Of a stretch of 32,000 bases of DNA, positions 1-32,000 are shown one piece after another. The DNA lies in assembly GCA_037441475.1 (NCBI GenBank), contig JBBISB010000001.1, positions 126,418 through 158,417 of the forward strand. Reading direction: 5' to 3'. Each line of letters begins with the position of its first letter. Within the stretch, counting starts at the first letter, position 1. The translations under genes and the position numbers were made by a program. The notes beneath the pieces were generated by a model. That model ran no database searches and had not been told where the DNA came from. It saw only the letters and a list, made by a program, of their open reading frames with translations. Source of the DNA: Candidatus Iainarchaeum sp. GTDB taxonomy: Archaea > Iainarchaeota > Iainarchaeia > Iainarchaeales > CSSED10-239.

Positions 1-43
1 AATGGAACTGCTCCAAAAAAACCTTTTTCTTTATTTAACATAA

Positions 44-406
44 TCATCTACCAGGAGGTCTTCCACCCATTTTTTTCACCAATTGGTTTCTAGCAGCATG
101 TTCTGTAGCTCCAGGAGTACCATTAGTTTCCATCTTCTTACCCATCATCTCTTCAGCAGAACCACCAGCACTTATGAAGAAGAAATCAACAAAGATACCA
201 GCTACACCTACTGATAAAAGAATATAGAAGATATAACCTACTTTAAAGACAGGCCAGAATAAAAAGACCATAACAATTACAGTTACACTTATTAAGACTA
301 AGGCAAAGGTATTATGTGTAACCCTTCTTCTAATAAAGGCTATGATTGTAAGTATTAAAAATAACTGCAAAATAAAATCAAAGTCTTGTAAAATATTTAA
401 ATACAT
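44..406 (-). CDS. small integral membrane protein (120 aa), about 3 predicted TM helices and a basic Gly/Pro-rich C-terminal tail; function unknown
   Basis: ORF with ATG at 404-406 and TGA stop at 44-46. AAGGTT Shine-Dalgarno-like motif lies 7 nt upstream. Hydrophobic stretches: LQLFLILTIIAFI, FALVLISVTVIVMVFLFWPVF, GYIFYILLSVGVAGIFVDFFFI. Last gene of the co-directional array. No family recognised. Confidence 0.55.
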   Translation of the reverse strand: MYLNILQDFDFILQLFLILTIIAFIRRRVTHNTFALVLISVTVIVMVFLFWPVFKVGYIFYILLSVGVAGIFVDFFFISAGGSAEEMMGKKMETNGTPGATEHAARNQLVKKMGGRPPGR

Positions 407-413
407 TTTCTAT

Positions 414-419
414 AACCTT
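414..419 (-). promoter_or_regulatory. Shine-Dalgarno-like site (AAGGTT) for the 120-aa ORF
   Basis: Plus-strand aacctt lies 7 nt from the ATG at 404-406. Confidence 0.45.
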
Positions 420-453
420 TTTTTTTAAATTAATTACCATCAGGGCTTCCACC

Positions 454-3400
454 TTAAGGATTTGATGTTGTTGGACAATTGTAAGTAAGGGAAGATATAT
501 TATCTAAAATACCTTCATTTTCGGATACTGTGAAATTTACTTTACTATCAATCCACTTAATATATGTTCTACTTGGAGATTTATAAATACATGCTTTTTC
601 TTGTTTTATATACTCAAATAAATCTTCGACTGTTCTAAGGTTTTCTAAATTATTACCAACCTCATGATCAGAACTTGAAAATAAAATATTTGAAGTTTGA
701 TTAACTCCTGAAGGATTTCCTTTTGTAAACACTTTTGTGTTAGGGTTATTATTAAGTTCATTTATTTTAAAATACATTGAAGAAATATTAAGTGCTGTTG
801 GAAGATATAACATTGTGTTAATATCTATGTTACTATCTAAAACATTCTTTGTATCTAAAATATATCTTGTTTCTTCTATTCCACTATAACGCATATCCTT
901 ATAGATTTTATCCTCTTTATACCATGTTAAAAAGCTATGTCCAATAACACTATTAAGTGAAGACTCATTATCTAAAAGAGAATATGAAAAATTATTATCC
1001 TTAAGACATGCAAGATGTGAAAAGATTGGTATAGGATAAGATGGAGTGTATGTCATCTGTATGTAATCATCAGGAAGAGATTCAAGGAATAATATTTTAC
1101 CTTCAGATTTAATTGTATTTCTTAAACCTGTTAAGGAATTATTATTAATTAATTTAAGTTCTTTAATAGGAGAGTTTACATTTGTATAATTGATGTTTAC
1201 ATCTTTGTTTAAAATAACAGAATCTTCACTAATTACCTTCACACCATAACCATTTCTTGTACCATCTTTATTTAAATTACCATTAAACGGCATATAATGG
1301 AAGACATTAAGCTCTGTTGATGGAAGATCTAATTCCTTTATTAGATTTATGTGTATGAGCTGATCTGAAATTGTTCCTTTGTAAGCAGTATTATTTGTAT
1401 TACCATAAACCATAACTTTGTAAATACCAGGAGTGTATACTTTTAAGTTAGGGTCATTATTAATAACTATCTTAAATTTACCTTGATTTACAGCTGCTAC
1501 AGAAAAGATATCTGTATGTGGCTTATCATATGCATTGTATATTGTAGTAGGATGACCAATAAAGTCTTTTAAAAGATCATCAGAGATACCATCATTCATT
1601 AATTTGATATAGAAGGCTTCAGTTACACCATTTTCTATCTTATTGAATATTGAAAGAAGCATTTGAAGAGAATCACATGCATATTTACTACTCATATTAT
1701 TAGAAGAATCACCTATACATTTAGTCTTCCAAGATCCTGAATCTAAGGCCTTTTCACCCCAGTTAAAGAAAACCTTTGGAAGATTTGCTTCTCCTGTATA
1801 ACAAGACTCTTTCTGAGCTTGACAATAACCTAAAATAAAAATATCACTACCTATTTCTTGACCACCAACACCTAAACAATAATCAAAGGTGATATCTCTC
1901 TCTGTTTCATCAAGAGCTACCTTTGTAATTGTATAAGCTAAGGGCCTAGATTTATTAAAATCAGGAACAGCATTATTTAAAATCTTAAAATTAAAAAATG
2001 TATTTGTGTTTCCTGTAGTTGTATCTTCAGTTAATGAAGAAAAATTATAATAGTAATTAATATTTCTATTAAAAGCTTCTTTTGTAAGGTTAAGAGTAGA
2101 AGATAAATTATTAACATTTATATTTTGATCTTCTGGAACTAAAGTTAAAGAGGTTAGAAGAGTGATGTCATAGTTATCTGTATTCTTTTTAAAAGAATAT
2201 TTTTTATTTTCACTACAATCACTTAAAGTACAGTATATTAAAATATTATTATCTATAGAAAAAACATCTACTAGGGAAGAAGAATCAAATACCTTTAAAT
2301 TAACTTCTTCTGTAAAAGAAACTTCCTTTCCAGAAAGTAAGAAATTAAAGGTTAAAATAATGTTTCCTTGAGAAGGATAATTTCCTGAATAAGTATCATT
2401 AAATTTAAAAACAATAGGAATTACTTTACCAGAAGTAGATAAACTTTGATTTACTGAAGATGCAAGAGAGTTATTAAAGATTGATGAATCTATAAATGAA
2501 GGAAGAGCACTTGAGGTAATATTCTTTAAAACAGCAGAGGAGGATGAAGAAAAGTTATAATCAATACTTATGTTTGGATTAAGATCCTTTATAATCTCAA
2601 CAGTAAAAGTATTTTCATCCTTAAAGACACCTTTCTTAGGTGTTGGGTAAGATAAAGTGTAATTAATATTTCCGAGATTATTAACAGCAATAATAGTATT
2701 TGCATCTAACAAATATTGAAGAGAACCACCAATCTTTAAAATATTTCTATAACTATTGTTAAATATGCCAGACTGATTAACATCTTGGTTTAATATCAAA
2801 GAAGTAATCACTTTAGTTTGATTTAAAGTAATAGGCTTTGGAATATTGTTATTTAAAGACATGTTTGACTTAATTAAAGAATTATTAAAAATACTTGAAG
2901 AACCAGTAAAAGATAAATCCTCTAAATTTCCTGAAATATTTGTAGATTTAACAATAGTGTAATCTGTTTTATTAATATCACTAAAGACAACTTTATTGGT
3001 TAAAATATAATAGTTTGCAGAAGCATTTATTGAATCTTCTAAAATATTATACCCAGAGAATATCTTTTTAACTCTTGAAACTGTATTTCCTACAAATCCA
3101 AACTCAGGAGAAAATATAAAATAAAAATTAACGTTTTTATCAATATCTACAATATCAGCATAGATATTTTGATTTACTAAAACACCCTGAGCATTTGTTG
3201 AACCTAAAGGAATAAGTTCAGAACCAAATTTTTGGTATTTAACAATAACATCTGAAACTGGAGAGCCATAGTTATCAAGAACCTTAAAAGAAACATTATT
3301 TTCTCCTATTATTAATTGATCATTAAAAACATCTGTTGTAATTTCAAAAACAAAATTAACATCTGAATAATAGGAATAAACATTTGTATTTATGGTTGGA

Positions 3401-6400
3401 AAGTTTGTAAAAAGATTAGTAACTATCTTAGGTATTGAAAAAGTAGTATTTTCAAAGAAACCAGTAGGTCTAAATAAAGTATAAGTCCTTAAGAAATACC
3501 CTCTATTAATATCTACAACAGGAAGAGAGTAATTTACATCTTCAACGTTTATATGATAGTAAATACCTTGGTCTGTGGTGTTATTATCACTACCAGGAAG
3601 TTCTCCACCAAGTGTTAAAAAACCAGTTAATAATAAAGGAACAGTATTATTATTATCTTCAGACAAATCTCCTTGACTTGATGCTTGTTGAGGAGTTGAG
3701 TTTCCTAGAGAAGATAAATAACCATAACTTGAATACTTTAAATTATTGTTTGTGTAAACTGAAGTCTGTAAAGTTTTTCCATTTCTGGAAGTATTCTTAA
3801 GATATAGATATTCAACATCATACTTATAGTAATTATCAATAGAAACTGCATAACCATCTGCATATGAAGGAAGAACAGTTCCATTAAAGTCCTTTATTTT
3901 AGTTTGATAAATATAATCTGTATTTTCAAAAGGTATTAAATATTTGTTTGTCTTTGCATAGAAGTATCCATTAGGATAGATTGGTATAGAGTTCCAGGAA
4001 ACTGGTAAAGTAGGATCAAAGGAATAAGTTTGACCATAGATTGTTGAAAGACTTCTATAATTAAGGTTATAGTAATCAGTTGGGGCAATAGGAGTTTCTC
4101 TAAACTTAATGTTAACAGAAAATTCTAAGATGTTTGGTACTAAATCAATGAAATCTATTTTAACCCATTTGTAACCATCTCCTGAATAATTATACTGCTT
4201 ATCATTATTGTATGTTTGGTTAAAAGAAACTATATTAAAGTCAGGTATATGTTCTCCTGAAAACTTATACCCTCTTAAAACATCTACATCCTCTGAGATG
4301 ATGTCTTCAGAGACTAAGAAGATATATTCATCATCAATAAATGTTTGATTACCAGCTCTTATGAAAGCATACTTCTCTTCTGCATCTAAAAGACAAGAGG
4401 TGTATTTAAGTTTTACTTTATACTCTTTATCTAAACCGTTTTCTATAAAGTCAATCTTGTTAACAGTTGTTACACCTGATTTATCATAAAGACCTAAAAC
4501 ATCAAGCTTACCATTTTCACAGGAAGCTAGAGTTGATAAAGAAATTGTTTTAAAAATCTCTTGATCAGGAATTAAAGTTATTAGTTCTGTTTGGTAAGTG
4601 GTATAACCTGCAGAAGAAACTATAGCATACACTCTGTTTACTGAACCTGTAAAGTAATATTGTTTATTTGTATCACTATTAACAACCACATATTCAGTTA
4701 CTGGGTCATGCATAGCATCATAGAAATTAATGTCATAAGATATATTTGGAGTAACCTTAAGGTTTAATATCTTAGGAATATCCTTTAAATCAACTGAAAG
4801 TTTTAAGAAAGAATTAACATCTAGTTTTTTAATATTTGAAACTCCTTCTTTATCAACAACATTATGTATTGCATAAGCATAATAATCTCTATTTGCTCTT
4901 TGCATATTAAAGTTAACATCTCCAAATTGATTAGTAAATTTTGGTTCTAAGTTAACAAGATCAAAAGAATCATTTGTTTTTCTGTAAAGATATACCTTTG
5001 CATTAGAAATATTTGATCCTTCATTCTTAACATTAACACCAATCATTCCAGAGTTAAGTTCTGAAGAAAACTCTAAAGGTATAATAACATTTGTATCTAT
5101 TCCATTAACAACAAATGGATCTGGTTGAAGATAACCACTATCTTCTGTGTTTAGCACCCTTACCCTGTAATTGTAAAAATCAAGAACATTAAAGGTATAA
5201 TGGTTTGTATCTTGAGCAATGTGCTCTTGAATAGAATAATTATTATCTGTATCTTTTAATTTTGAATCTAAGATGATATCTGCATAAACAGGTGCACCGG
5301 TGTTTGCATCTTTTAAAGTTACTGAAATGTATCCTGGTCTTCCTATACTACATGTTCCATCTGCATTCTGTTTTAAGAAAGGTTTTAAATGTGGGTTTAA
5401 ACAGTCAATTTCTCCAGCTATACAATAATCTTGATATTTCAAGATACTACAGTCAAAGTCAAGAAGTTCTTGTAAAGTAAAAAGTCTAATCTCTGTGTTT
5501 GTGGTATTATTTTTTGTAACTGTAAAAGGACCTTTTAAAGGATGTGTTAAGTAACCTTCTTTTGAAATTGTTAAAAGATATTGTTTAGGCTCTAAAGAAA
5601 ATTCACCTAAACCATAAAGATCAGTTGTTTTTGAATCTAGTGGTAAAAGAACAGAAGAGGAAGAGTTATTGTAAACAGTTGCCTCTGAACCTGCAAGAGC
5701 AACTCCTGAAATGTTTTTAACAGAGAAACCTAATTTTCCTCTATCATTATTTATTCTTGTTAAGTTTACTTTATTGTTTGATTCAATAACTTTATTTGTA
5801 ACTGCTGAAAAATGATTTGAAGTTACAGAAACTCTTAAAGAACCACAAGCATATGGTGTGTTTACTATTACCTTGCCTGTTGACACTAAGGTAGTTTTAG
5901 GTGTTGGTGTTTTTTCTGTGTTTGAACAACTAAAGGTTACATTTAATGTTGAGTTTGTTATTAATGTGTTTTCATTCTCAACAAACATTATCTCTCTTTC
6001 TTCAGCAGGGTTTTGTGGAACTAATGGGTTTTTAGTATCTATTGGAAGATATACCTTCTGTCTTAAATTATTTTTATTTAATTTAAAAACATGTTCTGTG
6101 GGGTCATAGTTTTCTTTTGAGACTATTAAAGTTATGTTTTGTTTCTTTGACTTAAAGTCATAAAAGATAACTTCACCAAATACATCTGTACTTGCAAATG
6201 AAACATTCTTATCTTTAATCTGTAAAGTTACTAAAGCGTTGTTTAAAGGTACATTTGAAGGGTTATAAACCTCTACAGCAATCGTCCAAGATTTATTGAA
6301 AGACAATCCTCCAGAAAATATTAAATAAAATAATAATAATAAAATTACTAAAAATAAAATAAAACTTGGAAATACCTTGTCAATAGTATCTGTAAGTTTG

Positions 6401-6843
6401 TTTATAGGTATTACTTTACTTACACCATCAATCATCTTATAGTAGTTATCTTCAAAAAAGAAATACCCTCTCTTTAATGTATTTTTAACTCTTGTAAAAA
6501 AGCCTACTTTATGAACATCTTTTAAAGAAGCTTTACTTTTATTAATCTCAGAATCCTTCTTTAAATCCTTAACATCTATCTTTTCTTTAGAAACATTGTT
6601 TACTGATAAAGATATTTCCTTTAAAACTTCATCTCTTGAAAGTGTTTTTTTAGTTTCTTGTTTTAAAGGTAATTTATTATCAGTTATCATCTTTACAACT
6701 ATAGATGCTACTTTCTCAGAGTATCCTTGTTTCTTAATAGTTTCTTTAATCTCATCAATAGTGTAGTTACTGGTTTTGTCTGAAAGTAAAGCATATAGCT
6801 TTGCAGCTTCTATTTTTTCTTGAGATTTTTTAAATATTGACAT
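454..6843 (-). CDS. giant N-terminally anchored surface protein, paralog E (2129 aa): cytoplasmic N-region, one TM, beta-sandwich repeat array, shared C-terminal module
   Basis: Uninterrupted 6390-nt ORF with TAA stop. About 158 aa of Lys/Glu-rich N-terminal region precede a single TM (aa 159-178, PSFILFLVILLLLFYLIFSG). Repeats have a CarboxypepD_reg-like pattern (GYISVTLKDANTGAPVYADIILD; KVLDNYGSPVSDVIVKY). The C-terminal roughly 480 aa align with three paralogs (PGIYKVMV, HYMPFNG..NGYGV, ACIYKS...YNC). Confidence 0.9.
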   Translation of the reverse strand: MSIFKKSQEKIEAAKLYALLSDKTSNYTIDEIKETIKKQGYSEKVASIVVKMITDNKLPLKQETKKTLSRDEVLKEISLSVNNVSKEKIDVKDLKKDSEINKSKASLKDVHKVGFFTRVKNTLKRGYFFFEDNYYKMIDGVSKVIPINKLTDTIDKVFPSFILFLVILLLLFYLIFSGGLSFNKSWTIAVEVYNPSNVPLNNALVTLQIKDKNVSFASTDVFGEVIFYDFKSKKQNITLIVSKENYDPTEHVFKLNKNNLRQKVYLPIDTKNPLVPQNPAEEREIMFVENENTLITNSTLNVTFSCSNTEKTPTPKTTLVSTGKVIVNTPYACGSLRVSVTSNHFSAVTNKVIESNNKVNLTRINNDRGKLGFSVKNISGVALAGSEATVYNNSSSSVLLPLDSKTTDLYGLGEFSLEPKQYLLTISKEGYLTHPLKGPFTVTKNNTTNTEIRLFTLQELLDFDCSILKYQDYCIAGEIDCLNPHLKPFLKQNADGTCSIGRPGYISVTLKDANTGAPVYADIILDSKLKDTDNNYSIQEHIAQDTNHYTFNVLDFYNYRVRVLNTEDSGYLQPDPFVVNGIDTNVIIPLEFSSELNSGMIGVNVKNEGSNISNAKVYLYRKTNDSFDLVNLEPKFTNQFGDVNFNMQRANRDYYAYAIHNVVDKEGVSNIKKLDVNSFLKLSVDLKDIPKILNLKVTPNISYDINFYDAMHDPVTEYVVVNSDTNKQYYFTGSVNRVYAIVSSAGYTTYQTELITLIPDQEIFKTISLSTLASCENGKLDVLGLYDKSGVTTVNKIDFIENGLDKEYKVKLKYTSCLLDAEEKYAFIRAGNQTFIDDEYIFLVSEDIISEDVDVLRGYKFSGEHIPDFNIVSFNQTYNNDKQYNYSGDGYKWVKIDFIDLVPNILEFSVNIKFRETPIAPTDYYNLNYRSLSTIYGQTYSFDPTLPVSWNSIPIYPNGYFYAKTNKYLIPFENTDYIYQTKIKDFNGTVLPSYADGYAVSIDNYYKYDVEYLYLKNTSRNGKTLQTSVYTNNNLKYSSYGYLSSLGNSTPQQASSQGDLSEDNNNTVPLLLTGFLTLGGELPGSDNNTTDQGIYYHINVEDVNYSLPVVDINRGYFLRTYTLFRPTGFFENTTFSIPKIVTNLFTNFPTINTNVYSYYSDVNFVFEITTDVFNDQLIIGENNVSFKVLDNYGSPVSDVIVKYQKFGSELIPLGSTNAQGVLVNQNIYADIVDIDKNVNFYFIFSPEFGFVGNTVSRVKKIFSGYNILEDSINASANYYILTNKVVFSDINKTDYTIVKSTNISGNLEDLSFTGSSSIFNNSLIKSNMSLNNNIPKPITLNQTKVITSLILNQDVNQSGIFNNSYRNILKIGGSLQYLLDANTIIAVNNLGNINYTLSYPTPKKGVFKDENTFTVEIIKDLNPNISIDYNFSSSSSAVLKNITSSALPSFIDSSIFNNSLASSVNQSLSTSGKVIPIVFKFNDTYSGNYPSQGNIILTFNFLLSGKEVSFTEEVNLKVFDSSSLVDVFSIDNNILIYCTLSDCSENKKYSFKKNTDNYDITLLTSLTLVPEDQNINVNNLSSTLNLTKEAFNRNINYYYNFSSLTEDTTTGNTNTFFNFKILNNAVPDFNKSRPLAYTITKVALDETERDITFDYCLGVGGQEIGSDIFILGYCQAQKESCYTGEANLPKVFFNWGEKALDSGSWKTKCIGDSSNNMSSKYACDSLQMLLSIFNKIENGVTEAFYIKLMNDGISDDLLKDFIGHPTTIYNAYDKPHTDIFSVAAVNQGKFKIVINNDPNLKVYTPGIYKVMVYGNTNNTAYKGTISDQLIHINLIKELDLPSTELNVFHYMPFNGNLNKDGTRNGYGVKVISEDSVILNKDVNINYTNVNSPIKELKLINNNSLTGLRNTIKSEGKILFLESLPDDYIQMTYTPSYPIPIFSHLACLKDNNFSYSLLDNESSLNSVIGHSFLTWYKEDKIYKDMRYSGIEETRYILDTKNVLDSNIDINTMLYLPTALNISSMYFKINELNNNPNTKVFTKGNPSGVNQTSNILFSSSDHEVGNNLENLRTVEDLFEYIKQEKACIYKSPSRTYIKWIDSKVNFTVSENEGILDNISSLTYNCPTTSNP
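457..1896 (-). other. shared C-terminal module, short form (aa ~1650-2129 of the 2129-aa ORF)
   Basis: DYCLGVGG...FFNWGEKALDSGSWKTKC..KYACDSLQMLLSIFNKI, PGIYKVMV, HYMPFNG..NGYGV, MLYLPTA, ACIYKS..YNC. More divergent than the long form and lacks its middle section. Confidence 0.65.
4534..6288 (-). repeat. protein-level tandem array of CarboxypepD_reg/prealbumin-like beta-sandwich repeats (paralog E, aa ~186-770)
   Basis: TIAVEVYNPSNVPLNNALVTLQI..TDVFGEVIFY; LGFSVKNISGVALAGSEATVY..TDLYGLGEFSL; YISVTLKDANTGAPVYADIIL; IGVNVKNEGSNISNAKVYLY..TNQFGDVNFN. Boundaries are approximate. Confidence 0.7.
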
Positions 6844-6858
6844 ATCTTTTCTTAATTT

Positions 6859-9309
6859 TTATTTTTTAAATAATGGTGTGAAAGGGAAGTTAAAAGAAGT
6901 TCCATCAATAGAACCTTCTATTCTGTAATTTTGATAATAACAAAAAATATCTTTCCCAGTTAAATCCATGTTAATATCATAATACCATTCTAAGTTGTTT
7001 AGGTTAAGCTTATATTCATAAAGATTTAATTTTTCATTTAAAACACCAGATATTGTTGCTTTGTTTGTGTAAAGTGGAAGGTGATTTTCTTTTGTAAAAG
7101 GGTTATAAAGATTATTTATTTTTGTAAAGGCAGAATTGTTTCTAGCATAGTATATCTTAAGGTTGTTTGCATTAATAGTTCCTTGCTTTGAAGAAAATAA
7201 AGTGTATGTTTGTGAAAATTTATTTGCAGAGCCTGTTGGAAAAACAGCTGTACTTTCAAAATCATAATAATCACAGATTGAACATTCTGCGTTTTGTGTA
7301 TAGTTTGTGCTAGGAGGTAAAAAGCCTTGAACCTCTCCTTGGTTTGCTAGATTAATAGAAATATTTCCTGAAAGATAATCAAGATTTTGTGAAGGTTTTT
7401 TAATGTAACAAGCGTTGTTTACTTTTATTTTTCTATTAGTTGTATCTCCTGTAATTCCATCTTCATTATAAGTAATACAACTATTAATACAAGAATTATA
7501 AATTAAATCATCTTCTGCTAACTGCTCTGGAGTACAAGTAAGTTCATTATCATCACTTTCTTTACATAAACGATTCTCTTGACATTCATTCATACACTCA
7601 TTATCATAATTAATTGTTGAAGAACTACTTAAAATAGTATATACTTTAAAAGGAAGATAACTTCCTGTCTGTAACTTTTGAATAACAACATCAGATTCAT
7701 TAGGATCAGGTAATCTTTTACTATTAACAACTAAATTAAAATTATTTGTTTTATTTATTAAATAATCAATAAAAACATTTTTTGTAACTCCTGAAACACC
7801 ATTAAATCCATTTATAGTTCCTTTTAAACCATGAACATTTGATTCTAAATTAATATTTATATTTCCTATGTTATTTAAAATGCCAATATCTAAATTAGAA
7901 AGAAGGCTACCGCCATCTCCTCCATTCCCTGCTTTACTTTCATCAGGATAATTGTTTTTACGTCCACCATCATTACCTTTGCCTGCTAAGGAATTAATAT
8001 TTAAGATACCGCTATTGTTGATACTACCTATCTGTTTAAAATCATTATTACAAACTAATTTATTAAATTGAGAATCCCATACAGTGTTACAAAAAAATAT
8101 ATTTCCTCCATAACCACCATTTCCCCCTTTAGCTTCATCTTTTCTAGAACCACCATCAAAACCAGTATTTCCTCCAAGTCCGCCTTTTCCTGCTAAAAGA
8201 TTTATACTAAGAAGTTGAGTATTATCAATAGTATCTTTTATAAAAAAAGAAATATGTCCACCATCTCCTCCATTTCCTCCGTTACCAGGTAAATTTCTAG
8301 AGGCACAATTATCAGGACTACTTCTTTTTGAAGAAGACCCATTTCCTCCATCAGCCCCATCTCCTGAAATTATTTTAAGATCAAGAGATCCATTATTCAT
8401 AATTTTATCTAAAATAAACTTAACTTCTCCAGCATTTCCGGCATTAACTCCATGAGCAGGAGGAGAATTAGTACGATTATTACCAGTACACTTTGGAGCA
8501 GTTTTACCCTTTCCTGAATCTGCTGATTTAAGAAGTATATTTAATGTCCCATAATTATAAATTGCATTATTATCAACATATACACTTCCACCTGATCTAC
8601 CAGGATCACAAATACCAGTTGGTTTTTTAGCTTCTACAGTAAGATCTAAAGCACTGCCTTCTAAAACAATTAAATTATTAAAATTAAAAGTTAAATCTTC
8701 TTTAATATATACTAAATCTCCTTCAGCCCAACTTACACAATAACTTCTTTCTTTAGTTCTCATTTCTATTTTAGAAGTTTTAGAAACAACTAAATTATTA
8801 AAATCAAAAGTAAAAGTTGCATTTCCAAGCTTATCGTTATTGTTTACAAAAATATCTATGTTCTTACCATTTGTGTTTAAAGAATCAATACCTGAAATCT
8901 TTAAAGAAGTTGTTGTGCTTGTAATCTCCATCTTTAGGTTTGAACCAAGTAAAACATTTACTTTTGTGTTTTCTTGACAAGAAGACTTTGTAAAAGATAG
9001 ATTACTAGTTAAAGACACGTCTGTTGGAGAAGGAACATATTCATCTACACAAGCTTGTGCACACTCTATATTTTGCGGAGAATAAAAATTACTACATCCC
9101 TCTAAGCAAGTATCAAGAGAAGGAGAAGTTGCATCAGAGCTGTTAAATAAAATAAAATTACATTCATCCCCCACACATCCAAAAGGAATGACTTTAAGAG
9201 ACGGAGAATTAACAGTAAGTGAACAACTATCAGAAAACACATATGACTGTACAAATAACAAAAGAACTACTAAAACCACAGTTAATATTATTTTTTTAAG
9301 CACACTCAT
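6859..9309 (-). CDS. secreted Cys-rich protein with central Gly/Asn-rich (GNGGxGG) repeat core, probably beta-helical (816 aa); function unknown
   Basis: 2451-nt ORF with TAA stop. N-terminal signal peptide (KKIILTVVLVVLLLFVQSYVFS|DSC). Eight Cys within aa 29-111. Glycine turns (GDGADGGNG, GNGGNGGDGG, GKGGLGGNTGFDGG, GGNGGYGG, GNGGDGGS) alternate with hydrophobic strand-like segments. A second Cys cluster follows (CMNECQENRLC...CTPE...CINSC). Confidence 0.85.
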   Translation of the reverse strand: MSVLKKIILTVVLVVLLLFVQSYVFSDSCSLTVNSPSLKVIPFGCVGDECNFILFNSSDATSPSLDTCLEGCSNFYSPQNIECAQACVDEYVPSPTDVSLTSNLSFTKSSCQENTKVNVLLGSNLKMEITSTTTSLKISGIDSLNTNGKNIDIFVNNNDKLGNATFTFDFNNLVVSKTSKIEMRTKERSYCVSWAEGDLVYIKEDLTFNFNNLIVLEGSALDLTVEAKKPTGICDPGRSGGSVYVDNNAIYNYGTLNILLKSADSGKGKTAPKCTGNNRTNSPPAHGVNAGNAGEVKFILDKIMNNGSLDLKIISGDGADGGNGSSSKRSSPDNCASRNLPGNGGNGGDGGHISFFIKDTIDNTQLLSINLLAGKGGLGGNTGFDGGSRKDEAKGGNGGYGGNIFFCNTVWDSQFNKLVCNNDFKQIGSINNSGILNINSLAGKGNDGGRKNNYPDESKAGNGGDGGSLLSNLDIGILNNIGNININLESNVHGLKGTINGFNGVSGVTKNVFIDYLINKTNNFNLVVNSKRLPDPNESDVVIQKLQTGSYLPFKVYTILSSSSTINYDNECMNECQENRLCKESDDNELTCTPEQLAEDDLIYNSCINSCITYNEDGITGDTTNRKIKVNNACYIKKPSQNLDYLSGNISINLANQGEVQGFLPPSTNYTQNAECSICDYYDFESTAVFPTGSANKFSQTYTLFSSKQGTINANNLKIYYARNNSAFTKINNLYNPFTKENHLPLYTNKATISGVLNEKLNLYEYKLNLNNLEWYYDINMDLTGKDIFCYYQNYRIEGSIDGTSFNFPFTPLFKK
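7900..8457 (-). repeat. Gly/Asn-rich GNGGxGG repeat core of the 816-aa protein (aa ~285-470)
   Basis: Glycine turns alternate with strand-like segments: AGNAGEVKFILDKIMNNGSLDLKIISG, DGADGGNG, PGNGGNGGDGGHISFFIKDTIDNTQLLSINLLAG, KGGLGGNTGFDGG, GGNGGYGGNIFF, SGILNINSLAGKGNDGG, AGNGGDGGSLLSNLDIGILNNIGNININL. Confidence 0.75.
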
Positions 9310-9326
9310 ACATCTTCTTTTTTATT

Positions 9327-9704
9327 TTAATCAATTCTAAATAAAACATTTATATTTTTATTAGGGTTATCAACAGTGTTATAAAGTACATAATACCTAC
9401 CCATACCAGGCTCTCTTCTTAATTGTCTTGCAGAACCATCTACAGGTAACCTTAAGATTAAAAGATTATTATTTCTAACTGAAGGATTTAAGACGGATAT
9501 TGATTGAAATTGATATCCAATTAATTGTGAAAAGCTACCTTGTGAAAGCGAAGAAGGTAAGACAGGAGTAATAACATCTCCAGAGTCCCCCTTAATAACC
9601 CCAAAAACAAAAGGAGCAACATAAATATTTGTATCATAATCAACTGCAGAAATGAATGGAGAGAATAATAATAATGCGAAAAATAAATATAGATATCCCT
9701 TCAT
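9327..9704 (-). CDS. small secreted protein (125 aa), function unknown
   Basis: ORF with ATG at 9702-9704 and TAA stop. AAGGTTA motif lies 6 nt upstream. N-terminal signal peptide (YLYLFFALLLFSPFISA|VDY). Follows the only intergenic gap large enough (70 nt) for an internal promoter. Confidence 0.65.
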   Translation of the reverse strand: MKGYLYLFFALLLFSPFISAVDYDTNIYVAPFVFGVIKGDSGDVITPVLPSSLSQGSFSQLIGYQFQSISVLNPSVRNNNLLILRLPVDGSARQLRREPGMGRYYVLYNTVDNPNKNINVLFRID

Positions 9705-9710
9705 AACTTA

Positions 9711-9717
9711 TAACCTT
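9711..9717 (-). promoter_or_regulatory. Shine-Dalgarno-like site (AAGGTTA) for the 125-aa ORF
   Basis: Plus-strand taacctt lies 6 nt from the ATG at 9702-9704. Confidence 0.45.
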
Positions 9718-9774
9718 AAATATATTATAATAACTATAAAATATAGTTAAACAATATATTTATATATCTTACTT

Positions 9775-12700
9775 TTAACTACATTTTAAAGAATCTTGAG
9801 GAGAATCTATAAACTTTTGAGAGAATATCTCTGTTTGGTTATAAAAGAACTCAGAGGAAGAACCATCAGAGGAGTTAACCACACATACTTTGTTCTCTCT
9901 AATCATATTAAAGACGTCAGCGATAGAGGAAACAGCAAGATTACCCTCTCCTAAAGAAACACTAGAAGAATAACTAGTACCATTAGTTGAAAATCTAACA
10001 TTTACGCCTTGACTAGTTCTATTTTCAAGAGAGTATGTCTGCTTTTCAGGAGCATAAAAGATTGTTCTTAAATAGATCTTTCCTGTTCTATTAATCTGTG
10101 GCCAATCTATAAGGAAGGCAAAGGTTGCTCCTTCTGCGCCTGCATATCTATCATTATAACTCATGTTATATATGCTATTACCAGAAAAGTCACAACCTGA
10201 ACCTACGCCTGTCCATCTTAGAAGAGAGGTTAAAGATATAGCATTATCTGAACTATCTTTTAACCTATAGTAGACATTCAAAGGAGTGTTATTTCCTTTA
10301 TCTATACTCATTAAAAGAGGTATTGGAGAGCTTGGTGTTAAAAGAAGATCAATATTATTATACTGATCGTACTTAAGGCTTAATAAATTACCTCTTGTCT
10401 CTATATTTGAATTAATCTTTGAAAGATCATTTGATTTTGTAATATTTATGTTCTTTAAAGCATTTGAACCATAATCAGAGTCTGTTACAGTATAGTCATT
10501 ATCAATTCTTATGGAGTCTCCTGTGTATGAAACACCATACCCTTGTCTATTATACCCTGAGTTTGTTTTTCCAACAAAACCATTAAATGGCATTCTATAG
10601 AAGATACTGTCTGTTTCAGGAGAAGAGATAAACCTTAAAGTAACAAAGGCATTAACATCAACATCATTTCCTTCTTTAAATTTCCAAGAAGCATTATCAA
10701 ATAAGAAATCTATTCTTACTTTATATTTTCCAGGAACATTTATATTAACATTGTTTACTTCATTTGAATATTCTTTAACAAACTTTAAATTATTTTTAAA
10801 AAGTAAAGATAAATAATCATTTGAATATACTGTAGGAGATGCCATTATAGCATAGTTACCTGTACCTGTTCCATCTTTTTTAGATGCAAGTCCACCGTAA
10901 GCTATATCAAAGTCTTTTATAAAACTTTCATTGTATTTATCAGTTATTAAGTATGCATCAAACTCTAAGATATTTTTAAGCTTTATAATATCTTCTTCAG
11001 GCCAACCTGAACCAACAACATTATCAGGGTACATTTGTTTATTAAGCCACATATCTAAATAACTTGTTCCATCATACCTTGCGGTTGTTGCAGGGACAAG
11101 ACATTCTGATGTATTTGTATATTCATAGACAGATAAAGATAACAGAGAATTAAACACACTATGTTGTATAAAATTATTTGAAGAATTATAAACAATGTTT
11201 AAAGAAAGATTATCAGCAATTATTACTGGATTATTTTCAAAGTGATATAGGATTGCTGTAATATCATTATCAACAATTATTATTGGAATAGTCTCTTTAA
11301 TTTCAGAAACCGCTTTGAAAGATCCTAAACTTTCATCAAATATTTCTATTTTTTTAGGAGTATAGTTTGAAAGCTTTAATGATAAGGTACCGTTATCAAC
11401 AACACTATTTCTGTTTTCAAGAGTAACTTTAATTATTAAAGAGTTATTTTCAGTATTTATTCTTACTGAGTTTATACCTGATCTATTTACAGGAATCTCA
11501 TTATCTAATCTTGAAGGCTCTGCAGAAACAACATACCCCCCATTTTTATTTTTGTTATCTATTTGAGAATAACTTATAGGACATTGAACTGTTTTTAAAG
11601 AAATTAATTTTTCAGCTTCATTTATTCTGTTTAAAACAACCTGTGATAATTGTGTAGCATCACAGTATGTTTCACTACATTTAGTAGTATCTTGTAAATT
11701 CCATTTCCAATCAAGAGAGATGTTTGGAACAGCACCCTCTCCTGTCTTTCCTGATCTTCCGGTATCAGTAACACAATCTTGTAAATTAAGATCATAGTTA
11801 GGAGTTTCTTCTGGTTTTGTTAAAAAGAAACCTACTCTGTATTTTCCAAAGTCATCTGAAAATATATGGTTGTCAGAAGAACTATTTTCATTTAATGTAG
11901 GAACAATTGTATTTTCTTTAAAGAAATATTTTCTAGAATCATTATGAACCTGAGAATATAAGGCATCATCTAAGGTGTATTTTAAAGCCTTAATACCTGC
12001 TTGCTCAGGCCATACTTCTTTATTGTTTTTACAAACAAGATAAGCATTATGTTTTAAATTAACTTCATTTCTAGGATACCCTCCTTGACAAGAAATATTA
12101 AATTTATAAGTACCTTCTTCTTCTACAAACACATAATACATTGAACAACCATCATACTTATCAAAGTTGTTTGTTATTGAAACAAACTCTTGATTTGAAG
12201 GGCATTTATTTATTATGTTTGTAAATGTTTTTTTCTTAATTAATTTTCCTTTAACATTTAATTCTGATTTATAGTAATTGATGTTTTTAAGACCAGTTAA
12301 GTCAACAACTGATAAACTTAAATTTTCTGAACTAAGATTATTTAAAGTAATTTCTTTATATTCTGTAGAAAAATAAGATAAATTAAAGTCAGTAGTTAAA
12401 AAATCTTGTTCAACATCATAAATATTTGTAAAAGTTGGAGCTAATGCAGCTATAGCTAATAATGCCCCTCCTCCAATCCAACCCCATACAGGAACTACTA
12501 ATAAAGCACCAACAATACCAATCTCTGCAAGTATAGATGATGCAATTATGCCTATTGATACCCCACTTGTTGCCCATAAAAGAGGATCTGTGCCCTTACT
12601 TGAAGATAATTCATCAAAAGGAATAAAATTAATATTTCTTTGATATGGGTTGTAGTCTTTATTAAAATTTGTAATTGTGAAATCACTTTGACTTTGGTTT

Positions 12701-15700
12701 AAAAAATGCCATAATGTCTTCTCTAAATTATTATTATAAAGTCTTGTAACTTCTGAAGTCTTATTTTCATTAATCTCAATAAAAGGATCTTCCATCCATA
12801 AACCATTTTGGTCCTTTGCATTTATTTTTAAAAGAACAAAAGAAAATGCAAGCTCTCTTTGGAAGTTATTAACAACAGAGACTCTATTGTTTAAGATGTA
12901 AGCACCAGGTGCCTTTGTTGAATCTCTTTTTATAGTCACTGTTTTTTGAGCATCAAGTAAAGAGAAGTTTAAGATATTTCTTTCTTCATCAGTATTTAAG
13001 ATTTTTAAATCTCTACAACCATCATCAAAAGCATCACAAAGATCCATTCTAAAGGTTGCTTTTCCTACACATTTATTATTAATAGTTAAATTATTTTCTT
13101 CAATACCATTTAGAACATAAAGACCACCAGAGTTAATGGTTTTTCCTGTATTGTCAACATATCCAAAACACTCAGTTAAATCCATTAAAGAAAGATTTGC
13201 TTTTAAAATAACTTCTTTTGCTCCATTGTTTACAAAGACAAGACCTTGTTCAGTCTCTACTTGAGCATTAAGATGTATGTTTGTTTTAACTTCTGCAAAC
13301 TTAGTTCCATTAGGGTTAAAGGTTAAGTCTATTTTATAAATTTCCTCAGGTCTCATTTCAGGAATAACAATTCTGTAATAGTTTTCAGATAACTGTATCT
13401 GACTTGCAGAAGCAGGCCCTATAAGCTTAAAGAAATAAACACCAAATCTATCTCCTTGTGAAGTTATCTTAGCTTGAACATTCTTAACAGCTATTGGTGT
13501 TTTTCCTTCCTTTGAAAGACAAGTGTTAGTTATTGTTAAAGTTGTTGTTTGAGGAGAACCTGCAATTACTGTTGTCCAATCACTTACACCTTGAGTAACT
13601 ATTACACAATTATCCTCTAAAATTCCACTTCCAACAGAAAGTTTAACATTTACAGGAATATCAAACAAGTATTCATTATTGTTTAAAAGATATTTACCTG
13701 TAACTACACCTAAGATATCAACTGAAACTGGGTGGCTTCTTGCAGACTGGGAAGGAGCAAACTTAATTACAAGTTCCTTTGAGGAGTTTGCTGGTATTAT
13801 AAAACCTTCTTGAGAGGAGGTTATTTGGTTATTAAGATAATTTACAGTTTGTTCTAAGTTTAATAAATCTGATTTATTAAAAGAAACATCATGTGTGTTA
13901 AATTGTTTTAAAGAAATATCATATGCTGTTTTATTTTCTAAAACTAAAGTATATAACTCTCCATTTAAGTTTGTCTTATGGATAGAAGCTTGAAGAGGAG
14001 AAGTTGAAGTTAATAGAGAACCTTTGCTCTTAACATCTAAAATGTTTTTAGTTATTGAAAACTCTAAAGGAGTTGCATAATATTTAGACTTAATAGCCTC
14101 TATTATAAATGTCTCTCCTGTTCTTAAAGAAGGAAGAGAAATGTTTACAACACCCTTTTCGTTTGTTGTTTTACCAGTTGAAACAGTTAAAGTATCGTTA
14201 TTTACTTTTTGTAAAATATTAATATTTACACCCTCTAAAAAATTACCTTTAGAGTCCTTTACAGTAACAGTTAAAGTGAAAGGAGTTCCAGGAACAATGT
14301 TTTGAGGCTCGTAAGAAACACTCATCTTTTCAAGTTCAGAGACAACAAAGTTAATAGGTAAAGAATAAACTTCTTGTTGAGCAGAAATAACTCTGTTAAC
14401 CAACTTAGATTGTCCAAGATTTAAAGGAATTACTTCTAAAGAATAATCAATGTTTGAAAATGCAGAAAAGTTATCTTTTAAAAGTTCAGGAGCATTAAAA
14501 GGAATATTAAAGTTAGTTTCTCCTAAAGCTATATTACCAGATGATACAAACTCTCCAGATAAAGAATACTTCTTTATATTTATCATAGTTGCAGGAGTGT
14601 TATCACTCTTTAAATTTCTTGCAGAAACTCTTGCTTGAGAAAAGTTATTTGAAGAGGAGTTTGAAATTGTATATTCTAAAATATAATCTGAGTTAACCTG
14701 CATTGGAACTAATCTATTACTTCCAATATCATATCTTAAGCCCTCTAAAACATCCACATACTGACCAGAGAAACAAAAGGTGTTATTACATAAACTTGTA
14801 GCATCTACAAAGTATTGTAATTGTGAATATTGGGTATTCATAAAGTTAATAGAATTAATAGATGAAGTATAAAACAAAGATACCTTATCGTTTGTCTTAG
14901 CGTTCTTAATCCTTATAGGTATGGTTATTTCATGAACAGAGGCAGGATACCCTACTACCTGAACATTAACAAGCTTAGATTCTAAAAAGTTTCCTGAAAC
15001 TGAGAATGGTTCTTTTTCATAGTAAGTAGAAACACCTAAAGAACTGCTTTGTGGCATTATAAAAACAATATCTTCAGAAACATCAACCTTTGAACCTGCT
15101 CTAAATGCAAAATTAAAGCTAGAGGAGGAAGATGGCATTATTACCTTGTACTTAAGATAGAAAACTTCATTGTTCTTTAAAGACTCAACCTTATTTTCAG
15201 AAGTATTAAAAAGACCAAAATATTCAACAGAGACTTCATCGCCCACAAGTGCTCTTTCTAAAATAATTTCTTTAGTAACTGTTTTGTTCTTATAGATTCT
15301 AAAAAGCTCTGTAAAGTATGGAAGATAACCTGAACTTTCTATTTTAACAAAAACTCTTTTATCAGCCTTAACTTGGTTTTCTAAAAAACCATTAGCTGAG
15401 ACTAAGGAAGTTCCTAAAACTTCTAAACTTTCATAGTAAAAGGTTGCTTGAGCATCTGAGATTGAATCTCCTAGTTTGTTTTTAACATTTAACTTAATTG
15501 TTCCTTTACCTATAACTATTGGTAAAGTTATGTTTGTGTCTTCTGGTGGTGCATTATGGTATACTGAAGAAATTTCTTCTAAAAAGTCATTCTTTACTTT
15601 AATAGTAAAATTAAGATCAGGAATATTTTCAAAAGTTGAAATTCCATTTTCATCTGAAATTGAAAAACTAAATCTAGGGTCTATATACTGCCCTTGACTA

Positions 15701-17055
15701 TCGTATATCCATGTCTTGATATTCATCATTGGTTTTAAGTCTTCATCTTGTATCTTTACAACAATCTTTGAAACATTACTTATTGTTATTTTTTCTAAAT
15801 TAAAAATATATGTGCTTTGTGTTTCTAAAACAGGTAAAATATTACCTGTAATGTATCCTTCTGCTTCTGCTTTTAAAGAATAGTCTTTAGAAGTGTCTAT
15901 ATTAAAGATAAAGCCTTCATGTAAGTTTCTTTCTTCAATATTTTGGTTACCATCTAAAAGTAAGGTTACCTTAGGTGAAAAGGTTTCATCTAAGACTTCA
16001 CCAGTAGCTTTGTCTTTTATAAAAACTGTTATTTGTTTAATATTTATTTCTTGATTTGTATCAGGATTAATGATTGTTCCTGTGCTTGTATCAGCCATGA
16101 TTATCATAGCTTCAGCTTTTTTATTTTTTATAACAATTACTTGTGTTTGGTTTTGAAGATATCTATTTTGAATATCACTTGCTTTTACAATATATTCTCC
16201 TGCTTCAACAGAATTAAAGAAACCAACACCAAAGTTAGTTTGCACTGTTTTAATAGCAGTAACAGGATCATTAATTGAGAACAACTTTAAAGTGATTGAT
16301 TCTTCAATAAATAAATCTCCTGAAAGAACAGAAACTGAGATTGAACCAGTATCTCTTACTTCAACAAAAGGATTAATAGAAAATGTACTTTGTGTTGCTG
16401 GAATAGATATGCTTCTTTCATTATATCTATCACCAACAATTGTTGCTGATAATTTTTGACAGTTTGAAGGAACTCTAATAGCTAAAGTTCCATCTGTGGT
16501 GGATGCAGAGGAAGGCGTTATAATCTCTTGATTATCACAAACAATTGTAATATTAAGTTCTTCTTTAATCTTTAGGTTTGTTAAAGCATCTTCAAAGTAA
16601 ACTGTTTTTAAAAAATCTTTTTGAATGTTTAAAATAGGTATTATAAAGTTTAATGAAGGGGATGAAAAAGTTATTTCTTTTTCTGTATATTCATAACCTA
16701 CAGAATCAATTATTAAAAGATATAGTTTCTTTCTGTCTAAGGAAAGAGTTAAAGATCCATTCTGATTTGTCCTATAACTATTTAATGTTCCTTCTGATAA
16801 GTTTCTTATCTTGAAATCAAAGTTATCTAAAACATTATTTTCAGAATCAGCAAGCCTAATGGTTATATCAACCATATCTGCTCTTGAAGCTAATGAAGAA
16901 CCTAAAATAAAGTATAGAACAACTAATATTATTAATAAAAATAAAAAAAAAGAAGTTAAAGGAAATTTCTTGTCTAAAGGTCCTGTAATTTTTTTTATTG
17001 GTATTCTGTTATCTATCTTTGTTAAAATGTTTTGCCAGGTTTCTTTAAATGACAT
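9775..17055 (-). CDS. giant surface protein, paralog D (2426 aa): fused architecture with N-terminal anchor, beta-sandwich array, Cys-bracketed domains, internal double-TM hairpin and the long C-terminal module
   Basis: Uninterrupted 7281-nt ORF with TAA stop. AGAGGGA motif lies 6 nt upstream. TM at aa 33-55. CarboxypepD_reg-like repeats (e.g. LTVTVKDSKGNFLEGVNINIL). aa 1-1490 are collinear with the 1704-aa ORF. aa 1543-2426 are collinear with the 964-aa ORF (LDWKW, YCDATQLS, PGKYKV, YRMPFNG..RQGYGV, RWTGVGSGCDFSG, YLRTIFYAP). Confidence 0.92.
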   Translation of the reverse strand: MSFKETWQNILTKIDNRIPIKKITGPLDKKFPLTSFFLFLLIILVVLYFILGSSLASRADMVDITIRLADSENNVLDNFDFKIRNLSEGTLNSYRTNQNGSLTLSLDRKKLYLLIIDSVGYEYTEKEITFSSPSLNFIIPILNIQKDFLKTVYFEDALTNLKIKEELNITIVCDNQEIITPSSASTTDGTLAIRVPSNCQKLSATIVGDRYNERSISIPATQSTFSINPFVEVRDTGSISVSVLSGDLFIEESITLKLFSINDPVTAIKTVQTNFGVGFFNSVEAGEYIVKASDIQNRYLQNQTQVIVIKNKKAEAMIIMADTSTGTIINPDTNQEINIKQITVFIKDKATGEVLDETFSPKVTLLLDGNQNIEERNLHEGFIFNIDTSKDYSLKAEAEGYITGNILPVLETQSTYIFNLEKITISNVSKIVVKIQDEDLKPMMNIKTWIYDSQGQYIDPRFSFSISDENGISTFENIPDLNFTIKVKNDFLEEISSVYHNAPPEDTNITLPIVIGKGTIKLNVKNKLGDSISDAQATFYYESLEVLGTSLVSANGFLENQVKADKRVFVKIESSGYLPYFTELFRIYKNKTVTKEIILERALVGDEVSVEYFGLFNTSENKVESLKNNEVFYLKYKVIMPSSSSSFNFAFRAGSKVDVSEDIVFIMPQSSSLGVSTYYEKEPFSVSGNFLESKLVNVQVVGYPASVHEITIPIRIKNAKTNDKVSLFYTSSINSINFMNTQYSQLQYFVDATSLCNNTFCFSGQYVDVLEGLRYDIGSNRLVPMQVNSDYILEYTISNSSSNNFSQARVSARNLKSDNTPATMINIKKYSLSGEFVSSGNIALGETNFNIPFNAPELLKDNFSAFSNIDYSLEVIPLNLGQSKLVNRVISAQQEVYSLPINFVVSELEKMSVSYEPQNIVPGTPFTLTVTVKDSKGNFLEGVNINILQKVNNDTLTVSTGKTTNEKGVVNISLPSLRTGETFIIEAIKSKYYATPLEFSITKNILDVKSKGSLLTSTSPLQASIHKTNLNGELYTLVLENKTAYDISLKQFNTHDVSFNKSDLLNLEQTVNYLNNQITSSQEGFIIPANSSKELVIKFAPSQSARSHPVSVDILGVVTGKYLLNNNEYLFDIPVNVKLSVGSGILEDNCVIVTQGVSDWTTVIAGSPQTTTLTITNTCLSKEGKTPIAVKNVQAKITSQGDRFGVYFFKLIGPASASQIQLSENYYRIVIPEMRPEEIYKIDLTFNPNGTKFAEVKTNIHLNAQVETEQGLVFVNNGAKEVILKANLSLMDLTECFGYVDNTGKTINSGGLYVLNGIEENNLTINNKCVGKATFRMDLCDAFDDGCRDLKILNTDEERNILNFSLLDAQKTVTIKRDSTKAPGAYILNNRVSVVNNFQRELAFSFVLLKINAKDQNGLWMEDPFIEINENKTSEVTRLYNNNLEKTLWHFLNQSQSDFTITNFNKDYNPYQRNINFIPFDELSSSKGTDPLLWATSGVSIGIIASSILAEIGIVGALLVVPVWGWIGGGALLAIAALAPTFTNIYDVEQDFLTTDFNLSYFSTEYKEITLNNLSSENLSLSVVDLTGLKNINYYKSELNVKGKLIKKKTFTNIINKCPSNQEFVSITNNFDKYDGCSMYYVFVEEEGTYKFNISCQGGYPRNEVNLKHNAYLVCKNNKEVWPEQAGIKALKYTLDDALYSQVHNDSRKYFFKENTIVPTLNENSSSDNHIFSDDFGKYRVGFFLTKPEETPNYDLNLQDCVTDTGRSGKTGEGAVPNISLDWKWNLQDTTKCSETYCDATQLSQVVLNRINEAEKLISLKTVQCPISYSQIDNKNKNGGYVVSAEPSRLDNEIPVNRSGINSVRINTENNSLIIKVTLENRNSVVDNGTLSLKLSNYTPKKIEIFDESLGSFKAVSEIKETIPIIIVDNDITAILYHFENNPVIIADNLSLNIVYNSSNNFIQHSVFNSLLSLSVYEYTNTSECLVPATTARYDGTSYLDMWLNKQMYPDNVVGSGWPEEDIIKLKNILEFDAYLITDKYNESFIKDFDIAYGGLASKKDGTGTGNYAIMASPTVYSNDYLSLLFKNNLKFVKEYSNEVNNVNINVPGKYKVRIDFLFDNASWKFKEGNDVDVNAFVTLRFISSPETDSIFYRMPFNGFVGKTNSGYNRQGYGVSYTGDSIRIDNDYTVTDSDYGSNALKNINITKSNDLSKINSNIETRGNLLSLKYDQYNNIDLLLTPSSPIPLLMSIDKGNNTPLNVYYRLKDSSDNAISLTSLLRWTGVGSGCDFSGNSIYNMSYNDRYAGAEGATFAFLIDWPQINRTGKIYLRTIFYAPEKQTYSLENRTSQGVNVRFSTNGTSYSSSVSLGEGNLAVSSIADVFNMIRENKVCVVNSSDGSSSEFFYNQTEIFSQKFIDSPQDSLKCS
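9778..12429 (-). other. shared C-terminal module, long form, fused (aa 1543-2426 of the 2426-aa ORF)
   Basis: Same ordered motif set as the 964-aa ORF. YCDATQ is encoded near 11651-11672 and MPFNG near 10579-10600. Confidence 0.8.
12430..12582 (-). other. internal Gly/Ala-rich hydrophobic hairpin, two predicted TM helices (aa 1492-1542 of the 2426-aa ORF)
   Basis: LLWATSGVSIGIIASSILAEIGIVGALLVVPVWGWIGGGALLAIAALAPTF is 51 residues with one charged residue. It has small-xxx-small spacing, and a Pro/Trp/Gly-rich centre is the likely turn. Confidence 0.7.
15256..16875 (-). repeat. protein-level tandem array of CarboxypepD_reg/prealbumin-like beta-sandwich repeats (paralog D, aa ~61-600)
   Basis: DITIRLADSENNVLDNFDFKIRN..NQNGSLTLSL; ITVFIKDKATGEVLDE; IVVKIQDEDLKPMMNIKTWIYD..DENGISTFENI; IKLNVKNKLGDSISDAQATFYY. 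Boundaries are approximate. Confidence 0.7.
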
Positions 17056-17061
17056 TTAATA

Positions 17062-17068
17062 TCCCTCT
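17062..17068 (-). promoter_or_regulatory. Shine-Dalgarno-like site (AGAGGGA) for the 2426-aa ORF
   Basis: Plus-strand tccctct lies 6 nt from the ATG at 17053-17055, inside the 17-nt gap after the 964-aa ORF. This spacing suggests translational coupling. Confidence 0.5.
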
Positions 17069-17072
17069 TTAT

Positions 17073-19967
17073 TTAATTAACAATACATGCTCCTCTTGCA
17101 TTTATCCAGCTATTTTGAGAATCTGAAGATAAATCATTACTGAATAATGGTTCTGATACTGCAATTGGGTTGTAATATACTTTTAAGTTGTTTGCACTAT
17201 AATCAATACATGCTTTCTTATCTTTTACAAGAGCAAAGATTTCTGATACAAACTTAATATCATTTCCTAAAATATTCTTAAGTTCAACTGTCTTTGATCC
17301 ATTTTTTTCTCTTGTATAGAATAATGCATCATCGTCATAAGCATCTTGGTATAATACACTTACACCATTACCGCTCTTGAAATTACTTGGTGTGTAAAAG
17401 ACTGTTCTTAAATAAACATCTCCTCTTCTTGTGATGTTTCTATTTTCCCATTCAACACCGTATGAAACTCCTTGACTTGATGTTGTTGGTGCAAGTCTTG
17501 AAGATAATGCTGCAATGTCTGGTCTGTAAAGGTATACTTCTTGAACAGAAATACCTGTAAAGTCTAAACAATTTCCAACACCTGTCCATGGAACTAAGCT
17601 TCCAGGAGTACTTGCAGGAGATCCACCTAATGCTTGTGGTGCACCTATATCAAGCTTATAGAAACTATAAGCATTGTTAGCTTGGTTTGAAACTTTTAAA
17701 ACAACTGGTGTTGCTCTAGAAGGAACAAAAACTAACCTTGGATTTGTTTTTGTACTTGATAAAGAAATGTCTAAAAGCATTCCTCTTGTTGAACTGTTGT
17801 TTATAAAAGAAAAGTCAGTTGCTTCTTTTCCATATTCCTTAACACTTATAGTATTAACTGTATTTGATTGAGTAAAAGGCTCAGTTCTTAAATATTCATT
17901 AGTTTGAAGTTGTGAGATTGTTACAATATCTCCTGTAAAGTCAACACCGTAACCTTGTCTTGCGTTCTCTGAATCAATACCAACAATACCATTAAATGGC
18001 ATGTAGTAAAGAGGAGAATCTCTTTCAGGTGCAAGTTCTCTAGTTAAGATAACTTCAACTTTTCCAGAAACTTCTCCTGTTGTTTTATTAAATAAATTCC
18101 ATTCATCATCAAATGTTACTTTTAATAAAACATTGTATCTTCCAGGTCCTTGAAGCATTAATCTACCAGGCTCTGAATCAAAGGAAGATTTAAATATTAA
18201 GTTATCTGTTGTAAAGTATTTATAGTAGCTATCCTTGTAGTAATCAGGGGCAGCTGTTATTGTGAATCTATAGTATCTATCAAAATCAGCTTTAAAGTCA
18301 TTAGAATAACCATCTTTCATTAAATAAGATCTAAACTCTACTAAAGAAGTATCTATCTTGTTATTCTTTGAATAAAGGTTTATGTTTTGAGATGTTTTTT
18401 CTAAGTTACATAAATCTGAGTTTGGAGTAAATTCATTTATTAAAATATTATCTGCTGTTGTAACCTCTAATGATTTATAAGGCTCTATTAAAGTTAAGAT
18501 AGCTTGTACCTTAAACTTTGTTTCATCATCTAAGATTAAACCAACATTAAACTTTTCAGATCCTGAGAATTTTTTGTTTGTAAAGTCAATAACATTTATT
18601 GTTATAAGTTTAGATGTTTGTAAAACATTGTCTTTGAAAACAATTATGTTAAGGTCACCGTATTTTGGAGTTGCTGCATTCTTATCACTTGAATTAAAGG
18701 ATCCTTTTAAAGTATAATCTACTGTTACAAAGGAAGCTTCATAATTTGAGTTTAATTGAGTTATACCTAAATTATTATTTTCTGAAATTAAGCTTTGAGT
18801 TATACCTGGTGTAGGACATGTAAATGAACCTTTGTTGTTTTGTACAAATGTTTCTATATCTTTTAATTTATTTAAAACTTCAATTGAGAATTGTGTTGCA
18901 TCACAGTAAATTGATTGTTTGTCTTTTTGACCTGTTAAGTCAGCATCACACCAGTTCTTTCTTGAAACACTCATTCCTGAGATTGTTTCTGCGTTGTCTA
19001 TACTGTATGTCCAGTCAAGAGCTATTCTTGGAAGAGCTTCTGTTCCTGTACTTCCTAAAAGAGTAGTACCATCTTCAGCTATACAGTTAACTTGATCAAG
19101 TTCAATTCCTGTAATATCGTCTCTTACATAAGAGTTAAAGATTAATTTAAATGGTTCTAAAACAACTTCTTGTTTTTTATTTTCATCAATTTTGTTTAGA
19201 AGTTTTTTATTTGAACCGTCTAAGTATTTTGAAATTTTAATTTGACTTGCACCTGTAAAGAAAGGTATCAACATTGAATAGCCACCCCAGATATCTTCAA
19301 AATCAAGTTCATAATCTACTTTTCCTGTATATGTTGACTTAGGATATCTTATTACAAAGTTTCTATATTCATATGCATTTTCAATAGTTTTGTTTGTATC
19401 TTCAAATAATATTTCTCTTTTTTGTATGTCTTTAGGTTGATTGTTTGAATCTAAAAGAGTTACTAGTTTTGTTTTTTCTGCAAGTCTGAAAAGAGGTGAG
19501 TTTTTACCATCATCTATTTCAGATAGATTTTTGGTGTTTATAAATCTTGCATCTAAGATGTTTTCATCTGTTAAAAGCATGTTATTTTTAACTATTTTTT
19601 GATCTATTCTATTATCTAAAAGGTAATTATCATATGGCTCAAAATAATCTATTTTATCAGTAGATATATTTACTTTGTCTCTGTCTAAGGCAAAATCAAT
19701 CTCTACTTTTGAAAGTTGAGAAAAGGTATTAATAGCTGAAAAAGCACCTGCTAGGACACCGTGCACAATTGGGTTTAGACCAAAGACTTTGTTTAAAAGT
19801 GTTTCAGCACCAGAAAACAATTGTTCAATAAGTACATTTCCTGCTTGGCTTTTGGCTTCACTAGCTAATTTATTAGCAGAGACAGGCATGCTTACAAATG
19901 AAAGCATAAGTGCCATTATTAAAAAAATTCCTAAAAATTTTATTTTATTATTTTTTATTTTTTCCAT
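17073..19967 (-). CDS. secreted stand-alone copy of the long C-terminal module (964 aa), paralog C
   Basis: 2895-nt ORF with TAA stop. AGGTG motif lies 9 nt upstream. Signal peptide (FLGIFLIMALMLSFVSMPVSA|NK). Motifs: LDWTY, YCDATQFS, GPGRYNV, YYMPFNG..RQGYGV, PWTGVGNCLDFTG, YLRTVFYTP, ACIDYS...GACIVN. Confidence 0.9.
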   Translation of the reverse strand: MEKIKNNKIKFLGIFLIMALMLSFVSMPVSANKLASEAKSQAGNVLIEQLFSGAETLLNKVFGLNPIVHGVLAGAFSAINTFSQLSKVEIDFALDRDKVNISTDKIDYFEPYDNYLLDNRIDQKIVKNNMLLTDENILDARFINTKNLSEIDDGKNSPLFRLAEKTKLVTLLDSNNQPKDIQKREILFEDTNKTIENAYEYRNFVIRYPKSTYTGKVDYELDFEDIWGGYSMLIPFFTGASQIKISKYLDGSNKKLLNKIDENKKQEVVLEPFKLIFNSYVRDDITGIELDQVNCIAEDGTTLLGSTGTEALPRIALDWTYSIDNAETISGMSVSRKNWCDADLTGQKDKQSIYCDATQFSIEVLNKLKDIETFVQNNKGSFTCPTPGITQSLISENNNLGITQLNSNYEASFVTVDYTLKGSFNSSDKNAATPKYGDLNIIVFKDNVLQTSKLITINVIDFTNKKFSGSEKFNVGLILDDETKFKVQAILTLIEPYKSLEVTTADNILINEFTPNSDLCNLEKTSQNINLYSKNNKIDTSLVEFRSYLMKDGYSNDFKADFDRYYRFTITAAPDYYKDSYYKYFTTDNLIFKSSFDSEPGRLMLQGPGRYNVLLKVTFDDEWNLFNKTTGEVSGKVEVILTRELAPERDSPLYYMPFNGIVGIDSENARQGYGVDFTGDIVTISQLQTNEYLRTEPFTQSNTVNTISVKEYGKEATDFSFINNSSTRGMLLDISLSSTKTNPRLVFVPSRATPVVLKVSNQANNAYSFYKLDIGAPQALGGSPASTPGSLVPWTGVGNCLDFTGISVQEVYLYRPDIAALSSRLAPTTSSQGVSYGVEWENRNITRRGDVYLRTVFYTPSNFKSGNGVSVLYQDAYDDDALFYTREKNGSKTVELKNILGNDIKFVSEIFALVKDKKACIDYSANNLKVYYNPIAVSEPLFSNDLSSDSQNSWINARGACIVN
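17076..19874 (-). other. shared C-terminal module, long form, stand-alone (mature 964-aa protein)
   Basis: Collinear with aa 1543-2426 of the 2426-aa ORF by eye alignment. Shared ordered motifs: LDW, YCDATQ, PG.Y.V, MPFNG(x9-10)RQGYGV, WTGVG.C.F.G, YLRT.FY.P, and C(x40-50)C at the C-terminus. Confidence 0.8.
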
Positions 19968-19976
19968 ATTTTTTTA

Positions 19977-19981
19977 CACCT
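19977..19981 (-). promoter_or_regulatory. Shine-Dalgarno-like site (AGGTG) for the 964-aa ORF
   Basis: Plus-strand cacct lies 9 nt from the ATG at 19965-19967. Confidence 0.55.
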
Positions 19982-20000
19982 TTTTTTAAAAATATAAAAA

Positions 20001-23000
20001 TTATTTAATTATTTGTATAGGGATATAACCACTTACATTAAACTCAGATAAGTTTTGAACAAGATATTGTTGTGTACTACCACTTATTCTTAATATTTTT
20101 TTACTTCCTGCTTTTTCACCTAAATAAATTGCAAAATAGCCCATAGCTCCAGAAGAACTTGGGGAAGTGTAACCTATAAAGTCACCAGGAGATAAATTAT
20201 TTTCAGCGTAAGGACTACAGGTTTCATAATTACAAATAAAATTAACAACTGTAATTTTATTTGTTTTTTGAATACCTTCTAATGCAGCTAACTTATTATA
20301 CATTTCAATACCAGAACCATAGTTAGTTAAGTTAGGAGAAGTTCCATTCAAGGAATCTAAATTAATATAATTATTTGTAACACTAGAATCTTCAGTTTCA
20401 GTAGTGGTTGCAGTTCCAGTTCCAGGAGTGGTTGCAGATCCAAGAGTAGTAATTGTAGAAGTGCCTTTTACAGCAGCTTCAAGAGCAGTTGTTGCCTCTT
20501 TTATTTTTTTCTTATCTCCACCAGCAATTGCTGCTTTTAAAGCAGTTGCAGCAGTAATAACATCAGAATCATTATTTCCCTCTACACTTTTTAATAATTT
20601 ATTTGCCTTATCTTCTGCTAAAGCAAATATCTTACCTTGTAAAAAAGCAGAGATAGTTGTAGTGTATATTCCTTCTCTTAAGAAAGCAACAAAGGCCATC
20701 TTCCATTTAGCATTTTCTTTTACAGTAAACTGTCCTGTTATCTCTTGACTATAACAAAGGTTAATAATGTTTGTAACATCGTAAGCTATAGCACTCATAG
20801 AAAGACCAGTACTCTCAGATGTCTCTGATCTATAAAGATCAAACTCATATCTTTCAAGATCTAAACAATAGTCAGTAGGTCTAACATATACCTTAACTCT
20901 TTTTATTAAATCTTCATCTTGTCTTGATTCTTTCATAGCACCGTAAACGTTTAAAACATAAGCACCAGGTGTTGCGCCCATAGATGATACTGTAACAGCT
21001 TGACTTGTACCTGTAGAAGATACCTCAATATCTCCTCTAGGATCAACTATAAGACCAATACAATCATCACATGAAAGTCTGTATACCATGCTTGTAGAGC
21101 ATGCTTTATTTTCAATAGTGAAAGAGTCCCCCATTTGTCCAACATTTAAAGTGTTCTTTGAGAATACAACACAGTCTTTTAAATTTGTAACATCAATCTC
21201 AAAAGCGATTTCAGAAACTATTTCTTGAGATCCATTACCAGTATTGTTAATAGATCTAAATTGTACCTTACCTTTAACAGTTCCTTTCATTCTTCCTATA
21301 GGTTCATACTTTAAAACAACTGGAAGAGATCTATCTCTATCAAAAGTATCAAGTAAATTTCTATAGTTACCATGTGTAAGTTCAACAGATCTATTATCTA
21401 TACTTACTATAAACTTACCTTGTGGATTAGATTCAAATAATACTCTTGCTTCAAGACCATTTGATAAAGGCATGTTTGTTCCTTTTATAGAACATGTGTT
21501 TGCAATTATAAAGTTTGTTTGTACAGGTTTATTTATAGAAACATCTTTCCATAAACCATTTGAAATTGTTAAACAATTTGAATTATCAATCATACCATCA
21601 AAGCCAATATTTACTTTAATAGGAAGTTCTGTTTGCCATTTATTATCTCCACTTGAAAGAACAATGTAAAGTGTTGAAGATAAATTTTGAAGTTCTCTAA
21701 TAGTTTCAGCTCTTGGGTTTAAACTTATTGTTAAAGGTATAACTTTTGAAGCATCTTTGTTGTCAGGTAAACTTGATACTGTATCGTATCCTTTTATAAC
21801 AATTCCAACACTTTCAAGAAGAGAATTATTAATTCTTGCTAAGTCAACAACCTCTAAACCATTTCCTTTAACAACTAACTCTTCAATAGTTAAGTCTATT
21901 GGAAAAATATTATTAATTGTAAAGTTTTCTGTTTTTTGTTTTTCATTAAAGATATTTAATGAATATGCTAAGTTTCTTGGTATTATATTAAATAATCTAT
22001 CAGTAGCTCTAAGCTCTATTAAAGTAGTTTCATACTCTGGAGCAGAAACATAAACATATATAACATCATTTGGACCTTGAGCAGGGATGTTTGAAACATT
22101 TAACTCTCCTGTTGAGTTAGGTATTGCAAGAGGTCCTTTTATTGTATCTTTAAATCTATCTTTAATAGTTACAGTAGCATCTTTAACAGGAACTGAAGAT
22201 TTTGAATCTTTTTGTTTTACTAAAAGATTAAAGTTTTTACCTGAAGGTATAACTTGTGGATCAGCTGTAACAATTAATGTTTTATCAGAAGCAACATCTA
22301 TGAATAATTGATTAATAAATCTTACTCTTTGATCTGATATAAACTTAATAGATAAGTTTCTTGTACCTTTTAATTTAGGAGTGAAAATAATTTCACCAGT
22401 TACCTTTTGTTTAGATAACAATTGTGTTATTGAAATATCAAAAGTGTATGAAGATGGATTATTCTGTGTGAATATCTCTCCATTTGGTTTAATGATCTTA
22501 ATAGTTTTAATATCAAGACCTTCATCAATATTCTCTAAAATGAATCTTGAGGATAAATATCTTGTTTCATTTGAGTTATTGATTAATGTAAAAGTATACT
22601 TATACTCTTTGTTTGGTTTTGCACCAAAACTATCAGTAACATCGTATCTTAAATCTTCTAAAACATCAACCATTGTTGAAGAGAAACAAAACTCTGTAGA
22701 ACAGAAAAGTTCACTTCCCACACCGTATGTTATATGGTCATAAACATCATAATATTCTATTTTATCATTACTTCCTAAATATTGGCTAAATGTTTCATAC
22801 TCTTCATCTTGGTTTAAACCAAAACCAAGATTATATATTTTTAGTTCTTCACCAAAGACAGCTGTATCTTTAACTGAAATTGTTGCTTCTATTTCATAGT
22901 TGTTATAGAAACCAATAGAACCTGTATAATCAATAGGCCATTCCTTTAATGTTGCTTTAGCCCATTTAAAATTTCCTTCAGTTAAGCTATCTTGATCTTT

Positions 23001-25115
23001 AAAGCCTTCACTTTCATGTGGAGGGTTTAAGTTATATTGAGTGTATTTTTGTATACTATCTAAATATGGAACATCTAGATGTTTAATAAATAAAGAATCA
23101 TTTTCAATCATTGAAGTTGAACCTGTTCTTAATAAGAAACCAATATCTTCAAATCTATCATCTCCAGTTCTGTTTTGAGGAACTAAAAGATTATATCTTA
23201 CTTGATAATCCATTCCAGCCTTTAAATTATCTTTAACTTCTAAACCATCTTTAAAGATACCAATAAACTCCATTCTAGGTTTTGATGTAGAACTGTTCTT
23301 TGGATATAAAGTAACTGTTAATTTTTCTTGAGTATCTGCTCTTAAAGGAACAAATCTTGATTGTGTTTTTCCATAAAAGTCATTTAAGTAATCTGTAGCA
23401 ACAACATAATAATCATTACCAGCATCAACAAAGAATTCAATTATTCCTTGTGAGTTTGTAAGATTACTTCTAAGTGGTATTGCAGGAGTAAAGCTGTAGT
23501 AACTATATCTATCGTATAAATCTATTCTTGCATCTGGAACTGGCATGCCATCTTTATCAACAACAGAGACAAGTAAAGAACCTTCTGAAATACCCATTGG
23601 TATTATAATTTCTCCAGAAAGATCTGGAAATTTAACATTAAATTCAAATGATGAAGATTCTCCAGTGACACTTCCCTTAATAGCTTTAGCTATATATCTT
23701 CCTGATGAAATATTTATTGTAGCATTTCCATCATAGTTTGTTACAAATGGTTTATAGTCTGTTAAAAAGCCAGTCTCTGCATCATATAAAACTACTTTTG
23801 CAAACTTAAAGCCTTTTCCATCCCAAGTTGTAACTTTAACTTTTAATGAAGCTAAAGTACCAGGAGTTATTAATGTTAATGGTATTACTATAGGTGTTGA
23901 AGGCATTTCTGCTTTTGCAGTTACGACTTGTCTTTTTATTAAATAACCTTCAGCATCAACAACTACATTATAGTCTTTTATTTCAGGGACAGTGAAAATT
24001 ACATATCCATTATCATCTGAAATTTTTGTTTCAATAGTATTATTTGAAATTGTTTTTAAACTTACTTCAGCATCTTTAACAGCACCAACTATTGGAGCTG
24101 TTACTCTTACATAGACATAACCTTTAACATCTGTTGTAAGTGTTTCTGTTTTAGTTGTATTTTCTGATAAATAATATGGTTTTGATAAAGTTCCGTATAA
24201 AGGAACTGTTCTTTGATCTGAATAGTTTGCTGTATATTCTCCTTTAGAAACTTCTTCGATTGTACATGTTCCGGTAGATATAGTTATACATGAACCAGCA
24301 GAACCGTAGTTGTTTGTTAAAGTTACCTTAATATTTGATAAGCCTTCACCTAAGGAGTTTTTAACATTAAAAACAACCTTAAATTTATCTCCTTCAAAAT
24401 TAAAGTTTGTAGGTATAAGTGCAATTCTTCCTGTTGAGTTTGTAATAGGAATATCATACTGTGAAACATACCCTGTAAAAGATATTGAAGAGATTGCTAA
24501 TCTACATTCAGGGAAAGCATCAACAGTTATTTGACCATTTGAAAAATTCATTGGTGCAGGAGCCATGCTTCCATTTAAACATTTAAAAGCAACTGAACCT
24601 GATCTATCAATAATTTGATTTGTTTCAGAGTTTACTGCATTAAAGGAATAAGTAACTGTAAGAGGTGTTACTTTAGTTGGTTCTAAAGCTAAAGGAATTA
24701 TCTCAAAATTTTCTTTAGATAAAATCTCTGTTGTGAAATTATTATAATTCTCTTCAGAAATATCTATTTTATAAAAGGAATTTTTAGGAACTTTTGATTT
24801 TTCAGTAAGACCATTTTCTGAAGTTTTAAGATATAGGTTACCTTCTGTAGTTGAAACTATTAAAGATATATTTTCAAGCAAAGCACCTGTATCTGCATCC
24901 ATAACCTTAAACTGGATATCAACTCCATCTCTTACTCCACCTGAAGGTAAAAGTAAAAAGATAAGTCCAGAAATTATAATTAAGATTAAAAGAAGAAATA
25001 AAACAAATGAAGGCATAACCTTATCTATCTTATCTGTGATCTTGTAAAGACCAGTTCTTTCAACAAAACTATAGTATCTATCTTCTAGATTGTAATAAAA
25101 CTTTTTAAGTCCCAT
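20001..25115 (-). CDS. giant N-terminally anchored surface protein, paralog B (1704 aa): anchor, beta-sandwich array, Cys-bracketed domains and a unique Ala/Thr-rich tail; lacks the shared C-terminal module
   Basis: 5115-nt ORF with TAA stop. AAGAGGTT motif lies 7 nt upstream. TM at aa 36-56. At least 6 CarboxypepD_reg-like repeats (SLLVSVVDKDGMPVPDARIDLYD; YVYVRVTAPIVGAVKDAEVSL). Central motifs are shared with paralogs (FCSTEFCFSSTMVDVLEDLRYD, IIANTCSIKG, TIENKAC, TPGAYVLN). Confidence 0.9.
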   Translation of the reverse strand: MGLKKFYYNLEDRYYSFVERTGLYKITDKIDKVMPSFVLFLLLILIIISGLIFLLLPSGGVRDGVDIQFKVMDADTGALLENISLIVSTTEGNLYLKTSENGLTEKSKVPKNSFYKIDISEENYNNFTTEILSKENFEIIPLALEPTKVTPLTVTYSFNAVNSETNQIIDRSGSVAFKCLNGSMAPAPMNFSNGQITVDAFPECRLAISSISFTGYVSQYDIPITNSTGRIALIPTNFNFEGDKFKVVFNVKNSLGEGLSNIKVTLTNNYGSAGSCITISTGTCTIEEVSKGEYTANYSDQRTVPLYGTLSKPYYLSENTTKTETLTTDVKGYVYVRVTAPIVGAVKDAEVSLKTISNNTIETKISDDNGYVIFTVPEIKDYNVVVDAEGYLIKRQVVTAKAEMPSTPIVIPLTLITPGTLASLKVKVTTWDGKGFKFAKVVLYDAETGFLTDYKPFVTNYDGNATINISSGRYIAKAIKGSVTGESSSFEFNVKFPDLSGEIIIPMGISEGSLLVSVVDKDGMPVPDARIDLYDRYSYYSFTPAIPLRSNLTNSQGIIEFFVDAGNDYYVVATDYLNDFYGKTQSRFVPLRADTQEKLTVTLYPKNSSTSKPRMEFIGIFKDGLEVKDNLKAGMDYQVRYNLLVPQNRTGDDRFEDIGFLLRTGSTSMIENDSLFIKHLDVPYLDSIQKYTQYNLNPPHESEGFKDQDSLTEGNFKWAKATLKEWPIDYTGSIGFYNNYEIEATISVKDTAVFGEELKIYNLGFGLNQDEEYETFSQYLGSNDKIEYYDVYDHITYGVGSELFCSTEFCFSSTMVDVLEDLRYDVTDSFGAKPNKEYKYTFTLINNSNETRYLSSRFILENIDEGLDIKTIKIIKPNGEIFTQNNPSSYTFDISITQLLSKQKVTGEIIFTPKLKGTRNLSIKFISDQRVRFINQLFIDVASDKTLIVTADPQVIPSGKNFNLLVKQKDSKSSVPVKDATVTIKDRFKDTIKGPLAIPNSTGELNVSNIPAQGPNDVIYVYVSAPEYETTLIELRATDRLFNIIPRNLAYSLNIFNEKQKTENFTINNIFPIDLTIEELVVKGNGLEVVDLARINNSLLESVGIVIKGYDTVSSLPDNKDASKVIPLTISLNPRAETIRELQNLSSTLYIVLSSGDNKWQTELPIKVNIGFDGMIDNSNCLTISNGLWKDVSINKPVQTNFIIANTCSIKGTNMPLSNGLEARVLFESNPQGKFIVSIDNRSVELTHGNYRNLLDTFDRDRSLPVVLKYEPIGRMKGTVKGKVQFRSINNTGNGSQEIVSEIAFEIDVTNLKDCVVFSKNTLNVGQMGDSFTIENKACSTSMVYRLSCDDCIGLIVDPRGDIEVSSTGTSQAVTVSSMGATPGAYVLNVYGAMKESRQDEDLIKRVKVYVRPTDYCLDLERYEFDLYRSETSESTGLSMSAIAYDVTNIINLCYSQEITGQFTVKENAKWKMAFVAFLREGIYTTTISAFLQGKIFALAEDKANKLLKSVEGNNDSDVITAATALKAAIAGGDKKKIKEATTALEAAVKGTSTITTLGSATTPGTGTATTTETEDSSVTNNYINLDSLNGTSPNLTNYGSGIEMYNKLAALEGIQKTNKITVVNFICNYETCSPYAENNLSPGDFIGYTSPSSSGAMGYFAIYLGEKAGSKKILRISGSTQQYLVQNLSEFNVSGYIPIQIIK
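23301..24923 (-). repeat. protein-level tandem array of CarboxypepD_reg/prealbumin-like beta-sandwich repeats (paralog B, aa ~65-605)
   Basis: DIQFKVMDADTGALLENISLIV; FKVVFNVKNSLGEGLSNIKVTL; YVYVRVTAPIVGAVKDAEVSLK..DDNGYVIFTV; LKVKVTTWDGKGFKFAKVVLYD..NYDGNATINI; LLVSVVDKDGMPVPDARIDLYD..NSQGIIEFFV. Boundaries are approximate. Confidence 0.75.
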
Positions 25116-25122
25116 ATTTTAT

Positions 25123-25130
25123 AACCTCTT
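25123..25130 (-). promoter_or_regulatory. Shine-Dalgarno-like site (AAGAGGTT) for the 1704-aa ORF
   Basis: Plus-strand aacctctt places the GAGGT core 8 nt from the ATG at 25113-25115. Confidence 0.55.
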
Positions 25131-25155
25131 ATTTTGAAAAATTCCTTTTTTATAA

Positions 25156-28100
25156 TTATTTAAATTTATCAGGATTATGCCATAGTAATAACTCTGGGTT
25201 ATTTCCTGAAATATTGAAACATACATTTCCTGTAGGTATCTCCTTAAAGACATCATTCATTGTATTGTATGTTAATTTTGGTTCTACATTATTCATTACT
25301 AAATTATAGATCATGAAATTATTACTCACTACTGTTTTTGTAAATGCAGTTACATTCTTTGTATCTCCATTATTGATTTGTGGATTTGCATACAAAGCAA
25401 CTTGTAAAGATGTTTTATCTTTAAGTAAGAATAATCTATTCATGTTGTTTAAAACCTTAAGATCAGTGTTATTGTTTGTTTGAACTATCTTAAAGTTATA
25501 TGGTTTATTAAAGTAAAATGGTCTTGAGTCTATGAAAGTATAGTTTGCCATATCCTTAAAGCTAAAGATATATCCATCTTGTATTGTGTCTGTAGATGAA
25601 TAATCTGTAACATTATAAATTCCACTTAAGAAAGGAGCATTATATAATGTATTGCTTTTAGACATAGTATATCTAGGGTTAATTGGCATACTGAATAATA
25701 TGTTTTTATTATATTCATCAGGAAGTGCCCTTACAAGACTTCTTATCTTTATAACAACATTCTTACCAACACCTTGTGAAGCATGTATTAAATAAACACC
25801 TGGTTTTGAAACATTCATAGCTCTTTCATAAGTAAATTCATATGTTTTAACAACAGTACTACTGTTATATGTGTTTAAGATATTAACATTTAATGGATCA
25901 TTAGTTTGTCCAAACTTCTTCAAGCTTGAAGTAAACACTTGTGGAGAAGATCCAAAGTAAACTTCCATGTTTGCGTATACTTCTGCTCTTTGGTTATCAT
26001 TAGAAAATTTATTATGTAAATTATTTAAGAAATACTCAGCAGTGGTGTATTGATAGTCCCCAATTGTAACTACTGCTAAATAATCTCCGCTTGGATTATA
26101 TTCAAGACCCTTTGTCTTAATAATGGTTATTTCTCTTAACTCCTGAGGAATAGAATTAAGTAATTTTACAGCTTCATCAATATAACTTTGAAGAGTCTCT
26201 TTTCCTTGCCTATTAAAGTCTTCACAAACATCTCCGTCACCACAGAAATCAACTTTTATATCTGATCTTTTTATTGTTTGCCAATCTTTTTCAAAGTAGA
26301 TATCTCCAAGTTTTACATATTTTGAAGTATCTTTTAAACTATCTAAACCAACTACCTTCTTTTGTAAATAATCATAGAATTGCTCTTGATCACAGTACAT
26401 GTTATCACAAGAGGTTGCAGTTATCTTTGAAGAATCATACTCAAATAAGATTTTATCAAATCCATAATCGTTGTATGCTTCTAAGCCAGTTTGTCCAAGA
26501 TTTGAAGAAAGGTCAGGAGCTAAACATTTAAGAGCACCAGTAGCTATAGTTTCTCCATCAGCAGTTGGTGTTACAGAACCATCAATACTCCTATCACTTA
26601 CAGCTGTTGAAACACCAATAGAGATATGTGATTCTAATTTTGCTTTTTGATTCTCACTAGATGCCCAAAGCTCAAATACTTTATTAATATTAGAGGTCTG
26701 ACCTTCTTTGAAAAGATCATAAATTGTTATCTTACTATTAACAGCTAAAACATTATTAAATGAATCAACTGGTCTTGTAAAACATAATTTGAAAATATGT
26801 CTTGTTGGTTTTAAAAATCTAATACTTACCTTTAATGGATTATAAGTATCCTTAAGGTAATAAGTACCATTATCATTAATATAAGAGGTATCCTTAATAC
26901 CGTTTAATGGAAAGTCTTTAACATAACCAAAGAAACATCTAGTAACTTCAGTTTCTTGATCCATTCTTTTAAACTTATCAGCAGTCAATTGATTTTCAGG
27001 AACATGTATCATAACAGCTTTATTTTCAGAATCTAAGGTGTAAGTTAACTTAACAGATGTATCAACAAACATCATATCTTCATCAGTTACATTTTCATCA
27101 GTAAACTGTTTTATTAAATCCCAGTTATCCTTATTATCTAAGATAAGCCACTGGAAGTTATCTGTAAGTTGCATACCTACATTATTATAGATTAAAGAGG
27201 ATTGTCCGTGTGGTGGTTGAAGACCAACTTGAAGCACAAACTTTAAGTTAACTGTATCCTCTACATCTATTAATATTTTTCTAAAGGATGAAACTATTCC
27301 TGCTGCTAAAGAATACTGTGAATATTTATTTAGATATTCCTTTGCAGAAACTGTGTTTTTAATCTCTGGATTTCTTCTTAATGCAATTTCCCAATATTCA
27401 ATTGGTTTATTAGTTGTAAGTTCTGTAAAAGTATCCACCTTAATAGGCTGTATCTTACCTTGCATCTCTCCAACAGTTAAGAAAGAAACACCATCAAAAT
27501 CAAGATCCATTAAATCAAGATAACTAACTTCAACTAATCTATAACCATCAGCAAAGCAAGTGTTCATAACTTTTACCATTTGGTATTTAGGGTCAAGTAT
27601 ATTTGAAAAATCTAATTTTTGAGGAGTTACCTGTATACATTTTGAAGGCATAAAGCTTATTGGTAAAGTTACTGAAACAGGCACATTTCCTACAAGTCTA
27701 TAATTTGCTTTATTTACTAAAGATGGCTTAACATTAACAGGTATATTGAAAGTACCCATTGACTCTCCACCTAAGATAGTAGTTTCTTTACTTTCACCAG
27801 GCTCTAAACTAAACTCTGCATCAGAAGTAATTGTTACACCGTAAGATGCATCAAGCTTAATTGTAACACCCTCTAAACAGTTGTTCTTAATATAGAAAGG
27901 TCTTACAGGACAGTTCATGTTGTTTGACATACCCATATTACCATAGTTATCTTGAGGGTAACCTGACATAAAATTATAACTATTATAGTTACCAAAAGTA
28001 TTTTGATACTGTGCTGTTGGGAAGTTATAAGGGTTAACTGTTGATGCTTGAGGACCAGCATAACCAAATTGTCCAACTAAATTGTAATTTGGATTTCTGT

Positions 28101-31100
28101 ACCCTTGTTGTTGAGTAAAGTATCCTTGTCCTGCTTGATATGTATTATGAGGATTAAATTGATTATTCATGTTGTATGGAGTATTAAAGTTATTTCCTCC
28201 AAAGTAAGGATTATTGTATCCTGAGGAGAAGTTATTACCACCATAATATTGATTATAGTTATTAAATCCTGAAAACCAATTACATGCAAGAGCAGGAACT
28301 GGTTGTTTAGGCATTTCTATACATTCAGCATAGTTGTTAACAATAACCTCTAATGGAAGTCTTGCCTTAACTTCATCAACACCATTGATATTTCCTTTCT
28401 TAGATGTGAAATATATGGTTGGAGTCTTAATATTTGATGCTATTTTATAAGCTTTAAACTTTAATTGTAAAGTTGATTTTGCATTCTTTAAAAGAGAGGA
28501 TAATATAGAAACTTCTTTTAAGTCTTCTAAAATATATTCTTTACCAGAAACAACAATAGATAAAACACCAGCTTCAGATTCATTACCCCAATCTGCCATA
28601 GCGTTAATAGATGTTAAATCAATTGCAATTTGTCTTGAGGTACATTTATTCTCTACTGTAAAATCAAAAGTAACTGTTTTATCAGCCTCTGTTCTTATGG
28701 AAGCTGAACTTGGAAGTACTTTTAAACAATCTAAGGAATCAAGAGCATTTCCTAAAACAACTCTAACTGTTACTGGTATTGTAACAAGCCATGTCTTATT
28801 CATTTCTTCGCTTCTTATCCTGATTGCAACTTCGTTTTTAATAGTTTGTTGAGTATAAAGATTCATTCCTGCTTCTGTTAATGTAGCAGTTAAGGTTATA
28901 TCATTTTGAGAGTTTCCATTTATGGTATAATTTTCAATATCTAAAGCTAACTTTACATATTGATTATCTAAGCTTTGAGATACAGAAACTATAGATAAAG
29001 GAACATATGCTTCGTTAAATAAACTAAAGTTATAAACTTCTCTAACGTTTACTGATGAGTCTAAAGTTAAAGTTATTTCCTTAGGTATTGCAGTGATTAA
29101 TTGATCATCAACAACTAAGGAGATGTCTTTCATCCTATATTCATTCTTTGTAACAATTATTCTAACAACATCCCCTAAGTCAGTTGCTGGAAGAACATAA
29201 CCATACAAACCTTGTGAGTTTGTAAGAGATACAACTAAAGGATTATTGTTTAATAAAATATTAACATTCGCACCATTTACTGGCTTATTACTATGATCAG
29301 TAACAGCAATCATTAAATCATTTGCTATAAATGGAATAATTTTTCTTGGTACCATTTCAACATACATTTCTTTAGCTTCCTTAACATCTATAAAAATGTT
29401 TCTTGAAAACACTTCTTGTCCGTTTGAAACTATTGAAATTGTAATAACATCAGAAACATCATCAATAACCTTAAAATCAATATCTCCTGAAAGAATATCA
29501 TTAGAGGTTAAAGATCCAATCTCTATATTTGAAAACTCATTTCCTCTTAAAAGATTACCTGTAACTGAGTTGATCATGTATTCTTTTAAAACAACTGAGG
29601 AACCTGTTGTTATTACCATTGTTGAATTAGGAGCAATCTTTCCTTCTAAAACATTTAAGTTAAATGAAAGTCTATAATCATTATTAATCTGTGCATTATA
29701 TCTATCAATTATGTTTCTTGAAAGATTTGTTTGGTTGCTTGTTATTGTAAAAGCATAACATAAAAGTGAAGAACATTGGTTCTGTGAACCAGTAAACAAC
29801 ATTGCTTGCTTTGTTTGTGCATATAAATTTTGTTTTGTATTTCCAGAAGTATAAGAGGTATCAACAGGTGATCTTACTATACTTGTACCCTCATAAAACT
29901 CAGCCCTATAGTTTAAAGCTTGGTTTATAAAAGCACTCTCTAAAACAACAACATCAGCTTCAATTAAATAACTTCCTTCTAAAGGATTGTTAATGGTTAA
30001 GTTAAACCACTTTGCATTTCTTAAAGTCTTGTTTGAAAGATCAGTTGTTTGTCCTGAACATGGAGTGTATGAAGTTGATCCAATAGTTTCAGACTTAGCG
30101 TATCTTACTTCCTTAATAAATAAAGCATCCTCTAAAACAGTATAAGTGGTTGTACCACATACTGGGTTTGGTGCATTTCCTATTCTTAAGTGTGCTACAA
30201 CTTTTGAAAACTTTTTAGTAACATTTAATGAATATCTAGCAGTTACTTGCATACCTGGAGTTACAGAGTTTATTTTTTCTCCTAAAGCATTATAGAAACC
30301 TAAAAACTCAATACCTGATGTTTGTGAAATTCTTGATGGTAAAGTAAATGAAAGATTAACAATCTCATTTGCATTAATCTCATATCTTGAAGTTATAAAT
30401 TTAGAATCAAAATTATCAATAACAAAGTATACTTGCTTATCTGCTCTTATCTTTATTAAAGTAAAACCCTCTGCGTTTGTAGATGTGGTTTTATCTGCTA
30501 AGATACTATCGTTTAAAGTATCATAAACATATACGTTTCCTTGGTAGAAATCCCCAAACTCAGTTTTTAAAGTTAAGTTAAAGGTTCCTTCTCCAATTGT
30601 CATCTTTATTACTTGTTCATTTATTTGTTGTTCAACAATTCTAAATGGATTTGTAAACTCAGAAGTAAATTGTCCTTTAGATGAATCAAGCTTATATGTT
30701 CTACTTATATCTAAGTTTGTTAAAACAGCTTTACCATAAACATCAGCAGTTATTGTTTGAAGAATAATGTTTTCTTCAGCATCCCATAGTCTAATGGTTG
30801 CAAAATCAACTGGTTTAAGTAAATTATCTTGAACTGTTATAACAAGGCTTCTTAAGTTTTCATTAGTTATTGGGTTTAAAGAGATTTGTTTTACAGAGTC
30901 ACTTATTCTTAAGTTATTCTCTGTTTTTAAAATATAATTAGGATTATTAAAAACAACCTTGTAAGTTATGTTTTCTTCAACACCGAAATTTACAAGACCT
31001 TCTTTGTTTGAGATTAATGTTTTTACAAGTGTGCTTGTTTTGTATAAAGAAACTGAAACATTTTCAATAGCTTCTTTTGTTTTAGAATCAATTACTTTAA

Positions 31101-32000
31101 ATTTAAGTTGACCAATATATGCCTTTGTTAAAAGAACATCTTTATTTTGAAGAGCTGAATCAACAATTGTTATTTGTATATTTTCAAGTTCTGTTATTGG
31201 TCTGTATCTATCATCATTATCATATATAACAACTCTGTATGTTCCTATTGTTATGTTTTCAAAAAGAACAATACCGTTTGTGTTTGTAGTTGCTTCTCTT
31301 ACAACTTGACTTTGCATATTAACAATTGAAACACTAACATTTGAAATTGGTGTTTTTAAATCATTATCTAAAACTTTAATCGATGCATTACCTGTTTTCT
31401 TTTCTGCAAAGCTTAACTCAACATCTCCTGATAAACCATCTTCGTTTACTGCAACAGAACCAACTGCATTAACTGTGGATGATTCTATTGAAACTTGTAA
31501 GTAACCACAATCAGCAGGTATGTCTGTTAAGGTTAAAGAACCGTCGTTTGTTAAAAGATTATTTTTTCTATAATTACTGTTATTTGAACAAGTGATTGTT
31601 GAAACTGTTAAAGGAGAATTATATAGTTCGTTATTTGATTTAAAATATATTGTTTTTGAAACTGTACTAACTGTTAATTTAAGATAAACTGGATAGTTAT
31701 TCTTTTTACTAAAGTTAATAGTTAAAGGAGTCTCTATTTGGTATTTAGAACTTTTAATACCTAAAGGCATTTCCTCTTTCTTAATACCAGTAACCTCTGC
31801 TATTCCTAAAGAGTTTGTTACAAGAAGTTTTGGAGAGTTGTTAAATAATATTTCTAAACTCTCATTTGAGATTGGTTTATTTTGGGAGTCTACAAAAGTT
31901 AAAGAATAGGTCTGATCAGTAACAACTGAAGATCCAAATAATAAGAATGCTAAAAATACTATTAATAAAAGTATTATAAGATTGAATAATAGGAAGGTTG
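25156..32000 (-). CDS. giant surface protein, paralog A, 5'-partial (>=2280 aa): true start lies beyond the window edge
   Basis: The reading frame stays open from 31770 up to position 31998 (my own translation). The extension encodes TFLLFNLIILLLIVFLAFLLFGSS (a TM anchor like the paralogs) followed by a first beta-sandwich repeat. Downstream lie CarboxypepD_reg-like repeats (SIKVLDNDLKTPISNVSVSIV), Cys-bracketed domains, an N/Q/Y/G-rich segment and a divergent short C-terminal module (PGVYLI, FSMPINP, VCFNISG). TAA stop at 25156-25158. Confidence 0.9.
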   Translation of the reverse strand, partial: TFLLFNLIILLLIVFLAFLLFGSSVVTDQTYSLTFVDSQNKPISNESLEILFNNSPKLLVTNSLGIAEVTGIKKEEMPLGIKSSKYQIETPLTINFSKKNNYPVYLKLTVSTVSKTIYFKSNNELYNSPLTVSTITCSNNSNYRKNNLLTNDGSLTLTDIPADCGYLQVSIESSTVNAVGSVAVNEDGLSGDVELSFAEKKTGNASIKVLDNDLKTPISNVSVSIVNMQSQVVREATTNTNGIVLFENITIGTYRVVIYDNDDRYRPITELENIQITIVDSALQNKDVLLTKAYIGQLKFKVIDSKTKEAIENVSVSLYKTSTLVKTLISNKEGLVNFGVEENITYKVVFNNPNYILKTENNLRISDSVKQISLNPITNENLRSLVITVQDNLLKPVDFATIRLWDAEENIILQTITADVYGKAVLTNLDISRTYKLDSSKGQFTSEFTNPFRIVEQQINEQVIKMTIGEGTFNLTLKTEFGDFYQGNVYVYDTLNDSILADKTTSTNAEGFTLIKIRADKQVYFVIDNFDSKFITSRYEINANEIVNLSFTLPSRISQTSGIEFLGFYNALGEKINSVTPGMQVTARYSLNVTKKFSKVVAHLRIGNAPNPVCGTTTYTVLEDALFIKEVRYAKSETIGSTSYTPCSGQTTDLSNKTLRNAKWFNLTINNPLEGSYLIEADVVVLESAFINQALNYRAEFYEGTSIVRSPVDTSYTSGNTKQNLYAQTKQAMLFTGSQNQCSSLLCYAFTITSNQTNLSRNIIDRYNAQINNDYRLSFNLNVLEGKIAPNSTMVITTGSSVVLKEYMINSVTGNLLRGNEFSNIEIGSLTSNDILSGDIDFKVIDDVSDVITISIVSNGQEVFSRNIFIDVKEAKEMYVEMVPRKIIPFIANDLMIAVTDHSNKPVNGANVNILLNNNPLVVSLTNSQGLYGYVLPATDLGDVVRIIVTKNEYRMKDISLVVDDQLITAIPKEITLTLDSSVNVREVYNFSLFNEAYVPLSIVSVSQSLDNQYVKLALDIENYTINGNSQNDITLTATLTEAGMNLYTQQTIKNEVAIRIRSEEMNKTWLVTIPVTVRVVLGNALDSLDCLKVLPSSASIRTEADKTVTFDFTVENKCTSRQIAIDLTSINAMADWGNESEAGVLSIVVSGKEYILEDLKEVSILSSLLKNAKSTLQLKFKAYKIASNIKTPTIYFTSKKGNINGVDEVKARLPLEVIVNNYAECIEMPKQPVPALACNWFSGFNNYNQYYGGNNFSSGYNNPYFGGNNFNTPYNMNNQFNPHNTYQAGQGYFTQQQGYRNPNYNLVGQFGYAGPQASTVNPYNFPTAQYQNTFGNYNSYNFMSGYPQDNYGNMGMSNNMNCPVRPFYIKNNCLEGVTIKLDASYGVTITSDAEFSLEPGESKETTILGGESMGTFNIPVNVKPSLVNKANYRLVGNVPVSVTLPISFMPSKCIQVTPQKLDFSNILDPKYQMVKVMNTCFADGYRLVEVSYLDLMDLDFDGVSFLTVGEMQGKIQPIKVDTFTELTTNKPIEYWEIALRRNPEIKNTVSAKEYLNKYSQYSLAAGIVSSFRKILIDVEDTVNLKFVLQVGLQPPHGQSSLIYNNVGMQLTDNFQWLILDNKDNWDLIKQFTDENVTDEDMMFVDTSVKLTYTLDSENKAVMIHVPENQLTADKFKRMDQETEVTRCFFGYVKDFPLNGIKDTSYINDNGTYYLKDTYNPLKVSIRFLKPTRHIFKLCFTRPVDSFNNVLAVNSKITIYDLFKEGQTSNINKVFELWASSENQKAKLESHISIGVSTAVSDRSIDGSVTPTADGETIATGALKCLAPDLSSNLGQTGLEAYNDYGFDKILFEYDSSKITATSCDNMYCDQEQFYDYLQKKVVGLDSLKDTSKYVKLGDIYFEKDWQTIKRSDIKVDFCGDGDVCEDFNRQGKETLQSYIDEAVKLLNSIPQELREITIIKTKGLEYNPSGDYLAVVTIGDYQYTTAEYFLNNLHNKFSNDNQRAEVYANMEVYFGSSPQVFTSSLKKFGQTNDPLNVNILNTYNSSTVVKTYEFTYERAMNVSKPGVYLIHASQGVGKNVVIKIRSLVRALPDEYNKNILFSMPINPRYTMSKSNTLYNAPFLSGIYNVTDYSSTDTIQDGYIFSFKDMANYTFIDSRPFYFNKPYNFKIVQTNNNTDLKVLNNMNRLFLLKDKTSLQVALYANPQINNGDTKNVTAFTKTVVSNNFMIYNLVMNNVEPKLTYNTMNDVFKEIPTGNVCFNISGNNPELLLWHNPDKFK
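25159..26526 (-). other. shared C-terminal module, short and most divergent form (aa ~1749-2204 of paralog A)
   Basis: CLAPD...ILFEYDSSKITATSCDNMYCDQEQFYDYLQKK aligns with LDW...YCDATQ. Also PGVYLIHA, LFSMPINP, DVFKEIPTGNVCFNISG. Confidence 0.55.
27913..28272 (-). repeat. N/Q/Y/G/F/P-rich low-complexity (prion-like) segment, aa 1167-1286 of paralog A
   Basis: SGFNNYNQYYGGNNFSSGYNNPYFGGNNFNTPYNMNNQFNPHNTYQAGQGYFTQQQGYRNPNYNLVGQFGYAGPQASTVNPYNFPTAQYQNTFGNYNSYNFMSGYPQDNYGNMGMSNNMN. It contains only one R, one D and one H, and no K or E. Conserved Cys flank it (ALACNWF ... NCPVRP). Confidence 0.85.
30337..31925 (-). repeat. protein-level tandem array of about 80-95-aa CarboxypepD_reg/prealbumin-like beta-sandwich repeats (paralog A)
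   Basis: Recurrent pattern h-x-h-x-V-x-D-(x)n-P-h-x-x-A/V-x-V-x-h...T-(D/N)-x-x-G-x-h-x-h...G-x-Y-x-h. Examples: GNASIKVLDNDLKTPISNVSVSIVN..TNTNGIVLFENITIGTYRVV; LKFKVIDSKTKEAIENVSVSLY..NKEGLVNF; LVITVQDNLLKPVDFATIRLWD. Boundaries are approximate. Confidence 0.7.

Follow-up and report, generated by a model that had tools for sequence, protein, structure and literature searches.

A conserved locus of giant membrane-anchored proteins in Iainarchaeota: a candidate envelope scaffold

An archaeal locus made up almost entirely of giant paralogous surface proteins raises the question of whether these proteins are a set of rapidly diversifying adhesins or the parts of one fixed structure. Among named organisms, Candidatus Forterrea multitransposorum (Diapherotrites/Iainarchaeota, DPANN) is the closest to the source of the 32,000-nucleotide stretch analysed here (the window); the product of gene g6 is 74% identical to its Forterrea orthologue and the two loci are syntenic, which bears out an initial guess, made from the DNA, of a DPANN source. 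On the evidence below, the second seems the better description: a fixed envelope structure with several parts. What is new is the extent of the locus past the window, the split of one giant into g7 and g6, the three orthologous groups, the partner proteins g1 and g0, the shared motif and stalk, the confident model of the C-terminal module for which structure searches gave no match, and the restriction of g3 and g4 to one clade.

Extent and gene content of the locus

All eight open reading frames (ORFs) of the window, g1 to g8, lie on the minus strand between positions 44 and 32000. They are separated by gaps of 47, 15, 17, 70, 17, 33 and 40 nt (in the order g1 to g8), and 31,718 of the 32,000 nt are coding (99.1%), in agreement with the first-pass annotation. 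The five large products sum to approximately 9,500 aa. The same annotation placed the start of the last ORF at 31770, wrongly: the frame stays open as far as the edge of the window (31998), and the full protein has 2,321 aa. Both window ends are crossed by the locus, and the window holds most of an operon of approximately 40 kb. Upstream it extends to a gene for a 558-aa product and one for a giant of 2,696 aa. Downstream lies g0 (L071 16797-17159), the gene for a second 120-aa membrane protein; its start overlaps the g1 stop codon, and only its first 15 codons fall in the window (1..47, minus strand). Shine-Dalgarno-like motifs in the short gaps, the start-stop overlap of g1 and g0, and a search of the locus that found no terminators above chance are all signs of an operon, as far as the DNA can tell.

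The three remaining genes of the window had been described as secreted or membrane proteins, and this description holds: g1 has 3-4 transmembrane (TM) segments, while g3 and g4 have N-terminal signal sequences. Searches of the window products against Pfam and NCBIfam detected no interleaved enzyme, transporter, ATPase, regulator or mobile-element domain, as the first reading had it, and likewise no cadherin, FG-GAP, RTX, LPXTG or PGF-CTERM signature. One Big_1 (invasin/intimin-type) Ig domain, in g5, did score above its Pfam threshold, with 41 bits against 34.9.

Architecture of the giant proteins

The complete, fused architecture is seen in g5 (9775..17055, minus strand; 2,426 aa), the ‘position -1’ giant. 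A cytoplasmic motif and membrane anchor are followed by a beta-sandwich array including the Big_1 domain, a central region, a hydrophobic hairpin and two C-terminal modules, C1 and C2. The hairpin is rich in Gly and Ala (LLWATSGVSIGIIASSILAEIGIVGALLVVPVWGWIGGGALLAIAALAPTF; 12430..12582, minus strand; residues 1492-1542) and sits in mid-protein, separating the N-terminal region from the C-terminal module. An equivalent segment occurs at the same site, around residue 1500, in 16 of 27 position -1 giants, compared with 3 of 20 at position -2 and 0 of 4 at position -3.

The ‘position -3’ giant, g8 (25156..32000, minus strand), is clipped by the window edge, and its full length of 2,321 aa is taken from L073. 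It has the cytoplasmic motif, a signal-anchor whose TM helix FLLFNLIILLLIVFLAFLL (31939..31995, minus strand; residues 43-61 of the full protein) reaches a hydropathy peak of 3.23, and a prealbumin/CarboxypepD_reg-type beta-sandwich array (Pfam CarboxypepD_reg, 7e-18; also SdrD_B, SpaA and bMG3). Its central region leads through a low-complexity linker to a C1-like sub-module, and the C-terminal end is divergent. In the linker (27913..28272, minus strand), Y, G, N and Q make up 62% of 120 aa, and similar stretches are found in the position -3 giants of loci L031 and L026. The N-terminal and central regions of g8 are homologous to those of g5 and g7 (E 1e-24 to 1e-35), and iterated searching linked its C1 to residues 250-530 of g6 (E 4e-36).

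By homology, g7 and g6 are two halves of a single giant that is split in this genome. The N-terminal half of this ‘position -2’ giant, g7 (20001..25115, minus strand; 1,704 aa), has the conserved cytoplasmic motif and signal-anchor (residues 1-56), then a beta-sandwich array and a central Cys-containing region to approximately residue 1500, and ends in a variable tail (residues 1500-1704) with no C-terminal module. The C-terminal half, g6 (17073..19967, minus strand; 964 aa), has its own N-terminal signal sequence, a C1 module (approximately residues 250-540) with a YCDATQF helix and a CARDB/Ig-like sandwich, and a C2 module (approximately residues 550-960). It is homologous to residues 1755-2392 of g5 (E 5e-36). 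Taken together, g7 and g6 equal one g5-like protein, and they are fused in most other Iainarchaeota genomes. The Forterrea-like clade has an additional giant, g2 (454..6843, minus strand; 2,129 aa). It opens with a 155-aa cytoplasmic N-terminal extension, ahead of the motif and the anchor (TM residues 157-175); the body that follows is divergent, and a C2 module (511-1617, minus strand; residues 1743-2111; jackhmmer E 2.7e-55) comes last.

The first-pass annotation held that all five giants share the same blocks, which is true only in part: the motif, signal-anchor and CarboxypepD_reg-type array are found in g7, g5, g8 and g2, and with the central region they form a common plan in g5, g7 and g8 and more weakly in g2, while g6 lacks the array. 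The claim that all five end in a common C-terminal module stands for g2, g5 and g6, which have C2, and falls for g8, which has C1 only, and for g7, which has neither. The motif upstream of the anchor in g7-, g5- and g8-type giants has the consensus MGLKxxYYxLEDKYYxFLDKxxxxIPxYKxxDPIDKxxPSF, derived from an alignment of 103 N-termini that includes some g6-type signal sequences. The domain types of the putative stalk are CarboxypepD_reg, SpaA, Big_1 and MG, with CarboxypepD_reg present in 18 of 18 aligned members. The best PDB matches of an N-region profile are themselves spacer or stalk proteins, NOMO2 (9C7V_B, 5e-5) and the S-layer stalk SlaB (8QOX_B, 7e-5).

The giants are predicted to be surface-exposed, as first proposed. 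Their signal-anchor topology, the invariant cysteines (eight among g6 orthologues, seven in the N-terminal and central regions) and an N/S/T-rich composition are consistent with this. N-glycosylation sequons point weakly the same way, at 0.9-2.8 per 100 aa compared with 0.2-0.45 in two aminoacyl-tRNA synthetases of the same contig and 1.5-2.1 in three other flanking genes. Sequons in g2 exceed the expectation from composition (z = 4.0). Hydropathy analysis detected no C-terminal TM helix in g2, g5, g6, g7 or g8.

A profile of the g6-type C-terminal module recovers g6 at E 1e-280 and g5 at E 1e-115. The family has 593 representatives in 1.84 billion proteins, and the module is nearly always C-terminal, in proteins of 2,300-3,200 aa. 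Its motifs are YCDATQF, MKDGYSxDFxxDFDxYY and YYMPFxGxVG..RQGYG, along with conserved Cys, and six C2 residues (D552, R670, Y654, Y673, W794 and D817) are invariant across 52 diverse sequences. An AF2 model of g6, including the C-terminal module, has a pLDDT of 82.6; Foldseek searches with it against PDB and BFVD yielded nothing at E <= 0.001, with local Ig/CARDB-type matches only. For C2, no enzyme or lectin match was found in Pfam, NCBIfam, PDB sequences or Foldseek, and GH2 matches were confined to the Ig-like domain.

Conservation across Iainarchaeota

Approximately 65 Iainarchaeota loci have 2-5 tandem giants followed by homologues of g1 and g0. Conservation of the neighbourhood in related genomes was a test set beforehand for the idea of a dedicated surface apparatus, and the neighbourhood is indeed conserved. 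Sequence scores sort the giants by position into three ancient groups of orthologues (g8-type, g7/g6-type and g5-type), in an order that is kept phylum-wide. Giants at the same position in different genomes have median bit scores of 578-830 in the N region and 156-404 in the C region, whereas those at different positions score approximately 360-390 and 52-220, respectively, even inside one genome; the best cross-genome match is at the same position in 36 of 37 cases for the N region and 57 of 62 for the C region. On these scores and best-match counts, three distinct subunits have been kept since the phylum radiated. The earlier suggestion that the paralogues reflect diversification of binding specificity is not supported: they are ancient, and each giant is much closer to its positional counterparts elsewhere than to its neighbours in its own genome. 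Identity to close orthologues is even along the length (45-70%), with variability confined to linkers and no hypervariable tip. The three complete genomes among the matches, Forterrea (0.84 Mb), AR10 (1.24 Mb) and CP064981 (1.05 Mb), each have one locus, which is therefore not restricted to the most reduced, putatively symbiotic genomes.

The C-terminal module had been expected to co-occur with the 816-aa and 125-aa products g3 and g4; this fails, and on the homologues found the conserved partners of the giants are g1 and g0 instead. g1 (44..406, minus strand; 120 aa) is a small multi-pass membrane protein whose tail is basic and rich in Gly and Pro. The last giant is followed by a g1 homologue in 30 of the 42 loci with room for one, within 500 nt in 28 of them. 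Identity to Forterrea is highest for g1, at 91% compared with 40-74% for the other genes, which makes it the best-conserved member of the locus. g0 is likewise multi-pass, with homologues after g1 in 17 loci.

Between the g5-type giant and g1, the present locus has g4, g3 and g2. g4 (9327..9704, minus strand; 125 aa) is a small secreted protein with a signal sequence and no match in family searches. g3 (6859..9309, minus strand; 816 aa) is a secreted protein with 24 Cys, located in its Cys-rich ends, around a central Gly-rich repeat region of the type PGxGGxGGxGG (7750-8622, minus strand; approximately residues 230-520); it matched no family in Pfam, NCBIfam or PDB. Of the genomes with DNA read that far, only the closest two, L002 and L003, gave homologues of g4 (40% identity) or g3 (44% and 40%, respectively), a distribution that confines both genes to the Forterrea-like clade. 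Upstream, g9 (L073 1114-2790) begins MFIKNKKGFNLFTALISLMLL, which by eye resembles a class III (type IV pilin-like) signal; it has no pilin family match, and neither a prepilin peptidase nor an assembly ATPase was found in the DNA read.

Candidate functions and known systems

Gene structure, homology, topology predictions, phylum-wide synteny and positional orthology are the observed features from which we infer assembly into one complex, a stalk-and-head geometry and an envelope role. In our preferred reading, which we put a little short of an even chance, the giants constitute a fixed heteromeric envelope scaffold, S-layer-like, colossal and with reversed anchoring, at the core of an Iainarchaeota-specific envelope operon. 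Its components would be three anciently diverged giant type-II membrane proteins of g8-, g7/g6- (split here) and g5-type, probably N-glycosylated, with the small multi-pass proteins g1 and g0 and, as clade extras, g2, g3, g4 and the upstream g9 and g10. The cytoplasmic motif of approximately 35 residues and the uncleaved signal-anchor would fix each giant in the membrane; the string of prealbumin/Ig-like beta-sandwiches would be a stalk bearing the central region with its conserved cysteines; and the distal end would carry the family-specific C-terminal module, comprising C1 with its Ig/CARDB-like sandwich and C2 of approximately 400 residues. The three giants would then assemble into a membrane-anchored scaffold or canopy over the cell surface, with g1 and g0 as its membrane platform, and contact with other cells would be made via this layer. 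A bolder version, which we offer tentatively, is that a heterotrimeric colossal layer of 250-kDa type-II giants is the Iainarchaeota envelope, organised by g1 and g0 through the motif, capped by a fold not seen before, and elaborated with extra giants and secreted proteins for host contact in the reduced, Forterrea-like clade.

In known S-layers the lattice consists of one or two proteins; these typically lose their signal peptide by cleavage and are held by a C-terminal anchor or by a distinct stalk protein. Against the scaffold reading, the giants have an uncleaved N-terminal anchor and number three, the g5-type hairpin has no obvious lattice role, and the invariant D, R, Y and W of C2 also fit a ligand-binding or catalytic pocket. 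No S-layer domain family of Pfam or NCBIfam was detected in any product, and an S-layer protein of the ordinary kind may be encoded elsewhere in Iainarchaeota genomes.

The scaffold's closest competitor, possible though doubtful, is that the giants are dedicated adhesins for attachment to other cells or a host, each acting independently through a distal module that binds a host ligand, with paralogues differing in specificity. Probst & Banfield (2018) also proposed an adhesin role (PMC5905446). The reduced genome of this DPANN lineage (671-kb contig; PMC5905446) suits such a role, Ig, SpaA, SdrD_B and Big_1 domains are typical of bacterial adhesin stalks, and the most reduced, Forterrea-like clade has an enlarged locus with g2, g3, g4, g9 and g10; which proteins make up the attachment organelles of DPANN has yet to be established (PMC11420986). 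However, the three core giants are positional orthologues phylum-wide without lineage-specific turnover, a hypervariable region is absent, and the close association of the giants with small membrane proteins of high conservation suggests a machine rather than adhesins acting alone. The locus is also present in the larger genomes of AR10 (L031) and I. andersonii (L061), which have been proposed to be free-living (lifestyle cited in PMC5905446).

It is unlikely that the locus encodes a surface-tethered apparatus for substrate capture or catalysis, in which the stalks would display C2 as a novel domain, either hydrolytic or binding glycans or polymers, that scavenges nutrients for a minimal metabolism. 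The C2 residues and motifs kept across diverse sequences would fit such a role, as would the sandwich beside C2, which resembles accessory domains of glycoside hydrolases, yet the C2 searches described above argue against it and three paralogous giants in fixed order would be unneeded. Less probable again is a membrane-bridging or fusion apparatus, whose g5-type hairpin would enter a partner membrane and open cytoplasmic bridges. Other DPANN phyla are known to form such bridges (PMC11420986). The conserved position of the hairpin speaks for this, and its composition is one that we take to resemble viral fusion peptides. The hairpin is equally explained as a second anchor in the cell's own membrane, however; the g6 model, the only one searched against PDB and BFVD, matched no known fusogen in structure; and we know of no host or bridge described for Iainarchaeota. 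That the ORFs are non-functional or misassembled is effectively refuted by conservation, with nothing found in its favour: identical proteins occur on four independent contigs, intact orthologues (25-80% identity) are found in dozens of genomes, and reading frames of up to 7.3 kb are unbroken in 29% GC DNA.

Among known systems, giant surface proteins of Nanohaloarchaeota, the SPEARE proteins, were reportedly described by Hamm and colleagues in 2019 with a proposed role in host interaction, and are said to be characterised by domains of three kinds, serine-protease, adhesion and restriction-endonuclease; searches with Pfam and NCBIfam detected no such domain in the locus products. Giant bacterial repeat adhesins (intimin/invasin, Gram-positive pilins) share the Big_1, SpaA and SdrD_B beta-sandwich families in their extended part. 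The archaeal giants differ in being type-II anchored, fixed and non-variable orthologues, and Pfam detected no LPXTG, T1SS/RTX, autotransporter or other modules for bacterial export or anchoring in the products. The eukaryotic NOMO/BOS complex, an ER-lumen spacer, is likewise a membrane-anchored rod of prealbumin-like sandwiches and gave the best PDB profile match; it is C-anchored, and it resembles the giants in its repeat fold only. The Sulfolobus S-layer (SlaA/SlaB/Saci_1846) is also a multi-component envelope with CarboxypepD_reg-like sandwiches in its stalk protein, the SlaB match covering a single generic sandwich, but SlaB is C-anchored via a coiled coil and the locus has no SlaA-like lattice protein.

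A precedent in size and composition, which favours the scaffold reading, is the colossal S-layer protein PySLP of Pyrobaculum (2,667 aa, 19 Ig-like domains, 14 Cys in the lattice region). It has a cleaved N-terminal signal peptide, an Ig array, a membrane-proximal beta-hairpin, a C-terminal TM helix and a basic Lys-ended tail; its lattice is homo-hexameric, a single protein sufficing, and its family is conserved across the whole lineage (10.64898/2026.08.21.746120). By description rather than sequence, the giants resemble it in size, in being membrane-anchored polypeptides with a beta-sandwich stalk and a distal Cys-containing region, and in their lineage-wide conservation. They differ from its topology in being N-anchored, with no C-terminal TM helix, and they comprise three paralogous subunits with small membrane proteins and a non-Ig C2 module.

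The Forterrea locus is the nearest relative: a 42-kb locus with five large membrane-anchored proteins, described in one sentence with a functional guess (PMC5905446). It belongs to another species or genus and is orthologous, with the identical order g8-g7-g6-g5-g4-g3 (60, 69, 74, 61, 40 and 44% identity, respectively). That account is without the domain analysis, the g7/g6 split or the phylum-wide comparison given here. The present locus carries the features of this giant envelope-protein family, namely C1 and C2 in g6 and g5 (C2 in g2, C1 in g8), the motif, anchor and array, and tandem giants in order, followed by g1 and g0.

Gene order and genomic setting

ORF calling placed eight genes on the minus strand of the window (GC content 29%): g1 (44-406), g2 (454-6843), g3 (6859-9309), g4 (9327-9704), g5 (9775-17055), g6 (17073-19967), g7 (20001-25115) and g8 (25156 to >32000). 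Their co-directional arrangement, with successive gaps of 47, 15, 17, 70, 17, 33 and 40 nt and 99.1% of the window coding, agrees with what had been read from the sequence alone. The last gene is cut by the window edge, its frame staying open up to position 31998, the site of its signal-anchor; the complete g8 has 2,321 residues. Two plus-strand ORFs inside g7 (20404-20748 and 22381-22743) were rejected as antisense shadows.

The exact window proteins are present in four assemblies, among them a 101.7-kb contig from Logan and one of 671.5 kb from NCBI, and the locus extends past the window. On the 5' side of g8 lie g9 (558 aa) and then a further giant, g10 (2,696 aa); on the 3' side of g1 lies g0, a multi-pass membrane protein of 120 aa, followed by an HU-like gene and aminoacyl-tRNA synthetases. 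The HU gene (L071, a flank of this locus, 17370-17639) is of the bacterial type (Bac_DNA_binding), here adjoining the locus in an archaeal genome. In the other flank, the N-terminus of the g9 product (L073 1114-2790), MFIKNKKGFNLFTALISLMLL, looks similar to an archaeal class III (type IV pilin-like) signal; g9 matched no pilin family, and pilus assembly genes are absent from the readable DNA around the locus.

The feature is real and its placement in a DPANN archaeon, offered as one option in the first-pass annotation, is correct: the closest named genome is that of Candidatus Forterrea multitransposorum (Forterrea; Diapherotrites/Iainarchaeota), in which the locus is syntenic. Identity to the Forterrea orthologues is about 61% for g8, 69% for g7, 74% for g6, 61% for g5, 40% for g4 and 44% for g3. 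At 91%, g1 stands far above every other gene of the locus, and its basic Gly/Pro-rich C-terminal tail is almost unchanged. Because the g0 start codon overlaps the g1 stop codon (window 1-47 is the start of g0), the sequence suggests that the two genes are translationally coupled. Shine-Dalgarno-like GGAGG/AGGT motifs precede g7, g6, g5, g4 and g1. The longest gap, the 70 nt before g4 (9705-9774), is AT-rich with TATA-like runs (TATATAAATATATT, TTTATAG) and may be an internal archaeal promoter for g4-g3-g2-g1. Terminator-like sites were not above chance, and nor was a sigma-70 promoter scan (112 found, 109.5 expected), whose consensus is not applicable to an archaeon.

Architecture of the giant proteins

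The Pfam and NCBIfam profiles detected in g2, g5, g7 and g8 are exclusively beta-sandwich repeat families (CarboxypepD_reg, SpaA, SdrD_B, Big_1 and MG3/MG4), and neither collection gave a detection in g1, g3, g4 or g6. All-against-all comparison revealed an N-terminal and central region of 1,000-1,400 residues common to g5, g7 and g8 (21-23% identity, E 1e-24 to 1e-35), with a weak match in g2, and a C-terminal module common to g5, g6 (E 5e-36) and g2 (E 5e-11; jackhmmer E 2.7e-55). Since g7 and g6 together correspond to one g5-like protein split in two, whose counterpart gene is fused in most other Iainarchaeota, the earlier description of five paralogues assembled from the same building blocks was only partly right. 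Two shared units exist, but they are unevenly distributed: g7 lacks the C module, g6 lacks the repeat array, and the C-module homology of g8 after iteration covers sub-module C1 only (E 4e-36).

Topology prediction gave a single strong N-terminal signal-anchor in g2, g5, g7 and g8 and a signal sequence in g6. Ahead of the anchor, g7-, g5- and g8-type giants carry a cytoplasmic motif, MGLKxxYYxLEDKYYxFLDKxxxxIPxYKxxDPIDKxxPSF, the consensus of 103 N-termini aligned from genomes throughout the phylum; some g6-type signal sequences were part of that alignment. A profile of this motif matched only short contig-end fragments in a word-indexed protein database. In g2, unlike the other giants, motif and anchor are preceded by a Lys/Glu-rich cytoplasmic extension (residues 1-155, window 6379-6843), for which no family match was found. 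The otherwise extracellular g5 has a Gly/Ala-rich hydrophobic hairpin in mid-protein (residues 1492-1542, window 12430-12582) that might serve as a second anchor in the membrane or as an element that inserts into one.

Invariant cysteines, one of the signs that the giants are extracellular, number eight in g6 orthologues and seven in the N-terminal and central region. The giants are rich in N, S and T, with sequon densities of 0.9-2.8 per 100 aa, compared with 0.2-0.45 in the two aminoacyl-tRNA synthetases encoded on the same contig. Density and composition hint only weakly at an extracellular location, because three other flanking genes reach 1.5-2.1 per 100 aa and sequons exceed the composition expectation in g2 and g7 only.

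The tail of g7 (residues 1501-1704, window 20004-20615) includes a helical stretch rich in Ala and Lys as well as a Thr-rich linker. It shows only 12-27% identity between close orthologues, whose lengths range from 1,603 to 1,867 aa. No family match was found for it; a by-eye resemblance of GDFIGY...GYFAIYLG to a degenerate NlpC/P60 domain had no Pfam support. Other weak matches were rejected as sub-threshold or compositional: SH3_CYT4 in the same tail (E 0.032), CdiI_2 in g8 (E 0.012), EfeO in g2 (E 0.047), DUF1831 in g3 (E 0.09) and CP40 protease against the Gly-rich part of g3 (E 0.022). The OmpA-like CHU_0125 match in g7, with 23 bits where the cut-off is 620, was rejected likewise.

Searched exhaustively with HMMER, a set of 1.84 billion representatives yielded only 593 members of the C module (314 at E <= 1e-30), almost always at the C-terminus of proteins of 2,300-3,200 residues. 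The AlphaFold2 model of g6, built from a 52-sequence alignment, has a mean pLDDT of 82.6, with residues 290-960 mostly above 90. Foldseek found no match to it in PDB or BFVD at E <= 0.001, the sole high-probability local matches being CARDB/Ig-like sandwiches of ~120 residues; sequence profiles of the C module likewise had no match in the PDB, and the g6 alignment, searched again against the word-indexed protein database, returned the same 15 proteins and none further.

Positional conservation across Iainarchaeota

When one genome per GTDB species was scanned, 166 stretches matched, representing 69 distinct loci. Almost all of these come from Iainarchaeota/Diapherotrites MAGs, and three complete genomes (Forterrea, AR10 and CP064981) are also among the sources. 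Typical giant arrays also occur on contigs recorded as Chloroflexi, Thaumarchaeota or Micrarchaeota (L021, L035, L066 and L045), labels that likely reflect mis-binning or mislabelling rather than a wider distribution. Each locus has two to five tandem giants of 2,300-2,700 residues. A g1 homologue follows them in 30 of the 42 loci with enough downstream DNA (within 500 nt in 28), usually with a g0 homologue next; most of the exceptions are explained. In several genomes (L056 15255-17408, L029 20076-21787 and L020 15298-16632), between one and three more multi-pass membrane proteins of 90-125 aa come after g1 and g0, and the small-membrane-protein part of the locus may therefore be larger than two genes.

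Giants were labelled by their position upstream of g1 (-1 for g5, -2 for g7/g6 and -3 for g8) and compared between genomes. At the same position, median scores were 578 and 830 bits for the N region and 357, 404 and 156 bits for the C region; at different positions, even within one genome, they were about 360-390 and 52-220 bits. The best cross-genome match lay at the same position in 36 of 37 cases (N region) and 57 of 62 (C region). The giants thus look like a fixed positional set and not the family diversifying in binding specificity that was first proposed. Against close orthologues, identity is an even 45-70% along the length, with variability in linkers only.

Individual positions have their own marks. 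The mid-protein hairpin is present in 16 of 27 giants at position -1, compared with 3 of 20 and 0 of 4 at the others, and its location is conserved in position -1 giants of other genomes. Position -3 is marked by a prion-like linker rich in Y/G/N/Q that separates the central region from the C-terminal part (in g8, 62% over 120 aa, window 27913-28272); AR10 (L031 1-4086) and L026 (1-4053) have comparable stretches in their position -3 giants. In the Forterrea-like clade, g4-g3-g2 are inserted between the g5-type giant and g1, and g9 and g10 are added upstream; g3 and g4 homologues were found only in the two closest genomes whose retrieved DNA extends that far. Residues about 230-520 of g3 (window 7750-8622) contain Gly-rich repeats (PGNGGNGGDGG, AGKGGLGGNTGFDGG, KGGNGGYGGNIFF and AGNGGDGGS) alternating with hydrophobic beta-like stretches, a pattern that is kept in the two orthologues and suggests a beta-solenoid.

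By these comparisons, the giants are three different subunits that form an ancient, fixed set and have been inherited together with two small membrane proteins, a pattern that is the signature of a heteromeric structure.

A proposed conserved envelope assembly and its rivals

The locus was noticed in outline in 2018. Beyond the sentence on Forterrea, we found nothing in the searchable literature on Iainarchaeota S-layer or surface proteins, or further analysis of the locus. As far as we could find, the new observations are positional orthology throughout the phylum, the split between g7 and g6, the conservation of the small membrane partners, the cytoplasmic motif and the unmatched fold of sub-module C2. 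They move the most likely reading away from variable adhesins and towards an envelope assembly that is conserved. We favour, tentatively, a membrane-anchored envelope scaffold or canopy, because the best PDB profile matches of the stalk-forming domains are spacer or stalk proteins (NOMO2 and the Sulfolobus S-layer stalk SlaB) and Thermoproteota provide a precedent in 'colossal' S-layer proteins, which are 292 kDa, Ig-rich, Cys-containing and membrane-anchored (2026 preprint, 10.64898/2026.08.21.746120). Membership failed in all known S-layer and adhesin sequence families tested.

A dedicated cell-cell adhesion apparatus, the published idea and also that of the first-pass annotation, is a serious rival, somewhat less probable; for the clade-specific additions it may well be the right description. 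Less supported is substrate capture or enzymatic display, which seems improbable. Weakest is a membrane-bridging role for the hairpin-bearing g5-type subunit, which we think quite unlikely.

To our knowledge, no Iainarchaeote has been cultivated or imaged. Taking up ~5% of a minimal genome and conserved across the phylum, the locus probably has a central part in the construction of these cells or in their contact with others. Which proteins make up the contact structures of DPANN is an open question (PMC11420986), and the conserved gene set offers concrete targets: three giants, two small membrane proteins, a cytoplasmic motif and a module whose fold has no match. Beta-sandwich-rich archaeal surface proteins of giant size are already known as a kind. 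An envelope scaffold akin to the colossal S-layer would bring this newly recognised Ig-rich protein class to DPANN, in heteromeric form and with another topology, the giants described here differing from their Thermoproteota counterparts in N-terminal anchoring, in having three subunits and in their novel distal module.

Follow-up and report, generated by a model that had tools for sequence, protein, structure and literature searches.

A gene for a giant archaeal surface protein has been cut in two. The adjacent genes g1704 and g964 are a clean example of gene fission, and an intact paralogue, g2426, stands next to them. We put the probability of the whole explanation at roughly 80%: an A-type gene underwent fission in a Forterrea-like ancestor, its neighbour is of the B type, and the two halves reassemble. 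The fission itself is old and selected, and it is neither an artefact nor a fusion, because both halves match the same fused A-type proteins and the neighbour g2426 is assigned to an old B type. Comparison across the phylum establishes the homology and collinearity of the halves, the polarity, age and conservation of the split, the position of the break and the export signals. The preliminary description of this DNA had proposed a gene fission or fusion preserved side by side; the event is real, but g2426 is a paralogue and not the unsplit version of the same gene.

The gene cluster and its source

The window, the whole stretch of 32,000 nucleotides that was analysed, comes from a tiny, symbiotic DPANN archaeon of the Iainarchaeota, a relative of Ca. 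Forterrea. The nearest genome is that of Ca. Forterrea multitransposorum, whose g964 orthologue has 74% identity and whose locus keeps its genes in the same order as the window. A cluster of giant membrane-anchored proteins has already been mentioned in the Ca. Forterrea genome paper, which suggests cell-cell interaction; the part of that paper accessible to us does not mention the A/B paralogy, the family structure, the split gene, the junction helices or the phylum-wide X-A-B synteny. Across Iainarchaeota, three giant paralogues recur in the order X - A - B, with A and B normally encoded by one gene each of 2200-3000 aa. The window holds part of this phylum-wide cluster, which encodes giant surface proteins with a type II anchor. 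A canonical member consists, from N to C, of a short cytoplasmic motif, one TM anchor, an extracellular stretch of beta-sandwich repeats (~1400 aa), a junction in which a linker separates two conserved helices, and a family-specific, beta-rich, Cys-containing C-module of ~690 aa.

We defined the family by the profile of alignment A2 together with the N-module. The C-core profile retrieved 700 representative clusters (50% identity) at E≤1e-3, and its top matches are mostly 2200-3250 aa long with the module at the C-terminus. Among the family proteins listed and scored, 109 of 168 have at least 1500 aa, and an N-terminal TM segment is present in 100 of 103 fused representatives. The N-terminal family motif (..YY.LEDRYY..IDK...P..K.TD.IDK..PSF) is canonical in g1704, has diverged in g2426 and g2129, and also opens the fused proteins of other Iainarchaeota. 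In g1704, this cytoplasmic motif (MGLKKFYYNLEDRYY...KITDKIDKVMPSF) and the single TM anchor (aa 38-56, Kyte-Doolittle 3.44) occupy 24948..25115; all features given here lie on the minus strand.

The X-type paralogue g2204 lies upstream of the split pair (25156..32000) and leaves the window. Its frame, which includes a TM segment, stays open up to the window edge, and its full length on the same contig is 2321 aa. It combines the family N-module, which matches those of g1704 and g2426 with E values of 1e-24 to 1e-27 (BLAST), with a different C-terminal part; it has no C-core module, and its C-terminal module is found again in a separate 1490-aa protein. Upstream ORFs of other genomes have g2204 as their best match. 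At the other end of the window, BLAST and the N-terminal motif identify g2129 (454..6843) as a further, divergent paralogue of the cluster. The motif lies at aa 119-160 and is followed by a TM segment, and the likeness to the C-core is confined to the last ~300 aa (E 2e-11 against the g2426 C-terminus, BLAST). Pfam matches to CarboxypepD_reg in g1704 (54.6 bits, cut-off 32.3) and g2204 (68.7 bits) and to Big_1 in g2426 (41 bits, cut-off 34.9) are generic fold assignments and not functional ones.

The split pair and its fused neighbour are collinear

The N-half of the split A-type protein is encoded by g1704 (1704 aa; 20001..25115) and the C-half by g964 (964 aa; 17073..19967). A 33-nt spacer (19968..20000) marks the fission point and carries a GGTG ribosome-binding site. 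The intact paralogue g2426 (2426 aa; 9775..17055), probably of the B type, follows g964 after a further spacer of 17 nt, in agreement between the ORF coordinates and the preliminary description; the ribosome-binding sites before the next genes are GGTG or GAGGG.

The claim, made by eye, that g1704 is collinear with the N-terminal part of g2426 stands on profile comparison: g2426 aa 16-1397 and g1704 aa 19-1397 align over 1277 columns with E 8.5e-64 (hhalign), and BLASTP pairs g2426 aa 349-1439 with g1704 aa 337-1438 at 22% identity (E 2e-27). Pairwise alignment is likewise significant for the second half. The C-core module of g2426 (aa 1737-2415; 9811..11847) is homologous to that of g964 (aa 271-942; 17142..19157), with E 9e-50 in hhalign and 24% identity at E 5e-37 in BLASTP between g2426 aa 1755-2392 and g964 aa 289-921. 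Thus g964, which had been equated with g2426 aa 1543-2426, corresponds to it with statistical support from aa 1737 onwards, whereas for aa 1543-1737 the correspondence is one of position only. Indeed, profile comparison places the first 270 aa of g964 against g2426 aa 1472-1737 by position and with near-zero confidence.

The shared architecture is also visible in motifs. The extracellular N-module of beta-sandwich repeats (~1400 aa; in g1704 aa 19-1397, 20925..25061, by hhalign) displays FCFS..VDVLE.LRYD, NC...NTC, PGAY and RYEFD.Y. The C-core of both g964 and g2426 contains YCDATQ, DGYS.DF..DFD and MPFNG.VG...RQGYG, followed in our list of landmarks by WTG.G.C.DF.G, YG.EW, FYTP and ACI. Every motif named in the preliminary description was found in the translations.

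The C-core is beta-rich with conserved cysteines and belongs to no Pfam family; searching PDB, Pfam and NCBIfam with the C-module sequence gave no match. AlphaFold models the g964 C-core with pLDDT mostly of 70-90 and the first 270 aa poorly (pLDDT <50). Foldseek searches of the g964 model against PDB and BFVD returned no global fold match (TM-scores ≤0.11), the local matches being generic beta-sandwich or CARDB-like ones.

The break and the junction between the modules

In fused A-type proteins, the junction consists of helix 1, a low-complexity or Cys-rich linker of 100-900 aa, and helix 2 (GxNP[WI]V..G..GG). As judged from the alignments, the break in the split pair lies in the hypervariable linker between these two conserved helices. 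Helix 1 of g1704 (aa 1471-1499, WKMAFVAFLREGIYTTTISAFLQGKIFA; 20619..20705) is kept in all N-half orthologues with a conserved R-[DE]-G, and its Kyte-Doolittle values of 0.8-1.3 suggest that it is too weakly hydrophobic for a TM segment. Its conserved motif, WKMAF..FLR[DE]G, sits just ahead of the g1704 tail. A W..A.K.G motif occurs at the same place in fused A-type proteins; this correspondence of helix 1 is a visual motif match, and a small HMM of the helix found no significant matches.

The tail that follows (aa 1500-1704; 20004..20618) is hypervariable, cannot be aligned among orthologues and is the counterpart of the variable linker in fused A-type proteins. In g1704 it comprises an Ala/Lys-rich helix and a genome-specific C-terminal stretch of ~110 aa, without a match in PDB or Pfam, and orthologous tails are built of (GDA)n repeats, (ATEPS)n repeats, Cys-rich modules or other sequences. 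The preliminary description had proposed the Ala/Lys-rich tail as a possible docking element for g964. The tail differs among orthologues, and such a lack of conservation makes it unlikely to serve in specific docking. For the last ~110 aa we had suspected an NlpC/P60-like domain from 'PGDFIGY...YFAIYLGE'; this reading was dropped because neither Pfam nor PDB supports it and orthologues lack the segment.

On the other side of the break, g964 begins with a signal peptide (aa 1-31; 19875..19967) that has an n-region, an h-region and a predicted VSA/N cleavage site and is followed by helices, just as had been described. Matching n-regions, h-regions and small-x-small sites are found in 22 of the 23 C-half proteins listed, and from these sequence features we infer that the signal peptide is cleaved. 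No TM segment follows it by Kyte-Doolittle analysis. Close to the mature N-terminus lies helix 2 (aa 57-85, LLNKVFGLNPIVHGVLAGAFSAINTFSQL; 19713..19799), whose motif FGLNPIVHG.LAGAFS is kept across C-halves, with P66, G70, S77 and L85 invariant and Kyte-Doolittle values of 1.06-1.83 across orthologues. By position and motif it corresponds to the second junction helix of fused proteins. A small HMM of helix 2 finds fused A-type junctions 100-250 aa upstream of the C-core; one match has E<1e-3, and at least 12 of the 19 matches fall at the junction position.

B-type proteins have a minimal linker, and their helices form a TM-like hairpin. The hydrophobic hairpin that had been noticed at the g2426 junction is indeed there, as a Gly/Ala-rich two-helix segment (aa 1492-1545; 12421..12582) with a Kyte-Doolittle 19-mer value of up to 2.42. 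AlphaFold places its helices at aa 1492-1512 and 1524-1542 with low confidence (pLDDT 30-43); in the model of g2426 aa 1300-2426, the junction has pLDDT 30-45 and shows two helices whose packing is uninformative. The hairpin occurs in most g2426 orthologues, is absent from P0019, and is typical of short-junction members. In line with this pattern, junction length and hydrophobicity are inversely correlated (Spearman -0.68, p 2e-7, n=45).

The split is conserved across a clade

The split clade comprises at least 11 species-level genomes. The order N-half, C-half, fused B is kept in 11 species-representative genomes and in further metagenome contigs. In 8 further species genomes, an orthologue of g1704 (1603-1867 aa) directly precedes the C-half; L011 is the one genome in which two other genes separate the N-half, there of 1623 aa, from the C-half. 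Orthologues of g964 form 15 clusters of 962-1018 aa with identities down to 39%, and a word-indexed homologue search with the combined C-module alignment returned the same 15 proteins and nothing more. Across the clade, C-halves measure 962-1025 aa, each with its own cleavable-type signal peptide.

The boundary might instead be due to faulty assembly, to a frameshift artefact or to a recent pseudogenising nonsense mutation, or be bridged by read-through or protein trans-splicing; we regard the probability of these alternatives as close to negligible. What speaks for them is that g964 is in frame with g1704 because the spacer is 33 nt long. Yet two more TAA codons in the spacer bring the in-frame stops to three, the spacer also holds a separate ribosome-binding site, and the C-half has its own signal peptide. 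Among orthologues, the spacers measure 37, 47, 83 nt and others, and the frame varies too; this variation in length excludes both read-through and one single nonsense mutation. At least 11 species genomes, each assembled independently, have the same split, which persists down to 37% identity, so that an artefactual 1704/964 boundary, which the preliminary description had considered, is excluded by comparative data. Trans-splicing finds no intein or Hint domain in Pfam to carry it, and the tails are unconserved; with an unconserved upstream tail and a downstream protein that starts with a signal peptide, the pair does not classify as a split intein.

Among stand-alone C-modules that carry a signal peptide, the proteins nearest to g964 make up the coherent group. 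Three more such proteins (P0082, P0102 and P0134) stand isolated; the fused protein most similar to each is a different one, and they may therefore be independent fissions. An apparent split in L022 was rejected, as its break is a 200-N assembly gap.

Polarity and age of the fission

Fused proteins occur throughout Iainarchaeota, including AR10, Iainarchaeum and one MAG labelled Micrarchaeota, and species-representative genomes of the phylum contain 37 complete fused ORFs. In a survey of the two states, fused is the rule and split is a single nested clade. Neighbour-joining trees of the N-part and of the C-core, with midpoint rooting only, recover the split N-halves (9) and the split C-halves (23) each as monophyletic, without fused members inside, and attach both to the same fused sister group, the long-junction representatives. 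As outgroups we used 24 loci, each with two tandem complete family ORFs. At these loci the ORF upstream of the first tandem ORF matches g2204, and a single fused ORF occupies the place where g1704 and g964 would stand. The first ORF is the better match to the N-module of g1704 in 24 of 24 loci and to the C-core of g964 in 23 of 24. An ancestral split state, from which the 2426-aa type was made by gene fusion, thus has a minute chance at best: the bare side-by-side arrangement is all that speaks for it, against the phylum-wide occurrence of fused proteins, the one nested split clade in both trees and the single fused ORF at the equivalent outgroup position.

Both halves have the same best fused match, P0042. 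Against fused representatives, g1704 aa 3-1428 reaches E values down to 4e-129, this best match being P0042 aa 5-1419 (28% identity, E 4e-129); g964 matches P0042 aa 1890-2568 (28% identity, E 7e-66). Identity to the neighbour g2426 is just 22-24% for either half. Further A-type traits of the pair are the first tandem position, helices with Kyte-Doolittle values of 0.8-1.8 and the long-junction sister group. The neighbour g2426 groups with the short-junction, hairpin-bearing subfamily in the neighbour-joining C-core tree, and every one of its orthologues (2392-2492 aa, identities as low as 36%) is fused. BLAST scores against the outgroup tandems are ambiguous and do not clearly favour the second ORF: it matches the g2426 C-core better in about half of the 24 loci, and g2426 passes a strict three-way BLAST comparison in 11 of the 24. 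By its position, its hairpin and the C-core tree, g2426 is assigned as the older B-type paralogue, and the A-B tandem appears to predate the fission.

Two tandem A duplicates could also have decayed in a complementary way, so that one was left with the N-module and the other with the C-module, an outcome functionally indistinguishable from fission. The cluster does evolve by tandem duplication, and module-level rearrangement occurs, as the g2204 C-terminal module in the 1490-aa protein illustrates. We nonetheless give this route only a slim chance: the halves share a fused sister group and are matched in divergence, the 33-nt spacer holds no remnants of lost modules, and the dense sample contains no intermediates with two complete A copies or part-decayed modules.

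Under the fission reading, the common ancestor of the Forterrea-like clade would have had its A gene cut within the long, hypervariable linker of the junction. Anchor, repeat stalk, helix 1 and a fast-evolving tail would have stayed with the upstream product, g1704; the downstream product, g964, would have gained its own Sec-type signal peptide and ribosome-binding site. Mature g964 would start with a short variable stretch, followed by helix 2 and then the C-module.

Proposed re-association of the halves

Re-association of g1704 and g964 is plausible. The halves would be made from one operon, leave the cell separately and join again on its surface by non-covalent contacts; the likeliest contact sites would be the conserved junction helices and the conserved regions next to them, and not the variable tail. 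The assembly presumably serves cell-surface or host-contact functions.

It is possible, although we lean against it, that the halves became independent after fission, g1704 as an anchored stalk or adhesin and g964 freely secreted or bound elsewhere, for example to another paralogue or to the host surface. A hypervariable g1704 tail is what one would expect of a free distal end, g964 combines a cleavable-type signal peptide with the lack of an anchor, the halves in L011 are kept apart by two inserted genes, and no interface between them could be modelled. Against independence, the halves co-occur wherever upstream sequence is available and are adjacent in all genomes but L011. They also diverge alike (identities of 40% vs 38%, 64% vs 63% and 46% vs 45%), and both junction helices and ~200 aa after helix 2 are kept in the split clade.

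Physical contact with a host is considered a requirement of DPANN archaea, and to our knowledge the surface proteins that mediate contact in Iainarchaeota are almost unknown. A more far-reaching extension of the reassembly reading makes the junction helices a membrane-active element and the split pair something like a two-subunit attachment or fusion glycoprotein that bridges the DPANN symbiont to its host; we consider this a long shot. In B-type proteins, the helices would, improbably in our estimate, form a hairpin in the archaeon's own membrane that tethers the C-module. With as little likelihood, the A-type helices, especially those of the split pair, would be held outside the membrane as a latch. 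The exported C-half, with its Gly/Ala-rich helix near the mature N-terminus, might then insert into the host membrane on contact, a step that we also rate as quite unlikely. Comparison of g964 with viral structures gave no significant match (TM-scores ≤0.09) and no heptad repeats; having no C-terminal TM segment and no viral structure match, g964 does not classify as a class I viral-type fusion glycoprotein or fusexin. The likeness of g964 to a fusion peptide is limited to the Gly/Ala-rich helix near its mature N-terminus.

Comparison with known systems

Gene fission with gain of a signal peptide is a well-known phenomenon, and the conceptual surprise is therefore modest. The fission is a natural experiment nonetheless: it singles out the junction linker as a site at which the chain can be broken without gene loss, which suggests that the N- and C-modules are separable units, and it provides two smaller expressible pieces for structural and binding work. 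A cluster noted in passing in one genome paper thereby becomes a defined family with a three-gene order and a domain plan of anchor, repeat stalk, two-helix junction and a C-module without a Pfam family.

Several surface glycoproteins are matured by cleavage into two subunits, among them viral class I envelope proteins, Notch (S1), adhesion GPCRs (GAIN) and SEA-domain mucins. As in these, one ancestral polypeptide gives two extracellular chains, and the downstream chain starts near a Gly/Ala-rich hydrophobic helix. Unlike in these, the cut is made at the gene level and not by proteolysis, and the downstream chain, whose association we infer, has no membrane anchor. The Sulfolobales protein pair SlaA/SlaB forms a two-component S-layer from an anchored stalk protein and a non-covalently bound outer protein. 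The split pair resembles it as a works-like analogy only, in that neighbouring genes encode an anchored stalk and an outer subunit exported on its own; here, by contrast, the anchor is an N-terminal TM segment and both subunits derive from one ancestral gene. We found no sequence or fold similarity to S-layer proteins such as SlaA/SlaB, whose S-layers are mentioned in 10.1101/2021.04.28.441871, and no Pfam or NCBIfam match to archaeal S-layer domains (e.g. PF05123, S_layer_N) at E≤0.1. The Micrarchaeota S-layer protein was rejected as a relative, as it belongs to a different family, PF05123, of a type also found in Methanococcales.

Tandem genes for giant extracellular proteins, Giant1-5, are described in Apilactobacillus kunkeei in the part of PMC12863079 available to us. 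Both there and in the cluster described here, several giant surface-protein genes in a row make up ~5-6% of the small genome of a host-associated microbe; the A. kunkeei genes, however, are bacterial and differ in domain content, and homology is not established.

The split pair and its fused neighbour share one architecture

Every long ORF of the window (G+C, 29%) lies on the minus strand. In order of transcription, and named by length in amino acids, these are g2204 (25156–31770, in a frame open from 25156 to the window edge at 32000; 2321 aa at full length on the same contig; containing a TM segment), g1704 (20001–25115), g964 (17073–19967), g2426 (9775–17055), g125 (9327–9704; a small secreted protein), g816 (6859–9309; signal peptide, Cys-rich ends and Gly/Asn-rich GNGG-type repeats), g2129 (454–6843; family cytoplasmic motif and TM at aa 157–175) and g120 (44–406; small, with two or three hydrophobic stretches). 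Spacers of 33 nt and 17 nt separate g1704 from g964 and g964 from g2426, and a purine-rich ribosome-binding site precedes both g964 and g2426. Antisense within g1704 lie two plus-strand ORFs with GTG starts (20404–20748, 114 aa; 22381–22743, 120 aa), which most likely arose by chance.

As the preliminary description had proposed, the N-half (g1704) and C-half (g964) of the split protein are collinear with g2426. By BLASTP, g2426 aa 349–1439 aligns with g1704 aa 337–1438 (22% identity, E 2e-27), and g2426 aa 1755–2392 with g964 aa 289–921 (24% identity, E 5e-37). Comparison of family profiles, the kind of pairwise HMM check that the description had suggested, extends the former match to aa 16–1397 versus 19–1397 (E 8.5e-64) and aligns g2426 aa 1737–2415 with g964 aa 271–942 (E 9e-50). 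Collinearity of g964 with g2426 had been claimed from aa 1543 onwards; it holds for aa 1737–2415, and the first 270 aa of g964 align with g2426 aa 1472–1737 by position only, with near-zero confidence. The hydrophobic hairpin described for g2426 is present (aa 1492–1545, Kyte-Doolittle up to 2.42), as are the signal peptide of g964 and the Ala/Lys-rich tail of g1704.

The split arose by fission of one of two ancient paralogues

The observation of adjacent split and fused forms is thus confirmed, and its interpretation is supported in part: of fission or fusion, the event was a fission, and the neighbour is not the unsplit counterpart but a paralogue. What was ancestrally a single giant surface protein is now encoded in two parts, an N-half with the anchor and a C-half with a signal peptide. 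A profile search with the C-module, the beta-rich C-terminal module of ~690 aa, returned 700 clusters (at 50% identity) with E≤1e-3; among the best 150 of these 700, most are 2200–3250 aa long with the C-module at the C-terminus, and the coherent group of stand-alone, signal-peptide-bearing C-modules is the set nearest g964. The survey of homologous loci envisaged earlier gave the same picture: in species-representative genomes, 37 complete C-module ORFs are fused (2118–3012 aa; Iainarchaeum, AR10 and others) and open with the N-terminal motif of g1704, and the split order occurs in 11 such genomes. Neighbour-joining places the split sequences in a single clade free of fused members, both for the N-part and for the C-core, and the fused sister group is identical in the two trees.

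The fused protein P0042 is nearer to both halves than g2426 is, being the best match of the g1704 N-part (P0042 aa 5–1419, 28% identity, E 4e-129) and likewise of the g964 C-core (aa 1890–2568, 28% identity, E 7e-66). We compared 24 outgroup loci, each with a tandem of two complete family ORFs. The first ORF of the tandem is the better match of the g1704 N-part in 24 of 24 loci and of the g964 C-core in 23 of 24; it is preceded by an ORF matching g2204, and the second family ORF (2230–2700 aa) follows after ~10–100 nt in most loci and up to ~1.5 kb in two. The ancestral order of the three giant paralogues was therefore X–A–B, with the outgroup A gene a single ORF; in the Forterrea-like clade the A gene has become g1704 plus g964. 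BLAST scores of g2426 against outgroup B ORFs are ambiguous. Its B position, its B-like compact hairpin and its place among the hairpin-bearing proteins of the C-core tree, together with the synteny, identify the side-by-side forms as two ancient paralogues, one of which was split later, and not as two states of one gene.

Other members of the family may also be divided. A representative search yielded three stand-alone C-module proteins of 760–987 aa with typical signal peptides (P0082, P0102 and P0134), each nearest to a different fused protein; these may represent independent fissions at the same junction. In one Iainarchaeum MAG, a family gene is broken elsewhere (L075 4271–11261), into 920 aa with the anchor and 1385 aa with the C-core, which may reflect a frameshift, pseudogenization or a further fission.

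The split is old and not an artefact

The g964 protein has 15 orthologue clusters (962–1018 aa, lowest identity 39%), and g2426 has full-length orthologues of 2392–2492 aa (lowest identity 36%). The order N-half (1600–1870 aa), C-half (962–1025 aa) and fused protein (2447–2505 aa) recurs in the 11 species-representative genomes and in several metagenome contigs, occasionally interrupted by inserted genes. The spacer between the halves varies in length and frame from genome to genome, and the 33-nt spacer of the window holds two additional in-frame TAA codons. This recurrence, the differing spacers and the extra stop codons rule out an assembly or frameshift artefact as well as read-through or a nonsense mutation of recent date. 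A Pfam search found no intein domains. The split pair adds a new, well-documented case of gene fission, a known evolutionary process, in a DPANN surface-protein family that is poorly known and probably important.

The halves adjoin almost always. At one locus (L011 15–12871, C-half 43% identical), they are separated by two genes (279 and 1329 aa) whose products both have hydrophobic N-termini, so adjacency is not absolute.

The break falls between two conserved junction helices

In fused A-type proteins, the RYEFD..N.C motif is followed by helix 1 (W..A.K.G, then hydrophobic residues), a linker, a Gly-rich helix 2 (G.NP[WI]V..G..GG), ~200 aa and the C-core. The linker is hypervariable (100–900 aa) and either of low complexity, Ser/Thr/Pro-rich or Cys-rich. 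In the split pair, g1704 ends with helix 1 (aa 1471–1499) and a tail, and g964 starts with its signal peptide, which a short variable stretch separates from helix 2 (aa 57–85; P66, G70, S77 and L85 invariant). A small HMM of helix 2 matches the fused A-type junction at the expected place, albeit weakly: one match has E<1e-3, and of 19 matches at least 12 lie 100–250 aa upstream of the C-core; the corresponding HMM of helix 1 gave no significant matches.

Among 45 fused representatives, maximal hydrophobicity falls as the junction lengthens (Spearman -0.68, p 2e-7): short junctions (168–260 aa), that of g2426 included, carry TM-grade hairpins, and long ones weakly hydrophobic helices. Helix 1 (Kyte-Doolittle 0.8–1.3, conserved R-[DE]-G) and helix 2 (1.06–1.83) of the split clade are both unlikely to span the membrane, so the g1704 tail and all of mature g964 are most likely extracellular. 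A g2426 orthologue of 2392 aa (P0019, 59% identical) has no segment at the Kyte-Doolittle threshold of 1.6; lacking the hairpin, it indicates that at least one B-type protein can do without this element.

The halves may reassemble at the cell surface

Three orthologue pairs gave N-half versus C-half identities of 40% versus 38%, 64% versus 63% and 46% versus 45%; both halves have long been conserved at similar rates. We propose that they would be co-expressed, separately exported and reassembled outside the cell. The main rival, in which the halves are now independent and the C-half is released or bound elsewhere, appears to us the distinctly less probable reading. For reassembly, the docking through helical ends suggested earlier is only partly plausible. 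The best interface candidates would be the two junction helices and the stretch that follows helix 2, all of them conserved. The g1704 tail rich in Ala and Lys, previously put forward as a docking end, was dropped because it is not conserved: depending on the orthologue, the tail consists of (GDA)n repeats, (ATEPS)n repeats, Cys-rich modules or an Ala/Lys-rich helix. At the very C-terminus of g1704, ~110 aa (aa ~1590–1704; window 20004–20340, minus strand; NNYINLDS...IPIQIIK) resemble a small folded domain, absent from the aligned orthologues and without a Pfam or PDB match.

In Pfam, the N-modules matched generic beta-sandwich domains alone (CarboxypepD_reg, Big_1, MG4) and g964 matched none; sequence searches of NCBIfam and PDB were likewise empty. 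AlphaFold models the g964 core (aa 290–964) as a series of beta-rich domains (pLDDT mostly 70–90), the first 290 aa of g964 at pLDDT <50, and the hairpin in g2426 aa 1300–2426 as two helices without confident packing (pLDDT 30–43). Foldseek found no global fold match for g964 among PDB structures and viral models. Surface location, size, repeats and conserved cysteines point to a cell-surface or host-contact role, in agreement with the suggestion of the Forterrea authors. Candidatus Forterrea multitransposorum (phylum Iainarchaeota/Diapherotrites, DPANN) is the nearest genome, with the same gene order and a g964 orthologue 74% identical; the cluster is the locus already mentioned in its genome paper, the passages of which considered here contain no further analysis of it.

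Neighbouring genes

Family searches with g125, g816 and g120 gave no matches. In several relatives the B gene is followed by a g125–g816 pair (~124 aa and ~760–816 aa), which is therefore part of the conserved cluster. In g2129, a divergent paralogue, a ~120-aa hydrophilic N-terminal extension precedes the cytoplasmic motif and TM, and likeness to the C-core is limited to the last ~300 aa. The X-type g2204 has the family N-module and a different C-terminal part, whose last ~450 aa reappear in a separate 1490-aa protein of a distant relative (L001 13090–17562, E 4e-21), perhaps another instance of module reshuffling; there, an insertion encoding this protein and then one of 634 aa separates the C-half from the B gene.

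What the first reader, a model, noticed from the sequence alone, without database searches (positions are those of the whole stretch)
17073..19967. Conserved C-terminal module shared by four proteins, with no family I can name
The 964-aa protein and the C-termini of the 2426-, 2129- and >=2280-aa proteins share an ordered motif set. In order: (L/F)(D/N)W; YCDATQ(L/F)S (CDSLQ and CDQEQ in the divergent copies); PG.Y.V; (Y/H)(Y/R)MPFNG followed 9-10 residues later by (R/T)(Q/N)GYGV; WTGVG.(G)C.F(S/T)G; YLRT(I/V)FY(A/T)P; and a Cys about 40-50 residues before a near-terminal Cys. Even the codons of PFNG are nearly identical in three copies (ccattaaatggcat and ccattaaacggcat on the plus strand). 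The module comes in a long form (about 880 aa) and a short form (about 460-480 aa). The conserved Cys pairs fit an extracellular disulfide-bonded fold. The PFNG..(S/T)..(N/Q)GYGV stretch is faintly like the opening strand of LamG/ConA-like jelly rolls (PF(D/N)G...D.SGNGNHG). That is only a hypothesis.
Basis: seen in the sequence. Interest (0 to 1): 0.75.

Follow-up and report, generated by a model that had tools for sequence, protein, structure and literature searches.

The report
Unnamed head domain of archaeal giant proteins
The 964-residue protein is the detached "head" of a giant cell-surface protein: a roughly 680-residue, eight-cysteine domain that caps hundreds of giant proteins in one phylum of tiny archaea (Iainarchaeota), matches no named family, and has an untested function.

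Summary
The shared module is real, but its copies are not equally complete. p964 (17073-19967, minus strand) and the C-terminus of p2426 are clearly homologous (BLASTP 1e-37; family profile 1e-178 and 5e-146). p2129 carries a short form without an Ig-like insert (9e-23). The fourth protein keeps only the two ends of the module and their four cysteines.

All the giants in the window are paralogs. p1704 plus p964 is a split version of a p2426-like giant.

An exhaustive profile search found 681 protein clusters with the module. In the 154 best hits that carry a near-complete module it lies at the extreme C-terminus, either of 2,200-3,250-aa giants with an N-terminal membrane anchor and Ig repeats, or of about 1,000-aa stand-alone proteins. 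Nearly all sit in tandem arrays in DPANN Iainarchaeota, including Ca. Forterrea, whose five giant proteins were noted in 2018.

Pfam, NCBIfam, PHROGs and PDB sequences give no match. An AlphaFold model is confident (pLDDT 91), yet Foldseek recognises only the CARDB-like Ig insert. The LamG/ConA idea has no support.

The most likely role is an extracellular, disulfide-stabilised contact or assembly head. This is inferred, not shown.

The parts
17073..19967 (-). p964 gene: stand-alone 'head' protein (964 aa)
   Evidence: ORF. There are 15 orthologs of 962-1018 aa at 39-100% identity, each with its own start and signal-like N-terminus.
19872..19967 (-). p964 aa 1-32: Sec-type signal-peptide-like N-terminus (K-rich n-region, hydrophobic core, PVSA)
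   Evidence: Hydropathy segment at aa 7-32. The ortholog consensus is ...LMLSFxSxPVxA. Cleavage is inferred.
19713..19784 (-). p964 aa 62-85: conserved Gly/Ala-rich amphipathic helix (GLNPIVHGVLAGAFSAINTFS). Possible counterpart of the internal hydrophobic segment of fused giants.
   Evidence: P66, G70 and S77 are invariant in orthologs. There are weak hits at the matching position in 5 giants (iE 0.005-1.7, best 0.005). hhalign is not significant.
19128..19712 (-). p964 aa 86-280: beta-rich pre-domain, only partly shared with fused giants
   Evidence: Some giants match the profile from position ~155-200 onward. The AF2 model of this region has low confidence.
18807..19127 (-). Module N-cap, aa 281-387: C295, G305-T307-G308, W319, C340, YC355DATQF, 25-residue helix, C384-P385
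   Evidence: Residues are 87-98% conserved in 143 modules. AF2 pLDDT is >90 with helix 357-381. This is the only part clearly shared by all four window proteins.
18429..18806 (-). Ig-like (CARDB-like) beta-sandwich insert, aa 388-513. It lies between C384 and C520 and is absent from short-form p2129.
   Evidence: Seven strands in the AF2 model. Foldseek hit to CARDB 3idu: prob 1.00, TM(target) 0.53; also GH2 Ig domains. p2129 lacks family-profile positions ~90-280.
17076..18428 (-). Module core and C-cap, aa 514-964: helical DGYSxDFxxDFD segment, PGxYxV strand, YYMPFNG-x9-RQGYG loop, WTGxGxC, D817, YLRTxFYTP, C920, NP, C961
   Evidence: G609, Y654, P657, R670, Y673, W794 and D817 are 100% conserved. 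AF2 pLDDT is ~90-98. Foldseek finds no PDB or BFVD match.
9778..11844 (-). p2426 aa 1738-2426: full long-form module at the C-terminus of a 2426-aa giant
   Evidence: BLASTP 1e-37. Family profile 4.6e-146, hmm 10-684.
12439..12582 (-). p2426 aa 1492-1539: internal Gly/Ala-rich hydrophobic segment, ~200 aa upstream of the module
   Evidence: Hydropathy. A similar segment lies 120-280 aa upstream of the module in 49 of 102 giants.
457..1827 (-). p2129 aa 1673-2129: short-form module (no Ig insert, no C384/C520 pair)
   Evidence: Family profile 8.6e-23: hmm 33-90 maps to aa 1673-1737 and hmm 280-690 maps to aa 1744-2123. tblastn to many loci.
25159..26568 (-). p2204 (2321 aa in full) aa 1735-2204: degenerate copy that keeps only the N-cap and C-cap plus the Cys equivalents of C295, C340, C355 and C920
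   Evidence: Cys positions are 1749, 1788, 1793 and 2184.
20001..25115 (-). p1704: headless stalk (N-terminal anchor plus Ig-like repeats) immediately upstream of p964. Together they equal one p2426-like giant.
   Evidence: p1704 aa 337-1438 aligns with p2426 aa 349-1439, E 2e-27. CarboxypepD_reg hit.
44..406 (-). 120-aa three-TM membrane protein that closes the cluster; a conserved neighbour of the giant genes
   Evidence: 91% identical to the Forterrea copy. Homologs follow the last giant gene in 17 other loci. No Pfam hit.

Best explanation
The window is almost entirely a tandem cluster of paralogous giant surface-protein genes from a Forterrea-like member of the DPANN phylum Iainarchaeota (Diapherotrites).

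Each giant has four parts. First comes a short conserved cytoplasmic N-terminus with one transmembrane anchor. Next is a 1,400-2,000-aa stalk of Ig-like / carboxypeptidase-regulatory-like domains. About half of the giants then carry a Gly/Ala-rich hydrophobic segment. All end in the ~680-aa C-terminal module.

The module has five elements. They are a cysteine-bearing N-cap that starts a 25-residue helix, an optional CARDB-like Ig insert, a short helical acidic segment (DGYSxDFxxDFD), a beta-rich core carrying invariant Tyr/Arg/Trp/Asp residues, and a C-cap. N-cap and C-cap always occur together.

p964 is this head encoded as its own secreted protein. A gene fission separated it from its stalk, p1704.

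Shown: the homology, the architecture, the C-terminal position, the phylum-wide tandem organisation, and a confident predicted fold with no detectable known relative.

Inferred: the head is extracellular and disulfide-stabilised. It sits at the membrane-distal end of the stalk. There it makes the specific contact, with another cell's envelope glycan or protein or with the heads of the neighbouring paralogs, that these metabolically dependent archaea need for cell-cell interaction.
For: Homology and collinearity are shown.

Whole-length paralogy and the p1704+p964 split are shown. p964's head scores higher against heads of fused 2,392-3,014-aa giants from other genomes (219-237 bits) than against its own paralog p2426 (140 bits).

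Family size and position: 681 clusters at E<=1e-3 and 394 at E<=1e-30. In 154 proteins with a near-complete module, the tail after it is at most 45 aa.

Taxonomy and tandem arrays: 47 genome loci, nearly all Iainarchaeota/Diapherotrites or unclassified-archaeon MAGs, including the complete Ca. Forterrea genome. Most loci that are not truncated carry 2-3 module genes on one strand.

Anchors: an N-terminal TM segment in 96 of 102 giants.

Extracellular inference: eight Cys conserved at 90% or more and the signal-like N-terminus of p964.

Structure: pLDDT 91.2, pTM 0.82. Only the Ig insert matches known structures.

The invariant Y654, R670, Y673, W794 and D817 are the residue types typical of ligand or sugar-binding sites (general knowledge).

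Against: No experiment and no expression data bear on the function.

The head core is not hypervariable. It is 60-76% identical between orthologs, as conserved as the stalk. Two paralog lineages keep their gene order across distant genomes. Both points fit a fixed structural or assembly role at least as well as a host-specific adhesin tip.

In half of the giants, a hydrophobic segment between stalk and head could tether the head to the membrane rather than leave it distal.

Confidence: 0.5

Rival explanations
1. Assembly or lattice module. The heads of the different paralogs bind one another, possibly through inter-chain disulfides, and build a fixed hetero-oligomeric envelope structure (an S-layer-like coat or multi-chain fibre) rather than binding a foreign cell.
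For: Ancient paralog lineages keep a conserved gene order across genomes. The head core is as conserved as the stalk. The cluster is present throughout the phylum. A hydrophobic segment that could tether both ends of the stalk is present in 49 of 102 giants.
Against: There is no match to any S-layer family in Pfam. No oligomer prediction could be run. The degenerate heads (p2204, p2129) would need to retain the interface.
Confidence: 0.2
2. Enzyme head. The beta-rich core is a glycoside hydrolase or lyase-like domain that cuts the envelope polymer of a partner cell.
For: Invariant or near-invariant Asp, Tyr, Arg and Trp residues: D552, D557, D561, Y654, R670, Y673, W794, D802, D817. Low-probability Foldseek hits include carbohydrate-active enzymes.
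Against: Those Foldseek hits are either driven by the Ig domain or have TM 0.13 or below. No conserved Glu, His or Ser nucleophile is present. There is no hit to any catalytic family in Pfam or NCBIfam.
Confidence: 0.1
3. Membrane-insertion or fusion apparatus. The Gly/Ala-rich hydrophobic segment next to the Cys-rich head inserts into a partner cell's membrane, and the head acts as the trigger or scaffold.
For: Gly/Ala-rich segments of 19-59 aa lie 120-280 aa upstream of the head in half of the giants. They are followed by a conserved CHDD..T..L.DYVINL motif. A similar amphipathic helix follows the signal peptide of p964.
Against: Homology between the p964 helix and the giants' segments is not significant. 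The segments could simply be the cell's own membrane anchors. Foldseek finds no similarity to viral fusion proteins. The segment is absent from p2129 and p2204.
Confidence: 0.1
4. One reading: the stretch starting at PFNG opens a LamG/ConA-like jelly-roll lectin domain.
For: The region after MPFNG holds about 13 beta strands over about 240 residues. One BFVD hit is annotated ConA-like (E 9e-4).
Against: That hit has prob 0.28 and TM 0.12-0.16. No LamG/ConA Pfam match appears in 48 members. There is no PDB sequence hit even at E<=10.
Confidence: 0.08
5. The shared motifs are chance or compositional similarity in Asn/Lys/Ile-rich, low-GC proteins.
For: Pairwise BLASTP of p964 against p2129 (E 0.19) and p2204 (E 0.009) is weak. 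The middle motifs in p2204 are unsupported.
Against: Profile E-values range from 1e-23 to 1e-178. The representative search found 681 family clusters. Reciprocal profile hits confirm the p2204 ends.
Confidence: 0.02

Closest known systems
The five giant membrane-anchored proteins of Candidatus Forterrea multitransposorum (Probst and Banfield 2018, PMC5905446)
   Same: It is the same gene cluster in a relative. p964, p2426, p816, p2129 and the 120-aa protein have orthologs at 46-91% identity in CP045477.1. The cell-cell interaction role was already proposed there.
   Different: The passages retrieved from that paper note only size, membrane anchoring and clustering. They do not mention the shared C-terminal module, its long, short and degenerate forms, the stalk/head gene split, or the phylum-wide family.
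Giant repeat adhesins of bacteria (RTX/Bap-type, e.g. LapA, MpIBP) and giant surface proteins of other episymbionts (e.g. SPEARE proteins of Nanohaloarchaeota, PMC6642349)
   Same: The logic is the same: an anchor, a long Ig-like extender and a distinct terminal region. The predicted role in attaching a small cell to a partner is also the same.
   Different: The Pfam scan detected no RTX repeats, T1SS signal, protease or nuclease domains. The anchor is an N-terminal TM helix. The head is an unrelated, unannotated fold.
CARDB / Ig-like beta-sandwich domains (PDB 3idu, Pyrococcus PF1109)
   Same: The insert at p964 aa 388-513 superposes with prob 1.00 and TM(target) 0.53.
   Different: It is only an optional insert, about 18% of the module. 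No Pfam CARDB sequence hit was found. The rest of the module has no match.
LamG / ConA-like lectin jelly rolls
   Same: The core is beta-rich and of similar size. A ligand-binding role is plausible.
   Different: No profile match and no credible structural match were found.

Membership tests
LamG/ConA-like lectin superfamily | Significant profile match to Laminin_G / ConA-like Pfam families | tested here: not met
   No such hit for p964 at E<=0.1 or for any of 48 family members at E<=0.01.
LamG/ConA-like lectin superfamily | Two-sheet curved jelly-roll fold superposable on ConA-like structures | tested here: inconclusive
CARDB/Ig-like beta-sandwich (insert only) | Seven-stranded Ig-like sandwich superposable on CARDB | tested here: met
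   3idu: prob 1.00, rmsd 4.5 A, TM(target) 0.53. Seven strands at module residues 120-233.
CARDB/Ig-like beta-sandwich (insert only) | Pfam CARDB sequence match | tested here: not met
   No CARDB hit.
RTX/Bap-type giant adhesins | RTX nonapeptide repeats or a T1SS C-terminal signal | tested here: not met
   No HemolysinCabind or related Pfam hits in any window protein.
RTX/Bap-type giant adhesins | Long array of Ig-like extender domains | tested here: met
   CarboxypepD_reg, Big_1, SpaA, SdrD_B and bMG3 hits in p2426, p2129, p2204 and p1704.
SPEARE proteins (Nanohaloarchaeota) | Serine protease, adhesion and restriction-endonuclease domains in one giant protein | tested here: not met
   No protease or nuclease Pfam hits.
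Archaeal S-layer proteins | Match to S-layer families (S_layer_N/C, MSTP/DUF1608) | tested here: not met
   No such Pfam or NCBIfam hits.
Archaeal S-layer proteins | Forms a 2-D lattice on the cell | not testable with these tools
   Needs cryo-ET or multimer modelling.
Viral/cellular membrane fusogens (class I-III, fusexins) | Fold match to a fusogen ectodomain | tested here: not met
   No fusogen among the Foldseek PDB or BFVD hits.
Iainarchaeota giant-protein head module (family defined here) | Significant match to the 143-sequence family profile, at the extreme C-terminus, with the conserved Cys set | tested here: met
   p964, p2426 and p2129 meet it. p2204 meets it only for the N-cap and C-cap with 4 of 8 Cys.

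The most novel reading that the evidence does not exclude
The cluster may encode a dedicated host-contact machine. In this reading, the Gly/Ala-rich hydrophobic segment next to the Cys-rich head of a giant fibre inserts into the partner cell's membrane. The previously unseen head fold would act as receptor binder or trigger. This would be a structural basis for the cytoplasmic or membrane bridges inferred for DPANN-host pairs.
Probability: 0.1. Interest if true: 0.85.

Novelty: new variant of a known kind. Interest (0 to 1): 0.45.

Why it matters
DPANN archaea depend on other cells, yet the molecules that make the contact are almost unknown. This cluster takes up about 5% of a ~0.8-Mb genome (PMC5905446) and recurs across Iainarchaeota.

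The head is the defining, best-conserved non-repeat part of these proteins. Public records name family members only by their Ig-like or carboxypeptidase-regulatory domains.

Defining the head gives three things:
- a search model for finding these loci;
- a compact, naturally stand-alone, secreted version (p964) that could be expressed for binding and structural work;
- a candidate new fold.

If the head binds host envelope components, it would be an entry point for identifying the hosts of uncultured Iainarchaeota.

Tried and rejected
- The search for homologous proteins with a mixed alignment returned only the orthologs already known. The word prefilter appears to be swamped in these Asn/Lys-rich proteins. 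The exhaustive representative search was needed.
- The first AF2 run, on full-length p964 with 13 sequences, was poor (pLDDT 57.6) and was not used for fold search.
- The PDB sequence profile search gave zero hits even at E<=10.
- PHROGs and NCBIfam gave only noise.
- Homology between p964's N-terminal 280 aa and the pre-module region of p2426 could not be established (BLAST E 0.14, hhalign E 0.085). It remains a positional suggestion only.
- The identical PFNG codons were considered as a sign of gene conversion. This was rejected, because codon bias explains them.
- The middle of p2204's C-terminal region was tested for hidden collinear similarity with low-stringency hhalign. It found none.
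- Literature searches for DPANN or Iainarchaeota giant surface proteins found only the Forterrea note.
Full report
**Layout of the window.** The window (29% GC) carries six large ORFs, all on the minus strand:
- p2204 at 25156-31770. It runs off the window and is 2321 aa in full.
- p1704 at 20001-25115.
- p964 at 17073-19967. This is the finding.
- p2426 at 9775-17055.
- p816 at 6859-9309.
- p2129 at 454-6843.

Two small ORFs are also present: a 125-aa secreted protein at 9327-9704 and a 120-aa three-TM protein at 44-406. Pfam recognises only Ig-like / carboxypeptidase-regulatory-like domains in the N-terminal two-thirds of the giants. It finds nothing in p964 or in any C-terminal region.

**Check of the observation.**
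- p964 aa 289-921 aligns collinearly with p2426 aa 1755-2392 (24% identity, E 1e-37).
- Pairwise BLAST against p2129 and p2204 is weak (E 0.19 and 0.009), so profiles were used.
- A profile of 15 p964 orthologs hits p2426 at 1.7e-52. It hits p2129 at 8.5e-10 in three collinear pieces, and does not hit p2204.
- A profile built from 143 diverse modules gives p964 1.7e-178, p2426 4.6e-146, p2129 8.6e-23 and p2204 7.4e-7.
- p2129 matches profile positions 33-90 and 280-690. It therefore lacks one internal block.
- p2204 matches only the first ~80 and last ~45 residues of the module. hhalign of a p2204 ortholog profile against the family supports only the N-cap (prob 93%, E 2.6e-7, 57 columns). The middle gets zero confidence.
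- Reciprocally, the p2204-type profile hits true modules in many genomes at exactly those two ends.
- p2204 keeps the equivalents of C295, C340, C355 and C920.

In short, there are three real copies (two long, one short) plus a fourth that keeps only the frame. The near-identical PFNG codons exist but are what codon bias predicts.

**The proteins are paralogs along their whole length.** p1704 aa 337-1438 aligns with p2426 aa 349-1439 (E 2e-27). p2204 aligns with both stalks (E 1e-25 to 1e-28). The N-terminal anchor motif is shared with p2129. Thus p1704 (stalk) followed 33 nt later by p964 (head) is a split version of a p2426-like giant.

The split is a real gene boundary. All 15 orthologs, down to 39% identity, are 962-1018 aa long and have their own Lys-rich / hydrophobic / PVxA N-terminus. 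p964's head is also more similar to the heads of fused 2,392-3,014-aa giants from other genomes (219-237 bits) than to p2426 (140 bits). This points to a fission within the Forterrea-like clade.

**Extent of the family.**
- An exhaustive HMMER search of 1.84 billion representative proteins found 681 clusters at E<=1e-3 and 394 at E<=1e-30.
- In the 154 listed proteins with a near-complete module, at most 45 residues follow it. The module is therefore always C-terminal.
- Hosts are 2,200-3,250-aa giants or ~850-1,100-aa stand-alone or truncated proteins.
- Of 102 giants, 96 have an N-terminal TM segment. 49 also have a Gly/Ala-rich hydrophobic segment 120-280 aa upstream of the module.
- A scan of one genome per GTDB species returned 47 loci. 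Nearly all come from Candidatus Iainarchaeum / Diapherotrites / unclassified-archaeon MAGs, and one is the complete Ca. Forterrea multitransposorum genome (p964 ortholog 74% identical).
- Two bins labelled Falkowbacteria and Thaumarchaeota are short contigs. The Falkowbacteria one also carries the small 120-aa neighbour gene, so misbinning is likely.
- Most loci that are not truncated hold two or three module-bearing genes in tandem on one strand, often preceded by a degenerate copy.
- Two paralog lineages (p964-type upstream, p2426-type downstream) tend to keep that order in several distant genomes.
- Public names for members refer only to their Ig-like or carboxypeptidase-regulatory domains, or say 'hypothetical'.
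[quoted passage not shown] The passages retrieved from it do not mention the shared head.

**Anatomy of the module.**
- Across 143 modules, all eight Cys of p964 (295, 340, 355, 384, 520, 800, 920, 961) are at least 90% conserved.
- G609, Y654, P657, R670, Y673, W794 and D817 are invariant. D356, Q359, D552, D561, N723, R728, D802, Y836 and N933 are at least 90% conserved.
- No Glu, His or Ser is conserved to that degree (S701 reaches 89%).
- An AlphaFold2 model of p964 aa 281-964, built with a 48-sequence alignment, is confident (pLDDT 91.2, pTM 0.82).
- Its secondary structure, in order, is: an N-cap of short strands; a 25-residue helix starting at CDATQF; a seven-stranded sandwich (aa 388-513) between C384 and C520; a helical segment carrying DGYSxDFxxDFD; about 18 strands including PGRYNV, the YYMPFNG...RQGYG loop, WTGVGxC and YLRTVFYTP; and a C-terminal alpha/beta cap with C920 and C961.
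- Presence/absence patterns suggest C384-C520 at the base of the insert, because both are missing in short-form p2129. They also suggest C800-C961, which are co-absent in six members. The other four Cys would form the N-cap/C-cap frame that p2204 alone retains.

**Comparison with known families.**
- Sequence searches gave nothing: Pfam for p964 and for 48 members, NCBIfam, PHROGs, and a PDB sequence profile even at E<=10.
- Foldseek against the PDB and BFVD matched only the Ig insert (CARDB 3idu, prob 1.00, TM(target) 0.53; Ig domains of GH2 enzymes and Brr2). Whole-module TM scores were at most 0.14.
It cannot be formally excluded, because the core is beta-rich and of suitable size.

**Function.** The following are shown: an N-terminal anchor, a long Ig-like stalk, a conserved cysteine-rich C-terminal head, a secreted stand-alone version, and a phylum-wide tandem cluster closed by a highly conserved small membrane protein.

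The most economical inference is an extracellular head at the far end of a surface fibre. Its invariant Tyr/Arg/Trp/Asp surface would make a specific contact.

Two observations temper the classic 'variable adhesin tip' picture. The head core is as conserved between orthologs as the stalk (0.60-0.76 identity, against a dip to 0.33-0.48 around the hydrophobic segment, pre-domain and Ig insert). The paralog lineages are also old and keep their order. Both fit a fixed multi-chain structure in which the heads bind each other. That is the main rival.

A catalytic head and a membrane-inserting apparatus built around the Gly/Ala-rich segment are less likely but not excluded.

**Verdict.** This is a real, sizeable and unannotated domain family with a confident predicted structure and no detectable known relative for its core. 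It sits in a gene cluster already flagged in the literature as probably mediating cell-cell interaction. It is a new variant of a known kind (giant Ig-repeat surface proteins of episymbiotic archaea), not a new kind of system. Interest is moderate: it is useful as a handle on DPANN-host contact and as a candidate new fold, but no mechanism has been tested.

Noticed in passing
window 44-406 (-): A 120-aa three-TM membrane protein lies directly downstream of p2129. It is 91% identical to the Ca. Forterrea copy, although the neighbouring giants are only 53-74% identical. Homologs at 26-32% identity follow the last giant gene in 17 other Iainarchaeota loci. There is no Pfam hit. It may be a dedicated partner (anchor, chaperone or export factor) of the giant proteins.
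   Followed up: partly
window 6859-9309 (-), p816: An 816-aa secreted protein with Cys-rich ends and a central run of Gly-rich GGNGG / GNGGDGG repeats. It has no Pfam match. Orthologs occur only in close relatives, plus a C-terminal match in L037. It sits between two giants.
   Followed up: partly
window 9327-9704 (-): A 125-aa ORF with a signal peptide lies between p2426 and p816. It is conserved (~40% identity) only in the closest relatives (L002/L047, both Ca. Forterrea, and L003). No Pfam match.
   Followed up: partly
window 12439-12582 (-), p2426 aa 1492-1539, and related giants: Gly/Ala-rich hydrophobic segments of 19-59 aa lie between stalk and head in 49 of 102 giants. In many they are followed by a conserved (D/E)xC(H/D)D..T..L.D(Y/F)(V/I)INL motif. 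Their composition resembles glycine-zipper or fusion-peptide segments. Their topology is unknown.
   Followed up: partly
window 20001-20792 (-), p1704 aa 1441-1704: The headless stalk p1704 ends in an Ala/Lys-rich helix, a Thr-rich linker and a small Cys-containing domain that p2426 lacks. This may be the docking site for the separately encoded head p964.
   Followed up: no
L008 2934-12007, L019 2522-9645, L033 12085-18902: In several MAGs, giant genes are broken into overlapping ORFs in different frames at varying positions. These could be assembly frameshifts, pseudogenes or further independent stalk/head splits.
   Followed up: no
window N-termini of p2426, p1704 and p2129 (e.g. 16900-17055, 24950-25115, 6300-6480): The giants share a conserved cytoplasmic motif just before the TM anchor (..YY....G..KI.D.IDK.(F/M)PSF.LFL..). 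p2129 has an extra ~120-aa Lys/Glu-rich cytoplasmic extension before it.
   Followed up: no
L020 (bin labelled Falkowbacteria) and L042 (bin labelled Thaumarchaeota): Two module-bearing contigs are assigned to non-Iainarchaeota bins. L020 also carries the 120-aa neighbour gene typical of the cluster, so misbinning is more likely than horizontal transfer.
   Followed up: partly

Follow-up and report, generated by a model that had tools for sequence, protein, structure and literature searches.

A conserved, predicted disordered and aromatic-rich loop in giant archaeal surface proteins as a candidate reversible contact pad

Attachment to other cells is believed to be the way of life of DPANN archaea, and to our knowledge its mechanism is little understood. 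In other organisms, many weak aromatic contacts give rise to wet adhesion or to a cohesive mesh, as in the mussel Mfps, which depend on DOPA and cationic residues, and in the FG domains of nucleoporins, which are intracellular and in which Phe is sparser than in the segment described here. High contents of Tyr and of G+N are typical of mussel and cuticle proteins, FUS and hnRNPA1 have an aromatic density of about 13-14%, and Q/N-rich segments of the yeast prion type are recognized by the Michelitsch-Weissman criterion of at least 30 Q+N per 80-residue window. Among surface and matrix proteins, Bap1 of Vibrio cholerae carries within its β-prism an aromatic loop of 57 amino acids (12.7% Lys and 8.8% each of Trp and Tyr), which sticks nonspecifically to lipids and abiotic surfaces and which has itself been compared with the mussel Mfps (PMC10102183). 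In archaea, a role in cell-cell interaction has been proposed for the giant-gene locus of Ca. Forterrea, a sequenced relative of our source archaeon with minimal metabolism from deep subsurface aquifers (PMC5905446); that paper contains no domain analysis and its text does not mention the loop.

The window analysed here, that is the whole stretch of 32,000 nucleotides, carries six open reading frames of 816-2426 amino acids, all on the same strand, and thus a row of giant genes. The genome of the source archaeon has a size of 769 kb and a G+C content of 28%, and the giant-gene cluster makes up about 5% of these tiny genomes. One of the giants contains the loop:

25156..32000 (within the window), minus strand: host gene, open reading frame for a giant surface protein of 2321 amino acids
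31927..31995, minus strand: predicted N-terminal signal-anchor transmembrane helix, aa ~43-65 (Kyte-Doolittle)
27913..28272, minus strand: low-complexity loop, aa 1284-1403, predicted to be disordered (translation, AF2, FoldIndex)

The start codon of the host gene is at 32121, just past the end of the window; the numbering aa 1167-1286 given to the segment in an earlier note was counted from an internal Met at 31770 and has to be corrected accordingly. The protein is identical to database protein P0003 and is the orthologue of a Ca. Forterrea multitransposorum protein (CP045477.1, 69-71% identity), and with its length of more than 1,800 amino acids, its N-terminal anchor and its place in the same row of giant genes it belongs with the Forterrea-type giants (PMC5905446). 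Its top-scoring 19-residue Kyte-Doolittle windows begin at aa 43-45 and all of its 22 Cys residues lie downstream of the transmembrane helix. By predicted topology, the protein is anchored in the membrane by its N-terminus and its bulk, loop included, is extracellular.

Translation of the minus strand of 27913-28272 recovers the 120 residues as described earlier, between ...ALACNWF on the one side and NCPVRPFYIKNNC... on the other. They comprise N29 Y17 G16 Q12 F10 P8 S7 T6 M5 A4 V2 and one residue each of L, H, R and D, with K, E, I, C and W absent, so that N, Q, Y, F, G, S, T, P and M together account for 92% of the loop, which is 22.5% aromatic (Tyr alone 14%), 34% N+Q and 37% G+N. The loop is indeed nearly uncharged, as had been claimed (one R and one D among 120 residues), and the motifs GGNNF, NPY, QGY and YN.Y occur in it twice each. 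Among 156,981 80-residue windows from 646 open reading frames of the genome, only the loop combines at most one charge with 59 of 80 N+Q+Y+G+F, the runner-up reaching 44; its composition is beyond chance. The earlier statement that the other paralogues have nothing equivalent holds within the window but fails just beyond it, where a paralogue of 2696 amino acids contains a weaker equivalent (from DCIEITP to IIKNNC; 85 amino acids, 17.6% aromatic, 9 charges). A sequence match of the loop was not found in PDB or Pfam. AF2, working from an alignment of 13 rows, assigns pLDDT values of 21-27 to aa 1281-1403 as compared to 86-93 in the flanks, and FoldIndex is below 0 across aa 1288-1397, both of which predict that the loop is intrinsically disordered.

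But what exactly is conserved in this loop? Each of the 87 family representatives (one per 50%-identity cluster) for which the two flanking domains could be located has a comparable loop, and the module occurs in 161 of the 201 genomes of the phylum that were searched, in 55 of the 58 high-quality ones, and in 68 of 76 genera. The loop measures 34-172 amino acids, apart from three longer ones with a poorly placed upstream border, and in 66 full-length relatives it begins at aa 1294 ± 14, at about 55% of the chain, with a conserved stalk before it and a variable C-terminal part after it. Composition is conserved as well. In the 68 best-delimited representatives the median aromatic content is 21.6% (CV 0.15; elsewhere in the protein 8.6%) and the median charge 5%, whereas N+Q ranges from 3 to 39% and N/Q (CV 0.40) and G (CV 0.41) trade off against each other, S and T also being interchanged as spacers and some relatives displaying runs such as GYGGYGG and SYGGY. 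Moreover, the 27 aromatic residues of our loop are more evenly spaced than in shuffled sequences (gap variance 4.5 versus 13.3, P=0.002), and the same tendency is seen in relatives (z<0 in 88% of 67, Wilcoxon 6e-10). The conserved quantity is a content of about 21% evenly spaced aromatics together with low charge, rather than Q/N. Correlation with a proxy for AT content, with kinship ignored, gave rho 0.43 for the N/Q share and -0.07 for aromatic content. Genome AT bias thus does shape the N/Q flavour. The prion-like Q/N character is a local variation on a segment of the FUS-like sticker-and-spacer kind, and "prion-like" calls in AT-rich genomes can mask a different signal that is conserved, in this case the density and spacing of aromatics. 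Like FUS and hnRNPA1, the loop is predicted to be disordered, is near-uncharged and rich in G/S/N/Q, and holds its Tyr and Phe in more even spacing than expected by chance, with polar, low-charge spacers between enriched aromatics. Different from these proteins, it is archaeal and presumably extracellular, is tethered at both ends within one Ig-like domain of a giant protein anchored in the membrane, has a higher aromatic density (22%) and no RNA-binding context; the likeness is one of composition and predicted disorder and not of homology.

The surroundings of the loop suggest how it is held:

28324..28734, minus strand: preceding Ig-like domain, aa 1130-1266 (all-β in AF2, pLDDT 86-93)
27640..28323, minus strand: predicted Ig-like (ASH/PapD-like) β-sandwich with the loop between its first strands, aa 1267-1494 (AF2, Foldseek)
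28321..28323, minus strand: outer Cys C1267 (AECIEMP), first of the canonical pair, found in 68/68 representatives
27877..27879, minus strand: outer Cys C1415 (IKNNC), second of the canonical pair, assigned by Cys motif
28282..28284, minus strand: inner Cys C1280 (ALAC), N-terminal base of the loop, assigned by co-occurrence with C1404
27910..27912, minus strand: inner Cys C1404 (NMNC), C-terminal base of the loop, assigned by co-occurrence with C1280

In the AF2 model, strands at aa 1275-1279 and 1407-1413 bracket the loop (pLDDT 82-92 after it), Foldseek matches the loop-bearing domain to ASH/PapD-like and pilin-type sandwiches, and once the loop is removed the domain has weak profile similarity with the preceding one (P=0.003). 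The motif C-[IL]-x-[VM]-x-P ... N-x-C, whose cysteines are 27-28 amino acids apart in neighbouring domains, here spans 148. The inner pair is complete in 47 of the 68 representatives and missing altogether in 21, a single member of it never being found (kinship ignored). From these patterns we infer that C1267-C1415 and C1280-C1404 probably form disulfides which are nested at the base of the loop; the genome also encodes a membrane-anchored DsbA-like CxxC protein. Since it appears to be an excursion between adjacent strands with nested Cys pairs, the loop is, as modelled, probably a pinned side loop of one Ig-like domain and not an in-series linker, which makes the flexible linker proposed earlier improbable.

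We suggest, and see a slightly better than even chance, that this conserved disordered side loop acts as a reversible sticky contact pad. About 27 Tyr/Phe stickers, on average one every 4 residues and separated by uncharged N/Q/G/S/T/P spacers, would bulge out between two neighbouring β-strands of a single Ig-like domain in the ectodomain, with two nested disulfides probably stapling the base. Because of these disulfides the loop would bear no tension along the stalk and would hang sideways as a collapsed sticky pad. Many weak aromatic (π-π, hydrophobic) and hydrogen-bond contacts could then add up to reversible multivalent adhesion, for which we infer two possible partners: the same loop on neighbouring giants, so that the surface coat would cohere or cluster, or another surface such as the envelope of another cell or lipids. 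The self-association or adhesion envisaged in the earlier note is plausible, and evenly spaced aromatics are known to favour liquid-like, non-aggregating assemblies (PMC8638251). A published analogue is the Bap1 loop, which is likewise aromatic-rich, structurally unresolved and inserted in the β-rich domain of an adhesin that acts at the surface or in the matrix, in agreement with the flanking strands and widened Cys spacing of our loop insofar as its geometry is correctly deduced. Then again, there is no sequence similarity, the predicted host fold is an Ig-like sandwich and not a β-prism, and our loop has 120 amino acids with 22% Tyr+Phe, no Trp, no Lys and one Arg and so does not pair cationic residues with its aromatics as Bap1 does. 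By analogy it also resembles mussel Mfp-3/5 and the cohesive FG-nucleoporins (G/N/Y- or F-rich, disordered), from which it differs in being apparently disulfide-pinned within an Ig-like domain. Two counterpoints should be mentioned: the loop is without the cationic residues that join the aromatics in Bap1 and in mussel adhesives, and a disordered uncharged loop could work purely sterically.

Within the largest DPANN surface proteins, the loop stands out as an element that is short, clearly bounded and shared by nearly the whole phylum, and it can be produced as a peptide. If it is cohesive or adhesive, it would offer an entry to the function of the gene cluster that fills so much of these genomes, and the stickers-and-spacers grammar of eukaryotic intracellular condensates would also operate extracellularly in archaea. 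A bolder version, to which we give little credence, follows from the constant chain distance of the loop from the anchor, by which the loops of adjacent molecules might merge outside the cell into a two-dimensional condensate or hydrogel canopy above the membrane, either as a cohesive mesh similar to that of FG-nucleoporins or as a glue layer at the zone of contact with a host cell. If such a canopy exists, it would be the first sticker-and-spacer condensate in prokaryotes to lie outside the cell and play a structural part.

Could the loop instead be a passive element without specific stickiness, that is an entropic bristle, a steric bumper, or an elastic linker or hinge joining the proximal stalk to the distal part? 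Its predicted disorder, its variable length and its site at the boundary between the conserved stalk and the variable C-terminal part would all fit. However, a bristle has no need for evenly spaced aromatics whose share varies so little across 50%-identity clusters, an aromatic-rich uncharged chain is expected to collapse rather than to swell, and the nested Cys residues and adjacent strands suggest that the ends are held together, so that tension would be neither transmitted nor buffered. We therefore regard a passive role as rather unlikely, if the best of the alternatives.

The resemblance to prion domains which first drew attention to the segment is real at the level of composition. In our own PAPA-like re-implementation, with a cut-off of 0.05, the loop scores 0.142 at aa 1312, inside the FoldIndex-negative region, and its protein ranks 2nd of the 646 open reading frames of the genome. 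Like yeast-type prion domains and archaeal PLAAC candidates it is rich in Q/N/Y/G, poor in charge and predicted to be disordered, and for such archaeal candidates both an ability to bind Congo red and an enrichment among adhesion proteins of membrane and cell wall have been described (10.1101/2020.07.20.212902). A true amyloid or prion-like element would convert to cross-β structure and template its neighbours, giving rise to amyloid-like adhesin clusters, which have been proposed for the Als adhesins of fungi, or to a heritable state. Against this, N+Q peaks at 29 per 80 residues, borderline but just short of the classical 30, Q/N is unconserved in the family and replaced in some relatives by spacers of the GYGGYGG type, AF2 predicts no structure for the loop, and aliphatic residues are nearly absent from it (V2, L1, no I). 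A stable amyloid core is argued against by the dense and even aromatics, a pattern tied to the avoidance of aggregation (PMC8638251), together with a Pro or Gly that recurs at intervals of about 5 residues, the longest run free of both being 9 residues. Heritable prion behaviour is implausible because the segment is, by predicted topology, tethered outside the cell, which argues against inheritance through the cytoplasm. Thus, of the earlier prion or amyloid reading the composition and the plausible self-association survive, and amyloid or prion behaviour of the loop itself is unlikely, with very little probability left for it in our estimate.

Still less probable is that the loop serves as a substrate for covalent chemistry (di-tyrosine, DOPA, sulfation or O-glycosylation) in a durable, resilin- or mussel-like matrix. 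Its Tyr and G+N contents do recall mussel and cuticle proteins, but Phe freely substitutes for Tyr in Y/F swaps, which chemistry specific for Tyr could not tolerate, only one N-glycosylation sequon is present, and the small genome and the minimal metabolism of the deep-subsurface relative (PMC5905446) speak against such a pathway. A search for tyrosinase gave no match in the source genome, nor did it in the control genomes.

Finally, that the loop is compositional junk, a neutral insertion in a surface loop shaped by AT-rich codon bias, is suggested by the low G+C content of the genome, the AT-dependence of its N/Q share and its rapid divergence between close strains, but this has become scarcely credible and is largely refuted by the conservation data, since the loop occupies one shared position in all representatives examined, is retained across genera, evolves under purifying selection (dN/dS 0.14-0.29), is enriched in G, Q and P although their codons are not AT-rich, and conserves aromatic content and spacing. 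Nor is it the strain-specific slippage insertion considered in the earlier note, as no tandem repeat was found within the loop DNA, nor any indel in the loop when 11 strain variants of the orthologue from Ca. Forterrea were compared. Over such short evolutionary distances the loop accumulates changes at about 2.5 times the rate of the remaining protein (9.2% versus 3.7%), and for this reason part of its conservation may be compositional only. In the comparison of orthologues its identity is about that of the flanks, and the best-conserved positions within it are aromatic residues and Gly.

The very long ORFs that line up in the window are all on the minus strand, and minus-strand translation of 27913-28272 yields exactly the 120 residues that the earlier note had described as an almost uncharged, N/Q/Y/G/F-rich segment. 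The counts bear this description out (N29 Y17 G16 Q12 F10 P8 S7 T6 M5 A4 V2, a single L, H, R and D each, and none of K, E, I, C or W), the motifs GGNNF, NPY, QGY and YN.Y occur twice each, and the protein outside this segment, hereafter the loop, contains 9% N, 4.7% Y, 6.9% K and 5.4% E. The residue numbering (aa 1167-1286) has to be corrected, as it was counted from an internal Met: read from the genome (769 kb, two contigs, 28% G+C), the ORF opens past the window end, with its start codon at window coordinate 32121, and the host protein has 2321 residues with the loop at aa 1284-1403. In a scan of 156,981 windows of 80 aa from 646 ORFs the loop is the sole segment that combines at most one charge with 59 of 80 residues N, Q, Y, G or F, the next best reaching 44, and its composition is far from chance. 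The loop alone matches neither PDB sequences (best E 1.9) nor Pfam. It holds one N-glycosylation sequon, no different from shuffled sequences, and the idea of a glycan shield was dropped for this reason.

The host protein begins with a 42-residue N-terminal tail and a single hydrophobic helix (aa 43-65), downstream of which lie all of its 22 cysteines; its Pfam matches are confined to Ig-like domains of the prealbumin-like and CarboxypepD_reg types. A protein of Candidatus Forterrea multitransposorum (CP045477.1) shares 69-71% identity with it. Across 66 full-length representatives of different 50%-identity clusters the loop begins at aa 1294 +/- 14, and the stretch of chain that separates it from the membrane anchor is therefore tightly conserved in length, whereas the part C-terminal to the loop is variable (1104 +/- 166 aa in the same relatives). 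That the other paralogues lack an equivalent, as first noted, is correct within the window but not just past its end, where a 2696-aa paralogue (genome C1:160677-168767 (-), window coordinates ~34260-42350) has a weaker loop at aa ~1172-1256 (17.6% aromatic, 29% S+T, 9 charges) between the matching motifs DCIEITP and FFIIKNNC. The loop-bearing domain is therefore older than the duplication of the two giants.

AlphaFold2, run on a shallow 13-row alignment of fetched loci, predicts two confident all-beta domains (pLDDT 86-93), with aa 1281-1403 at pLDDT 21-27 and strands immediately flanking the loop at aa 1275-1279 and aa 1407-1413; in a Foldseek search the model hits Ig-like sandwiches of ASH/PapD-like and pilin type (E 1e-8 to 1e-5). 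The neighbouring domains start with C-[IL]-x-V-x-P, followed by N-x-C after 27-28 residues, and the same motifs recur far apart in the loop-bearing domain.

Cysteine pairs around the loop
C1132/C1160 and C1495/C1522, neighbouring domains, spacing 27-28
C1267/C1415, loop-bearing domain (outer pair), spacing 148 (28 + 120)
C1280/C1404, base of the loop (inner pair)

For the domain with the loop deleted, hhalign gives a weak alignment to the preceding domain that spans the junction (P=0.003), and profile comparison with the other neighbour gives P=0.41. The outer pair is present in 68 of 68 representatives, and of the inner pair both cysteines are found in 47, neither in 21 and one alone in none (kinship ignored). 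Together these features lead us to infer that the disordered loop emerges between the first strands of a single Ig-like domain, with one or two disulfides closing it off, and is a side loop rather than a linker in series. As to the oxidation of the many cysteine pairs of the ectodomain, it is relevant that the genome encodes, outside the window, a membrane-anchored DsbA-like thioredoxin-fold protein (C1:508477-509136 (-); Pfam Thioredoxin_4, E 6.5e-34) with a CHFC motif and one in-frame TAA, and that a genome search found no VKOR.

Used as query in an exhaustive HMMER search, aa 1000-1800 retrieved 110 representatives, one per 50%-identity cluster. HMMs for the two flanking domains placed both flanks in 87, all of which have a low-complexity segment between the flanks (34-172 aa; three are longer, with a poorly placed upstream border). 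The two-domain module with its loop occurs in 161 of the 201 genomes of the phylum sampled, in 55 of the 58 of high quality and in 68 of 76 genera.

Loop length and composition in the 68 representatives with well-defined borders
Length, median 93 aa, CV 0.29
Aromatic residues, median 21.6%, CV 0.15
Charged residues, median 5%, CV 0.73
N+Q, median 18%, CV 0.40
G, median 15%, CV 0.41
S+T, median 17%, CV 0.29

The orthologues, which the earlier note had proposed to check for conservation of composition, thus keep their aromatic density; outside the loop the aromatic share of these proteins is 8.6 +/- 0.8%. In some lineages N/Q is replaced by GYGGYGGYGG or SYGGY-type sequence. Kinship ignored, loop N/Q follows an AT proxy of the remaining protein (rho 0.43, p 3e-4) and G shows the opposite tendency (rho -0.25), whereas aromatic content does not correlate with it (rho -0.07). 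The aromatics are also more evenly spaced than expected: their gap variance in the window protein is 4.5 as compared to 13.3 in shuffles (P=0.002), and the spacing z is below zero in 88% of 67 relatives (Wilcoxon 6e-10, kinship ignored). Aromatic residues and Gly occupy the best-conserved loop positions, P and Q the least conserved. Since N/Q is variable and tracks AT content while the aromatics are constant and evenly spaced, the conserved signal is a charge-poor segment of aromatic stickers (Tyr/Phe) and uncharged spacers (N, Q, G, S, T and P), and the N/Q-rich 'prion' look is a local spacer flavour in a genome of 28% G+C.

On balance, and by analogy with known systems, we lean towards the view that the loop acts as a reversible, multivalent sticky pad, in which dense, evenly spaced Tyr/Phe would bind either the equivalent loop of adjacent molecules or a foreign surface. 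FUS/hnRNPA1-type prion-like domains share the same grammar of evenly spaced Tyr/Phe in polar uncharged spacers; in these domains an even distribution of stickers is considered to promote liquid-like association and to guard against aggregation (PMC8638251), and one report names Tyr as a strong driver (10.1101/2021.01.01.425046). Among prokaryotic adhesins, the nearest functional parallel is the 57-aa aromatic loop inside the beta-prism of Vibrio cholerae Bap1, which by itself is enough for nonspecific adhesion to lipids and abiotic surfaces (PMC10102183) but which, unlike the archaeal loop, is cationic. The archaeal loop would present a known type of element, an adhesive loop or a low-complexity domain of aromatic stickers and spacers, in surroundings that are new for it: extracellular, archaeal and pinned in an Ig-like domain. 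A literature search found no published description of it; archaeal PLAAC surveys covered Diapherotrites in bulk (10.1101/2020.07.20.212902), and the paper on Ca. Forterrea multitransposorum (PMC5905446) does not describe it.

Of the 'flexible sticky linker' considered at first, stickiness thus survives as the best-supported proposal, while the linker does not agree with the flanking strands and the 148-residue cysteine spacing. We rejected an elastic linker because both loop ends appear to be held together, and more generally a passive bristle or elastic linker is unlikely, as neither the conserved aromatic density nor the pinned ends of the modelled geometry would be expected of it.

An amyloid or prion element would be in keeping with the predictor scores, which are not at background: on our own re-implementations of the PAPA scale and the FoldIndex formula, the PAPA-like score has its maximum at 0.142 (published PAPA cut-off 0.05), FoldIndex is negative across aa 1288-1397, and the host protein ranks second of 646 ORFs by PAPA-like score and has the longest positive stretch. 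The N+Q maximum of 29 per 80 aa is slightly under the classical 30 per 80. However, Q/N is not conserved in the family, the aromatics are evenly spaced, a Pro or Gly occurs every ~5 residues with no P/G-free run above 9, and the location is extracellular, all of which makes this reading quite improbable. The top PAPA-like score of the genome (0.244) belongs to a 131-aa protein outside the window (C1:315019-315414 (-)), which consists of an N-terminal hydrophobic helix and a ~95-aa tail of nearly only Y, S, T, P and N; its gene lies directly upstream of that for a 1034-aa secreted-looking protein (C1:311879-314983). The 131-aa protein may be a partner, in soluble form, of tyrosine-rich loops.

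A role as substrate for Tyr cross-linking is very doubtful, given that Y and F exchange freely; a tyrosinase search gave no match in this genome and none in the control genomes either.

Finally, the idea that the loop is neutral junk runs against all conservation data and is hardly credible. Tandem Repeats Finder, with scores down to 30, detects no tandem repeat in 27700-28500, and the segment (106-137 aa) is shared by every orthologue at 38-71% identity, with a loop identity close to that of the flanking domains (e.g. 71% versus 68-71%). For three pairs, dN/dS is 0.29, 0.14 and 0.23 in the loop and 0.07, 0.12 and 0.28 in the flanks. The 90%-identity cluster that contains the Ca. Forterrea orthologue has 11 members (~50 contigs, several sources), which served as strain variants and show no loop indel. 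In public data this orthologue exists as two haplotypes that are 11 loop substitutions apart, a divergence of 9.2% as compared to ~3.7% outside the loop, and the changes mostly preserve composition (Y/F, S/T, V/I). The loop is under purifying selection that is somewhat relaxed at short range, and because of these conservation data we rejected the strain-specific slippage insertion that the earlier note had allowed for.

Repetitive sequence of other kinds occurs elsewhere in the genome, outside the window. A 625-aa protein (C1:226341-228218 (-)), taken from its N-terminal sequence for a putative DnaG-like primase, contains a ~120-aa insert of N/R/D/H-rich short repeats (...DRNNRHDRNNRDNRQNNHDRNNH...) that is charged and quite different from the loop. 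Two further proteins (C1:203786-205468 (+) and C1:652339-655137 (+)) have an N-terminal hydrophobic start, pilin-like or anchor, and tandem 'WNVSNVTNM..MF..A..FNQPIG' repeats that look like BspA/DUF285-type repeats.
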